A model generated the notes under the pieces. That model ran no database searches. It was given only the letters and a program-made list of their open reading frames with translations, and had not been told where the DNA came from. This document shows, in pieces, positions 1-64,000 of a DNA stretch of 64,000 bases. A program made the position numbers and the translations under genes. Positions within the stretch are counted from its first letter, which is position 1. Each line of letters opens with the position of its first letter. Origin of the DNA: Fistulifera solaris (Eukaryota); assembly GCA_030295235.1 (NCBI GenBank), contig AP026141.1, positions 248,001 through 312,000 on the forward strand, read 5' to 3'.

Positions 1-43
1 TTTGATTTAGTTCTTAACTAAAAAGCGCCAAGTATCTCAAGAA

Positions 44-2257
44 ATGCGGAAGATTCCAGCAACTGCGACGACCGACGACTCTTCTTCATCATCATCCTCG
101 TCATCCTCGTCTTCGTCGGGTAGCTCATCCAGTGACGAGGAAGAAGTCTCCTATTCGCCTGTTGCAAACAAAGGCAAAATCATGAAGCCAGGTCTCAATC
201 CAGCAACGATATCCCCGCCGGCTTCACCGCCACTCAGTCGTAATGTAGCGCAACTCGGCACAAAAGCGTCGCCGCCCCTTCCGATCAACAAGAACGAAAA
301 ACCCGGATTTCAACCCAAGGAGAAAAGCCCGCCGCTGAGCAATCCATTTTTGAAAAAGCAAGAGACGGCTCCTCCGCAACAAAATGGCTTGGGAATGCTC
401 ACACCAAAGAAGGCTGAGACAGATGGTGATTCCAGTGACGAAGATGATATCTTGGGCCCTTCACCAGGCGCTCTAGGAAAAACCAACAATAAAGTGCCCC
501 CAACAGGGAAACTTACCAAAGATTTATCGAAAGATAATGTACCGAAAGTGACCGGGTCGTCACCCAGCGATAAGTCAATGGCGAAAGGCAGTGTCGACGA
601 TGACAAAAAGGATAAGTCAAAGAAGAGCTCAAGTAGCAAAGAGGATAAGAAGAAGGAATCGAAAGATAAAAAGGAAAAGAAAGAAAAGAAGGAAAAAGAA
701 AAGAAAGACAAGAGTGAAAAGAAGAGTAAAAAAGACGGGGATGACGGTAAAGGTGATAAAAGTAGGAACAAGTCGGAGATCGAGCAGAAAGGGAACAAAG
801 AGCAAGTTGATTCCAAGATAGATGGAAGACCTAATTTGGATGGAAGCAAATTGCGCGCAGTTGACCTCGAAGGTGGCCTTGACGGAGATAAATTGAAAAG
901 TGGAGAAGACGATGCTTCGTCAAAAGAGGAGAAAAGGCGAGGATTTCTGGGCAGACTTTTCGCACCACAAAAAGCGGAACCTCCTGTTCTTGTCGATGAC
1001 GATGATGATGCACCCGAAGACGCCAATCCGGTCGTCACCACGAAGAAGAAGAATAGTGGTCGCTTTTCGTTATTTCGTAAGAAGAGTCAGAAAGCTGAGC
1101 CTACAGATGATGACATTGAAATCGAATTCGTCCCCAACGACGAGGAAGAGGAAACTGCCATCACTGACAAGGCAATTCTTTATCCTGAGCCTCGAATGGA
1201 ATCAGCACAACCTAGTATTGATATTGAGAACCCTGCACCTGTTGATCAAAGCCGTGGCGATGTCCATCAAAGACCGAAACAAGATGATCAGTTTAGGTGG
1301 GGACGATTGTACTTTGCACTTTTGATCATAGCCATATTAATCGTCGGATCGACCGTGGGGACCGCCTTTTGGGGAATGAAGATCTATACGGAAAAGCACG
1401 GAGATTTGGCACTCAGCACAGACAGCGGTCCTCCGCCAACATTGGAAGGCAACGAATGTGATTACGATGACAACCTTCTACTCGAGTTCCGGATATTGTT
1501 CGATTCCAAACCCGAACAAACTGGTTTTTCTCTTCGCGATGCACCCCCTTTCAGCAGCGGTATCTGGGTCATGGAACCGGGCACGTTCCGTTCGTTTTCT
1601 CAATTTCAAAAGAAGAACACGCTCCGCATTTGTTTGAGCGATAAATTGAACTACACGTTCGAGGTTGAAGACACGTTTGGTGATGGGATGGTATCGGAAT
1701 TCGGCGCGACCAGTGTTTATGGCAGATGGGAGCTCGCTTTCAACGAGCAACTGGTTGCTTCCTACAACGGGGACTGCTACGCGAATGCAACATCGGATGG
1801 CGAAAGTTTGAGTCAGTCTACCAACGATACACTTTCGTTTTGTGGAAGATATTGTACATGTTCGTTCACCATTGGAGTCAATGAAACGAAAGGAGGATGC
1901 GTGGAGGAATGCCAGGACCCAACTGTCCCTACCAGCCGTCCCGTTGCAGAAGAACCGGAAGGCACCGATCCACCAGCAGAGACAACGGGCCCTGCAGGTG
2001 CTTCCACCACGGCCCCGAGTGCGGCCACTGTAGATGGCGGTTCTACATCTCCTCCGACTATTGCCACTCTAGATGGTACTTCTACTCCTCCTCCGACTGC
2101 TGGTGGTGGTGGTGGTGGAGGCTCCTTAACCTTGGCTCCCTCGGCGGCGGGAGCGACCTCTACGATTGTCCCCACGGCGGCTGCGACTGCAGCACAAACC
2201 GTGCCCGGTGGTACAGAACCACCGCTTACCGTAGGTAGAAGACGGGGAGATCCTTAA
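44..2257 (+). CDS. Type II membrane protein: disordered Ser/Lys/Asp-rich N-terminus, single TM helix, Cys-containing extracellular domain, Thr/Pro-rich tail
   Basis: 737-aa ORF; TM LYFALLIIAILIVGSTVGTAFWG; motif FDSKPEQTGF...CLS...YTFEVEDTFGDGM; C-terminal T/P/A/G-rich region. Confidence 0.75.
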   Translation: MRKIPATATTDDSSSSSSSSSSSSSGSSSSDEEEVSYSPVANKGKIMKPGLNPATISPPASPPLSRNVAQLGTKASPPLPINKNEKPGFQPKEKSPPLSNPFLKKQETAPPQQNGLGMLTPKKAETDGDSSDEDDILGPSPGALGKTNNKVPPTGKLTKDLSKDNVPKVTGSSPSDKSMAKGSVDDDKKDKSKKSSSSKEDKKKESKDKKEKKEKKEKEKKDKSEKKSKKDGDDGKGDKSRNKSEIEQKGNKEQVDSKIDGRPNLDGSKLRAVDLEGGLDGDKLKSGEDDASSKEEKRRGFLGRLFAPQKAEPPVLVDDDDDAPEDANPVVTTKKKNSGRFSLFRKKSQKAEPTDDDIEIEFVPNDEEEETAITDKAILYPEPRMESAQPSIDIENPAPVDQSRGDVHQRPKQDDQFRWGRLYFALLIIAILIVGSTVGTAFWGMKIYTEKHGDLALSTDSGPPPTLEGNECDYDDNLLLEFRILFDSKPEQTGFSLRDAPPFSSGIWVMEPGTFRSFSQFQKKNTLRICLSDKLNYTFEVEDTFGDGMVSEFGATSVYGRWELAFNEQLVASYNGDCYANATSDGESLSQSTNDTLSFCGRYCTCSFTIGVNETKGGCVEECQDPTVPTSRPVAEEPEGTDPPAETTGPAGASTTAPSAATVDGGSTSPPTIATLDGTSTPPPTAGGGGGGGSLTLAPSAAGATSTIVPTAAATAAQTVPGGTEPPLTVGRRRGDP

Positions 2258-2602
2258 TCTGTTATATTTGTAGCATACTGGTATGCAAGCTTTATCTTTT
2301 GATGCTTTTGTCTCTCTAGTTTTTGTGTCTTTGGTTGCTTGAAGAACTAAGATGTAGGTGAGTACAGGTGGGTTACAGACAAAGTACAATCTAGGCCATA
2401 CATCATGAAGATCACGATTTTTTCAACGAGACAAAAACCGTATTATTTTTTCTAGCAAAAACCACGAAAGCGAGAAAAATACCTGCGGTAAACGGCGAAC
2501 TGCTTTGCGCGTCAACAAAGCAAACCACAGGCTGCAAATAAAAATACAAGAGTCGTCTTTCTCGCTTTACGATTCTCTAATTCTACTATTACAATTGACA
2601 TC

Positions 2603-2891
2603 ATGACTACCGACAATAACCAAGCCGATCCGCCCAAACGCAGCGTCGACGAGGACGACGTTACATCGTCCTCTCCGACGGCCAAGAAGAACAAACGAGA
2701 TTGGCTTTCTTTTACGGGGCGTCGTTGGTACGTTTCGTTCGATGTTGCGATTATTATGTAAAATAATTTTGTCGCTCACTGCAAACTTTCGAAGGACGCG
2801 AATTGGTGATGACTTTCAAGCCGTCAATCTCCCGGAACCCATCACGAAACCGATTGTAGAAGACTCTCCGCCTCGCGACTCGAATACATGA
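2603..2891 (+). CDS. Small two-exon protein (73 aa) with an ELM2-like RIGDDFQA motif
   Basis: ATG 2603; intron 2728-2794 (GTACGT...CTCAC...AAG); splicing gives MTTDNN...KKNKRDWLSFTGRRWTRIGDDFQAVNLPEP...SNT*. Confidence 0.6.
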
Positions 2892-3086
2892 AAGCAACAA
2901 CACCGAAATCTCCTTGTTTGGAGAGACTCTTTCTATATCATTGATAAAGCAATTCACATAGACTATTTTTTATGTTTACCTGCAGCTACCGTGTTTCATC
3001 CTGTGCATCTTCATAGGGCTGATTGTAACTGAAGAATGTTCTCCTCTTCGTTCATCACTCGCATTCATTTAATGCTTTTACTGCAT

Positions 3087-4118
3087 TTACTCCACTTCTT
3101 CCTCTTCGACTCCCTGATCCGGCTCATCTTGCTCCAACTCCAACAACATACTGGGATCCGGATCTTGACCCAAGATCTGTGAGCAGAAATACAGAATCTG
3201 CTTGCGCCCAATTTCCATGGCGGCGCGGGGACCCAAGCAGTACATCGTCAATTCCGGATCCTTTTCCTTGATGCACAACAAATAGTCTTGGTGTACAAAC
3301 TTGACGAGCGCCGCATCGACGTTCGGGTGCGAAGTAGAACGAGCCGACGACGATCCTTCCCCCCGCGGGGGTTCTTTCGGAATGTTTTCGTCCAAGCGAT
3401 GCAACAACTCGTACAAACGATCGTCACGGAGCCATCGGGAACCTGCAATGCGCGCGTGTGTGAGAAATGAGAGGGCCGATATTCTTTCACAAAAAGCTAC
3501 GTAAACGCACCATCCGTTTTGGGTTCGCCCTCGCAATAACAAAGGGCGAGAATGACCATCAGTAGACCCTTGTTAATCGAGCAATCTTCATGAACCGAAT
3601 GCAGGGCCTTACTGTGCTCGCCAGTTTCGTCTTCTTTCAAGCAATTCACCAGATAGTAGCGATCTTTCTTGGATTGCGGCAAATCCTTCATATTCTCCAT
3701 CCACGCCGGAATACGTTTGAGTTCGAAATCAAAACAGTTCTGCAAGCGCTTATTGGCTTCATCGAATGCGGCCGAAGTGATGCGTGGCGGTAAATCCGCT
3801 TCCTTGGCGCATTTGAGACGATCCAAGGACTCTCCCGCGAGTCCTTTAAACAACAACAAGCGCGTTAAATCCGATATGGCCTTTTCTCGTTGGGTTTCAT
3901 CGAGACGATTGAGATTCTCGCGTTCTTTCGCTTTGACGGAATGAATCTCTTGGGTATTAAGAATCGTTTCGTCCGGAATGCGCTGCGAAAAGTCCAAAGC
4001 TTGAAAGGACTGCGTCGGTTCGACTTCATCCTCTGACATGTCGTCGTCGTGGTTCCTCGAGGCCTGAGAGGCAAAGGAGGTTCTCTGTGATTGTGAGCGT
4101 CGTTGTGAAGGGAGGCAT
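3087..4118 (-). CDS. NSE3: MAGE-domain protein, Smc5/6 subunit Nse3-like
   Basis: AISDLTRLLLFK...ANKRLQNCFDFEL, GLLMVILALCY, YCLGPRAAMEIGRKQIL; intron 3443-3510 joins the two ORFs; start uncertain (4118 with an indel, or the later MSEDE). Confidence 0.75.
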
Positions 4119-4368
4119 TCTGTGAATGAAATGAATAATAAAAGAACAAAAAAAGTTGCAAAATGACGCAAATGCTCTTAAAGAATGAAGCGCATTGCTG
4201 TTGAAAGGGAGACGCGATGGAAGCAGTTCTTGCCGAGCCGTTGCTGCCTGGCCGGCTCGCTTTCATAAGCGCGCGCCAAGACGACGACGCTCCACATTCA
4301 AACCGAGTATAGGCGAAAATGTACTTTATATGTAAAGGCTCCCAGAAAATCTGATTGTTCATGACCAG

Positions 4369-4842
4369 GACTCATGACTCATGACTGAAATGCTGTCGTG
4401 GTCTCATACTCATAGAACCATTACTTTGGGTCTATAGTAAATAATAGAAAACAACGTTTCGTAAGGCTCTTCGACGTTAAATACAATCATGTGTAATGCA
4501 ACGCTGCTAGAGCCTATTTACTGCATTAGCGACAAAAGGAGCTGCTGAACGAACGAATCTTAGATGACATTGACGCTCGAACGTAGCGAAATACGGACAA
4601 CACTTTGGTCCATAGTAAATACAGATATCAACGTTTCACAAGGCTCTTCGACGTAAAATATGATCCATTGTAATGCAAACACTGCTTAAACCTTTTTCAT
4701 TACAACAGCGACAAATTTAGTCTAACATAGACTAGTTTGATGCGCGAACGAAGTATAGGCAGCAATTTCGCTCAAAGAAAATTGACTCATGAGTGAAATG
4801 CAGTCGTGGATAAGTTATGTTACACTTTGGGCTATAGTTAAT
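4369..4842 (+). repeat. Three tandem copies of the bipartite dyad element within diverged ~180-200 bp units
   Basis: Dyads at 4380-4400 and 4788-4808; second box at 4421-4442, 4599-4620 and 4821-4842; 4423-4536 aligns by eye with 4602-4715. Confidence 0.75.
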
Positions 4843-5045
4843 GCAGTTTTTCTTATTTTAGGGCAAACCTTATTAACAGAACGTGATCCGTGTCGCAACA
4901 GCAACGCCAGGAAACCACTCGCATTCGTCGCACACACACGTCAATGTTTCGTTTTCTCTCATCGTAACCAACGACATCTCTTCTTTGATGCCTTACAGCA
5001 AAATAGTCCTGAAAGCTCTCAAGGCATTATTCAACAACAAACGAC

Positions 5046-7401
5046 ATGCCCCGAAGAATACACTTACTGAGTTTAGCGGTGGTATGTTTCGCGGGAACGG
5101 CATCGGCGTGGCTCCCTTCCACTTCCAGCGCCCCTCGATGGAGTCATCATCGTCGTTTCTCGACCACATCGAGTGGGGAAGCATCGACCACCACCAGCAA
5201 TGGATTGACGTACGACGCGAAAAAGATTCGCAATTTCAGTATCATTGCGCATATTGATCATGGTACGACGCTTGATTGCTCGGTTGTCGAAAGAAAATAC
5301 AAGCCAAACTGACACTCTTTCTTCGTCCTCCTTCATATCTAGGCAAATCAACTCTCGCCGATCGATTACTCGAGTCCACCAAAACAGTTTCTGAACGTGA
5401 TATGACGAACCAATTGCTCGACAATATGGATTTGGTAAGTGAATCACTGTCGTTTAAATTAAAATTGATTGCTGAACTCACGGATGAATGGATTATTCAG
5501 GAACGTGAACGAGGTATTACCATTAAGCTGCAGGCTGCCAGAGTACTCTATACAGCAAAAGATGGAGAGACATAGTAAGTGATGAAGAACCTTTAACATC
5601 GTCATTTTTGCTTGGTCTAAACTGACTTTGTTTGCTCGTCCGGGCAGCTGCCTCAACTTAATTGACACTCCAGGTAAGAAAGAATTGGTACGCCTTTACG
5701 ACCGTTTCACGCTATGACTCATCCATTCTGATAGGGCACGTGGATTTCAGCTATGAGGTTTCTCGATCTTTGGCGGCTTGTGAAGGAGCGCTTTTGGTGG
5801 TTGATGCTTCGCAGGGTATCGAGGCACAAACACTGGCCAATGTTTATCTGGCGTTAGAAAATGATCTGGAAGTGATTCCCGTTCTCAACAAAATTGATTT
5901 ACCCGCTGCGGAACCGGAACGGGTTGCCTTGGAAATTGAAGAAACCATCGGACTGGATTGTTCTGATATCGTTCACGCTTCGGCCAAGGCAGGTATCGGT
6001 ATTGAAGATATTCTCGAAAGTATTGTGCAAAAGTACCGCCGCCTCCCGCCGCCACTGGAGGACCCTTCCGTGCACTTATTTTCGACTCGTATTATGACGC
6101 TTATCGTGGAGTGATTGTATTCTTTCGTGTCGTAGATGGAGAAATCAACACCGGTGATAAGGTTCGCTTTCTCGCGAGCGCGGCGGAACATGATGTGTCG
6201 GAGATTGGCGTCATGCAACCCAATCAAGTTCCTACACAGGCCCTGCGCGCTGGAGAAGTCGGATATTTGTGGGGTAACATCAAAGATGTGTTGGATGCTC
6301 GTGTTGGTGATACTATTGTATTGTCCAAGGAATACAAGCTGCGCAAAGCCGATGTGAAAAATGACCAAGAACCCATTGAGCCTTTGCCTGGTTATGCCGA
6401 TAGTGTCCCCATGGTGTACTGTGGACTTTTCCCTGTAGATGCTGATGACTACGAGTCGTTGCGTGTTGCTTTAGGAAAGCTTCGTTTGAACGATGCAGCT
6501 CTTTCGTATGAACCGGAAACTTCGGGCGCTATGGGTTTTGGGTTTCGATGCGGATTCTTAGGTCTCCTTCATATGGATGTCATCCAAGAGCGATTGCAAC
6601 GAGAATATGATATTGATCTGATTGTCACTGCGCCGTCGGTTGTTTATAAAGTGCAGAAGAACGAAGGTAAAGAGGAAGTTATCATTGACGCTCCTTCTAA
6701 AATGCCTGACCTCGGACGGAACGATGTTGCACTTGAGCCCTATGTGAAAATGGATATCTTGACACCAAGCGAATACAACGGCGCTATCATTGAGCTAGGT
6801 CAAGAACGCCGTGGTGTCTTGATCGATATCAAGTACCTTACTCCTACACGATCCACCATTACCTACGAAATACCACTTGGAGAAGTCATCACGGACTTTT
6901 TTTGATCAGCTGAAATCACGCACACAGGGATATGCGTCGATGGAGTACTCGATAATCGACTATCGAGAAAGTGATCTGGTTCGTCTTGATGTGAAAATCA
7001 ACTATGAAAATGCACCAGCTTTGGCCTGCATCGTTCATCGTGATAAGGCCCAGCAAGTGGGCCGTAGATTATGCGCTTCACTCAAAGAGCTTATTCCGCG
7101 ACAAATGTTCAAGATTCCGATTCAAGCGTGCATCGGTGTCAAGATTGTCGCATCCGAGCACATCAATCCAATGCGTAAGGATGTTCTAGCGAAATGCTAT
7201 GGTGGTGGTAAGTCAAAGTTTTTGTAACGAAACTATTCAAACAGCTTCCGCTGTCCTAACAAACTGTTTTTATACTAAGACATAACACGAAAGAAAAAGC
7301 TCTTGCAGAAGCAAGCCAAGGGTAAGAAAAGGATGAAATCGATCGGAAAGGTCAACGTCCCACAAGAGGCTTTCATGGCAGTCTTAAAGCTAAATGACTA
7401 A
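5046..7401 (+). CDS. lepA: Plastid-targeted translation factor EF-4 (LepA/GUF1)
   Basis: [67 protein letters not shown]; presequence ASA-W; introns 5263-5342, 5435-5500, 5575-5647, 5674-5734, 7208-7279; apparent indels near 6040 and 6900. Confidence 0.95.
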
Positions 7402-7462
7402 ATTTTTTTAAATGTGATGTTTTTACTAAAATGGATTCGGATCACGTCGGAGAGAATCTATG

Positions 7463-10011
7463 TCATCTCCTCGTTTGCCGGTGTCTGACTTGAAACAGGA
7501 CCCACAAAAGCACCGTCAATGCAAAGATCGTGGCTGTTTCCAATGTAAAAATGTGATCAACGATAACATCGCGGCTAGTCCTTGTCGACTTCGTCATTTT
7601 TGTCCCATCATCAAGTTCAGGGTGGTTCCATTGACGTAATTCTTTGTACCAATCACCAAAGCCGTCTTCTTCCTGGTTATTGAACCATTCCTCCCAAGCC
7701 ATACAATGTTTTACCAGCTGTTCGTGGACGTTCAAAGCAAACAAAGCTACTTGCACTGGTAATTCGGCCTCATTAGTCCCTGTCGAAATTGCCAAGTCGT
7801 AATGCCGCTTTGCGAGAGGAAAATCTTGTTTCAAACCGAAGCCCCATTCGTATAGGAATCCTAAATTAAAGTGCGCCCTTGGACTAGCATTGCGTTCGGC
7901 TGCGAGACGATAGTAATGGGCGGCCGACGATAAGTCCTTGTTCAGCAAATCGTCTAACTCCTTGTCCTCTGTGTCGGAGTTAGTTGCATCGCAGGTTGCT
8001 GCATCTGGTGGTAATACATCACTGCCACTTCGAATTGCAATATTGTTCTTCTTGTCCTCATTAGAGATGAGTTCAAGATCGTGAAAGATTTTCGAGAAAT
8101 ACCTTCGAATTGTATCGAACAAAGTCGATAACACTTTTTCGGGGAAGAAAACAAAACGTGCCCACGCGAATGGATAGCTGTTTGAGTTCGTCCGTAATCG
8201 GCCATAGTAAAAGAAATCACCAACCCGTAGACTGGCTTCACTATATCCTTTTGCAGCGGCAGCTTTCCAAAGCCTGATTGCAGCCTTGGAGCATGCTATC
8301 GTATCCAAACCGAGACACTCACCGCGTTCCATCAGAAACGCAGCATTCAATAAGCCCAGATCAGACCCTGTCTCCGCAGCAATGAGATAGTTCTGCAAGC
8401 TCTTCCTGGTTTCACCAGCTACGTATTGTTTGTACGCTCTACGTAATCTCTCTGCCCGCTGGGGTGATGCGTGATCAATGAACGAGATGTAATGTTTTTG
8501 TGCTCTCTCGCAGTCCATAGGCACCGCCTGTATCATCTGATTGCCACTGCCATTGGGGATCTTTATCCCAGTTTCATACATCATGGCCAAACGATGCTTT
8601 GCCATGATATTACCTTTTCCAGCCGCAGCAGTTAACTCAGTCAGGGCAACCTGATAATCAACCATTGATGGGTAATGGGAACTTTCACCAACCAAAGGAA
8701 ATTTGTCTACCATCGTTTGCCCATGCTCTGACAACTTATCGAGAGACTGATAGTGAGTGTGCCAGCCCAGTTTCATCACTCCCAAATAGTACGATGCATC
8801 GGCATCTCCTTGGTCCTTTCCGAGTTTCAAATACGACGTTGCTATTTCAACGTCTCTTTGCGCTAGCATCGGAACGCCCAATAAATACATCAAGCCCATC
8901 CCTGTCAGGCAGACACTATCACAGAGTGAAATTTCTTCATCATCTTGGCCCTGCTTTAACTTCCTCTTCAATCGCTTTTGACACCCATCAAACCCTCCAG
9001 GAGTACCGACACGGAACATCTTATGCGCCGCAACAACGTCTTGCTTCGTTCCGATCCCCCAAAGATACATCATTCCCGCTCTTCCCGCGGCTTCCCAATG
9101 ATTCGCATTCCCCGCCATGTCATAATACTTTAGCGCCAGCGTCAAATTCTGCGGTGCACCCCGGAGTCCTAAATGATAATAACGCGCCAACGTGTAGGCG
9201 GCACGGGCCGCATCGGCACCGTCCCCCAATTGCGTCGCCTTGACGGCATAATATTGCAAGGCATCGGCCCGCTCGTCGGGCCGATTGTCAACATCCAATC
9301 GCGAGCCCGTCCCACCGTGCAAGTGGACTTGATAGAGCACATGCTTATCTTTCGCGGGCACGACACGACCGCGACTTTCCGGTGAAGCTAGCAACTGGTC
9401 CATGATTCCATGAGCCGCCGCCGCGAGGTACGGAAGGCGTGTGGTACACGAATCCTCGAGCCGATTCGCCATCGCCAGGGCTGACTCGACATTGCCTCCA
9501 ATGGCGGACATTTGCCAAAGAATCTGTGCTTGATGGCCCTCGGGACCATCTAAATCCCAATCCTCTTGTACAGATAAAGTTTTGTCATCGGAGGGCCAGA
9601 ACCAGAAACCAGCCGCTAGACTCGTCGCCTCTAAAAATTGAGCGATGGGATGTCCGAGCGATGCCGCTTTGCGCAATAAATACACCGCCACCGTTCCATT
9701 CACATCAGCCGAATAGAACAAACTGTCGTCATCACGCTCCCAATCTAAATAAGGCAACAATTGCTTCCAGTAGGCCGCCGCTTGTGTAGCCCGTGAGGCG
9801 CCCGCATCATAAATCGGATGCTCGAACGACTCGGACGGACGAGAGGAACGGATGGTATTGATTTTTTCGCGCTGTACTTTCGATAGCTTGGCTTTTTTCA
9901 TATCCGCAACATAAGAGTTTAACGTGTACAGAGTCACCTGCAGAAAGAGAGACAATCCTCCCAAACACCCTACGCAAAATAGTTTGCAAAGGGAACGCGA
10001 CGAGCCGTCAT
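7463..10011 (-). CDS. HRD3: Sel1-repeat ERAD component SEL1L/HRD3-like with C-terminal TM
   Basis: Multiple Sel1 repeats; RVGDFFYYG; AHFNLGFLYEWGFGLKQDFPLAKRHYDLA; C-terminal hydrophobic helix followed by basic residues; start uncertain. Confidence 0.8.
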
Positions 10012-10718
10012 GGTTTGCTTCACGCCGCAATTCGAAATGAACAGAAGCAATGGTACGTTGTTCGCGCAGTCAAAAGCTCTATATCCTCTGTAGTTGTTGT
10101 CTATGATTATTTATTAGCAGCAAGGAATGCAGGCGGTGGAAGCTAAGGATTTATTATAACATCATCCTCACACCATGGTAAAACGGGTGTGACTATGTAA
10201 CGATTAAATTCCAAGTGGGAGGAGCACGCGCGAACGGTTCCTCTCTGCCTTATTGCGTTGCGCATGACTTCGAATGTGAAGCAGTGTCGTATTGAAGCCG
10301 CCCAATAACTTTTAAGAGTAAACTCCAGTGCCGGTGGGCCAGTTACATCTTATCCCCCCTCAGATTGTCCGCCTTTTGAACTCTGGCCGCATTCAGCGGC
10401 AACAACTCCCCCAATTTTGAAAAGTATCAGCTTCGTCAAAGAAATATACTGTCGAATATGCAATGGAAATAATGGTAGGATCGAACGCTGGAGACGAAAA
10501 CTTGACGACTGACTCGTAACTTTAATAGTTAGTCGTGAATAATTTCCTTATGTTTGAGTTAAACTGACAACATAGCTCGGTAATTCCTGCTCTAGCTTGG
10601 TGAGCCATTAGTAAATTGATCAAGATATCTATCAGTGACAGCATAAGCACAACACGCCTCGATGATTGTTTACCAGGGTACGTCGGAAATCCTACGAATA
10701 TCGTCGTCGTCTGTTTTT

Positions 10719-10773
10719 GGTATAGAGCCAAGTGTACCCGGAACCTAATCACGACTGCATTCCAGTCATGAAT
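10719..10773 (-). repeat. Copy of the bipartite dyad element
   Basis: Reverse strand reads TCATGACTGGAATGCAGTCGTG-ATTAGGTTCCGGG-TACACTTGGCTCTATA. Confidence 0.7.
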
Positions 10774-11339
10774 GATCGTTCCGGGTCATTAGCTGCGAAT
10801 CCATCTATGTTCGTTCTGTTCGCGAAAAACTATTGCAAGCTAACATATAGTAATTGCAAAAGTCCCTTTGTAGATCAGACAAGTTGATGGAAATATTGGT
10901 AGCGACTGCTCGTGTTTCATGACTGAAATTATTCATTCGTTCGAACTCTGGCGGCACGTGGGGTAGAAATTTGCAATATTTGTGACATCAATAAAAGAGG
11001 CTATTTCACGAGCTCAATGTGCATTATCGGCTTCAAGTAAGCAGTCGCTAAGTTAGGGCGATGTCATAGGTTTATTTATAATTGGTTCTATCTGCGGGCG
11101 GGGGCAAGCGGCAACTATCGATTCCAGGACTCGTTTTGTTCAGATTGAAGACCGTGTCCGCTGTCCGCTGGATTGCGGATCTTGTTCAAGAGCCAAATAA
11201 TACTGATACTCTTTCATTAGCTTTCACCCGTTGAGGATGTAGGATGTAGACTATACCAGGTAGACGTTGTATGACGATTGACGACGGAGACGTCAGCTTG
11301 AGTTCCATAGATCCTAGAGATCCTCTGGATAGTCATGTA

Positions 11340-11640
11340 GTCATGGTATGGTTGGACGTAGATATTGGTTGTAGCTCCATCTGTGGTTGCGGCGTTGCGG
11401 CTTGATGTCGGCCTTCCACTTGAAGCTTCCAAGATCAAGTCGTGGCCATTCGAAATGAGAAGGGTGGGCCATGGCAAGGATTTCTGATGTAGAACCGAAA
11501 AGCGCCCATAGTATTTCTAATATCCCCGTCATTCTTTGGCTGGATACTCAGTACCGCTTGCAGTATCTCCCGTTGTCAACTGGCGAACTGGGAAACTCTT
11601 CGAGTTCTTTGAAAGTTCTTCTGGGATGTCAAGTGTAGTA
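11340..11640 (-). mobile_element. Possible degenerate Ty3/Gypsy reverse transcriptase remnant
   Basis: Broken frames give SKSFPV...SIQPKNDGDIR...FYIRNP...LGSFKWKAD, in the order expected for the N-terminal Gypsy RT motifs. Confidence 0.3.
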
Positions 11641-11884
11641 CGTTTTCTTACGTTGGACGAGGATCTATAATTACGCAAGTCCAGCGGCGAAGCGTAAAGC
11701 GTAACGAATGAATGACAAAGCTTCACAACTTCAAGATGCAAGGTCCACGTACCACACTCAAGACACAAGACACAAGCTCCATTTTCTCAGCATGCACGCG
11801 TAAATCGTCGGTTCCTGCGCTTGCCGTCATTAGCATTCATTATTATTTTTTTTTTATTTTTCGCCACCTATTGAATGACAAATC

Positions 11885-12385
11885 ATGAACAAACCAACGC
11901 CCATCATTCGTACTCGTGTCCCCGCAGACTTACAGCAAGTCTTCATAAAAGCCAACCGAGGCGAAGTAGTGGACGTACCGCCGAAATCCTTGTGTCGGCA
12001 TTGGGTCAAAGACCGAGCTCACAAAGAATCTACAAAAATCAAGAAATCGACCTCCTTCCAGGATTTCACGGAAACAGACAATGACTCCTCACATCGGAGT
12101 CCTCTTTCTAGTGTACTTGTTCCATCGCGATTGTCACTGTTTAACGAATGCGGAGATTACTACTCCGATGTTTCGTCACACTGCTCGACGGACGACTCCA
12201 CAACGTACGAACATTTGGAAGTGTTACAACGGCAGCCAGCCTTGTTTTCTCGCTGGGACGCAGAATACTCTCCCAAGAAACGAGACCAGAAACTTCGTCC
12301 TTGTCGTCGACAAGGATCCTTCCGATGGGAAATCAGGACGGAAGAGGGGGAAAGCGGAACACCGAAAATGCCGACCCGGCATTGA
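11885..12385 (+). CDS. Hypothetical disordered Ser-rich protein with SRW and PxRxxS motifs
   Basis: 166-aa ORF with ATG; FSRWDAE, RPCRRQGS, PKMPTR; 3' end may be frameshifted. Confidence 0.55.
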   Translation: MNKPTPIIRTRVPADLQQVFIKANRGEVVDVPPKSLCRHWVKDRAHKESTKIKKSTSFQDFTETDNDSSHRSPLSSVLVPSRLSLFNECGDYYSDVSSHCSTDDSTTYEHLEVLQRQPALFSRWDAEYSPKKRDQKLRPCRRQGSFRWEIRTEEGESGTPKMPTRH

Positions 12386-12900
12386 TTTTTGCTGACATTC
12401 TAAGCGATTCATTTCCATGCATAGAAAAGCGAGCGCGAACACAAACTGTACATAACTCTTCTCCAGAAGCACAATTGCTTCTATGAGTTCTTCATAGACT
12501 GCTAAATGAAAGTCGACGCACGACGCATTTAACGACACAAGTCATCTACCAAGACGATAAGCTATTCCATTAAATATAAACTATGCATTAATTACGCACC
12601 CTTTTTCCGTAAACAAGTAAACATGTCGTTCTTAGCGTTGCCACAAAGGTTGCCGCTGGCTAGCTAGTGCTTGCCAATCAATCACATGTCCGCTTTTTTA
12701 GCTTCCTGCGGCGTTATTTACCTCGCCACAATTTCGTATTGCCCTCTGGTGTCAACCCCTTCTCCAATAAAGCAATAAGTCGACCGCCACTTTTTGCCCC
12801 TTCGCGCCATAATATTATTCACAACGGCGGAGAAGTCGGTCAAGTAGCTCGACACCTTTGATACAACTATAGCCTATGGCCAAGGATATCGTTATCACAC

Positions 12901-14019
12901 TTATTTATCTTGTTGTTTACAAATAGCGTATTGTTTAAATCGGTTCACGGCATATTCCATGTAATCAAATGTTTCACATCCTTCCGCGTAGGCTTGATTG
13001 ACCGCCCAAAGTCCCCAATACAAGTGATTGGCCAACAAAAAGCCGTGCAATTCTTGGAGCATTTGCTGTACCGCCTCCTCCGTCGGTGTCTCATTCTTGT
13101 AAATGGTCAAATACGTTCGCACAAACTCTTCTCGTTGCGCTGGACTCGGCAACCACTCGTAATTGGGAAAAGGATCGTGAGGCGGACCACCCGCGTACTC
13201 ATTAAAGTGATTGGCAATATCGAATGTCAAATAATTGATGCCACCGTATTCAAAATCAATCAATTGAATGGATCCATTTTGTTCGTGCAACAATATATTG
13301 GCGGCCAATAAATCATTGTGACAAAAGACCACCGGTGCATGGGACGGAATTTGCGTGTCTCGGAGCCATTGAAGTTCCTGATGCAGTGTTTCTAACGACA
13401 ACGATGCCGCCTTGTCACAATCTTGTGGCGTGCGAAATTTCCCCAATGCCTGCAACGCTTGTTCCAACCATTCTTCCAATTGGGTCCATAGACTCGGTTT
13501 CTGTAGAGGATGATATTCTTCCAGATGCGACGGGACGGCAAAATTCCGATGCATGTTCGCGAGTGCTTGAGCAATTTTCAGATGATGGTGTCCCATTTCA
13601 CGGACTAGCAAGGGTCGCGTATTTTCCAAAAATTGTTCGACACGACCGTTGGCAAACCGTCCCCAATAGGCGGGAGCAATTCGTTTGAGAGAAAGAGCCG
13701 CAAAGGTCGCATTTTCAATATCCCGATCAATCATTCCTTCGGCGCCAAAGACGCGCAATAGTACTTTATGTTGTGGCGAGTAGGTGACTAAAAACAATAG
13801 ATTGGTGATTCCTCCCGACAGTCGTTCCACCACGGGTTCTTCTTGTACGTCCGTGAATGCAGTTACATTGCATTCGTGCTGTACAATGGCGGTGGCCGCT
13901 TGTAACACTGTCGCAGGATCGTTGCCATCGACCGACAAGAACGGAAAATAGGGTCGTTCATCAATCACTGCAACGGTACACTTCTTTTCTCGGGCGTCTT
14001 TGTAAGCTTGCGGTGACAT
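12901..14019 (-). CDS. Choline/ethanolamine kinase
   Basis: LSGGITN, LLRVFG, Brenner motif FCHNDLLAANIL, LIDFEY, FDIANHFNEYAG, HLYWGLWA. Confidence 0.93.
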   Translation of the reverse strand: MSPQAYKDAREKKCTVAVIDERPYFPFLSVDGNDPATVLQAATAIVQHECNVTAFTDVQEEPVVERLSGGITNLLFLVTYSPQHKVLLRVFGAEGMIDRDIENATFAALSLKRIAPAYWGRFANGRVEQFLENTRPLLVREMGHHHLKIAQALANMHRNFAVPSHLEEYHPLQKPSLWTQLEEWLEQALQALGKFRTPQDCDKAASLSLETLHQELQWLRDTQIPSHAPVVFCHNDLLAANILLHEQNGSIQLIDFEYGGINYLTFDIANHFNEYAGGPPHDPFPNYEWLPSPAQREEFVRTYLTIYKNETPTEEAVQQMLQELHGFLLANHLYWGLWAVNQAYAEGCETFDYMEYAVNRFKQYAICKQQDK

Positions 14020-14201
14020 TGTGTTGTTTAGGGGAAGGATTTAGGATGAATTCTTGTAGATTGTATACTCAAATTACGGCAAAGCAATGACAACAACAAC
14101 AATAAAAATCGCGGTCGGCACTTTTTTCTTTTTTTCTCCTCCGTAGGGACGACGGACGGTCAACAATCACCGCCCGGGACTGGATTTAAATTAGTCGTCG
14201 G

Positions 14202-14402
14202 ATGAGGCGTCATCGCGTCCGCACTCTACTACTGGTACTTTATTGTATGTTACTCTCTCAAAAGCCTTAACCCTGACGTACATGACTCACTTGAACACGT
14301 ACATGAGGCGTCATCGCGTCCGCACTCTACTATACTACTTTATTGTATGTTACTCTCTCAAAAGCCTTAACCCTGACGTACATGACTCACATGAACACGT
14401 AC
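14202..14402. repeat. Near-perfect 101/100-bp direct tandem duplication in a divergent promoter
   Basis: ATGAGGCGTCATCGCG...GAACACGTAC at 14202-14302 and 14303-14402, with few differences. Confidence 0.9.
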
Positions 14403-14596
14403 TTTGGAAAATATTCCGCCTTTTTGTTTTGCGTTTCTCACAACAACAAGAATCCTTTCGGCACATGGAGTTCAATGTAATATACTTTAGGCCCTCTCTG
14501 ATCATCAAGAGTTTAAACTGCCTTGAAGTTTCTTTATATTCTTTGCACGCAGACTAGGTGAAGAGCGAGAAAGTCGCTTCTTTGACAATACGAAAC

Positions 14597-15729
14597 ATGA
14601 CAATCGCTCATCGGCTCGGCTTTTGTATCGGGTTTCTTTACACACGAGCCGTCGTCGCATTTGTCTCCCATCCACCACAACGACGACAAAAACTTTCTTC
14701 ACTCTACGCCAGTAAACTTCCCAAAGGTATATCGCCATTCGAAAAATCCGTCGCCAAGGGCCTCGACATTCAAGGAGAATTCCGTAAAATTGCCTCAAAA
14801 GCGATTCTCCAAGCCATAAAAGACGGCCAAACCCAACTCGAAATTGATTTCCCACCGCTCTTGGGTGGTGGTTCCTCGAAAACCGCCTTTGATGATTTTG
14901 ATAATATACAAGAATTGAATGCCAATCGCGATTGGTGTGTCCCCTTGGCGCCCCTGATTGCTGCCTCCAAACAACAACAGTGGCTGATACTGCCGGACGA
15001 CAAGGAATGTGAATTGGCACAAAAGGAATGGGGCGGTGGACAACTCTTTCGTCGTGCGGCCAAATTTACGTCAATTCGTGCGGCACTGGTGCAAGTGGCG
15101 GGCGAACAAAAGGTCACCAAAGCGTGGGGATCGACCATCGCGGCGACCTTCAATAAACTGTCGGGTGGGGACGGGATTTTGGCTGATTCCCGTCTCTTGG
15201 ATGATCTCTCGGACGCTGGCGATAGCGAAGCACGACTGTATTTGGTGTGTCAACCCGGCAATGGTGGACCCGTCGAAGATTGGATCAATGTCGAACAATT
15301 GCATCGGTCGTCTCCGCGCCAGACCGTGACGTGCGTTGTGAATGGTGCGCTCGACAAAGTGCGGGATGGCTATTATCCGGTCCTCTTTTTCCGGCACTGG
15401 CCAAGACCGTTCCATTCTATCGAGACTTTGAAGCCGTATTCTTCTTGAAGCCCATTTCCGATAAAGGATTGTATGGATGGTACGTATCTGGACGGTTTGT
15501 CTCTTGTAGGTCTTGTTTGCAGGATGTCTCACTACACACCTACAGGTTGTATCGGGTCTATCCGGAACCCTGGCAAGTCATCTTGCAAATACCAGAGCAA
15601 CAGCAAAAAGGCAGTCAAACCGTGATTTCCGTACAAGATATAGTGGCGTTGACATCGACGAAACGACCCAGTTATTCCGATGCCGTCCAAGCTATGGTGG
15701 CTGCGTCCAAGAAAATACCAAAGAACTAA
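14597..15729 (+). CDS. Plastid-targeted DUF1995-like protein
   Basis: Signal peptide + VVA-FV; QLEIDFPPL; VVNGALDKVRDGYYP; YRVYPEPWQV; indel near 15390 and intron about 15480-15545. Confidence 0.75.
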
Positions 15730-15882
15730 AGAAACTCGTTATGTGTTGAAAATAGATAGAATACTACATCGCTCGTCTGGGTAGTTTATTCAAATGTTTC
15801 TCGCTCGACTACCTATGCCCATATTGACTGTTTAATCGGTCACATAAAACACCCGTCGCTTCTTCGGTAGAAAGCGACTCGT

Positions 15883-16470
15883 TTACTCGGACGCTTCTAC
15901 ATTTCCTCGTGGTTGAATCATGGGAATCGTGACACACGTTTCTCTTTGGGGCACTTTGACTTGATGATGTTCCAAATCCGTTTCCATGTTGTAATGTTTC
16001 ACAAACTCGGTACCTAATTTGAGTTCAAACGTTCCATCGTCCGCGTCATCATCGACCACTTGAATGGGTGTCACGAGATCCAACTGCAGCGCGGTACCAC
16101 CCAAATGAATTTGACACGAACCGACGGGCAACGTTCCCTTTGAACTCGTCGAATCTTTCACTAATTGCTTCAATAAATAGTCACTTTTCTGCACAGCCTT
16201 CCATTGCAGTACAGTTTCGGCATTCTTCGGGTCCAAACAGGTCGATAAATTCAAAGAAGACGTTTCGTCACTTTGATCCTTCCAGACAATTCCTGCCGGA
16301 ATCTGCAACGAAGAGAACTGTTCGTTGTCGCCTTCGTCTTCTTCCGGCGGAGTGTAGGCTTCCATTTGCAGGCCGTCCGTCCAAGAACTGGATTGTTGTG
16401 GTTCAGTCATGGCGAAAGTAGTAGAATAAATGCAAAGGAATAAGATAGACACTAGCAGCGATTGCTTCAT
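15883..16470 (-). CDS. Secreted/ER protein with a possible degenerate retroviral-type (Ddi1-like) aspartic protease fold
   Basis: Signal peptide MKQSLLVSILFLCIYSTTFA; CLDPKNAETVL and LKLGTEFVKHYNMETDL resemble xxDTGAxxT and LLGxDFLxxxxxxID. Confidence 0.55.
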   Translation of the reverse strand: MKQSLLVSILFLCIYSTTFAMTEPQQSSSWTDGLQMEAYTPPEEDEGDNEQFSSLQIPAGIVWKDQSDETSSLNLSTCLDPKNAETVLQWKAVQKSDYLLKQLVKDSTSSKGTLPVGSCQIHLGGTALQLDLVTPIQVVDDDADDGTFELKLGTEFVKHYNMETDLEHHQVKVPQRETCVTIPMIQPRGNVEASE

Positions 16471-16865
16471 GCTTGTTGTGTGATTGCTGTTATAATCGCG
16501 CGGCGAAATGCATCGCGATGATGTAACAATCAATCGTGTTTGTGTATATTTGTGTCACGAATGTGAAGCGAACTCTGATGTCAGCACCATCGTACCGGTT
16601 TACAAAGACTTTTGGCGGATGGACAGGCAGACATGGCAGGCTGAACCAAAAAAAATAAACGACGAGACAAATTTTTTCCACATCACCATGATGACACATC
16701 GTACGAAGAATCTTGCTTTGTTGCTAGTAATCATTGACGACAAAGTTATTTTTGTCTATTAGACAGAGTTTCACAACTGATTCGAAAGCTGTAGACGCGA
16801 TGCTTAGAGACTATCGTTGCCATCGATATTTAAGTTGCTAACGATGCGAAGAAATCCCGAACACC

Positions 16866-19224
16866 ATGGCGTGTTCTTTCCCATCGGCAGCATACATCGT
16901 TTTCCCTTATTCTTTTTTATCATTCTTATCATCGCGGCTCAAATAAAGCAATCGACGTCTTTTGGGCACCTTCTGTCATGCAGTTATCGACAACCACGAA
17001 TATTTGCCAAGAACAATCTACACTTCTCTTTTGTGAATCATCACTACAATACTATCCGTACGACCGATAACATCACCCAACCGCCATTGAATTACAAAAA
17101 ACCAAAACAATACACAAACCCAACAATGAACGACCCCGAATCACAATATCACCCGAACAAGTCGAAGAACAACTGAAAGTAGCCCTCGCCGCACTGCAAC
17201 AAACCAGCCGTGGTGAGGATGAAGCCAAACTGCGTCCCTTCCCTTCGGTCCGCGATTGCAATGCCGCACTGGCGGCGTTTGGGGATGCCGGGGATCTATT
17301 ACGGGCCTTGCGACTGTTTGGAAAAATGAGAAAGGCGGCCGCTTATGGGGGACGATGGTCCCTACACCAACACTCGTCACGTACTCGACTCTCATGTCCC
17401 GCGCCATCAAATTCAGTAAACCGTTGGTGGCACTCCGGTTGTGGGATCTCATGATTCAAAAGCGATCTCCGGGAGCGATACCGATGGAAGACATTGATGT
17501 CAGGGCGGCCAATATTCGCATGAATTGTTTTGCCAAATTGGCCGATGTGCCGAAAGCACAAAACTTGTTGCAACAAATGATCACCGGCGATGGTCCCGAT
17601 GTTCCCCGCTTGCCACCCAATATTGTTACATACAATACGCTCTTGCACGCGTGTCAACGGGCGGGGGATTTGGATGCCGCCTTGGCCGTCGTGCGTCACA
17701 TGCATCACTGTCGTCCCGATACTCGTACGTACACGAGTCTGATGGCGACCGTCGCTCGACAAAAAAGTGCTTCGGCGGGACGGAACGATCCGTCTTTGGC
17801 GTTTGTCTTGTTGGATGAAATGAAAAGTCGGGGGATCCGACCGAATGGCATCACGTACAGTGCCTTGATTGATGCGTGTGGGCGGTGTCGGAGACCCGAT
17901 TTGGCGTTGCGCGGATTGCGCATCATGTTGATGCAGAAAGCGCAAGAAGCGGAGAGTTTGTCGAAAATGAAAGGGAATCAGAATAGTAATAAAGCAATAT
18001 ACACACTTCCCGATGAAGTGGGAGCTTGGACCGCTGCCATTAATGCCTGTGGGAAAGCGGGACGTATTCAAACAGCATTGCGATTATTTCGCGCCATGCC
18101 CGGCTTTGGCGTTATGCCGAATACGATCACCTGTGGATCTTTGACGGATTCATTGCTTCGGGCAGGAGCAACGGCCGAGACACTCGATGTATTGCGGTAT
18201 ATGAAAAGAATGGGATCGTCCCCAGCGAAGTCATGTATACGTCTCTGATGACTCGGGCGGAACGTCTGGCGAAAATGGAGCGTGATGGCAAATCGTTTTC
18301 GATGGCCGCACAAGCACATGTGGTGGCACTAGACAGTCAACCATTTGAAGACCAACCAATCGGTGATGCCCGGGCGATCGATGTCTATACGGAACTGATC
18401 AAAAGTCTCGTGGAAGGCGGTCGCAGGTCGAAAGATTATTCTCCAGGAAACAATACTCTGCTAGCTGAGACGACTACCGCTCGTGGCGATGATGTCTTGG
18501 TAAAAGTGTTTTTGGTATTTCAAGAAATGAAAACCGCCGGAACCATGCCGGACCTCGCTTGTTACAACGCTTTATTACGAGCCTGTGCGCGAGCGGGGAT
18601 CTCGATCATGCGAATGACGTCTTAAGACAAATGCTAGCCGCCGATCTATGTCCCAACGACACGTCCTGGCGACAGCTCCTACAAGCCGCGGCGCAACAGA
18701 AGAATAGTGAACGAGCCCTTCAAGCCTGGAAGCAAGGGGTGGAGTACAGCAAGGAGAGAAAAAGGAAACGTCCTTTTAAGGATGAGCCGAACGTTCTTAC
18801 TTGGAAGCCAAGTTCTTCATCTCTTGCTGCTTTGCTGTCGGCCCTGCTCGCCGAGGCAAAAGAACCTTCTATAAGTAGCGAGAAAAGGATAGCTCTCTAC
18901 AGGAAAGTAGTTGAGCTTTACGACAAGGTGCTTTTGGGTGACGAGAAGATGGGCTTCGATCGCTTGGATTTAAACGACGTTCTGGAAAATCAGCGGGTTG
19001 TCATTCTATTCATCCGCGGAATGTTGGGTTTATCTGACTTTGAAGACGATCCCGTGCGCCTAGAGAGTCAAAGACTTGCCGTGCGGTCAATCTTGGAATT
19101 GGAGTGCTTGAATCAGCGAGACGAGACTTACCGATTGCCATGGGTTGTGAGAGAAACGTTGAACAAGGCCGTTGCCTTTTCCCGAGCAAAAGCGCCTGTA
19201 CATGCTAAAACTAAAGAGTGCTAG
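16866..19224 (+). CDS. Pentatricopeptide repeat (PPR) protein, probably organelle-targeted
   Basis: PTLVTYSTLM, PNIVTYNTLLHAC, PNGITYSALIDACG, PDLACYNALLRACA across consecutive ORFs joined by apparent 1-nt indels; start uncertain. Confidence 0.85.
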
Positions 19225-19274
19225 TTACTATTTTTATTGATGTTGATCTGTAGCAATTGCTGCTACATTGGGTA

Positions 19275-20087
19275 TTACTTTGCGTACAAGATGTCGTAGT
19301 GACCAGGGCGGTATAGCAGACAAATTTGTAATGCAGAATCTTCCGGCCCAAACACGTGATGCGTCACATCACCCGCCACCAATTCATGCCCATCCAAATA
19401 TTCGATCCGCACCTTGATTCCAAAGGCTTCCGCCAGCGCTAGAACTTGCAGTTGCTCGCACTCCTTGCCCATAGGTTCCACTTCTCGTTGACAGAATTGC
19501 GCTACATCCATGCCCGGTTGCTCAATGAACGGCTCAAACCGTTGGGGGTCCATTTTCAAGTGAGTTGCCGTCACCACTCGCAGATACCAGGTGCAGTAAT
19601 CCGAAGTGGAATTCTCTTCATTCAGTTCCTTGGCGAGCGCTTCCGCATCCACCGATCCCGACATTACCCGCTCAATAAGACTCACCGCTTCTTCGTAGAA
19701 CATTTCTATGGTCATTTCATTGTAACCAACTTCTTTCACGTGTTTCCATGATACTTCCTTTAAAAAGGTTAAAATGCGTTGACCTTCGGGATGTTTCGTT
19801 TCCCGACAGAGCGTCTCGGCCAACGCAAACAAGAACGCCCGATAGTAGCAGTTGCCATCGCCTCGCACCATTCGTATGCCTCCGTACCGTTTCTGAAGAG
19901 CCGCGACTCCCGCAAGAAAAGTTCCTTCTCTGTATTGCTGTTCCAGCTCCGTCAGTGGTTTCAACGTTGAAGTGAGTGGAGATAGTTTCGTCTCGTCTTC
20001 AATTTCTTTCATTCGTTCTTCCGAAAGACGAAAAGACTCGGCCAAGTTGTCGTCGGAGCTAGAAGCCACATTGCTGTCTTGTGTCAT
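19275..20087 (-). CDS. OTUB1: Otubain-type ubiquitin thioesterase (peptidase C65)
   Basis: RMVRGDGNCYYRAF, VEPMGKECEQLQVLAL, LLYRPGHYDILY. Confidence 0.93.
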   Translation of the reverse strand: MTQDSNVASSSDDNLAESFRLSEERMKEIEDETKLSPLTSTLKPLTELEQQYREGTFLAGVAALQKRYGGIRMVRGDGNCYYRAFLFALAETLCRETKHPEGQRILTFLKEVSWKHVKEVGYNEMTIEMFYEEAVSLIERVMSGSVDAEALAKELNEENSTSDYCTWYLRVVTATHLKMDPQRFEPFIEQPGMDVAQFCQREVEPMGKECEQLQVLALAEAFGIKVRIEYLDGHELVAGDVTHHVFGPEDSALQICLLYRPGHYDILYAK

Positions 20088-20190
20088 TTTTTGTTGTAAT
20101 GTTTCAGTTATGATGTAAACTTCAATGAAGCTATAGGTCCGTCATAGGTGTTATTGTATTATTGTATTATTGTAAAGGTGAATGGAAATG

Positions 20191-20293
20191 CGACGAGGAG
20201 CAGGAAAGGACGTTAAAATTCTGCCTCTCATTACAGGTTTCTACGTAGAGCCTACGGCTAGGCAGAATTTTAACGTCGTTTCCAGAGTCGTCG
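20191..20293. repeat. Foldback inverted repeat with 18-bp perfect arms
   Basis: GACGTTAAAATTCTGCCT (20209-20226) pairs with AGGCAGAATTTTAACGTC (20260-20277); extends imperfectly to GGAAA/TTTCC and CGACGA/TCGTCG. Confidence 0.9.
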
Positions 20294-20315
20294 TAGTAGT
20301 TTTGTCAACGGAAAT

Positions 20316-20377
20316 CGACTCATGATTGAAATGCAGTCGCGGATATTTTGAGACTACACGTTGGGAATTTAGTAAAT
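20316..20377 (+). repeat. Copy of the bipartite dyad element
   Basis: CGACTCATGATTGAAATGCAGTCGCGG-ATATTTTGAGAC-TACACGTTGGGAATTTAGTAAAT. Confidence 0.75.
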
Positions 20378-20523
20378 GGGCAACACAACAATAGTCCGCG
20401 GAAACAGAGCTACATAGGTAAAGTACAAGGTTATAAAAAACAGTTCACGTGAAGAAAGAGTCTTAATTTTAGAGCTTTATAGATCAATGTATCTATCTCT
20501 AACCTGCTCCATTAACTAAGAAG

Positions 20524-21946
20524 TTATAAAGCAACGGAAGTCGCCGAATTTTGTAAACTAAGCTTGGGTCGGTCCACTTGCTGACTTCCCACATCTGTTT
20601 CGGGTTCTTCTTTTCGAACGTAGGTGACATCATTCAATATTTCTTGAAATGAGTTCACTACTTGTATACTTTCCGTATCCTGTACGGCGGCGTCGGTACC
20701 AGCCACCGAATCCGTAATGTGGCTGTCGGCGTCGCCAAAGAGTATCCGTGCGGTTCCTCCTCTCCGCTTGAGCGTTACCGAATCGTTACTGCCAGTATAA
20801 TCGCCATAATCGATGGTGGCATGGAGACTACCGGGCGTACTTTGCTCGGGTCGATCGCGGTCAACAAACGGAGTCGATTTCGCGGTTTTGGTCGATTGCG
20901 CATCATCGTCCGGTTTGCCCTTTTTGTCACTTTGCGCCGCACGAACCACACGACCAACAAAAATACCAAAAACGCTCCCAGCAGGGAAAATCATGGCGAT
21001 TCCGGCTCTCGTCAAACCTTCATTGAACGCATGATCCGAAGGTGCGTCATCCAATTCACTCGAAAGCGCCGGCTCCTCGTCGGTCGGTTCCTCGGGATGT
21101 TCGGTAAACGTCACACTCGTAAGATTGATGGCATCGGATTGTGCCAACGGATTGGCAATTTGCAGCAAGTCGGATTCACCACTGCCGGCGGTCAAAAAGT
21201 TTAGAACAGCATCGACGACTTGGTCCTTTTCACAAAGATCCGTGTAAGACACTACGACACTCCCGCTGTACCATCCACATGTTGCGCACGATGATATTTC
21301 GTTAAGAAAGACGTCCCGCGATCCCGAGGTAATGGAAAGCACACACGGTAGCGAATTGCTTAGGTTCGATGTATTGTTGCCGTCGGCACACAATTGTGCC
21401 GCCAAAATGTCCACCGTCGCTCCATCGACCCACGCAGGAATATTTGTCTTTTCGAAACACAACAAAGAGTCGCGTCAGCGATAGAGAATGCGTGAGATTG
21501 CTGCCCCTACGAGAATATACAAAAAAACATTATTCTTTCGAAGAAAAACTTACCGACCACGTGAGATCCGTTGTTTCACTGAAGGCATCTATTTCTACTT
21601 CATATCGATACGTCACTTCAACGGTGTCAGCATCCGAGGCGGCGGGGGCGCACACCCGGAGGGTGGTGGGTCGAGGAACGGAAGCAACGGGGGATCGTGT
21701 GGGTGCGATGGACGATCCCTCGTCTTCGTCGATAATGGTAATGTTTTGTAAATGCCGTGTCGTTCGCATGCTACTTTGGGCGTCAAGAAGAAGTACTAAA
21801 GAGACGAAGAATGAGCAAACAAAGCAGTCTTCACAAACAGCGAGAGAGAGGCCATGCAATGCAAAGGTGCGCAGGCGTAATAAATCAACGAGGACGAGAG
21901 GTCGAGGAATTTTCTTGAAGCAAGCCAAAAATCCCACTCCATCCAT
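20524..21946 (-). CDS. Type I membrane protein with RXL motif and Cys-patterned extracellular domain (cluster member 1)
   Basis: Hydrophobic leader, RHLQ, VTYRYEVE...QLC...CATCGWYSGSV, TM AGIAMIFPAGSVFGIFVG; intron around 21450-21552; start uncertain. Confidence 0.7.
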
Positions 21947-22327
21947 TCGTTGGAGTATTGAATTTTCCGTTGAAGGAGCAGCTCACTATGGTTAGGAAGA
22001 AACACGAACGCCAGACGGCCTCATTTCGTCTAAATAATAATCTCCACGCACGACGAACGTCGAAGAGATTTCACTTTAAATCGTACAGTCACACATGTAC
22101 CAGTCATCCCATAACAAAGGATCGAATACCGGATACACAAATTGTATCGTTGTGCTTGCTCATACGGTACCCAAAGCGTTAGCTCGTAAACAAGTCTTTA
22201 CAAATTTAGCTCTGTCACATGAAAACAAGGCAAACCACACGTCGTCTCATTATTTGGCGAGGCAACCTCTCACAAAACCTCACCCATTTCCATCTTTCAT
22301 TGAACACTTCCATCTCTTATTACAACC

Positions 22328-23614
22328 ATGAAGTTTCCTGTCACATTAGGTTTTCTTTCTCTCGCGACAACTCACTCGGCTGCCCAATTTGTTGGATTGT
22401 TTCCGGATAAGCCGACACCGGCTCCGGTGGGCGCCAGTGAGTTCTTGCCCATTCTTGTCAACAAACCGTCGGATTTTCCTTCTGTCCCTTTAACAGAAGA
22501 GGAAATTTTGGACCCCATCTCGGATCCGCCTTCGGACGTTCCGTCCGATTTGGTTTCAGACGTTCCTTCCGATTTGGTTTCGGATGTACCTTCCGACGTA
22601 CCTTCGGATATTCCTTCTACGTCCCCGACAGTGTCCTTCGCGGCGGCATCCGTCAATGCTTCCCATATCTTGTATGGATTTTCCGCGGCGTCTGCGGCAT
22701 CGGATGTGCCATCCAGTAGTCCGTCGGACGCCGTGTCGGATGTTCCTTCGGATGTACCTTCCCTGATGCCCAGTGATGTTCCATCGGATGCACCCTCCCG
22801 TATGCCATCGAGTGAGGCAGATGACGACTCGCTGTTACCAGAAGGTACCGTGAACAATTACACAATCTGCGGCGTGTGGAATGAATCCAGTTTGGAGCAA
22901 GCGGAGGTATCGCACTCCAAATACGTGTACACGTTACAGCTCGCAGCAACAAAAGCGGATATTCAAGACACCATCCATTCCGTAGAGAAACTGATTTTGG
23001 AGGAGCTCATGGATAAAATGTGCGGTGTCTTTACGTTCGCGCTGGCCGTAGGGGCGACACCAGATGACTTTGCGACTGGTATGTTTAATGAGCAATGCAT
23101 AGCTTGATACCACAATGATATTACCTCATATTAATCTTCTTTGGTTTCCACAGCGAAGTGCGGAGATGCCTGCTATATGCTTTATGGTTCTGTTGAAATA
23201 AAATCAAGTACAGAAAATGTTGATGAGCTGCTGGAGTTGAAATGTCAAGCGCAACGAACAATTCGAGAAATGTTCATTTTTCGGGCATTTGATAGCGTGA
23301 GTCAAATAACAGAGGCCACACTTCTCTATTTTGATCAAGCAGAAGAACTGCAATGCAGCGCGTTGAATGGAAATTCGAATGAAGGACTTGTCCCGAGCGA
23401 GCAAGTAACTTCCGGTGGAGAGTCTATCATCAGTGAAGAATCTTCGGATGAAGGCTTCTTAACAACAGGAGCATTGGTCGGTCTTTCGTTTTTAGGCGGC
23501 ACACTGATTGCAGCTATGGTTGTAGGCATCCACTACAAACACACACAAAGAAATGCGAGACGGAATGTGAACCTCACAGAAGAAGATTTGAGCATGATTA
23601 TAGCAGACGTTTAG
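22328..23614 (+). CDS. Type I membrane protein with PSDVPS repeats and Cys-patterned domain (cluster member 2)
   Basis: Signal peptide; PSDVPS tandem repeats; intron 23079-23153 gives ...DDFATAKCGDACYMLYGSV; TM GALVGLSFLGGTLIAAMVVGI. Confidence 0.8.
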
Positions 23615-24172
23615 TGGAGCTATCGTAAACAATGGAAATAAATTGCTGGTGTTCTTATAAACTAAACCTCTAGAGAGTCTACACTCTAAACTCTGAACAT
23701 GCAACCAAAAAAGTGAGGCCGTGCACCTTCTGGAGACCATCGCGGCGGACCGCGCAGCATCGGGGTCGTTTCGACAATCGACTGTAGGGTTGTGAGTACA
23801 AAGTAATAGTACTAAATTCTTACTCGGTTCTCATTGTTAACTGCACTCTATCGAACGGATCGCCGGATGTTATGTATATAAATGTACTGTTAAGGTTCTG
23901 TGTCTAGATTTAGTACAGTAAAACAAGATAAAGCCCTAAGTATTTGAAGCATCACTTTCGCACTCAGTTTAAGTGTAGAAACCTTTTTCATTGACCTTAA
24001 ATATATCATCACTTACATGTTTCACACTAATATTATAAAACGTCCTGAGGATATTTAAGCGATCATTATCAGACTCTTCTTCCCATCGCTGAAAACGGAG
24101 CCTCCTCACATTGTGGACGGAGATAAAGGAAAAACACACAGCGACCATTGCATTGATAAAGATAGATCAGCC

Positions 24173-26218
24173 ATGAAGCACCACTGCAGCGTTGTGGCAG
24201 CTTTGCTGCTGGCCACAGTATGTTCCACCAGCATTGGACGCATTGAAGCTCAACTAACGGAGGACCTCGTGTCGACCTTTCCGAGTGATGTGCCCTCAGA
24301 CTATCCTAGTTCATTCCCAAGCACGGCACCCAGCACAGCGCCGAGCCCGGTTGAGGACCTTGGAGAGGACGAATTTGGTGAAGAATCGATTGGAGAGGAG
24401 CACTCGATCCCTTCCATGCCCCCTAGTAGCGCCGACGACGATAGCGTGCTTCCCGAGAGTGTCGCAACTCCGAGTCCGACACCAGAGGGTACCTACGAAA
24501 TAAGCACCGGGAGCGAAGAATTTTTTGGTCATCATAGTCGTCACGATCGTCACGATGGTCATGACGGTGGCCATGATGGTGGTCACGACGGTCACGATGG
24601 TCATGACGGCCATCATGATGATGACGACGACTACAGCTCATCGGGTAAAGGAAAGAAAGGCAAAGGAGGCAAAGGAGGAAAGGGAGGAAAAGGAGGAAAA
24701 GGAAGTTCTTCTTCTGGAAAGAAAGGCAAAAGGGTTAGAAACCGAAAGCTTCAATCAAACCACGGCTCGCGTAAAGCCCAAATGCAACAGCTCGAATCGC
24801 GCGAGCTACAGGTTGCCTTACTTGAGAAAATTTACAATCGCTTCCCGTTCCTTCGTATGGTCGGTGATGCCGTCATCTCGCAAATTGCCGTAGAGCTCGA
24901 TGAACTGATTGGTGAAGAAGCGTCGGATGTCCCATCGGATATGCCCAGCGACGCCCCTTCGGACATGCCTTCGGATGCGCCATCGGCCATTCCCGATGCC
25001 CTGGCAAATTTGGCCACGACAAAGTCGAAGAAGGGAAAACGACGTGTGCTTCAGTCCAACAGTGTGTCGTCGCGAAAGGTTGTGTCGCGTCAGCTTCAAC
25101 TGAGAGGAATCCAATCGCGAGAGCTTCATATTCCGCCCATCATGCTCAAACTGTTCGACAGATTCCCGTTTCTTTATCGATTCTATGATGAAACCGACGG
25201 AACGTTTAATTTTAAAAACTTTGAGTTTGACTTTGGGGAAACTTCGGTGTCGGATATGCCAAGCGATGCCCCTTCGGATCTTCCAAGCTTCTTTCCCAGT
25301 GATGTCCCTTCAGATGTCCCTAGCATGTACCCCAGCGATGTTCCTTCGGATGTCCCCAGCATGTATCCCAGTGATGTCCCCTCGGATGTCCCCAGCATGA
25401 TGCCTAGCGATGTTCCAAGCTTGGCACCTTCGGATGCGCCAAGCATGATGCCAAGTGATGTCCCCAGCATGGCTCCGTCTGATCTTCCCAGTGTTGTACC
25501 ATCGGCATGGACCGACAAACAATTCCAACTTCCAGAAGGCTACGAAGTATGTGGTTTATCGGAAGCAGTTGACTTTGATTCCTTGCACAATATTGCCGTC
25601 TCCTACCTGTTCGAGCTAAGTATTTACACTACTGCCTCGATTGAAACCGTGCAAAGTGAAGTGGATAACCTTCTCCGTCAAGAAATCTTGGATAGCACAT
25701 GTCACGACGGTGCCGATCGTGACACCGGTGCCGCCCGTGTACATGCCATCTCGACGGGTTTAACAGGAATGGAAGCGGATCATTGCGGTACGCACTGCTA
25801 CATCATGCTCGGTGAAGTTTCGCTTTTGGTCGATCCTACTTCCGAGGAGGACTACAAGCGATTTTACTGCGAAGCCTACAAGGTTGTACATGATGCCATC
25901 AAAGAAGAAACCATTACACTTGTTCCTGGAACCGAGCGATCGGTGTTCCTTCGTGATACTCCCAATCTTTCTGAAGAATGCACGTTTACGGAACCATTGG
26001 TTGTTTCGGAAGTTGATCAACAGAACGCCCCAGATGGCAGCGAAAAAGTACTTTCCGTCGAAGCGGACAATTCTCTACCCGTTTGGGCGTTTGCAGCCGG
26101 TGTTGGTTCCATCGTCTTTGCCATCGCTGGAGTTTTTGCGTACAAGAATACCCGAGGGCGTAGCAACGACGCCAGTGAAGATAGCGAAATCTCACAAGAA
26201 CCTTCCTCGGAACCCTAA
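24173..26218 (+). CDS. Type I membrane polyprotein-like protein with PSDxPS repeats, His/Asp tract, Lys-Gly tract and multiple RXL sites (cluster member 3)
   Basis: Signal peptide; (HDG)n; SSSGKGKKGKGGKGGKGGKGGKGSSSSGKKGK; RKLQ, RELQ, RVLQ, RQLQ, RELH; CGTHCYIMLGEV; TM WAFAAGVGSIVFAIAGVFAY. Confidence 0.85.
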   Translation: MKHHCSVVAALLLATVCSTSIGRIEAQLTEDLVSTFPSDVPSDYPSSFPSTAPSTAPSPVEDLGEDEFGEESIGEEHSIPSMPPSSADDDSVLPESVATPSPTPEGTYEISTGSEEFFGHHSRHDRHDGHDGGHDGGHDGHDGHDGHHDDDDDYSSSGKGKKGKGGKGGKGGKGGKGSSSSGKKGKRVRNRKLQSNHGSRKAQMQQLESRELQVALLEKIYNRFPFLRMVGDAVISQIAVELDELIGEEASDVPSDMPSDAPSDMPSDAPSAIPDALANLATTKSKKGKRRVLQSNSVSSRKVVSRQLQLRGIQSRELHIPPIMLKLFDRFPFLYRFYDETDGTFNFKNFEFDFGETSVSDMPSDAPSDLPSFFPSDVPSDVPSMYPSDVPSDVPSMYPSDVPSDVPSMMPSDVPSLAPSDAPSMMPSDVPSMAPSDLPSVVPSAWTDKQFQLPEGYEVCGLSEAVDFDSLHNIAVSYLFELSIYTTASIETVQSEVDNLLRQEILDSTCHDGADRDTGAARVHAISTGLTGMEADHCGTHCYIMLGEVSLLVDPTSEEDYKRFYCEAYKVVHDAIKEETITLVPGTERSVFLRDTPNLSEECTFTEPLVVSEVDQQNAPDGSEKVLSVEADNSLPVWAFAAGVGSIVFAIAGVFAYKNTRGRSNDASEDSEISQEPSSEP

Positions 26219-26517
26219 AAAAGGCCAAATGCACAGTTCTCTGTTCTCGTCGTCTAGTTGACAATCTAAATCGTTAGAAAAAATGCATGTTATCATTTTG
26301 AAACTCTTTTGTTTGTTTATTCTTTTTTAGAATGAAGCGTATCATCAAGTTACAGAATGTTTCATAGGCCGATAGAAGGAAATATTATGAGAGCTAAAAA
26401 AGTTGAGTACCGTTAAGAGTTTGACGTTTTATTCCAAGATTTTGCTCACGGCGCAAAAGGCGAAAATCTTTGTCGTTCCTGATGTAACCGAAGGCATTCG
26501 AAAGCGCAACAAGTATT

Positions 26518-27498
26518 ATGACACGAAGAAGCGAAACTCCGTTTTATTTGCCTCTTGCGAGCTGGATCACGGCATCGTTGCTGGCTTTGATCGCAAGCCG
26601 AGGGGTTGCGTTCTCTCCGTCACGCTTTGCGCGTCGACCATCAGTGAGAATGATTAGCACATCTTCTTTCGTAATTCACAACAACAACGACGACGTCAGC
26701 TCTTCGACCGATCTTTGGAAAACATTACTCGATCGCTTTCAAGGCGACTTTGATAACTACCAGCAAGTACTGCAGGATCGACAAGACGGACTCTATCCCA
26801 AAGAAGGAGGAGGCCATGAGCACATTCATTGTACACTGATACCCGTCACTGAACAGACTCGTTTAGCGGCCTTTTATTTTGATGGCATGCCGCAAGCCAT
26901 CTTTAGGTTCCGTTACTATCATTTGCAACCGGTCACCGAACAGAATTGTGTCGTGGCGGTCGATACGACCTTGTACACATTACACCCCCAATTGGAGGCG
27001 CAACTGCGATCGCTCTCTTTAGAGCCCATGCTTTGGCCAGATATATTTCGAAACTTTACCGATAATCGGATCAATTTACTACCCAATTGCGAGGTTCGAT
27101 GGACCTGGGAAATGGATCCAGTGCAACATGCGTATGCGGCTTCGTATCATTCAACCGATGAAGCGGCAGGGATACACGCCGTCATGGTGCACGGCCAAGC
27201 CATTGTGGACAGTCAAATGGCACCGGGAACGAAAATACTGATACAAGATCAACTCAGTCTGTGGGCGGACGAATTTTGGATTCATGATCGAGGGTACGAT
27301 CCGAATGACATGAGTAAGTTCATTTACGGAAATCAACTGGGAATACCGTATCGCTTGGATCGTGTGACCCGTATTGACCATGGAGACCGAAGAGTGACTT
27401 CGAATGATTTGCAATGGACATTGGGACCCTCGTTTCGTACCGAAATTATGTACAAGGAAAAAGTGGAAGCCGTAGGTGGTCCATCCGCCAAGCGATAA
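26518..27498 (+). CDS. Plastid-targeted CpcT/CpeT (T-type chromophore lyase)-like protein
   Basis: Presequence GVA-FSP; FQGDFDNYQQ, HEHIH, FRFRYY, WIHDRGYD, IYGN...PYRL. Confidence 0.7.
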   Translation: MTRRSETPFYLPLASWITASLLALIASRGVAFSPSRFARRPSVRMISTSSFVIHNNNDDVSSSTDLWKTLLDRFQGDFDNYQQVLQDRQDGLYPKEGGGHEHIHCTLIPVTEQTRLAAFYFDGMPQAIFRFRYYHLQPVTEQNCVVAVDTTLYTLHPQLEAQLRSLSLEPMLWPDIFRNFTDNRINLLPNCEVRWTWEMDPVQHAYAASYHSTDEAAGIHAVMVHGQAIVDSQMAPGTKILIQDQLSLWADEFWIHDRGYDPNDMSKFIYGNQLGIPYRLDRVTRIDHGDRRVTSNDLQWTLGPSFRTEIMYKEKVEAVGGPSAKR

Positions 27499-27538
27499 AA
27501 TTAATAAAATGGAGGCTATCATTCTTACTAACTAGCAA

Positions 27539-28508
27539 TTAATTCCATGGCAACCACCGCTTCCAAGTTCGTCGGCGTAGCTCAGTTTGCACTCTATTCA
27601 ATTCTTCTCTTACGTCATCCATAGAGCGTGTACTACCTTTGCGGATTTCGTCTTGCAATTGCACCAGTTCGTACTCCAGTCGTTGGCGTTCAATCTCCTC
27701 CCATGACGTAGCTGCTGCTGTACTTTTCTGTTTCTCGGGGATCATGGCGGGATCGACGACTTGCCACGATGACATGGCATAATGTGTCTGAAACAGGGGG
27801 GTCGTTTGGTGATACTTCATTGATAGAATCGCTGACGTTACTACTTTCATCACGGGCATCATCATCGACAAAGGTAATAACGGGAGAACCCGTCATAATT
27901 TCAAGTGCATCATCGTTTCGCATCCCCATGAGTGCCTCTCGAAGAGTTTCCGCTTTCGCTAATAAAGCTCCCGGAAGTATATGCTCTTTCATTTCCGTCG
28001 CCAATTGATAGGTCCCCATTTGTTCCGTGACGAAACCTACCTTGACGTGAATCTCCTGTTGATTCATTTTTTGTTTCTGTTGTTCTTGCGCACGTTCCGC
28101 AGCCGATAATTCATCGAGCAATCGGTATTCCTTTTCTGCATTATCACAATAACTGGCACTATGCAAATCTTCTTGACCGTAATGGGCACGGACCCATTTC
28201 ATAAACGCACTGGCTTCATCGTTCACCGGCAACAACGTGTCGCGCAAGGTCGGATTCGATGACACAAACCATAAACCAAAGTACGGAATCAATGTCCCCG
28301 CTGACACGTAAAAGAAACGAATCCAATTCTTCGGCCACGGCTTTTCGTCGGGAATAATCTTAGCTGTGACATCTGCAGTATTCTTTTGAAAGCGATGGGC
28401 ATGTTTGAGCCACAGTCGTCGCGAAACGACAACTTGCGAACTCATGTATCGATGATACGAAGGAAATACTGTTCTCGAAGACAGTCTTGATGCGGTCGAC
28501 GAAAACAT
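27539..28508 (-). CDS. Hypothetical mitochondrion-targeted membrane protein
   Basis: Arg/Ser-rich presequence MFSSTASRLSSR; one TM; C-terminal coiled coil in a second frame (indel near 27780). Confidence 0.6.
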
Positions 28509-28930
28509 GTCGATTAGTGCTTTAGATGATAATTGTATTCAAACAAGCTCAAATGCAATGGGCGCCATTATTATTTGTTTTGCCATCATCGCGTTTTTAT
28601 TACGTTCGTCGTGAACTACAAAAAATATTTTTCGTTCATTTTGCGTGTAGTCTGTCCGGCATACGTTGGTCTGTACGTAGTACGCTATTCCCACGATACA
28701 AGGGGACACTCCTCACACTTTGCTTCACTCACTTTAGTCGTGGTAGGACACGAAAAGATCTCGCCCTCATCGTCGTCGGAATAAAAGTTAAACGCAATAA
28801 CACACGCAACGATGAAAAGGCAAAGAAAGACGAAGTGATACAAACACAAAGAATAACAAAATAGTGGTTATCACAACCTACTCGTACTACAAATCAACAC
28901 AGAAGAGAGAATCGCGTCAACAAAACGAAA

Positions 28931-29520
28931 ATGACAAACAACACCGAAGCCTATCAGCTCAAAGACGCCGGCTTGGTGTCCGAACAAGCCATGGAATCCT
29001 TATTAATTGAACTTTCCAATTATGCCGCCAAATCATGTTTACCCAAGGAAGAAACTCCAACCGAAGAACAATTGACCATTGCGGCCGAAATGGCGGCCGC
29101 CAAATTAGAACGCATCGGCTGGACGGTCGGATACCGGTGGACGGAACGCTTGGCCCAACACAAAACGTGGAATGCCGTTGCGGCGGGCGACGAAGCAGCC
29201 GCCGTAGCCGCACAACAACTCGAGGCCGTCAAATTCTTGTGCAAGGAAGTGTGGATGGAAGTCTTTCGGAAGCAGATTGATAAATTGCAAACGAATCATC
29301 GGGGGGTGTTTGTATTAAAGGATCTGGATCTGAAATGGATGACGCGGTTCCCTGCCGGGCCCGAACACTCACGAGTTGCGGCCATTCGGTTTTTGGCGTT
29401 TCCCTGTGGATTGATACGGGGGCTTTGGCCAATTTGGGGATCCCCGCCGTGGTGTCGTGTGACTTTTTGGCGGATGGACAGAACATGTCGGCGTGTAGCT
29501 TTAATATTAAAGTCAAGTAA
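28931..29520 (+). CDS. TRAPPC6: TRAPP complex subunit 6 (Trs33)
   Basis: KLERIGWTVG, VKFLCKEVW..VFRKQIDKLQTNHRGVFVL, FPCGLIRG followed by ALANLGI after an indel near 29420. Confidence 0.93.
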
Positions 29521-29561
29521 TTAAAGATCTGTTGAACAAGATTTACTAAAGACTTTTCTTT

Positions 29562-30050
29562 CTATTTGTTCTTGCTGGAGCTTTTACATACTTCCACTGT
29601 TTCCGGTTTCACCAGCTTCTCGACCGTTCGTTGTGTAATGGGTTCGACATGAGTCTGCTCAGCGCCTACCGTATGCTCGGGCTTTATTTTCACCTCTGTC
29701 GTATAAGAACAAAGAAGAATTTCAGATTTCAAAAAAAAGGGTGAGTTTTTCTTGCGTCCTTGCCGAACGAGCACACACAATAGTCTTTACGTACGATAAT
29801 TTCCCGTATCCTGGTTCAATTCACCCCGAACAATGTGATGCCGCAACATATCTTCGGCTTCATCCACCATGGTCAGTAAGCCTTCAAAATGATCTCCCAC
29901 GGTAGGAACTGCCTTGTTCTTGACGAATTCGGCCTTGATCGCCAGTCGACTTTCCTCCATGGCACGGTGATCTCCGGCAAACAGATTTTTGCGGGCGCGG
30001 AACAGTCGACGATATCCGGATAAGACACGGGCTTTCGGTGCGAGTGACAT
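29562..30050 (-). CDS. LYR-motif protein, LYRM7/Mzm1-like
   Basis: VLSGYRRLFRARKNLFAGD; intron 29696-29794 joins GNY to QVKIKPEH. Confidence 0.75.
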
Positions 30051-30604
30051 GGAGCTAGCGGTATCAAGGGTAAGAAAAAGGAAGACGGAGATGTAATCGG
30101 CAAAGAACGACTTCGGATAGTTTACAAAATTGTTGCAAGTAAAAAATAATGCGTCTTTTTCACGGTGAAAAATAATGGGGGCCTCCTTCAAACTTTGTCA
30201 TCCGGAAGATTCCAAATTCCCTTTGACCTAGGTAGCACTTGTAGCACGAACCTTATTGCACGCAAAATGCAAACCGCAAGGTGACAAATAAATAGAGGCG
30301 CTAGAGGTACGGTACGGGATGGTACCGGTATAAATAGGTTAGATATTAAGTACGGTGCCCCGTCATAGCATCTATATCTGATCTATGGGGGAATCTATCA
30401 AGCTCGTTGTTAAAAGTCAAAGCAGCTTTTCTTTGCCAAAGAAGCCCCTTGTAACCAGTCCTGTAAAAAGTGACACAATCCGATCGCTGGAAATACATTC
30501 GTAAAGCTAAAGAGACCGAAAATATGGATGTATAGATAGATTAAGCTAATCCAAATTAGGTCGTCTCAAGTTTTATCGTGCAAAAAGTTGCATTGTAAAG
30601 TTGT

Positions 30605-31409
30605 TTAAGATGGGACCAGCGCGTAGACATCAAAAGAGTTGTACATAGCCGCCATCAATTCAGAGACATCCGATCGGAGATCGGTAAAAGGAAAAAATAG
30701 TTTCCAGGCTCTCCCATAGCTCGTTTTCGGAAGAATGGATTCGTGCATACGCGCCATTCGCGGCAAATTGTTGAGGACGCGGGTGGGTATCGATCAGTAC
30801 GCTTTTTGATCCTGGCGAAAGACACACGAGGACTGTTTCAGGGGTCTTTGTAATTAAACAAGCAACCCATCCGGAAGAGGATTCTCGTATACAACGGAGC
30901 ATTTCTGGTAAACCTAGCGGACTATTGCGGTCCTGCGACAGAATTCCTTGTCGAATGCCTCCCAATAGCTGCAGCTGAGGGAAAATGCCCTTTTCTATAA
31001 TTTCTTCGGCCGAAAGATGCTCCGTAGCGTTCTTTGAAAAATGCTGTTGATAGATTGCTATTCCGTTTTGAATGACTTCTTCCAGAAAAGAAGCGTTGAC
31101 GTGACTCACGTTGTCGTCATTGATTGTTGTGTTTCGCAAAAAGTTTCTAGCGGCAGATAAAGCCATGCAGGTGCAGGCCGACCGCCCATCCTCATACGAG
31201 TACTGGCTTGTATTCGAGTGAATCATTTGGATATTCGAAGAAGGAGAGGAATCATCCGTCCCTGCATCATTCGTTGCAATGCCGTTCATCAGGAGATAAT
31301 TCGCAGCATTTTCGACTTGTCCGTCGCAGACTCGGAGCGCCTCCGACGCAGCTTCTACAGAGAATCCTAACGCGGTCAGCAAGGAAATGGCATCATCTGT
31401 ATTCGACAT
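30605..31409 (-). CDS. UBA-domain protein with a putative papain-like (viral tegument-like) deubiquitinase domain
   Basis: UBA LTALGFSVEAASEALRVCDGQVENAANYLL; SQ...GRSACTCMA; LIDTHPR; C-terminus MYNSFDVY in another frame after an indel near 30690. Confidence 0.7.
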
Positions 31410-31711
31410 GGTTGCATGTTAAATGGCAAACAATAGAAACACATGACATCAAAATACTAAAGGCAATGTTTACTTACATTTGTCGTACCGGTAATTATCT
31501 ATTGCCAATATGCGTTCGGACTCCCTTGTGAGCTTTTTTAGTAGTTCCGCTCTCCAGAATGCCTTTCGTCAAACTAAACGATAATGAAAACTAGAGAGGA
31601 ATGGAAATTAGACCTTGGATTTATTTCGTTTAAATTTGTTATCGACAGGAGAGATCGACGCAACAATGCAACTTTTTACAATCAAAAGAATGGCACCAAG
31701 CCAGGGATAAA

Positions 31712-32617
31712 TCACCTCAAATCTTTTTTTTCTTCTTCATCTTCCTCGTCGTCGTGCGAAGTATCGTCCTGATTCTTGACGCCCTTGATTTTATTTCGCT
31801 TCATCATGGATGCCAACATCGGCTTGTCTTTCACAAAAAGATCGTGATAGTACGCGCCCTTACCACGTCCCTCTGTGATGCGTTGGAAGTCATACAAGTT
31901 GAGCTGTCTCTGAAAGCTCGAAAAGCGACTCATGCGGAAGTATTTCGGCATGATAGTTTTGACAAAATCACGCGGCTTGTGGATGGCGAAGGCCTTGCCG
32001 TGGGGAAGGAACGAAGCTATCTCGCGACCTCCTTCCTGTCGTTCCAATTCTTGAAGAATCTGATGGAGCTTTTGAGGGAAAGATCCGGAGCGTCCCTTAC
32101 GCTTGATCTCTGCAGGAGTTGGTTTGTGCAGGATGTTTCCTGCGTCTTGCTGCTCGCGAAGTTGTTGTGCTTGAAGAATCTTAGCGAGATCGCCCGCGTG
32201 ATTGGGAAGCGCGGATAAACCCACAACAGGATCTGGGATGGCGGCTGCTCTAAGAGCTGCCAGTCGATCTAGGGAGGTGTTGTCGATTGGGAAGTTTTGC
32301 GGCTGCTGACGTTGTTGAAGCAATAGTGCCAGTGCATCTACTGGTGACGGTGCAGCAAGAGAAGAAAGACCATTTGAATCTGCGCCCAGGAGAGCGAGCT
32401 GATGAATGAGCAAGGCTTTCTGCCGTTCTTCGACTTGTTGTTGAAGAACCAGCGAAGCGAGGATCGACGACATGTTGGGATTGGAGGATGAAAGTCCGAG
32501 GCTTTCGCTGCCCCCCAATCCGAGGTACGATTGACCGGGAAGGATGCCAGAGTTGCGGCTGAGCAGAGCGGAGAGCTCGGCAGAAATATTGTTTCGAATG
32601 TCCATGAGAAAAGGCAA
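31712..32617 (-). CDS. Heat shock factor family transcription factor with C-terminal HSF DNA-binding domain
   Basis: FPQKLHQIL...SFLPHGKAFAIHKP..F...IMPKYF...FSSFQRQLNLYDF; Q/L/S-rich N-terminus. Confidence 0.92.
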   Translation of the reverse strand: MPFLMDIRNNISAELSALLSRNSGILPGQSYLGLGGSESLGLSSSNPNMSSILASLVLQQQVEERQKALLIHQLALLGADSNGLSSLAAPSPVDALALLLQQRQQPQNFPIDNTSLDRLAALRAAAIPDPVVGLSALPNHAGDLAKILQAQQLREQQDAGNILHKPTPAEIKRKGRSGSFPQKLHQILQELERQEGGREIASFLPHGKAFAIHKPRDFVKTIMPKYFRMSRFSSFQRQLNLYDFQRITEGRGKGAYYHDLFVKDKPMLASMMKRNKIKGVKNQDDTSHDDEEDEEEKKDLR

Positions 32618-34184
32618 GCTCGGCTATTAAATTGCGCTGTGCGTGTTATGAATGTCAACCACAGCTTGTTGTTGTCGTTAGAGTTGGATGGCAGTTATGT
32701 CCAGCAGATGGTTCGGGCTTTGGTTCCGGCGGGGAAAAGTTACGAAGGCCGAAAGGTGCAAAAGTTCGGAGAACTTTTGCCACTTTCATTGCCCTCGCGC
32801 GTCCGGAGAACGCATCGGAAGTTCCAACTTCGTTTCGGTGTACACTCTTTTATATACACACAAGTAAACGCTTCACCAACTTCGCTCAACTTCTCCGACT
32901 TTTGTTCCTGACGCGTGCCGCGTTCCGATTCAGCGAAGAAGTGCGCTTAGAAATAAAGAAAATCAACAAACTTACGGGTAGGGATGGTGTAATCAGCGTC
33001 TCGAGTGAAAGCACAATATGAGTAAAAGTACTTTTAAAGCCATCCGAACAGCCTCCATCACCCCTCCAGAAGCGAAGACGTCCCAATTTTCTTCAAAATT
33101 CTACGAGTTAGAATTGAAGATTTACAGTGCATTTCGAAGTAGTGTTAACGAAAGGTCCAAAAGAAGAATTCTCTGTTTCTGAAAAAAGAAAAAAAGACCA
33201 AACCACTTTTTAGTTGTGGTACAAAAAGTTGAAAACAGAACACGAACTATAAACTATAAACTATAGCGTTAAATGTGCAGAAATGTTAGGGGGGAAGAAA
33301 AGTAGAAGAGTGAGTGAGTTGATTCAGTATCCAGTAAGAAGAGAGGAATAATAAGTAGTAAAGTACAAGTAATAAGAGTCATAAAACATAAAGAGGTCAT
33401 TTTCACGAATCCGAAATCCGAACCTCCTAAAGACGGAACCTCGAACCGCGAACCGATCATCGCTGAAATCTGAAATCGCAACCAAGGACCAAGGACTCTC
33501 TAGCTAGAGAGGGATCTCAGTTCTCTACTCTTATTATTTTTGTAGCTTTTGGCTGGGCTTTGGCCAAGCTCTGGTTAAGACGCACTCCAGCTCCAGCCTC
33601 CACCCTCCACCGCTCCCCTTTCCACTCTCCATGCCACAAGCCACAGTCACAAATTGTCGAAACAAGAGATGCCTCCAAGCTCCAAGTGCCAAACTCGGGC
33701 CACGGACCACGATTACGTACGTTTTTTCGTAAAATCAGAAACAAGCCGCTCCGAACTCTGGACATTGATATTCTCTCTGACATTTCATACATCGCACGTC
33801 ACACGTTTGAAGTCTCAGTTATGAGCTTGGACCTTGGACCTTAGACTTTTACACCGAGATTGTAAACTGTAAATACTGTAATGGTGTATAGTCTAGGGTC
33901 ATCATGGGAATCGATACCCGCTCTTCCTAGCCTTTTTAGCCTCTTTCCGCGACCTGGTAGGTCTATGGTCGCATAAAAACAATTCAAGAATTAGTCTGCC
34001 GACTGCTAATCTTTCTTTGAAGCCATAGACTGCAAAGAAGTTTTAAGATACTCCCTTTAAAGTAAACATAGTTGGAAAGCAACAGCTGAATGCAACAACG
34101 TGGTGCACCGCTCACTTTGAAAATAAATTAAAACTCTTTTGAGCTGAGCTCTAGTAGCATTGTTTCCAAAGGGATTACAAAGCG

Positions 34185-35800
34185 TCATGACTGCTCTATC
34201 TTCGGTTTACTCGTAACAGGTTTTGCCGCTAAAGAAAAACAAAGAGCACTTGACAGGTAGCCAAAGCAAACACCAGAAGAAAGTAAAGCTGACAGCTCGT
34301 CGCTGTTTGTACCACCGGATCGACCGTAAAGGTATCCTAATACACTTGGGGCTAAGTTTCCAACCGCACCCGTCAAAGTGAACATACCTTGGGCTGTACC
34401 TCCAACATTTGATCCAACCGCCGCTTGTAACGTGCTTATTGTTGGCCCAAACCAGCATTCAGCCACCTTAATTGAATAGATGTCAGTTTTTTTTTGCGCA
34501 ATCAGACGTGATAAGCGAAATGCCGTTGCCGAACACTTACTAAATATTCAACGGCAAGCCAAGCCATAGCGGACTCGAATGGTATGTCTGGCTGTACTGC
34601 TAGAAACCATGCCGGTGCTGCTACTATCGAGCCGATAACTGGCACCCACATCCGAACTCCCCCGTTGTCTTGCACCTCTTGTTCGGATGCGCGAGATGAA
34701 AGCCAATCAGCAGTTGCCCCACCCAGAATTCCGCTCATAGACGCTATGCCAGCACTAATAAGAGCCTGGGCAACCGCGTATTCTGTTTGAAAGTCGCTAA
34801 ATTCCATTCGAAAGAAAGGAGCTGCCCACACTCCGATGCAAAGACCCGAAGAAAAACGGAGAAAGCTGCCCAAGAAAATCCATCTGGCGCGCTCGGAGGA
34901 AAGGACGGACGCTATATCCGATCCAATTTGTGAAAACGGATCGTCTGAATCAGTTTTAAGTGAAATGCTTTCTTCTTTTGAATTCAAATGCTTCTCTTGA
35001 TTTCGTTCCGTATCATCATCTAATAAGAAAACGGTCAACGCTGTTGCAAGAACACCAAAGCCACCCACCACGTCAAGAGACGATCGCCAGCCGACCGACT
35101 CGTCCAGTAACAATGTCAATGACGACAATCCACTCGCGAGCGCCACTCCCGTCCCATAAATCGACGACGCAGTCGCTTGTCGATCTCGAGTGACACGGTC
35201 ACGCAGCAGCGTGTAAGCGGTCGGTGTCGAAAAGGCACACGCCAATCCCATCAACACGCGACATCCCAGAACCAGTTGAAACGAATCCGCCAACGAGGTC
35301 CCAATGGTGGCAGCCGACCACACGAAAGCCGACGCTATGGTCAATTGCTTCCGATTGAAGCGATCTGCCGCGATACCCGCACCCAAGGAAGCTACCGCAA
35401 ACAACGCCGTGAACGCCAAGGAAGCCAACAGACCGTATTGCACCTGACTGAATCCAATGTCCACATTCATTGCCGAAAAAGCCTGGGCGTCGGCGGAAAA
35501 ATCCACCAGATAATACAGTGATGATCGGCTCCATTGATTGGATATATATACGAACCAGAGAGGTAAACAGCACTTCCAAAACCACGAGATCGATGGTTCT
35601 GGTGTGTTGTCGTTCTTGCTGACTTGTAAACGCGTGTGCGGCCCTTTCGAAACGTGTTCGGCTCGATCTGACAAATACAAAAAGTCTTTTCCCTTTGTAA
35701 CAAGAGAAGGATATGTAGTTATCCTAGACCGAGGAACGAAGGCATTAACATGAGATCCGATGAGGAACACGCCCCACAAACCAAGCACAGAAGATTTCAT
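34185..35800 (-). CDS. Plastid-targeted MFS transporter (Spinster-like)
   Basis: Presequence VNA-FVP; MFS motif A GIAADRFNRK; about 12 TM; intron 34467-34540. Confidence 0.88.
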
Positions 35801-36223
35801 GAGTCAATATTACTCAATAGCTTGTGGAGGATGAGGAATACGAATCGGTCTGCTCTTCCTTCTGTTGTTAGCAATGGATTGTCTCTATCGGCGTCTTTGT
35901 TATCTAAATACCATTGTCGTTTGATTGCAATTGATTTATGAAATATTTTTGCAGCGATATCTTTTCTTAGCAGTCCCGATTGTTCGTGAACGAGCTAACT
36001 AGAGCTAAATCCGTCACAGAAAGAAAAAAATCGTTTGAAGCCATGGTTCTACCGATTTACGGAGTAGTAGGTTTAATGACAAGCTTAGTCAATAACTGCA
36101 GCTTGTTGTCGATGAACACACCAATCAGATAATTGAGACTACGTAATAATTACAAAAACAACATGAACTATAACCACGACCCATTTAAATGGCGAAACCG
36201 GTAACTGAATCGACACTCGCTGC

Positions 36224-37989
36224 TCAATCTTCCTTATCTTCACCCTTACGTTCCATGTTGCGCCATTTATCCTTGATTTGCACGGTCGTGCGATTACGAA
36301 GTATCTCGGCGTACTCATTTTTGATTTCAGCCCAACATCCCTTACCAAACTTTGCGACGCCTTTCTTCAAAGCGCCTATTTCACGATCCGACCAAGGACG
36401 ACGCTTTTTCACTCTTCCGTCGGCGGTATAGACGTCGGCGTCGGGTTCGGCTCCTCGATAAATTTTCACATACATCTTCTTTCGCGGTGGCAGGCCGCTT
36501 AATTCCAAGGGCCCGACTTCCTCTTGCTCGTCGTCTTCCACAATCTCATCTTCTTCTTCGTTCCCATTGTCACCATGTTGTTCGTCCTCCTCGTGATTAC
36601 TTCCTTCACGGACATGAACATCACGAACGGGGACATCTTTCGCACGGCTTCCTTCGTCACGGACACGAGCCCCTCTGGCCTGTGCGGCGATTCGGCGACT
36701 CTCTTCCAAAGGATCGTCGCCGTGATACTTGTTCAGTATCTCGCGTTTTCGTTTGAGAGCTTGTAATCTACGTTCGGACGCATTGCGGGCGACGTCAGTC
36801 GAATCCGAATCGTTATCACCATCCGCCATGCGATACTTCTTTTCACCAGAAACGGTATATCACCAAAAATTTCCCTGTTCCATTCTTGAAGAAGTTTTTC
36901 TGCCATTTCCTGCAAATAATTCAACGAAAAGTACTTTGTTTGGAGTATTTCCTTTAGCTCCGTCCATGGCTTGAGCTTAGCTCGACTGTTGAGACTTTCG
37001 GCGTCAAACAAGCTCAAGACTACCTCGTCGACGCCCTCATATCTAGTGCCTTCCAAGAATTCACTGATGAATAAGGAGAAAATAAATGTGAGAACACAAT
37101 CAATTAACAGAGAGACCAAGCCAAAGCGTGGCTACGTACAGAACATCATCAATATCGACTTGACGGACTCGGGGTTCCTTCTGATGCGCCACGGCATCCT
37201 CCAATCGCTCTCGAATGGGAGCAACAGCTTCCTGAATCTCAAATCGTTTCTGAAGGCGGTCGTGGCTTCCTTTGAAAAGCTTCTCACTCTCCCACTGGGG
37301 GTTGATGTCGTCGGGGCGACAAAGCTTTCGTACCGCCGCATCGTCCAGGTAAAAGTTGAACTTATTCTTTGTATCGTTTCGAATGGCCAAATCCCGCAAA
37401 TCCTTGAACTCTTTCTTGATTTGTGACCAGTTGTAGCGGCTTAGAGAAGTCATGGGCATGATGCTTACTCCGACATCGTCGTCGTCATCATCATCGGAAG
37501 GAAGCGGATACGGGCTTCCAATGCAAGTCCCAAAGACGCAGTGCGTGAGAAGAAAGCGAGCGTATAAGCTTCCAAAGTGATGGTCTTTCATGGGATGAAT
37601 ATCCCAAAATTCCTGTGACGACAATTAGCGTTACCAGGTAATCAGAAAAAGTATCGCGACAGCAACGATCAAGATTACGAAAAGGGCTTACCTGAAATGT
37701 ACTTAAAATTTCGAGGCGTTCCTCGCGCTCGGACATGAGCAGCCTTTCGGCATAGTATTCTAGCATGTCAGTTAAGCTTCCAATGAACTCATCACTCTTC
37801 GGCGTTTCTTTACGAACTTCTTTTTCGCGCTCATTGTCACTTTGTGAGGGTGACGATTCCGAATAGTAATTGATTTTGGAGGGCGAGGTAGCCTCTTGCT
37901 TGCGGGGAGATCGTCGTAAGGGTGGCTTTTTCTTTTTCTTGCTTCGATGGGCTCTTTTTCGGGCTCTTCTTGGGGGTGGGTTTCGCCAT
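36224..37989 (-). CDS. Protein with C-terminal telobox-type Myb/SANT domain (TRF-like)
   Basis: KKRRPWSDREIGALKKGVAKFGKGCWAEI...RTTVQIKDKWRNM; upstream ORFs 36733-38141 likely join through introns or indels. Confidence 0.7.
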
Positions 37990-38496
37990 TGTAGCGATGA
38001 GGTTGTCTTGTAAATCTCGGTGACCGCAACCCTAACAACAGAAAATGGCAACCTCTTAGGGTACCGAATGGGGTCGCAATGATGAACGCAGCGGGCATCA
38101 TTATTTGTTTTCACAACCGTGAAGAGTTCGCAAACGGCCACTTTGCACGAAGGACGTCACACCATATTTAGGAAACGTCCAAGAGTGTCTTTACCATACA
38201 GTCACTTAGGATAAACAAATTCGTAAATAGAGAGTTAAAGGGTTAACTTGTTAAATGATAAACTTGTAATATTCGACTATAATATTTACTGTAGGCTCGC
38301 GAACTGTCATTTCCTTCGTGATGATATTCATTCGTGACGTCAAGCGACGTACGCACCCCAGACTGACTTGCTGGCGTCGAAAGCGTGAACGAAAACCCTT
38401 AAATCCGACTGAAGTAGCAAAAATAGATCGCATCGTCGATCGCGAAGAATGCAAGAGGTTATCAAGGCAAACAACAATAAGGGAAACGAAACAGTT

Positions 38497-39510
38497 ATGA
38501 ATGACATAGATCGGCAACCACGGAGGACTTTGAATACGCCGCTGTCGCTCGACTCGATTCATCAAGGACGTGTCGTCCGGATCGAAGATTATGGCGCGTT
38601 CGTACAGATCGGCGATCGGCGGGGGCTAGTTCACATTAGTCAGTTGGCTTCCATGAGAGTCGAAAAGGCGACAGATGTTGTCGAATTGAATGATCATGTA
38701 TGGGTGAAGGTAATTGACGTGGAAGTGGCGGAAGGAGGACGCGACAAGTTACGTTTGACCATGAAGAATGTACCCCAAGATGGCACAGCTGTTGAAGCGC
38801 AAGAGTCGGAACGACGTGCTCACGGATTATCCAAGGGAATCGAGCAGAATTTGAACTCGACAATAGGTATAGCCGTGGCTCGGGATCCAATGGCAAAAGG
38901 TCTCATTCTTAAGCAGTCGGGTGCACCAGCAAGAATCATAAATGGATACGCTCTGTTAGACGATGAGGAAGAAGAAGACCTTACGCCTTCCAACGTGTTG
39001 GCAGGGGAGCCAAAAGACAATTTTAAAGACAAGGTCACTGAAGTCAAACCAATAGGAAGGGGGCGTGGGGCAACTTTACCAGCCTGGATGGTTGCAAGTC
39101 AAGCGAAGAAAGAGTCCGACGGCCATAAGAATCAATCCGATCGATCCAAGAAGAGCGACAAGAAAAAGAAACGAAAAAAGGAAAAGAGCCGTGAATCGAA
39201 GAAGCAATCAAAAACAAGTCGGAAGAAAAGGCAAAGATCAGAGAGCACCGACAGCAGTGATTCATACAGGAAAGATGGAGATCGTAGAAGAGGCTCGTCC
39301 AAGCGTAATGATCGAAGACGGTATTCTAGCAGTTCTGATAGCTCAGCTGACGACGCGCAAAGTGGATCTGACCGACATCGCCACCACTCGAGTCAGAAAC
39401 GCCGACATGATGATACCTATGGTCGAGAACGAAAGTCGCAGCCGTTTGGCAGTGTTGACGATGCCAGACGTTTTGTGGAGCAAATGGAAGAGAGAAAAAA
39501 GTCTTGGTAA
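38497..39510 (+). CDS. S1 RNA-binding domain protein with Lys/Arg/Ser-rich tail
   Basis: GRVVRIEDYGAFVQI...GLVHISQL...VWVKVI; GRGRGATLPAWM. Confidence 0.85.
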   Translation: MNDIDRQPRRTLNTPLSLDSIHQGRVVRIEDYGAFVQIGDRRGLVHISQLASMRVEKATDVVELNDHVWVKVIDVEVAEGGRDKLRLTMKNVPQDGTAVEAQESERRAHGLSKGIEQNLNSTIGIAVARDPMAKGLILKQSGAPARIINGYALLDDEEEEDLTPSNVLAGEPKDNFKDKVTEVKPIGRGRGATLPAWMVASQAKKESDGHKNQSDRSKKSDKKKKRKKEKSRESKKQSKTSRKKRQRSESTDSSDSYRKDGDRRRGSSKRNDRRRYSSSSDSSADDAQSGSDRHRHHSSQKRRHDDTYGRERKSQPFGSVDDARRFVEQMEERKKSW

Positions 39511-39594
39511 AAGCGGGGCTACATAAGATGATTATAAAGAACTGGGACAGGTCCACAAAATCATCCCAAAGACTCTTGATTCATGTACACATTT

Positions 39595-42500
39595 TTAGCG
39601 AAAGTTGAATGAAACGTCGTTTTTGAACGACTGAAGTGTGATCTTACTGGCGCTTGCAGTCTTGTTGCGAACGCGTCGGCGAGACTGATTTTGGCGCTCG
39701 CTCGAAGGAGCACCCAAAGTCTGGCTTGCGTGACTCTCACTGTGTCGGCGTTTGGACGACTCTTTCAGGCTACCAGTCGCTTTCAGTTCCGTTGATAGTG
39801 GACGGGTCTCCTCATGATAATAGGCTTCTTTGTGTCCCTTCTCCGCTGGCTGCATCATGCTTCGCTCCTTCGAAGAAAGACGGTTGTGTTTGTATGACTC
39901 CTTTGAAATGCCGTTCGCTTTAGGCTCCTTCGATCGTGGACGAGTCTCGTCTCGGTTCATGACTTCCTTGTGTTCCTCTTTCGCCGAATTTGTGAAGTTG
40001 CTCTCCTTTCTGTGTTTGGACGACTCTTTTGGCTTGCCAGTCGCTTTCAACTCTTTTGATCGTGGTCGGACCTCTTCTCGATTCATGGCTTCCTTGTGTC
40101 CCTTCTTCTCCGACTGAATGGTGCTGTGCTCCTTTGAAGCCAAACTCTGGTTTTTGGAAGAAGTATTTGTCTTACTTGTGGAGATATCGATGAACATCGG
40201 AAGAGAATCCGAAGTTTTCTCTGGTGCAGCAGTGTTATCAGGGACTTTAGTAGACCAATGCTTTGTGGTTTGAGTTGCAGATTTCCGACGGTCGACCTCA
40301 GCAATGGATTTTGGATTGGCCGTGGTCGTCTGTATGTCATCTCCGACAGACTCCTTGTGCTTTGATTTGAACTTCTCGGTTTCCTTACCAAGTTTTCCTA
40401 GTTCAAGAGACAAGTCTGAAATCGTTGGACTTGCCTTGGTTCCAGAAACATCTCGTGCTGGGTGGCGATCGACATTCTTTCGCGAATCTTGCATGTGGCG
40501 ATCCTTTGGCATCGAAGTTTTCGGTTGCTTTGACGAGGATGCATCTCGACGCGATGCCTTGCTTGGCTTGTGCTGTACACCGCTTGTTGAAACGCTATTC
40601 TTGGTTCGTTTCTTCTGTTCACTCTTGTGACGCGATCTCTTGTCTGAGTTGCCCCAATGCACTTTCTTCTCCGAAGACGTAGTGACCTTTGGCATCTCGT
40701 CAGCAGACTGCACAGAATCCTCTTCAAAAATACTGCTTTTGTCTTTTGCATTATTTGGGTCACGGATTGATTTTTGACCATCGAAACTTGCCCGAGTGAA
40801 GGCGCTCAATAGCTCTCGAGGTCGGGCTGCGCTCTCGAGGCCCTTCTCTTCTACTTTGTTCTGTACCCCCACATTCTTGTTCCGCTGTGCGAGGCTTCTT
40901 CGACTTTGACTGCTCTGTTTCGAGGCGCATCTTCCGCTTCTCTCGATGACGGCGTTGGCGCTCTTCTTCGGCTTCCGCTGCCTTTTTGCTCCGCTGGTAC
41001 TCCTCTTCCTTTCGCTTGGCCGATGCTTTCAAAGCTTTACTCATTTTCTGAGCTGACTTGATGCGGTCGTCACAGTGCTCCACCACCGGTCGAAGATAGT
41101 GCTTCGCAATCGTCTCGAAGTCTCTTTCTTTGGAGATGTCGGTGATTCGTATGCCTTGAAGAATAGGATGTTCTGTAACGCAACAATGGGTGCAAGATTA
41201 GAAGGAGTGATGTCATCCGGAACGAAGATAGAAGACGTACCATCGATTAGCTGTGCGATCGCTGCCTTAAATTCAAGAGACGACTCAATCTTTTGTCGCC
41301 CGTCGTCGCCGAAGCTCGCAACTCGTGTTTCAAGATCAGTCAGCTCGTTGTTCTTAGCTGCTTCCTTAGCGCGAAGTGAACGGTTTTTCTTCTTCTCAGC
41401 TTTTAGTTCATCTTTCAAGGAGTCGACATCCGCTAACAGTCGGTCTATATCGTCTTGATGCTGGACTTCTGTTGCAGTGATGTCGTCCGTCGTCTTTTGG
41501 AGGCTCTCCTTGAGTTCAGTGAGGCGCAATTCGCCATTTGCAATGTCTGCACCGATGTCGTCCCGCTCTTTTTGGAGTGATAAACTTCGCTGCTGCTTGA
41601 TATTCTTTTCTTCCTCGTAGGTCTTTTCCAGGCTGAAACTTCGCTGCGCTTCGTATCCAACTTATCAATCCACTCCTTGTACTCGCTCTGTCGACGCGCC
41701 TCGCGCTCTTTCGCTTCTGCGAGACCCATTTTCTTTTCCGCAACAGACTTCTGGGTTCTTTCAGTATCAGTTCGCACGTTTGAGAGCTGTGTTCGAATAG
41801 CGGCCATTTCCTCTTTGACGCTATTACTGGAGTTCTGTTCATCTTCAAGAGACTGCTGTTCAGCTTCAATCGACTCTTGGATACGAGCGAAATTTGCGTA
41901 GATGCCATTTGCTCCTCCCGACTCAAGCTGTGCCACTTCCTTCAACGCAGCGATTTTCCGCTCTACGACTTTGATTGTCTCCACTTGCTTCTTGATCTCG
42001 GATTGCTCAGTGTGTGCTTGTTGATTCATCTGCAACAAAGACTCCTTGTGGGATTCCGTCAATTTCTCTTCATGATCTACCGCAGCTTTGCGTTGAGTCG
42101 CTACATCCTCAATTTGCTTTCGCAGCGAAACCATCTGTTCCTTTACGTTGGTCGAGACCTGTAGCTGCTCGTCGATTTCGATCCGCAGTTTCATCTGTTC
42201 CGCCCGCAAAGGTACACTTTCTCCCGCAATTTTCTGAGTCATCAATATCTTTTCGTCGCGCGCTTGACGGAGATTCTTTTCTTGGCTTTGAATCGTTTCA
42301 TACTCTGTCGTTAATGTCATGAAATAAGCATTTTCCTGTCCGATCTTGCTTTTTAGAAGAGTCAATATCTCACGTAGCTTGACAAGATGCAACCGATTCC
42401 CCCCTATGGTGACACAAGAGCCGGCGCTTTGCTTCGATTGCTTGATGCAGCATTCTCTCGAAGACATCAATGTCTTTATTCGCTTTTGCTGCTTTGTGTT

Positions 42501-43008
42501 TCGCGCTCCCCATCAAGCGCTGGGCCATGGAAAGCTTCTCGCTGAGATCTTTTTGGAAGGCGCGATCCTGGCCGTGCTGATAGTTGAGCTTGCGGAGCTT
42601 CTCCTCGCAGGCCGTATACTGCTCCATTCTGCGCTGCTTGACGAGTCTAGCTTGATCAAGCTGTCGCTGTCCTTCTTGTTGCTGCTCGTGTAGAATCTGT
42701 AGATCGTTCATCACTGTGCAAAGAGAAAGACATTCATTTCAGATGAAACGTCGTTTTCGAATAATAATGTGCGTTCTCAACGACGTACCTTCTTTCATCG
42801 TCAAACTATGCATTTGCTCCTTCTGAACGTGTGCAGCAGTAGGTTGCGGACGCTGAATCTGAACCAAGGATTGCCCGCCACCGCCGGACGTGCCCAGTTC
42901 TCTGCGGCCAAAGTTTGATGCCGACTGCCGCAGCGCTGGAAATGATCCACCCGGTCGATTTCCGAGTGGTTTCTTTCGATTCATATCATTCCGTAAGAGA
43001 AAGGACAT
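39595..43008 (-). CDS. Large coiled-coil protein with basic disordered C-terminus
   Basis: Chain of same-strand E/K/Q-rich ORFs linked by an intron (about 42716-42788) and apparent indels. Confidence 0.65.
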
Positions 43009-43160
43009 TTTTCATAAACGATTTTGACGTGTAAAGGTGGCTGAGAGGTAAAATAAATGCTTTCTTTTCAATGGATGCGACGCAAGAAGAAGTGTGGCTT
43101 TTGTGTCAATGATTTTGTTGCAAAGACGAAAAAGGCGCAAAAAGAAAAAAAAATAAGCAA

Positions 43161-43190
43161 TGACAAGATGTCACGTGACGTCATTGACGG
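43161..43190. promoter_or_regulatory. Overlapping G-box (GTCACGTGAC) and CRE-like (TGACGTCA) palindromes in a divergent promoter
   Basis: TGACAAGATGTCACGTGACGTCATTGACG lies between the starts at 43008 (-) and 43488 (+). Confidence 0.4.
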
Positions 43191-43487
43191 ATCCAATATA
43201 ATATTCTGAGTACCGTACTGTCTCACTGCGACGATTGCCTCACGACTGAGAAAACGCGCGAAGAGCGATCGTTTCCGACGTTTTCGTTTCGAAAAAAAAA
43301 ACTGGTCGCATACACTGGTGTGCATCAAAATGAAGAGCAGCGTTTCTTTATGAAAACGCCGAAGCAGTTTACAAAATCATGGGTCGACCATCCACGAAAG
43401 GAGGACACAATGTTCTCACAATTCGGTGGAGCCCCCGAATAACACGAAAGAATTACAGCAAACAACATCATCGTCAAAAGAGAGATC

Positions 43488-44225
43488 ATGGAGCATTACA
43501 TCCTCGTCAAGCAAATGCTGTTGATGCAGATCAAAGACACCTGCGTTGCTGAACTCATGGAGCAAGTTGGATCGAGTCAAAGACCGACCGAGATACTCGC
43601 CAGCATTAAAGCAAGCAACCGCCGTGACATTCACTCGAGCAGCCGAGGTCACTCCGAGAGCTTGTGCGATATGGAGCTGTCTTTGGATGACTCCAGCAGC
43701 GTGTCTTCCGACATTTCATTAACAAGCCCCGGGGAGTCACTAGATGTCTCCTACGTACGCGGTTACAATTACGATCTCCGTGATTACACGGAAGCCAAAC
43801 GCAAACATTCCTTGACGATTTACGTCTTTAGCAAGAATCGTCGTGCGGGTGAGTCGCTCTGGTTCCGCATCTGGCACAACGAATGCGATGATTTTCGTGA
43901 TGTTGAAGAAACAGAGATTTTCGACTATACTCAGCGTCTGATTGAGCTCGATCCGTCTCATTGCTTCTACGTCAAGACGATTGGATGCGGCGGCTACGAA
44001 TTCATTGAAATCTACGAGTCGGACCTCATCGATCGTGCTCTGCGTAATATCCTCGAGCGAGCAAAAGACCGAAATAATATCTTTCTTCCAAGCATCGAAA
44101 GGTTGACACGTGAACGATTGCGAGAGGAAAAACGGGAGAAAAGACGAGAACGCATGCAAAACAAAAAGGGAAAGCGAGGCTTCTGGGGCTTTGGCTTCTT
44201 GGGTTTGAAGAACATATCAGCTTAA
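43488..44225 (+). CDS. Hypothetical protein
   Basis: 245-aa ATG-initiated ORF with coding-like composition; no family recognised. Confidence 0.6.
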   Translation: MEHYILVKQMLLMQIKDTCVAELMEQVGSSQRPTEILASIKASNRRDIHSSSRGHSESLCDMELSLDDSSSVSSDISLTSPGESLDVSYVRGYNYDLRDYTEAKRKHSLTIYVFSKNRRAGESLWFRIWHNECDDFRDVEETEIFDYTQRLIELDPSHCFYVKTIGCGGYEFIEIYESDLIDRALRNILERAKDRNNIFLPSIERLTRERLREEKREKRRERMQNKKGKRGFWGFGFLGLKNISA

Positions 44226-44792
44226 AAATAAACAAGATCACCAAATAAAAAGAATAAGCGAATTAACTCATTGCATAGGCGGCATACTAAACAGAAAAGG
44301 TTCCATGACCATGACTTTTGGCATAATAGTTGTAACCTAGATACTCTCAGAGATGTCATCATGATCTCATCAAATATCTTTGTAATAGTCGATGTTCTGA
44401 GCAACATAGATAGAACCTAGCTTCAAATCTATCAAAGATAAGACCAGCTTCCACCTTGATTGCGACTGCTTTTATTAATCCGCGGACTCGATTGATCTGC
44501 TCGTCATTGCATAGCTGTTAATCATTTCAATGAGGCTACAAACTGCAGTTACGAGCATTCAGAACCCTTAAAGCGATCAAAAGGCTACGGCCATAGCTTC
44601 GCCGTTCTGCAAAACGAACTAAGATCACACCGGTTCTTGAAGTGAAAGCCCTATAGATTCTCGGTCAAGGCACATTTAAGTCACGGATCGCGCAAAGCGC
44701 AAAATAAACAGCGAGACGATGGCAAACAAATACGGAGTGTTGAAATTGAAAGAGGAGCCGTCACCTCTTTATTGAGTGTAAAACGCATAACG

Positions 44793-45549
44793 ATGAAACT
44801 GTCGTTGTGGTTAACTTTGTCTCTTTTGTTTCTGGATAGCAACGCCTTTGTCATGCGAGCCCGCAAGCCCCTTGCCTCTCTTTCTACAGACTCCGGTCGA
44901 TTGCATGCAAAAATGCAAGAAAAAGAACTACAAACGGAGCCGTTGCTGACTCAACGCCCGGATCCGTCGATATTGCTTTCCTCCAAAGACGACAATACGC
45001 AGCGATTGGGTTTCTTCGTCATTTTTGCGTCGGTATTATTGGGCACCGCGGGCTTTGTGCAAGTTCTCAATGGTCTCGAATCCATTTTGCCCACCGGCTG
45101 GTTTGCGACTTGGCGTAATTACACTTGGCCGATTCCCTTGGGCTTAATTTATTCCGTGGCCGGTGTTGCCCATTTCACCATGAAGAATAGTTTCGCCGCC
45201 ATTGTGCCGCCGCTGGGAACCTGGGGTGGTCTATGGATCGTTCCGGCACCCTTTTCCGAGAAGCTGGGTCTCTCCTATGCCGACTACCATACGTATTGGT
45301 CGGGCGTAGCCGAAATTGGATGTGGTGTAATGCTCATCGCAGGGGGGAGTAGGGGTACTTCCGGTGCAGATTCCGGCGTTTTTGCTGTTCTGTCTGACGA
45401 CAGCGGTAACACCGGCCAATATCTACATGGCCACTCACGATGTGCAAATGCCGGGAGCTCCTGCCGTACCGTATCCATCCGGTCACCTCATTCGCGGAGC
45501 CGCGCAATGCGTTCTTTTGGGGCTCTTTTGGAAGCTAGCTTTTCAATAA
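44793..45549 (+). CDS. Plastid-targeted DoxX-like membrane protein
   Basis: Presequence SNA-FV; AGVAHF...[22 protein letters not shown] after an indel near 45350. Confidence 0.75.
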
Positions 45550-45700
45550 GGAACACGTGCGGATAGACACATAAGCACGGTTCTTATTATTTACGAGTGA
45601 AGTAGGCCAGGCAACCTTCGTCAAAGCCGCTTGTTGAGCACCACCTGTAACTTTAAATTTACATAGCATTCTTTCTCGCGATATTCCCTTCGGTGGTTTC

Positions 45701-47725
45701 TTATGAAGCTTTACTTTTCGGGCAAGGAGTACAGCAATCGCATGACACCTTTTTCTTCGCATTGCAGTGGTCCGCTCGGATGGACAGTTGTTCGTTCCGT
45801 GTGGCGAGACCCGCCGTGCGTTTGACGCCAGTGTCTCTCTCCATGGCAGTAAAGCCCACAAGCTCGCAGATGGAAGCCGGAACCTGACCGGAGATTTCGT
45901 TCCCATCGATCAAAAGCTCGGTCAGGGCATCTCTCGACTGCCCGGGCTTAATATCCGGAAGTGTGCCATTTAGACGGTTGTTGCTCAAGTACAAGTCACG
46001 GAGCTTAGAACTGGTCAAATAGTTTCCAGGAATGGATCCTGTCAAAAAGTTATCGTTGAAGTACAGAGCGGAAATGGAGGGTATATCAAAGATTGTACGA
46101 GGAAGTTGTCCGGTGAAATAAGCATTCGAAAAGTCGGCGTATTCTAGCTTCTGAAAAGTACCAAACGCATCTGGAATGGAACCTGATAATGATGTTCCGT
46201 TCATTGACAGAATAACTAAGCGTCCGGCAAGACAACAGTGAGAGACCGAACTCTCAATGCACAACATAAGGAAGCATAGCGGGTTTTCAACGTACCGAGA
46301 TTAGAGAGACTCTTAAGCTCAGTAGGAATGGTTCCCTGGAATCCGTTGTCACCCAAACGAAGAGACTGAAGGCGCACAAGATTCCCGAGAGCGCTGCTGA
46401 TGGTTCCCGAGAACGTATTGTTTTCAATACGTAGGTCCACCAGGTTCGTATTGCCGTAAAACTCCTCGGGTATTGTCCCAGCCATCAAGTTATTAAATGC
46501 CAAGAAGTTGGTAAGATTCAACTTCCCAATTTCCGGTGGAATATTACCTGCGACCATATTATCGTAAAATACAAGGGATTCTGGGGTTGCATTGTGTGAC
46601 AAGACAAGCGTGAGCAAATGAGAGGGTGACAAAACAAAAAGCGATCCAATTTAAACGTACGAAGTTTGGTCGAATACATCAGAGACTTCGGAAGCGATCC
46701 TGTGATTTTGTTCCCAGCCACCCACAGCTTACGAAGTTCCGGAAGTGCATAGAAATCACTAATCATAGGACCAGTTAAATCGTTGTTGGAAACTTGATAG
46801 GATTCAAGCTGCGACCATTGCGATAATTTGTCGGGAAATGCTGGGCCCGTAAATTGGTTGTCCTCTAAATCTAGCAAGCGCAGTTCAGTCCATTCCACTA
46901 TCCCATTCGGCACCGTTCCCGACAAAGCGTTCTGATAGACACCAAACGATTCCATCGTATCGAGCAAACTTATCTCCTGGGGAAGTGTTCCTTGAAGATT
47001 ATTTTTGTCTGCGGAAGCATTTCATGCTGTAAGAACATTTTGACAAAGAGAATGCAAAGAAATCTCCCTGTATAACCACTCACCTAACGTAAGCTCAAAC
47101 ACTTTGTCTTCGAGATCACACGTGACTCCGTACCACGAACAATAGTTTTCATCCTTCAGCCAACCATCATTCTTGGTCCAATTGCTGCCGCCCGTCGCAT
47201 AGTAAAAGACCAATAACGAATACAGCTGAAGGGTCTGCGGCGGAGACCCGCAAGGATCCAAGGTACGCTTGAATGTAGTCAGCCACTGGAAGGCCTTACC
47301 TCGTGAGGTGGTAGGATCCTTCAAATTCGTCGTTGCGGCATTCTTGGACACGAGTTCCAACACCGCTTGGTTTTGAGGAAGCGACTCGCAAGTACTCGAC
47401 TCGCCAAAATCCATCGACATGGACATATCGTCTTCGGTTACCGATTCCTCCAGCATTTTCGACAAATCGTCGTGTACCGTCTCCAGCATGTGAGACAGAT
47501 CGTCACTACTACTTTGGCCGCCTTTCTTTTCATTTTTCGTGATGGGTGCGTTTCTATTGGAAACGAGTCCTGGTCTTCCCAAAAGTCGAGTGATGGCTTT
47601 GCATCATCATCTACTTTGAGATCATTTACGGAGATGGAATCTCTTCGTTTTCGCTGAAGTCCTTTGTCTTGACCGAAAACGATCGGAAGTAGAATCGGCC
47701 AGAAAAAGAAATTCCACCGTCTCAT
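45701..47725 (-). CDS. Secreted plant-type LRR protein (paralogue 1)
   Basis: Signal peptide, MSMSM, FYYATGGSNW...WL....CSWYGVTC cap, LxxNxLxGxIP repeats, C-terminal CDCC; three introns. Confidence 0.88.
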
Positions 47726-48436
47726 TTTGCGGATGGAGATTGTGTTGTAGCGTAATTAGCAGGTACTAAAGCTTTTACTTTTCGGTGTATGGATGATACG
47801 ATGAATGTCAAGAGGATGCACTCCGTCTATGGTTGTTATCGATAAGGCAAAGTGTTGGCAAGAAAAAGAGGAGGGAGATTTTGCAACGAGGTGCACCGAA
47901 AAATCGCAAAAGTAGACTTCGGATGAAATCTAGGTGCTCTTGGGCCTTTTTACGGTATGATTTTGTACTTTAATTTTCATACCACCCGTTTAGAACGTGT
48001 CGTACCGAAATAAGCCCTAACGCCGGATACGGAAAACAAACGGGTCGCCGAATTTTCCAGTCTACACTAAACGCTTACAATGACGACATTATTATAAGCT
48101 TTCAAGTAGCAGCAATGACTTTAATGACCACATCAATGCAAGCATCAATGACCTTCGATACTCGATACTGGAAAAAATGAAGGTGGGCTTCGCGGGCATT
48201 TTGGCTTTTGCGGCGTTATTTAGCATCCCTTTTTCTTTGTTGATGGCAAAGGTGACAAGATCTTGTGATTGATCTTCCATCCTTACCTCATATCTGGCGA
48301 TGATGATTCTTTGCACCACAAATTGCTCGAATTATCAAGTATTCAATAAGTAAAGATGTCACCGACGAAAGCACATTGCACAGCCATGTTTGTCGAAAGC
48401 ATATTATGAACAAAAAGTGCTAAATTATGATATTCT

Positions 48437-50668
48437 TCAGGGCACTTCCGAGGAGCACGAGTCGCAGCAGTCACAAACAACTTCGGGAGGCTCGGAGCAG
48501 TGATCCGCCGTAAGCAGCGTCAATGCACCGGACACTCGTAGATCGCAAACGGAAGCAGGCATGACACCCTCGAGGCTATTGTTGTCCAGCAACAACTCGG
48601 TCAAGTTGCTCAGTTGACCCTGAACGATGGCTGGAATCGAACCGGTCAATGCATTGTCGTTCAAGAAAAGGTCGTAAAGCTCTGGCGCAGATGCATAATT
48701 TGCAGGAATGCTGCCCGTCAAGTCATTGCCATTGAAATACAACGCTTTGATTGTCGGGACGTCGAAAATACTGGCGGGCAATGTTCCAGTGAACAGGGCT
48801 TGCGAAAAGTCAGCGAATTCGAGGGCTGTAAAGGGTTCAAAGGCATCACGAATTGTTCCCGAGAGCGACGTTCCACCGACGGAAAGAATTGCTTTGTAAT
48901 GCGTGTAAAAAAAGGCATCAAAAGTCAGATTTGCTGAGACGGGATGATCTACGAGTACGTACGACAATTGTCTACTTACCCAGGTTAGAAAGACGAGTGA
49001 TTTCCGGAGGCAGCGTCCCAGTGAAACTATTTCCGGCTAGGCGAAGCGACTGAAGATAAGTGAGCTCACCAATGTCCGAGGCGACTGTACCCAGCAAATC
49101 ATTTCCTTCCAGTCGCAGGTCGACCAAGTATGTGTTGTTCCAAAACGGAGTAGGGATGGGCCCCGACAGCAGATTACTGTATGCTAGGAATTCCGTCAGA
49201 TTCAGCAAGCCGATTTCGGTTGGAATTTGTCCGGTAATGGCGTTGTTGTAGAAAATAAACGAATCTGAAAGAAGACGAAGAAATGAGCGACTTTCGTGTC
49301 AAATTATTACCCATTGACAATAGAGAACATGCATACTACGTACCAAGCCCCGCCGCTGACGAAATTGTTGTCGGGATGGAACCAACGACGGCATTGGCGG
49401 CTATCCATAGTTCCCGAAGCTGTTGCAGCTGTAAGAACGGGGCAGTCGCTAATTCACCCGTCAGGAGGTTGTTCGAGACGCGATAGACTTCCAAAGCCGT
49501 GAGTAGTGCCAGCGTTGTGGGGAATGCGGGTCCGATGAGTTGATTGTTTTCCACATCAATAAACTTCAAGTTTGGCCAGTTCAAAACAGCAGGAAGTGTG
49601 CCTGTCAAGTTATTGCTGAACGCACTCAAAACTTCGAGTGACTCAATCGCCCCCAGTTCGTTCGGTGGAGTGCCTTGAAGATTGTTGGAATCTGTTGAAA
49701 GTTTGGATATATTGTGAGCCCGTATTCGTGAGTCGAAACTCTCCAATCGAATGTCGTGCTTACCTAGTGCGATCTCGGTCACATCTCCATCCGCGTTACA
49801 AGTGATCCCATACCATTCACAATAGTCAGGCGTCACTAACCAGCCAGTGTTGTTCGTCCACGTAGCTCCCTCTGTAGAAAAGTACAGAACAATTAAGCTG
49901 TATAGACTCAGACTTTTGGCGGGGTCACCACACAACTCTGTTGCTGATGTATTCGTTGTATTACCCATCCAACGGTAGGCAGCGCCCTGGGGAGTCGACT
50001 CGTCTTCAATCAGACTGGAATTCGACACGGTCAAAAGGACATTCAAAAGTGCCGGATCCCGCAATAGAAAGTCGCAGTTGTCATTCGGTACGGGTGTCGC
50101 ACTTGCCCGATCGGGTGTCGGCGCCAGTGTCGGCGTCGACGTTCGATTGCTGGGCACCACCGTCGCCGGGGGGTACCGGCGCTACAGTAGTGAGATTGCT
50201 GGACACGGGCGACGCCGTCGTCTCTGTCGCAGGTGCAGAAGTGAAAGTACTTGCGACGGGTGCGACAGTAGTGGACGTTACGGGTCCAGAAGTGGGTGCA
50301 CTGACAGAGGACGGGGCACTGGGAATCGGATCGACCACCGGTGGGAGGGTCGGCGCGGAGACGGGTGCTACAGGTGTAACACTGGCCATTGTAGGCACAG
50401 GTGCCATCGGAGAGGGACTAGGTTGCACAGGCGTCCCTGTTGTCATAGACATGGACATGCTCGTGATATCTTCGAGAAACCGATCGAAAGCCAAGCGGTG
50501 ATCACTGGTGAAATCTTGCCCCTTGTCCCAGAAACTGGAATGAGTGATCTTGTTCTCAGCTTGCGCAATCGGGATGACAGCATTGCGCTTTCGTCGAATC
50601 TTCAAGTTAGTCTCGGAGTTGACCATTGCGAACAAGGTCGAGCACAGAACAACAAGAAACAGGCTCAT
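48437..50668 (-). CDS. Secreted plant-type LRR protein with Thr/Pro-rich stalk (paralogue 2)
   Basis: Signal peptide, RFLEDITSMSMSM, TPQGAAYRW, CEWYGITC, LRRs, CDCC; introns, plus an indel near 50130. Confidence 0.88.
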
Positions 50669-51286
50669 TTTTTGCATCAATACACGTCGTCGTGAAAAGA
50701 ACGAAAACTCGAGATGAATACAACTCAACTGTTCCTCTCTTACGACTCTAATAAGGAGTCCTATTGCTTGCAGAATGAGATGCTTGTAACGGATAGGATA
50801 TACGAGACTAAAGCTTTGTTCTGTGTTTTGCCTCTCGGTGAACAAAAATTTGGGTGAAGTGTGCAACTCCTCCGTTTCTGTTCGGCATATTTCCTCCTTC
50901 CAGTATCTCGTAAAGTGAACTATCTTTCGCGCCAGTCGGGACACAATGGCCATAGTAACCTAGTTCAACTACCCGTAATAATCAGTTATTTAAGGTCAAA
51001 CAATTTTTACAAATAAGATTTCGTCATGGCGGGAGTTTTCGGCTCATTCGTAAGACGGAATGAGGGACAGACGAAAAAATGGGGGTATCCGAGACTCTCT
51101 CCTCGCGATGATTTTCACGATGCTTTTTTTCCCACCGACGCGTCTTTGGTCGTCGCTTTTCCTTCGTTCAATCTGTCTATGAATACTATTATAAGCGCCA
51201 AACATAAACAGTTTTGAATATAAATTACAAAAAGAAAGTCTTAGACGAACTTGAATGGATTTTACGTCAGCAAAGACGTCGGAAGA

Positions 51287-52254
51287 ATGAGATTCAAAGC
51301 CAAACTCGCACCCGAACAAGTATCATTGCTCTATTCCGTAATCGTACCACTGGCGCGTCTTTCTTCGAGCGCTTCCGAGACAAGCGCATGGGCGCGAAAT
51401 GGAAGTATTTTGTACATGGATTCGGATCGATTTTCTATATCTTGCAAAGGACGGTCACAGAGACGGACGGAATTTCCTGCTTCGCGGAATTCCGTGCGGC
51501 AGAAGGCATTTTCTTAGAGCATCGCATCGAAAGTGTGGCGGAGAACAATGGGATTTTGATGGAAATTGACTTGGGGCAGTTGAAATTAGCCCTTCAGTCG
51601 GTGTGTGCGAACAGCATGAACTCGTCCGAACGAGGTACGATCGAAGCCGCGTACAATCTCGACGAACGATCCGCCGTATTTAAGCTAGCGAAGCGAAATA
51701 ACATGGCGTGTCTGTGCATTGAAGCACTTTCGGCTTCTAAAATTCAAGTGCATCATGCCGTTCCGGTGCGGATTCTACGTGTCACAGACAAGCAACAATA
51801 TATGCCGCCCATGATTGACGATCCGACCGTCAAATTGCAAATTGTGGCGCCGCATCAAGTGCAAACACGACCTTTACGGACTATATTGGAAAATATGCGC
51901 ACCATGGAGACGGCACGGAGTACCCACCCGACGGTTCTGGTATACGGCAATCAGCAAAGTGGCGAATTAACGATTAGTTTAGAATCTGAGGGGGCGTCCA
52001 TTCGCGCCTATTTTGCGGATGTTGCCCCCGCTGCCACGGCGGATCCCGAAAAGTACGAATGTACCGTCAAAGTCGACGCGCGGAAGCTTTCCGCTGCTTT
52101 GCAATGGCAGCAGCAGCCTCAGTACATTTCGTCGGCGCTGTTGGGGCTGTTGGAGAACCAGCAATTGATACTACACGTCAGCTTGGAACCCGCAGGGGTT
52201 GGGTTTTTCACCTATTACGTTCCTGTTCACTATTTATCGAAAGAAGCGGACTGA
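51287..52254 (+). CDS. HUS1: Checkpoint clamp (9-1-1) subunit Hus1
   Basis: MRFKAKL start; F.EHRIESVAENNGILMEIDL..L..AL; KLAKR; HAVPVRIL; FTYYVP; indel near 51450. Confidence 0.85.
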
Positions 52255-52477
52255 TTTTGTACTCGCTCGTCGCATTGTGTATTTACTAACTTTCATAGGT
52301 CCTTCATACTTTGGAAAAATGCCACTCATTCTTGCAACTTGTCATCATCTTGCAATCACAACTTACTATTAGGGGTTTCTGAAGCTCATTAGTCAAGTAG
52401 GGCTGCTAAAGGGTGCCGTACTTAACTTTGGGATCATGTTTGAAAGGCTGCGGTCGAGCATTCATGGCTATAATGAT

Positions 52478-52534
52478 CACTATCCATTCGAATGTACTCC
52501 GTTTTTCGCAGCCACGACTAAATCAGTCATGAAA
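52478..52534 (-). repeat. Degenerate copy of the bipartite dyad element
   Basis: Reverse strand reads TTTCATGACTGATTTAGTCGTGG-CTGCGAAAAACGGAG-TACATTCGAATGGATAGT. Confidence 0.55.
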
Positions 52535-53075
52535 CAAAAAAGCAAAAGACAGCGAACGGCGAATAAAGGTTAACAAATAAGTGAGCAAGATGTATCGTCA
52601 GGTGCAACAGCTAGTCCTACTTCACTACCAAAATACCAGCCTCATTTGAAAAACATCATGTGATAATAAAGCGCGTCGACAAGAAGCGTTTATTCAAGCA
52701 ATCAAGCATAAAGTTTAACGTCTAACCTTCGCACGCTGTTGTAAACATGCCGTCTCTACGGTTTTGAACCATTTATTGTTATGTTCCCGTTGAGACATTT
52801 CATTTATGTCCATCAAACCAAGGAAATAACACGCATCAAACGCCAGCCGAGCCCAAAAACTCTCACCCTCACTGGTTGATAGAACGAAAATCCATGCGTT
52901 GAGAATGAATTGTCGACACTTTGAGAGTCAAGGCATAAACAAGTCTTGTAGAAAAGATTCTTTTGAAAGTAGAATTGCCGATTTTGTTGACTAGCTCAAC
53001 AGAGTCTCTTGATTCGTATCCTTCGTTAATTTTTGACCATTTGTATCACTGCATCCGCATGTTTGTGCAACCACC

Positions 53076-55238
53076 ATGATGATGAGAATGCTTTTAAAAG
53101 CGATAATAAGCTGCAGCGTCCTAAGACAGGCGCTCGCGAATGGCCTTTCGGATGGTCTACCCGACGAAGCGGCGATGGCGCGACAAAAAGCAGGGGCGGG
53201 AAAATTAGAGAAGGACACAATTGATGCAATATTCGATGAAGACGGAACATTGAGCGCGATGTGGGAACAAGAAGCAAAACGTGCACAATTGGAAACAAGA
53301 CGACTATTTTTCTCAAACCATGGTAGTATGCCGCTTGTACCAACATCGAGTCCTGTTCCTGCTCAAACAGCCAGTCCCTCCATTGAACGGACCCCGGCGC
53401 CATCGAGCGGGACATTCTCCCCAGCCTCTGGAGAGACTTTATCACCCTCATCGGAAGGGACACCGGCACCTTCTTCAGCAGGAACATTGTCTCCCGACTC
53501 TGGAGGAACATTGGCCCCCGCTTCTGAGGAAACATTAGCTCCTGCTTCCGAGCAAACGTTGGCTCCAAATTCTGGTGGCTCCTTGGCTCCGGTTTCTGGG
53601 GGAACTCCCGCTCCTTCCCCGTCGCAGACCACTGGCGGGGATTGTTTGGAGGGTACAACACTGGACGTATATTTGACAACACTTCTGAGCTCGATAACAT
53701 CCGAGGATATTATTTTAGATACTGCTACACCGCAAGGTCGGGCATTTGCCGCCATGATCAGTGACCCGTTTGTTGAACAAAACGCTTGTAGCGAAACAAT
53801 TGATCAGAGATTCGGTTTGATGACATTCTACTATTCGACGGGTGGAGAAGAGTGGTCAACACAAACCAGCTGGTTGACCGATTCAGATGAATGTACTTGG
53901 TTCGGAGTAATCTGTGATGACGCTGACTCTCGTGCAACCAATTTGACGCTAGGTACGTCGCATGTAACTAATTGTTCCTTGTCTTGGAAATCTGCTTCTC
54001 ACTTCGCCTTCATTACTGTTATAGGAGTCAACAACCTTTCCGGGTCCATTCCTGAGGAAATATCAACCCTCTATAAATTGACTCGATTGGAACTTTTCGG
54101 AAATAATTTGACGTCTACCATTCCTGCCGGAATTGCAAATTTGACCGAACTAGCGGTGATTGATTTAGAAGAGAACTCATTGACAGGAACACCGCTTTCC
54201 GATGCCGTGATGCAACTGACGAGTCTCTCTCAGGCATTTTTCTCGAGAAATGCCTTTGAAGGTACTATTCCGACTACAATTTCGAACTTGGCCTCATTGC
54301 AAGACTTTTGGATCGCCGCCAATTCAATGTCTGGATCACTACCTATCGATATTGGAGGTCTGACCATGTTAAGATCATTGATCATGTACGAGAACGCGTT
54401 CGACGGTCCCCTGCCCGAGACGTTTTCTTTCTTGACGAATATCACCAATATGCAGCTTTATGACAACGATTTCAGCGGAAGTATTCCATCGTCCATGTTT
54501 GGCTTAACGCAACTCAGCGTCCTGCTTCTGGATGGAAACTTCTTGGATGGATCCATTTCCTCCGAAATATCATTCTTAACAGCCTTGACGGATCTTCGTC
54601 TCCATGATAACAACTTTGATGGCGTGATACCAGATGACATTGCCTTTCTGTCGAGCTTGAAATTCTTGACATTGGGCGACACTATGCTCAATGGGGCAAT
54701 CCCGAATGTCTTTACTCTGATGGAAGGCTTGGAAACCATCGATCTCGGAAATAACATGCATACCGGAATTATACCCGACTCGCTCTTCTTCTTACCTCTT
54801 GTATCCAGAGTGTATCTCCAAGGCAATGACTTGACTGGAGCCATACCAGTGAGTTGGTCGGACCCACCCAATTTGATCGATCTCTTCCTGAACGACAATC
54901 TTCTCACGGGAAGCATCCCCACCATTGACGATGGCGAATTTGCCAACTTGCAAGAACTGACACTACAATACAATAGCTTGACCGGAGCGGTACCCGAGCC
55001 CCTGTGTGCCTTGCGAGCGGAGGACGGACTCGCGCGGTTATTCACCGATTGCGGTGGCGATGAGCCCGAAGTGGATTGTTTGTTCCCTACCTGCTGTAAC
55101 CGATGCTTTGAGGGAGAGAATCCGGAAGCAGCGTCACCCGGTGGCAACTCCACAGAGCGACTATTAATGGAGAACAAGTTGGATGGCCGACATGCTGGAA
55201 CCAGGAGTGATCGATATAGCGGTCGAACACGAAGATAA
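53076..55238 (+). CDS. Secreted plant-type LRR protein with TLAPAS repeat stalk (paralogue 3)
   Basis: Signal peptide, RRLF...GSM, 8-aa TL(S/A)P repeats, QRFGLMTFYYSTGG, ECTWFGVIC, many LRRs; in-frame 72-nt intron 53953-54024. Confidence 0.9.
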   Translation: MMMRMLLKAIISCSVLRQALANGLSDGLPDEAAMARQKAGAGKLEKDTIDAIFDEDGTLSAMWEQEAKRAQLETRRLFFSNHGSMPLVPTSSPVPAQTASPSIERTPAPSSGTFSPASGETLSPSSEGTPAPSSAGTLSPDSGGTLAPASEETLAPASEQTLAPNSGGSLAPVSGGTPAPSPSQTTGGDCLEGTTLDVYLTTLLSSITSEDIILDTATPQGRAFAAMISDPFVEQNACSETIDQRFGLMTFYYSTGGEEWSTQTSWLTDSDECTWFGVICDDADSRATNLTLGTSHVTNCSLSWKSASHFAFITVIGVNNLSGSIPEEISTLYKLTRLELFGNNLTSTIPAGIANLTELAVIDLEENSLTGTPLSDAVMQLTSLSQAFFSRNAFEGTIPTTISNLASLQDFWIAANSMSGSLPIDIGGLTMLRSLIMYENAFDGPLPETFSFLTNITNMQLYDNDFSGSIPSSMFGLTQLSVLLLDGNFLDGSISSEISFLTALTDLRLHDNNFDGVIPDDIAFLSSLKFLTLGDTMLNGAIPNVFTLMEGLETIDLGNNMHTGIIPDSLFFLPLVSRVYLQGNDLTGAIPVSWSDPPNLIDLFLNDNLLTGSIPTIDDGEFANLQELTLQYNSLTGAVPEPLCALRAEDGLARLFTDCGGDEPEVDCLFPTCCNRCFEGENPEAASPGGNSTERLLMENKLDGRHAGTRSDRYSGRTRR

Positions 55239-55481
55239 ATGAACCAATAGATATAAGAAACGGGGGCCATGGTCGGATATGCTGAACAACTTAAAAAGTA
55301 GAGAGCAAAAAAGTAATGCTCTCAAAATAAAAGTATGTAATGATGGATTAACGATAGACGTAGCACTTTGTAATGTGTGGGTAATTCGCCATGATGAAAG
55401 GACCTGCTTTTTGAAAGAAATGTTCAAAAATCTCCTTCACTGCGAAGAGCTTCCCCAATACACGGCCTGTAACACAAGTGC

Positions 55482-56057
55482 TTACTGACGACCCCTTCCA
55501 CGGCCCGCAAAGCCACCACTTCGACCACCGAAACCTCTTCCTCCGCCTCTACCTGGACTTCTGCCTCCTCGACCCCCCGGTGAAAAACCTCGTCCGCCAC
55601 CGCGTCCACCACCGCGTCCTCCATCTCGTCCTCTACCTCCCCCGCGACCAGCTCCTCTACCCGCGGGTTTACCTCCTCCTTGTGGATTTGTGAAACGAGA
55701 CAATGGCAAGAGTTTATCTGTTCCAACAAAGACTTGATCTTTGGGTTGAAAACTCTTACTCAATACGCCCGGATCCATCTTGACGGTAAAGAAGGTTTCG
55801 TTAACAATCTTACCAAAGATTTCGTCGACTTTACCAATTTTTCGTTTATTTTGCAGATAGACGCCCGCATTGAAGTAGGGAACCTTGTCGGTGACCGTCC
55901 AACGGCATACCAACTCGGATTCACAATCGTGCTCGACGTAACCGGCTTCGATAATCTCGACCGGAGGACCTTCGTCGCGGAAACTACTACTACTGCGACC
56001 ACCGCCTCGTCCTCCTCCACGTCCTCCCGGAGATCGTCCTCGGCCTCGGAATGACAT
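55482..56057 (-). CDS. GAR1: H/ACA snoRNP subunit Gar1
   Basis: RGG-rich termini; GPP, KVPYFNAGVYLQNK..IGKVDEIFG, KLLPLSRF. Confidence 0.95.
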   Translation of the reverse strand: MSFRGRGRSPGGRGGGRGGGRSSSSFRDEGPPVEIIEAGYVEHDCESELVCRWTVTDKVPYFNAGVYLQNKRKIGKVDEIFGKIVNETFFTVKMDPGVLSKSFQPKDQVFVGTDKLLPLSRFTNPQGGGKPAGRGAGRGGGRGRDGGRGGGRGGGRGFSPGGRGGRSPGRGGGRGFGGRSGGFAGRGRGRQ

Positions 56058-56210
56058 GTTTCTTTTGTGTTTGTGTGAATTTAAAAGAAGAACAGCAGTC
56101 AAGTAAGTAGTGTCTTCTGTTATTGCTGTCAACAAACTATTTTTGGAAGGATCCGAAACATCGGTGGATGGTTGTCGTTCATTTTCGCACATTCGTGAGT
56201 ACCGGTCTCA

Positions 56211-56336
56211 ATGGACTATGGTCCAGAGTGTTGTCCGTTTTCAGCACGACTCCATTTCAGTCATGAGTCGACGGGCGGAAGACTCTAAGGTCAAAGTGTA
56301 GATGACTTTTTCTCTGGACTGGATTTCAGTCATGAG
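56211..56336 (-). repeat. Two tandem copies of the bipartite dyad element in the GAR1/ALG2 divergent promoter
   Basis: Reverse strand reads CTCATGACTGAAATCCAGTCCAG-N13-TACACTTTGACCTTAG and CGACTCATGACTGAAATGGAGTCGTG-N12-AACACTCTGGACCATAGT. Confidence 0.8.
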
Positions 56337-56463
56337 GCATCGCATTGCTTTTTTTTTCTCGGAGCACATAATAAGTAAAGCGAGGCATGTTGATCATTGT
56401 TTCGTAATTTATTACAAACGACTTTGTTCGATCTTTATTATCACAACAACAATCAATAACGCA

Positions 56464-57867
56464 ATGAATAAAGCTACAGACGATCCTGTGTTCACGCGCG
56501 CCCGACCGTTGCACGTCGTATTCGTGCACGTCGATTTGGGAATTGGAGGTGCGGAACAATTAATGTTGCAATTGGCGCAAGCTTCGGCGAAAGCGGGACA
56601 TGCTCTCGATATTGTCACGACACGCTGTGATCCCGATCATTGTTTTGCGGCCGTCAAACCTGCTGGTAATTTGTTTCCGCACTTGCACGTGGTGGGTCGC
56701 TGGATTCCGGCGACGTTGTTTGGAGGCAAAGCCAAGGCACTGTGTTCGACGATAAGACTGGCGTATTTGGCGTGGTGGACGGCACGGAAACGATCCAAAG
56801 CCGATGTTTACGTAGTCGATGTTTTGCCGTTGCCATTGTGGATCTGGAACTGGATTTCGTCCGCGTCCTTGTTGTTTTATTGTCATTTTCCCGATCGTTT
56901 ACTGTTGCAACGCACCGACCGTAATCTTTTGCAACACTGCTATCGACAGGTCATGGATGGTCTGGAAGAACATTGTATGCAATATGCGGATTTGATTGCC
57001 GTCAATTCCCAATTTACACGAGAAACGGTACGAAGAACGTTTCCCTCGTTGCAAGATACGGAGCTCCATGTCTTGTATCCGGCTTTGGATACAGCGAGTC
57101 TCGACAAACACCGGCCCGAAGAAGACGAAGATGATGGACGTCCCCTGATTGTTTCACTCAATCGCTTCGAGCGGAAAAAGAACCTTGAATTGGTGCTGGG
57201 AGCGGCGGCGTGGTATCGGTCTCATGTTCCACAGGCATCGTTGCCACGCATTGTCATTGCGGGAGGCTACGATGTGCAGTGTACCGAAAATGTCGAATAT
57301 TTGAACGAATTGCAACAATGTGCGGCCGCTCAGAAGATCCCGGTGACCTTTTTGAAATCCATTTCCGACGCGACGCGGGCTTCGCTCTTACAACAGGCCA
57401 CGGCGGTCTTGTATACACCCACGAATGAACATTTTGGGATTGTACCGCTCGAAGTCATGTATTCGGAAACCATTGTGATTGCCGTCAATGCGGGTGGACC
57501 CAAAGAAACCATCGTCGACGGAGTTTGTGGATATTTGTGTGAGCCGACGGAGGAATCGTTCGGTCGGGCACTGCAAACCGTATTGGAGGCCACTCCCGAG
57601 CAGCGCGCGGCCATTAGTCGGGCCGCGAAAGAACGCGTGATCGAATATTTTTCCGAAGAACGACTGATGAGAGAATGGCAAGACTTGCTTTCCAAGGCGG
57701 TGTGTATGGGTCGAAGTCGGCAATCGAAATTATGGTGGAGTCCGAAAACGACTCTACAGATCATTCAGGCACTTGTCACTCTGTTCTTGTATTACGGTTT
57801 GACAAAAGTGCTGACGATGGTTTCCTGGGGGTCTTGGTCGTCAGACAATGTCAACAACGAATTGTAA
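56464..57867 (+). CDS. ALG2: Alpha-1,3/1,6-mannosyltransferase Alg2 (GT4)
   Basis: HVDLGIGGAEQL, FYCHFPD, SLNRFERKKN, YTPTNEHFGIVPLE. Confidence 0.93.
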   Translation: MNKATDDPVFTRARPLHVVFVHVDLGIGGAEQLMLQLAQASAKAGHALDIVTTRCDPDHCFAAVKPAGNLFPHLHVVGRWIPATLFGGKAKALCSTIRLAYLAWWTARKRSKADVYVVDVLPLPLWIWNWISSASLLFYCHFPDRLLLQRTDRNLLQHCYRQVMDGLEEHCMQYADLIAVNSQFTRETVRRTFPSLQDTELHVLYPALDTASLDKHRPEEDEDDGRPLIVSLNRFERKKNLELVLGAAAWYRSHVPQASLPRIVIAGGYDVQCTENVEYLNELQQCAAAQKIPVTFLKSISDATRASLLQQATAVLYTPTNEHFGIVPLEVMYSETIVIAVNAGGPKETIVDGVCGYLCEPTEESFGRALQTVLEATPEQRAAISRAAKERVIEYFSEERLMREWQDLLSKAVCMGRSRQSKLWWSPKTTLQIIQALVTLFLYYGLTKVLTMVSWGSWSSDNVNNEL

Positions 57868-57944
57868 CTGTATGAATTCATAGTGCGATTGAAACAAATT
57901 CTGATGCAATGTATTTCTTAGTAAAAACGATTTATAATATGCAT

Positions 57945-60900
57945 TTACAAAGAGTCGAGTTGCTTCTTGAGCGCCTCAATTTGCGCCTGAACACCGGCCG
58001 CTTTGATTGCCTTGACCTTGGCAAGCACCTCATCGGCTTTCTCCTCAAAGAAAGAAACGACAGCTTTGTTATCTTCCCAGTCGCCGCCGAAGAGTCCCTT
58101 GAGGTTGTCAACGGCTTGCTCCTTGCTCAATAGCCTGTTCGCAGAGCACATCTGCTCAACGTAGGCATCTTCGGCAATGCGCCTCTTGGCACGCCAGTAG
58201 AAGTACTCACGCGAGTCTTCCCAGGCAACGGCGTCTCGGATAACTCCCTTGGCCTTCATGCGACCAGTCTTGTCGTGCAAGTCGCAGAACTCAGTCGCGG
58301 CTTGTAGGTACACAGGCTTCAATTGTTCTTCGCGAGCAGCAATTTGATCCTTGATGGCGGCCTTGTCCTCTTCGTCGTCGCACATCTCAAGCTCGGCGTC
58401 GAGCATCTTTAGCTGAGGATCGATGCGGTGCATGACCTTGAGTTGATCAGGGAAGCGGAACTTAATCTCGGCAATACCGGCAGGCTCCAAGATACCACCA
58501 CGAGAGTCGGGGTCGGCGTACATCTCCATCTTCTCACTGTTGATGGTTGGGTCAACAACGACCCACGATCCACCACGAAGTTCACCATGAGGAGGAAGGT
58601 AAATGTAAACAGGGTTGCTGTATTCGCGAAGAGCATCGACAATCATGGCACCGAACTTGAGAATCTCACCGGCCATGTCACGACTTCCTCCGGAGAATCC
58701 ACGCCAGTTGGCGAAAATCATAACAGGAAGACCCTCCTTATCGAAATCACGGAGTGCTTGGGCAACCTTATAAGAAGAGTCGGGGAACAAGACTTGACCA
58801 GCTTGCGGTTGAACGGCCTCGCGAGAATTGGGGTCAGCAGGATCGGCAGGAATGATCTTGTCAACAAGACGAGTCTCGACTGCGATGGCACCCATCGGAA
58901 TACCACCCAAACGACCACGACCAACAACGACACTCTTGCCCCATCCGGACAAATACTCCTTCCATGTTCCTTCATCGAAGAAACCGAGCTTGTCGCTGGT
59001 ACCTGACAGCATGAGGCGGGGATCATAAGGAGTCGGGGTAGGTCTCCAAGCAACCTTACGGTCGATCGGGTCTCCAGCCATGCGGGCAGCTGGGGCGGCA
59101 CCAACTGTTTTGGGAACGAAACTCAACCACTTCATCATTGCGGCAACACCGGCTTGGTCGTCCTCTACGACATCATGGGCAACACCGTTGGGGTACATGA
59201 TTTGCGGTCCTCCAAGCTGGTCTTGAGACGTGTAGACTTCACGACCAAGGAGCTTGTTGAGAGCGGAGTACCCAGTGAGGATGATAGGACCCTGTTCCAT
59301 TTGAATGACACGCTGTCCGAGACGAACCAAGTAGGCTCCGATACCCACACTGCGACCAGTTACGTAACTCAACGTGAAAATTTCGTCATAGGATCGAGAA
59401 GTCTCTCCTGCAATCTTTCCACTGCCTTGAAGATTCTCTACACCAATGCCGTGCTTCGTACCGATAACGTCAGTAAGGGCCCAACCCTCAGGAACCTTCT
59501 TTGCAAGCACAGTGCCTTCGGCAAGACCCTTGTGATCTTCGTCGGAGAGGTAGAGGTAATCGAAACCCTTGCTGGGGTTGGAGGGGTCGGAAAATTTGAT
59601 ATTAATCTTCGACTTGAGCTCATCCACGAGACCGATACGAGCACCGGCATTGCATGCAATGTAGAGGCGAGGAAGCTTGTTCTCACGAGCATACTTGGAT
59701 GCCTTGAAGTACATTTCATCTTCCTCAACTCCAAACGAACCGCTCTGCACAGTAACATCGTTGGCAATCAAGACAACATCACGACATTCGGGGTATTCGG
59801 GGGTTTTCATGGTGAGCTCCCAGGCAACCATACCAACGTTGTTGGTTCCTACTGGTCGTGATCCCTTGATCAATTCACCATCAGGGCCTTCAATGAGTTC
59901 TGTCGACTTGAAAGGCTCAACCGGAATTTCAACGCTGGAGCCAGCAGGAAGCGAATCAATGTATTGGTCCCATTCACTGTAAAGAGCGACCTCCATAAGT
60001 CCCAAGAAGTCGTACGCGTAGGTAGAGCCGACGCGACGGGCAATGGCGCGCTTCGTCTGGACCGTAGTTGAAGCACCGTAGTTATCAAGCAGGCAGGAAT
60101 CAGTGACACCGGATTCATCCAAGCTGCAAAACTCAACGGTCAAGCCAGAAGCCGGATCAGGGTTCTCAATGTAAACTGTAGGTTTCAACCACTCTCCGTC
60201 AACCGAAGAAGCAACAAGTCGGATGTTCTGGATGACTCCGCCTTCCGATGCAACACGAACCTTGACTTCGATCTCGTCTACACGGAGCTTGAGAAGACGC
60301 TGTGCTAGCTTGGTCTTCAAGACCGACATGGTCTTTTGAAGTTAGCGGCAAGCTGCTGAGGTGTAACACCCTCGACCTCGTGAGAGAGTGGAGGAATACA
60401 CGAGAAGACGATTGCATGCTGACTTTTGGGTTGGACTGGACGCGTTCGAGTTCATCGAGACCGGTTTGCAAAGCGCGAATAGCACCATGTTCAGTGACAA
60501 GGCCAGGGCTGTGAGAGATACCGCGGACGAAGACCACTTGAGGAGCACCACCACGAGGAGCTCGAGCCATCTTTTCACTTCCAAGGTAGATCTGGACGTT
60601 GCGTCCAATAGCAGGAAGGCGGTCAAGGTCGAAGTTGGCACTCAATCGTCCCAACTCAAGAAGGTGGTGGAATGTAGGGCGCATGTTACGTCGGAGGGGG
60701 TCCTCACGGTAGTCGTCGCATTCAGGGAAGGTATAGTAAGCAGGGTCTTTCTTTTCCTGAGGGAACAAGATGTTTACCGTACGGACGCCGAGAAGCTGAA
60801 GTTTGGACTTTTCTTTGGCAAGGATCTTCTCAAGTTCGGCAATGTCAGCCCCTCCAGTTGAAAGGGCAATGTGGAGCATGTTCAAAGGTCCAGCTTCATT

Positions 60901-63900
60901 GCGGGCAGGCTTGTCACCGATGGCTTCGGACAAGTCATCCAAGATGGCGGGGAATTGCTTGGCAAGGGCAGCAGCATCGTCCACAACAGAGAGCATACCT
61001 TGGCGCACAGGTGCTTTCGACTGCTCGATTTCGGCCCACTGGAACTGGAAGGTGGTGGTGGCCCGTCCATTGATGTCGGTGACTTTCACATCCAACATGC
61101 GCTGGGCGCGGTAGACACGACGAATGTACGTCTCAAGAGCAGCTCGCTGGACGCTCTTGTCAGAGTCGGCGAACAAGTTGCTGAGAAGATCGACACCAGC
61201 AGAAAGAGTCGAGCTTCGCGAAAGCACTTCCAAATCAGTCTTGGAGTCAGCAAGTTGGGAACGGAGTTCGGCAACGCGGCTTTCGAAAGGAGGCACCTTC
61301 GAAAGACGGATCAAGTTGTCGGCAAGCAAAGCAATCTCACCATAGGCCTTTCCTTTGAGCGCAGTGAGGTCCTTGAGGAGACCGTAGAACTGTTCGGAAA
61401 GTTGAGAAGCTCCAAAGCGATCGATGAGCGCCTCAGCTTGGCGCAACATAGCAAGAACAAGACCGCAACGCTGCTTGAGGGCAATGTGGGCCTGGTTTTC
61501 CTTGATGACGACATCCAAGCTCTCGGTGTTGGCCTTGGTCAATTCGCGAACGACATCATCACGTAACTTTCCGGCGAAAATGCTTTCAACACGCAAAAAT
61601 TCACTGAGACCTTCGGTGATAAGGGATGTGGAAGCTTCAAGATTGTCCATGTCGAAAGCGGCTTGCACGGCACGGTCAGCATCGCCATTGTAACCAGCAA
61701 GAATGTTCTTGATCGCGCTTTCAGGGGTGACGACAGTTGGCACTTCGGGCAAATCAAGCTTGTCGGTGAAGGTACCAATCTTCTTCACCTTGGAGGGGTC
61801 TTTCAACTCGAGCGAGGCGAGAAGATCACCGGCAGAGATGACGGATCCAGGAGAAAGGTTGTGGGTAATCTTTCCGCTTTCTCCAGCCTTGAGCGGCATG
61901 ATCATCTTCATTGCTTCAACCTCGACGAAAGGCTGACCGGCTTCCACCTCGGCTCCATTGTCCTGCAAGTATCGCACAACCTTTCCGGTAACGTCCGTTC
62001 GCAACTCGGATGGATCGAAAATCGTCGGCCTGCGACAAGAAAGATTGAGTTGATTTGCACAATACAGTTTGACGTTTTCAGCTCACACAAATACTTACAT
62101 GAGAATGGTGTTTCCGTCCAAAACAAGACGAAGACCCAGGGGCTCGTCCATACCGTCAATGCGGTGGGTCTCTCCTCCAAAGGTAGCAAGAAGAGCACCT
62201 TCGGCAGTCACAGTGTAGGAAACGTCAATGGCGTTGGAACCAAGCGTGAGGCGGAACGATTCATCCGATGTTCGCTCGACATGGAACGGGTACTTAATGT
62301 CTTTGTAGGCCACTTCCACATCGAACGAGTTGAGCGATGGGATGGCGGCAACCGAAACTTGACCTTTCTGGAACGACTCTTTAATTTCTGCAGATACAGT
62401 CTCGACATGCTTGAACGCACGGTGCACGGCAGCCGAAACAACCACCAAATGAGGAGGCAACTCAATCTGAACCAACTTCTCGCGGATGATACCATCCAAC
62501 CACGAGGTGTCAATCGTGTTCTCAATGAAAGCAGGCGTTTCCAACAGTTGAACCAAGTACTCCACCGTGGTGCGGATTTCACCACGCACTTCCATTTCTT
62601 TCAACGCCAAGATAAGGGATCGGCGGGCCGCTTCACGGTTGGGTCCCTTGGCAAACAAGTGACCGAACTGACTGTCCGCAAACTCGTGAATTCCACCGTT
62701 GGCGCCGACGCTAAAGTATCCCCAAACGTTGCTAGTGGACTGGAACTTGATGCGCTCAATCGATCCGGATGTGGGCTTGAAACCTTCATCGGGGTTCTCG
62801 GCCGTGATACGCGCCGCAATGACGTGCGAGTCAATGGGCTGGTAGTCTTCTTCCATAAAGTCAATCTTATCCGTTCCCCACAAATCTTCGCGTCCGTAGA
62901 GCTTGCGAATTTCGGGAATGTTGTACAGCGGAATACCCATGGCAACCTGCAATTGGGTGGCCGGCATGTTGACTCCCGTGATTCCTTCCGTCACCGGGTG
63001 CTCGACTTGCAAACGGGGGTTGAGTTCGAGGAAAAAGTACTTGTCCGTGTCGGCATTGTACAAGTATTCCACGGTACCGGCGCCAATGTAGCCAATGGAC
63101 TGCGTCAATCGTTGGGCGGCACGCTGCATCTCCTTGAAGGTGTCGGGCTTGGCAATGGTCGGAGGACCTTCTTCAAAAATCTTCTGGAAACGACGTTGCG
63201 TCGAGCAGTCACGACCGTTCAAGGCCACGGCGTTCCCATGCTGATCACCGACAATCTGGACTTCCAAGTGACGAGCATTCTTACAGAGCTGCATGACAAA
63301 GATGGGGGATCCAACGACTTCGTTTTGAACTTGAATGTAAGCGTTGCGAAGATCTTTCTCGTTGTCGACAAAACGAATACCCTTTCCACCACCTCCCTCG
63401 GAAGCCTTGATCATGAGACCGTTCTCGTATCCGATGCGTTCGGCGGCTTCCACGGCTTCCTCTACGGTACGGCAGGTAGCTTTCTCAAAAATAGCGTCGG
63501 GAATGGTTCCCTTTTCGTTGAGTTCGGCTTGCAACGGACCATCGTCGGGGCCCCCGTAACTTCCACTCCACGGAATGGAGGGCACATTGGCGGTTTGCGC
63601 CAAAATGTTGGCGGCAATCTTGTCTCCCAATACCGCCATGACCGGAGCGGTGGGTCCAATGAATTTAATGCCCAAAGCGCTCAGGGTTTCGGGCAATTCG
63701 GGCTTTTCGGACGCGTGTCCCCAACCGGGCCAGACGGCATCCACGCCTTGTTCTTGCGCAATCTTGCTAATGACCGCCACATTGGCGTAGTTGTTCAAGT
63801 TCTTGCCACCGGGAACTTCGACAAAGGAATCCGCGAGACGAATGAATTCGGCGTTGGCCTTCAAGTCTTCCGGGGTGGCCATGGCCACAAAGGTAATGGC

Positions 63901-64000
63901 GCGTTCGTCCCCGAGCGTCATGTAAGCCCACTGACGCATCGACAGAATCGATTTGGTGGCCGCCATACCGTTGTTCGCAATGAGGACTTTGCGAATGACG
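57945..64000 (-). CDS. ACC: Homomeric acetyl-CoA carboxylase (BC-BCCP-CT), 5' end outside the window
   Basis: KVLIANNGMAATK, WPGWGHASE, KASEGGGGKG, ELNPRLQVEH, biotin site EAMKM, ANWRGFSGG; intron 62030-62098; indels near 60330-60385. Confidence 0.97.

Follow-up and report, generated by a model that had tools for sequence, protein, structure and literature searches.

Introduction

Several described systems combine a hairpin with a short conserved box. For HINE elements, the layout of the end is given as a short palindrome separated by some tens of bases from a palindromic box of 12 to 15 bp (PMC4067079). In that account, HINE/DINE-1 Helentrons are short, non-coding and dispersed, with a palindrome near a semi-palindromic box of 12 to 17 bp; the box defines families, and subfamilies differ between box and palindrome. 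The 5' end of the Fusarium elements FoHeli1 and FoHeli2 is described as a TC start leading into a hairpin (PMC5148889), and the part of the HELIANO survey on diatoms lists HLE2 for two of two genomes, F. solaris not being among them (PMC11417382). From the compact genome of the diatom Phaeodactylum, 235 MITE, 261 putative non-autonomous and 873 unclassified repeat copies are listed (PMC5859163). In F. solaris itself, centromere/ARS motifs of about 50 nt are described as recurring along the chromosomes, often stacked (bioRxiv 10.1101/2021.11.10.468027).

Here we analyzed a window of 64,000 nucleotides from the Fso_h subgenome of Fistulifera solaris, in which a reading of the sequence alone had noted nine copies of an element made of a dyad (box 1), a spacer and a second box (box 2). 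The copies belong to a family of high copy number, with a longer shared body, spacers shared between unlinked copies, head-to-tail and truncated copies, and an array whose length differs between the subgenomes. Like the HINE/DINE-1 Helentrons, the copies are short, non-coding and dispersed, with a palindrome near a semi-palindromic box, and differ among themselves between box and palindrome; unlike them, they showed no paired second subterminal repeat, TT target, terminus, central microsatellite or autonomous partner. Of the HLE2 stem-loop feature, the hairpin 13 to 14 nt from box 2 is present, and no terminus could be placed near it. As in the descriptions of Helitron2/HLE2 (FoHeli1 and FoHeli2; PMC5148889, PMC11417382), the best-kept sequence opens with TC followed by a hairpin and insertions occur in tandem; the differences are that the asymmetric terminal inverted repeat is seen in only one of eight copies and that likeness extends upstream of the TC in several.

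Results

Box 1, searched with up to three mismatches, gave six matches in the 64-kb window (4379, 4787 and 20320 on the forward strand; 10771, 56266 and 56335 on the reverse), compared to a mean of 0.00 in 100 shuffles. Box 2 alone gave eight matches at three mismatches versus 0.85 expected, and four of the eight lie within copies. Each of the nine positions listed by the sequence-only reading was found again to within 1 to 2 nt (Table 1). Two-box copies occur about once every 9 kb in the window. Upstream blocks and tails, used as queries, retrieved no further significant copies in the window. Two candidates were rejected: a PWM match at 14196 (13.4), which falls inside the shuffle range (mean best 13.0, maximum 17.0), and the large hairpin at 20186-20301 as a relative of the unit tail (scores of 8.5 to 10 against null means of about 9).

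Table 1. Copies of the repeat in the window and the positions of their parts
Feature	Span	Strand	Parts
Unit A	4372..4536	+	box 1 4379-4400; box 2 4421-4438; tail as far as 4536
Unit B	4574..4715	+	box 2 4600-4616; third block ~4629-4655; tail ends 4715
Unit C	4757..4838	+	box 1 4787-4808; 13-nt spacer; box 2 4822-4838; without tail
Single copy	10680..10789	-	box 1 10750-10771; 14-nt spacer; box 2 10719-10735; tail ~10680
Box 1, left 13 nt only	10917..10929	+	back to back with the 10771 copy
Single copy	20295..20378	+	upstream block; box 1 20320-20341; 14-nt spacer; box 2 20356-20373
Degenerate copy	52478..52532	-	box 1 52513-52532 (loop shortened); 17-nt spacer; box 2 decayed
Copy upstream of GAR1	56215..56266	-	box 1 56245-56266; 13-nt spacer; box 2 56215-56231; without tail
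Second copy of GAR1/ALG2	56283..56335	-	box 1 56314-56335; 14-nt spacer; box 2 56283-56299

The copies differ in local detail. In unit A, the start of box 1 (7 nt) is duplicated immediately before the box, and the 20-nt spacer repeats the right half of box 2, imperfectly and in inverted orientation. The hairpin is absent from unit B because an upstream block (4574-4581) joins straight onto the last letters of box 1 at 4582; contig ends that run out before 4582 include box 1. The left arm of box 1 recurs, inverted and imperfect, at 4761-4773 within the upstream block of unit C (4757-4786). In the 10771 copy, 10736-10744 pairs with 10778-10786 as a perfect outer stem of 9 bp. The 20320 copy is 76% alike to 4761-4843 across 85 columns, and in the GAR1/ALG2 pair the 56335 copy sits 69 nt upstream of the 56266 copy. 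Units within one array are only 78% alike, and repeat periods vary (69, 179 and 222 nt).

Box 1 is indeed an imperfect dyad, with 42 of 48 cells paired over eight pairs. None of the eight stem pairs shows compensatory changes, and the six broken cells of the 48 are as after neutral decay. Copies retain the T-G mismatch as well as the letters of the loop, and it is therefore the sequence, not the pairing, that is conserved. Over the six full copies, mean ungapped identity is 0.87 in box 1, 0.75 in box 2, 0.27 in the spacer and 0.26 in the tail; in the 20 nt upstream of the hairpin it is 0.30. The core of box 2 is palindromic at 10/13, 10/13 and 8/13 positions in three copies and at no more than 4/13 in the other four.

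If the spacer is taken to run from the last letter of box 1 up to where the ACAC word begins, it measures 13 to 14 nt in five of seven two-box copies, so that the near-fixed length reported earlier (as 12 to 13 nt) holds for most of them; the others have 17 and 20 nt. Among 11 listed contig rows (of 20), nine have 12 to 14 nt, and lengths of 10 and 21 nt also occur in contigs. The spacer had further been called free in sequence, which did not hold up: it is common to distant unlinked copies or copied from neighboring DNA, and that of the 4582 unit (unit B) resembles those of 56266 (z 3.6) and 52532 (z 2.8). Nor is the element bipartite. Likeness continues for 40 to 100 nt past box 2 in three of eight copies and upstream in some, with a tail common to 4379, the 4582 unit and 10771 (z 4.1 to 9.8); it ends just past box 2 in 4787 and 56266. 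The full unit is about 210 to 225 bp, and the two boxes are its core.

No terminus of the element could be placed, as likeness fades on both sides. The letter preceding the TC of box 1 is C in five, T in three and A in none of eight copies, and no target-site rule was seen in these eight. HLE2 elements carry short inverted repeats (11-18 nt) at or near both ends and insert into a TT (T-rich) target without duplicating it. Around the copies, a search for box 2 in inverted orientation found none; an inverted box 1 arm was found upstream in one of eight (P = 0.013, uncorrected). An extended outer stem, with covariation of the upstream flank and the spacer, was considered and rejected: P was 0.001 to 0.13 over 15 settings with seven copies, and 0.13 to 0.60 over six settings without 10771. 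Since the signal is lost without that copy, we read it as template-switch scars in single copies.

Public contigs revealed how common the repeat is. At 80% likeness, 256 records of run X1 and 260 of run X2 align to 3900-5500. The summed X1 depth in three module bins is 1034, 1110 and 1857, versus 11 to 19 for single contigs; 69 X1 contigs were counted at 4793 and 31 at 4638. The third block beyond box 2 is common to the piled-up contigs, and at other loci box 2 or the tail is joined to the next upstream block, the modules running head-to-tail. Only eight of the 256 X1 records are at least 99% alike, including the contigs of the locus itself, and no young uniform subfamily was seen among the 256. 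Contigs of two further runs, X3 and X4, do not extend over the array, which counts neither for nor against it, and none of the runs listed as containing the sequence is recorded as RNA.

Contigs resembling the homoeolog are shorter across the NSE3-lepA interval: X1 record 2 lacks 389 nt and X2 record 11 lacks 369 nt. The three-unit array therefore differs between the subgenomes. Two units would amount to 401 to 408 nt and the whole array to about 470 nt; the gap is closer to the former, so the homoeologous interval may retain one module.

The copies had been seen only between genes, and this largely stands: eight of nine cores lie outside Met-to-stop open reading frames (ORFs) longer than 120 aa, where a random 55-mer falls wholly outside 31% of the time. 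The exception is 56335, which shares 34 nt with an upstream, in-frame extension of the ALG2 ORF. Copies occur in both orientations and at varied distances to genes. Two face the start codons of lepA (259 nt away) and GAR1 (212 nt away), and the 52532 copy faces Hus1 at its 3' end. The distance to the first ATG in the next ORF is 870 nt for 10771 and 968 nt for 10917.

Rfam gave two weak matches in the window, neither on a copy, and ARAGORN found no tRNA in it. The box 1 pattern had no match in viral contigs and the two-box pattern none in prokaryote genomes. In metagenome contigs, the box 1 pattern occurred at 35 loci. Box 2 follows it at none of them, and none resembles the window outside the pattern itself; we read these as chance matches that are uninformative for related diatoms. 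H/ACA snoRNA was dropped as an identity of the tail because the tail is common to many loci and lacks Rfam support. A literature search by title and abstract start, with Repbase and Dfam outside its scope, found no described element that matches.

Discussion

On balance, we lean toward an old, protein-less, non-autonomous mobile element, probably of the rolling-circle kind and HLE2/HINE-like, with putative membership in HLE2. According to this model, which is built from sequence comparison, an element of about 210 to 225 bp would have been copied by transposition to hundreds, probably thousands, of sites in F. solaris, in several sub-lineages. Copies would survive only between genes because insertions into exons were purged. 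A transposase would have recognized two sites, the hairpin and the semi-palindromic box 2, and this recognition would have kept the boxes similar between sub-lineages as spacer and tail diverged. After insertion, the copies may have decayed, duplicated locally in tandem and been altered through template switches around the hairpin. More tentatively, the enzyme might have been an HLE2-type (Helitron2/Helentron) HUH/helicase acting by rolling circle; a scan of 44 ORFs in the window found no RepHel partner. The very uneven conservation requires many sub-lineages or host selection, one burst followed by neutral decay being insufficient. The rolling-circle origin raised in the sequence-only reading is the better kind of explanation, but not in the form of a Helitron 3' end at TAG followed by T, as 31 X1 contigs share sequence at about 20 nt beyond that point. 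TAG is not the terminus because the repeat is longer, a third block lies beyond box 2 and contigs show tandem joins. As described, the MITEs, putative non-autonomous elements and unclassified repeats of Phaeodactylum (PMC5859163) are also small, non-coding and interspersed in a compact diatom genome; this unit differs from diatom MITEs in having no terminal inverted repeats or target duplication. A MITE was rejected, as no inverted pair brackets the unit among the 25 longest inverted pairs listed or in a self-comparison.

The leading alternative, which we regard as possible and clearly less probable, is a host cis-element, transposon-born or not, through which a DNA-binding protein or complex would recognize the dyad and box 2 at a set distance from each other, as a promoter, insulator, chromatin or origin signal. 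It would account for boxes much better kept than spacer and tail, for the near-constant spacer in window copies and contig rows, for sequence rather than pairing conserved in box 1, for the two copies that face start codons and for the single module possibly kept in the homoeolog. Of the promoter motifs in Table S4 (PMC5935921), comparison by eye places at least 9 of the 23 biased toward Fso_h and at least 4 of the 19 biased toward Fso_l within copies. Against it, orientation is not fixed (52532, 10771 and 10917), unit B lacks box 1, spacers of 17 and 20 nt (window) and 10 and 21 nt (contigs) occur, and the shared spacer and tail require copying regardless. The F. solaris centromere/ARS motifs look similar by eye, but for each of the three motifs taken from their description, none of the 14 best window matches falls on a copy, and ORC sites of P. 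tricornutum have no common motif (10.1101/2024.07.07.602421). The earlier inference of two protein sites keeps the support of the near-fixed spacing and is weakened by the inherited or rewritten spacer, the longer element, the loss of box 1 and the unfixed orientation and distance.

Among such signals, snRNA-type upstream promoters consist of an upstream element and a TATA element at a fixed distance. The copies resemble them in having two boxes a near-constant distance apart and a TATA-like word in box 2. They differ in occurring in hundreds of copies with inherited spacer and tail, in no fixed orientation, and with no downstream RNA gene in Rfam. As a core or snRNA-type promoter, the copies show neither fixed orientation nor fixed distance, measured to start codons rather than to transcription starts. 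A bolder version, to which we give slightly less credence than to a host cis-element in general, is that a transposon-born module was co-opted as a genome-wide, sequence-specific control or chromatin signal. A host protein would bind dyad and box 2 at fixed spacing at thousands of sites, roughly 9 kb apart on average, one module would be kept at orthologous promoters in both subgenomes, and subgenome-specific variants and array expansion would feed homoeolog expression bias.

We consider it improbable that the family is a dispersed satellite-like repeat, in which unequal exchange, or the rolling-circle replication of small DNA circles, would multiply a 200-bp unit and ectopic recombination would spread it, no dedicated transposase being involved. 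Head-to-tail units at this and other loci, array length unequal between the subgenomes, variable periods and the lack of a visible terminus or target site are in its favor, but arrays are the exception in the window, where the majority of loci have one or two copies. The modest likeness of units within an array implies little homogenization, and whole-unit amplification would not give a conserved core with decaying flanks.

It is very unlikely that the repeat is a SINE-like retroposon or a small RNA gene family with a transcript folding into hairpins. Two additional stems in the unit tail point that way, as do two RNA-like runs with one contig each, from another locus, that overlaps a module (records 16 and 20). 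However, Rfam has no match on any copy at E values up to 1, there is no tRNA, no A-rich tail or target duplication was seen, covariation is absent from the stem, and folding is better than in shuffles in just two of six copy regions (z of -2.4 for 4370-4500 on one strand, and -3.4/-2.9 for 10670-10790). Least credible of all is a canonical Helitron (HLE1) 3' end with a hairpin and then a TAG terminus: the likeness that stops directly past box 2 in 4787 and 56266 would suit it, but the shared third block has already refuted it for the most part, and likeness passes TAG in 4379, the 4582 unit, 10771 and the 31 X1 contigs. The distance from hairpin to TAG is about 29 nt, where a canonical element has its hairpin 10 to 12 nt before a CTRR end (PMC5148889), little body is shared upstream of the hairpin, where it belongs, and in none of the eight copies does A precede the TC, as insertion between A and T would have it.

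The repeat family is an unannotated and very common intergenic component of a model diatom for biofuel. It may underlie some of the published short subgenome-biased promoter motifs of F. solaris, and it is a marker for dating both subgenomes. If host selection were shown, it would be a rare example of a long, sequence-defined cis-element in a diatom, and homoeolog expression bias in an allopolyploid alga would become directly testable.

Gene content and distribution of the copies

The Hus1 protein encoded in the window was identical to F. solaris FisN_19Hh137 (100% identity, 264 aa) and 96.7% identical over 212 aa to its counterpart in the other subgenome, FisN_19Lh137. On this sequence comparison, we therefore assign the window to the Fso_h subgenome of F. 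solaris or a near-identical strain. Pfam analysis of 44 ORFs supported the gene names proposed earlier, identifying MAGE/NSE3, a lepA-type GTPase, Sel1 repeat, otubain, Hus1, LRR, GAR1 and an ALG2-type glycosyltransferase. The features located are collected in the table.

Features located in the window
Feature	Position	Remarks
Copies, by box 1 position	4379, 4787, 10917 (partial), 20320	plus strand
Copies, by box 1 position	10771, 52532, 56266, 56335	minus strand
Putative short block	4270-4309	flanks array
Array	4372-4838	three units, head-to-tail
Putative short block	4872-4935	flanks array
First lepA intron	5262-5341	skipped by a contig of run X3, which is spliced RNA
Borderline box-1-like dyad	14172-14199	not above shuffles
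Tandem duplication, 100 bp, near-perfect	14202-14402	between choline kinase and DUF1995 genes, adjoining the dyad
Long hairpin	20186-20301	arms of 24 nt with 96% complementarity (z -6.7); candidate MITE-like insertion, immediately upstream of the copy at 20320; unrelated to the repeat-unit tail
16 nt preceding box 1	20304-20319	loose recurrence at 20531-20545, about 227 nt (one unit length) downstream; likeness not above shuffle level
Two adjoining ORFs	22304-26218	12-nt-based low-complexity repeats, Pro/Ser/Asp-rich
His/Asp-rich tract	24517-24630	within one of these two ORFs
Leucine-rich-repeat ORF cluster	45701-50181, 53037-55238	on both sides of Hus1
Hus1	51287-52251	

The repeat unit consists of box 1 (an imperfect hairpin), a spacer, box 2 and a tail. 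Allowing up to three mismatches, box 1 was found at six sites in the window and in none of 100 shuffles; the copies reported in the sequence-only reading were recovered as these six sites and three further partial copies, as it had described. Seven two-box copies per 64 kb would amount to thousands in a 50-Mb genome, if the window is typical. Eight of the nine cores lay outside Met-to-stop ORFs of >120 aa, and the ninth reaches into an upstream extension of the ALG2 reading frame. By chance, a 55-mer falls outside ORFs of >120 aa 31% of the time, which gives about 0.003 for five loci when the ALG2-frame overlap is discounted. Purging of exon insertions predicts this placing as well as function does.

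The repeat is longer than two boxes

The element had been described as bipartite, a view that did not hold, as likeness continues past box 2 and partly upstream. In a self-comparison of the window, 4423-4536 and 4602-4715 were 78% alike, 4761-4843 and 20295-20378 were 76% alike, and 10680-10789 aligned to 4361-4477 at 67%. The 45 nt downstream of box 2 were common to the 4379 copy, the 4582 unit and the copy at 10771, which lies at an unlinked locus (z 9.8, 5.6 and 4.1), with 3 of 28 copy pairs passing z 2.5. Upstream, the likeness was less marked, with an uncorrected p <0.05 in 5 of 28 pairs.

Contigs from four public sequencing runs were aligned to 3900-5500. At 80% likeness, 256 records of run X1 and 260 of run X2 displayed three depth peaks on the modules, with near single-copy depth between them. 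Summed depth does not represent copy number; X1 contig counts are safer, with 69 contigs at 4793 and 31 contigs at 4638. Position 4638 marks a further block of conservation, the third, some 20 nt beyond the TAG|T of the sequence-only reading. In both studies, contigs of the window's own allele ran across the array and showed 0-4 differences, so the array is not an assembly artefact. X2, a wetland metagenome, contained, for the NSE3-lepA locus, both a near-identical allele and one resembling the homoeologue, which suggests that this allopolyploid type is present in a second sample. At 4793, the allele proper to X2 seems to have the consensus letter of the family.

In unit B of the array (the 4582 unit), the upstream block runs without a break into the final letters of box 1. 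At other loci, contigs whose alignment begins at 4582 have box 1 in their loose ends; therefore, the hairpin was probably deleted in unit B. Allowing for this loss, the array period is about 210-225 nt. Box 2 or the tail is joined to a further upstream block at other loci, indicating tandem modules there too (among the 15 of 74 joint matches listed).

In X1 and in X2, one contig connected the NSE3 end with the lepA end, at an identity of about 83-88%. These homoeologue-like contigs were 389 nt (X1 record 2, 595 nt versus 984 in the window) and 369 nt (X2 record 11, 524 versus 893) shorter; for comparison, the length of two units is 401-408 nt and that of the full array about 470 nt. The array as it stands is thus not common to both subgenomes, although one module may persist in the homoeologue. 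Depth steps in X1 hint that a second contig, which may be the homoeologue, retains two short blocks, one on either side of the array; by this depth arithmetic, they would be candidates for the genuine NSE3 and lepA promoter elements.

Spacer and hairpin

The spacer had been thought free in sequence and near-fixed in length, of which the second part stood. Measured to the ACAC word, the window's two-box copies have spacers of 13, 13, 14, 14, 14, 17 and 20 nt; the 11 contig spacers among the 12 of 21 matches listed comprise nine of 12-14 nt, one of 10 and one of 21. The sequence itself is shared between copies or inverted from adjacent DNA. The last 13 spacer nt of the 4582 unit recur at 56266 (z 3.6) and 52532 (z 2.8), 2 of 28 pairs, and by eye the contig spacers sort into a small number of types, into which those of 4787, 20320 and 56335 also fall. 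At 10771 the spacer is an inverted copy of the upstream flank, forming a perfect 9-bp stem, and at 4379, as an inverted copy of neighbouring DNA, it forms an imperfect stem with box 2. Because the flank-spacer pairing signal vanished once 10771 was left out, both spacers are read as template-switch scars rather than as a selected long stem. Across the eight pairs of the box 1 stem, no compensatory change was seen, and pairing was broken in 6 of 48 cells.

Spread of the repeat and a possible host role

Several features point to spread by copying: the copy number is high, the body is inherited, sub-lineages and truncated copies exist, both orientations occur, units stand in tandem and the subgenomes differ. 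As neither terminal inverted repeats, target duplication, a tRNA head nor an A-tail was seen at the window copies, rolling-circle elements are the best-fitting class. In HINEs, a short palindrome lies close to a palindromic subterminal repeat of 12-15 bp (PMC4067079), a layout that the hairpin and box 2 may mirror. FoHeli1/2, of the Helitron2 type, start with TC and then a hairpin (PMC5148889), a start that the best-kept part of the repeat resembles. HLE2 is recorded for the two diatom genomes surveyed, those of Nitzschia sp. DOCU1 and Epithemia pelagica (PMC11417382). In the window we saw neither a paired repeat nor a terminus, and no target site or RepHel partner; we therefore treat the repeat as an unclassified non-autonomous element that looks HLE2-like and do not assign it to HLE2. 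The canonical Helitron end at TAG|T failed its test.

The main rival, which we consider rather unlikely, is a cis-element bound by the host. In its favour, ungapped identity over six full copies averaged 0.87 for box 1 and 0.75 for box 2, versus 0.27 for the spacer and 0.26 for the tail; the boxes are tightly spaced, the X1 records are mixed, with 8 of 256 reaching ≥99%, and two copies point at the lepA and GAR1 start codons from 259 and 212 nt. This pattern can result from sub-lineages selected for mobility or from protein binding after insertion. Other copies point at a 3' end or sit 870-970 nt from the next ATG, which argues against a promoter role. Among the 42 short subgenome-biased promoter motifs in Table S4 of PMC5935921, at least 9 of 23 Fso_h and at least 4 of 19 Fso_l motifs occur in the copies, a by-eye tally in which chance matches are expected at 6-8 letters. 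Of the three F. solaris centromere/ARS motifs (10.1101/2021.11.10.468027), none had any of its 14 best window hits on a copy; ORC sites of P. tricornutum are described as lacking a shared motif (10.1101/2024.07.07.602421).

Pattern scans gave no matches in the viral collection or in prokaryote genomes, and 35 in the metagenome collection that were judged chance. Literature searches, at the level of titles and abstracts, turned up no description of the repeat. On balance we lean towards an old non-autonomous mobile element, and the family is real, abundant and apparently undescribed.
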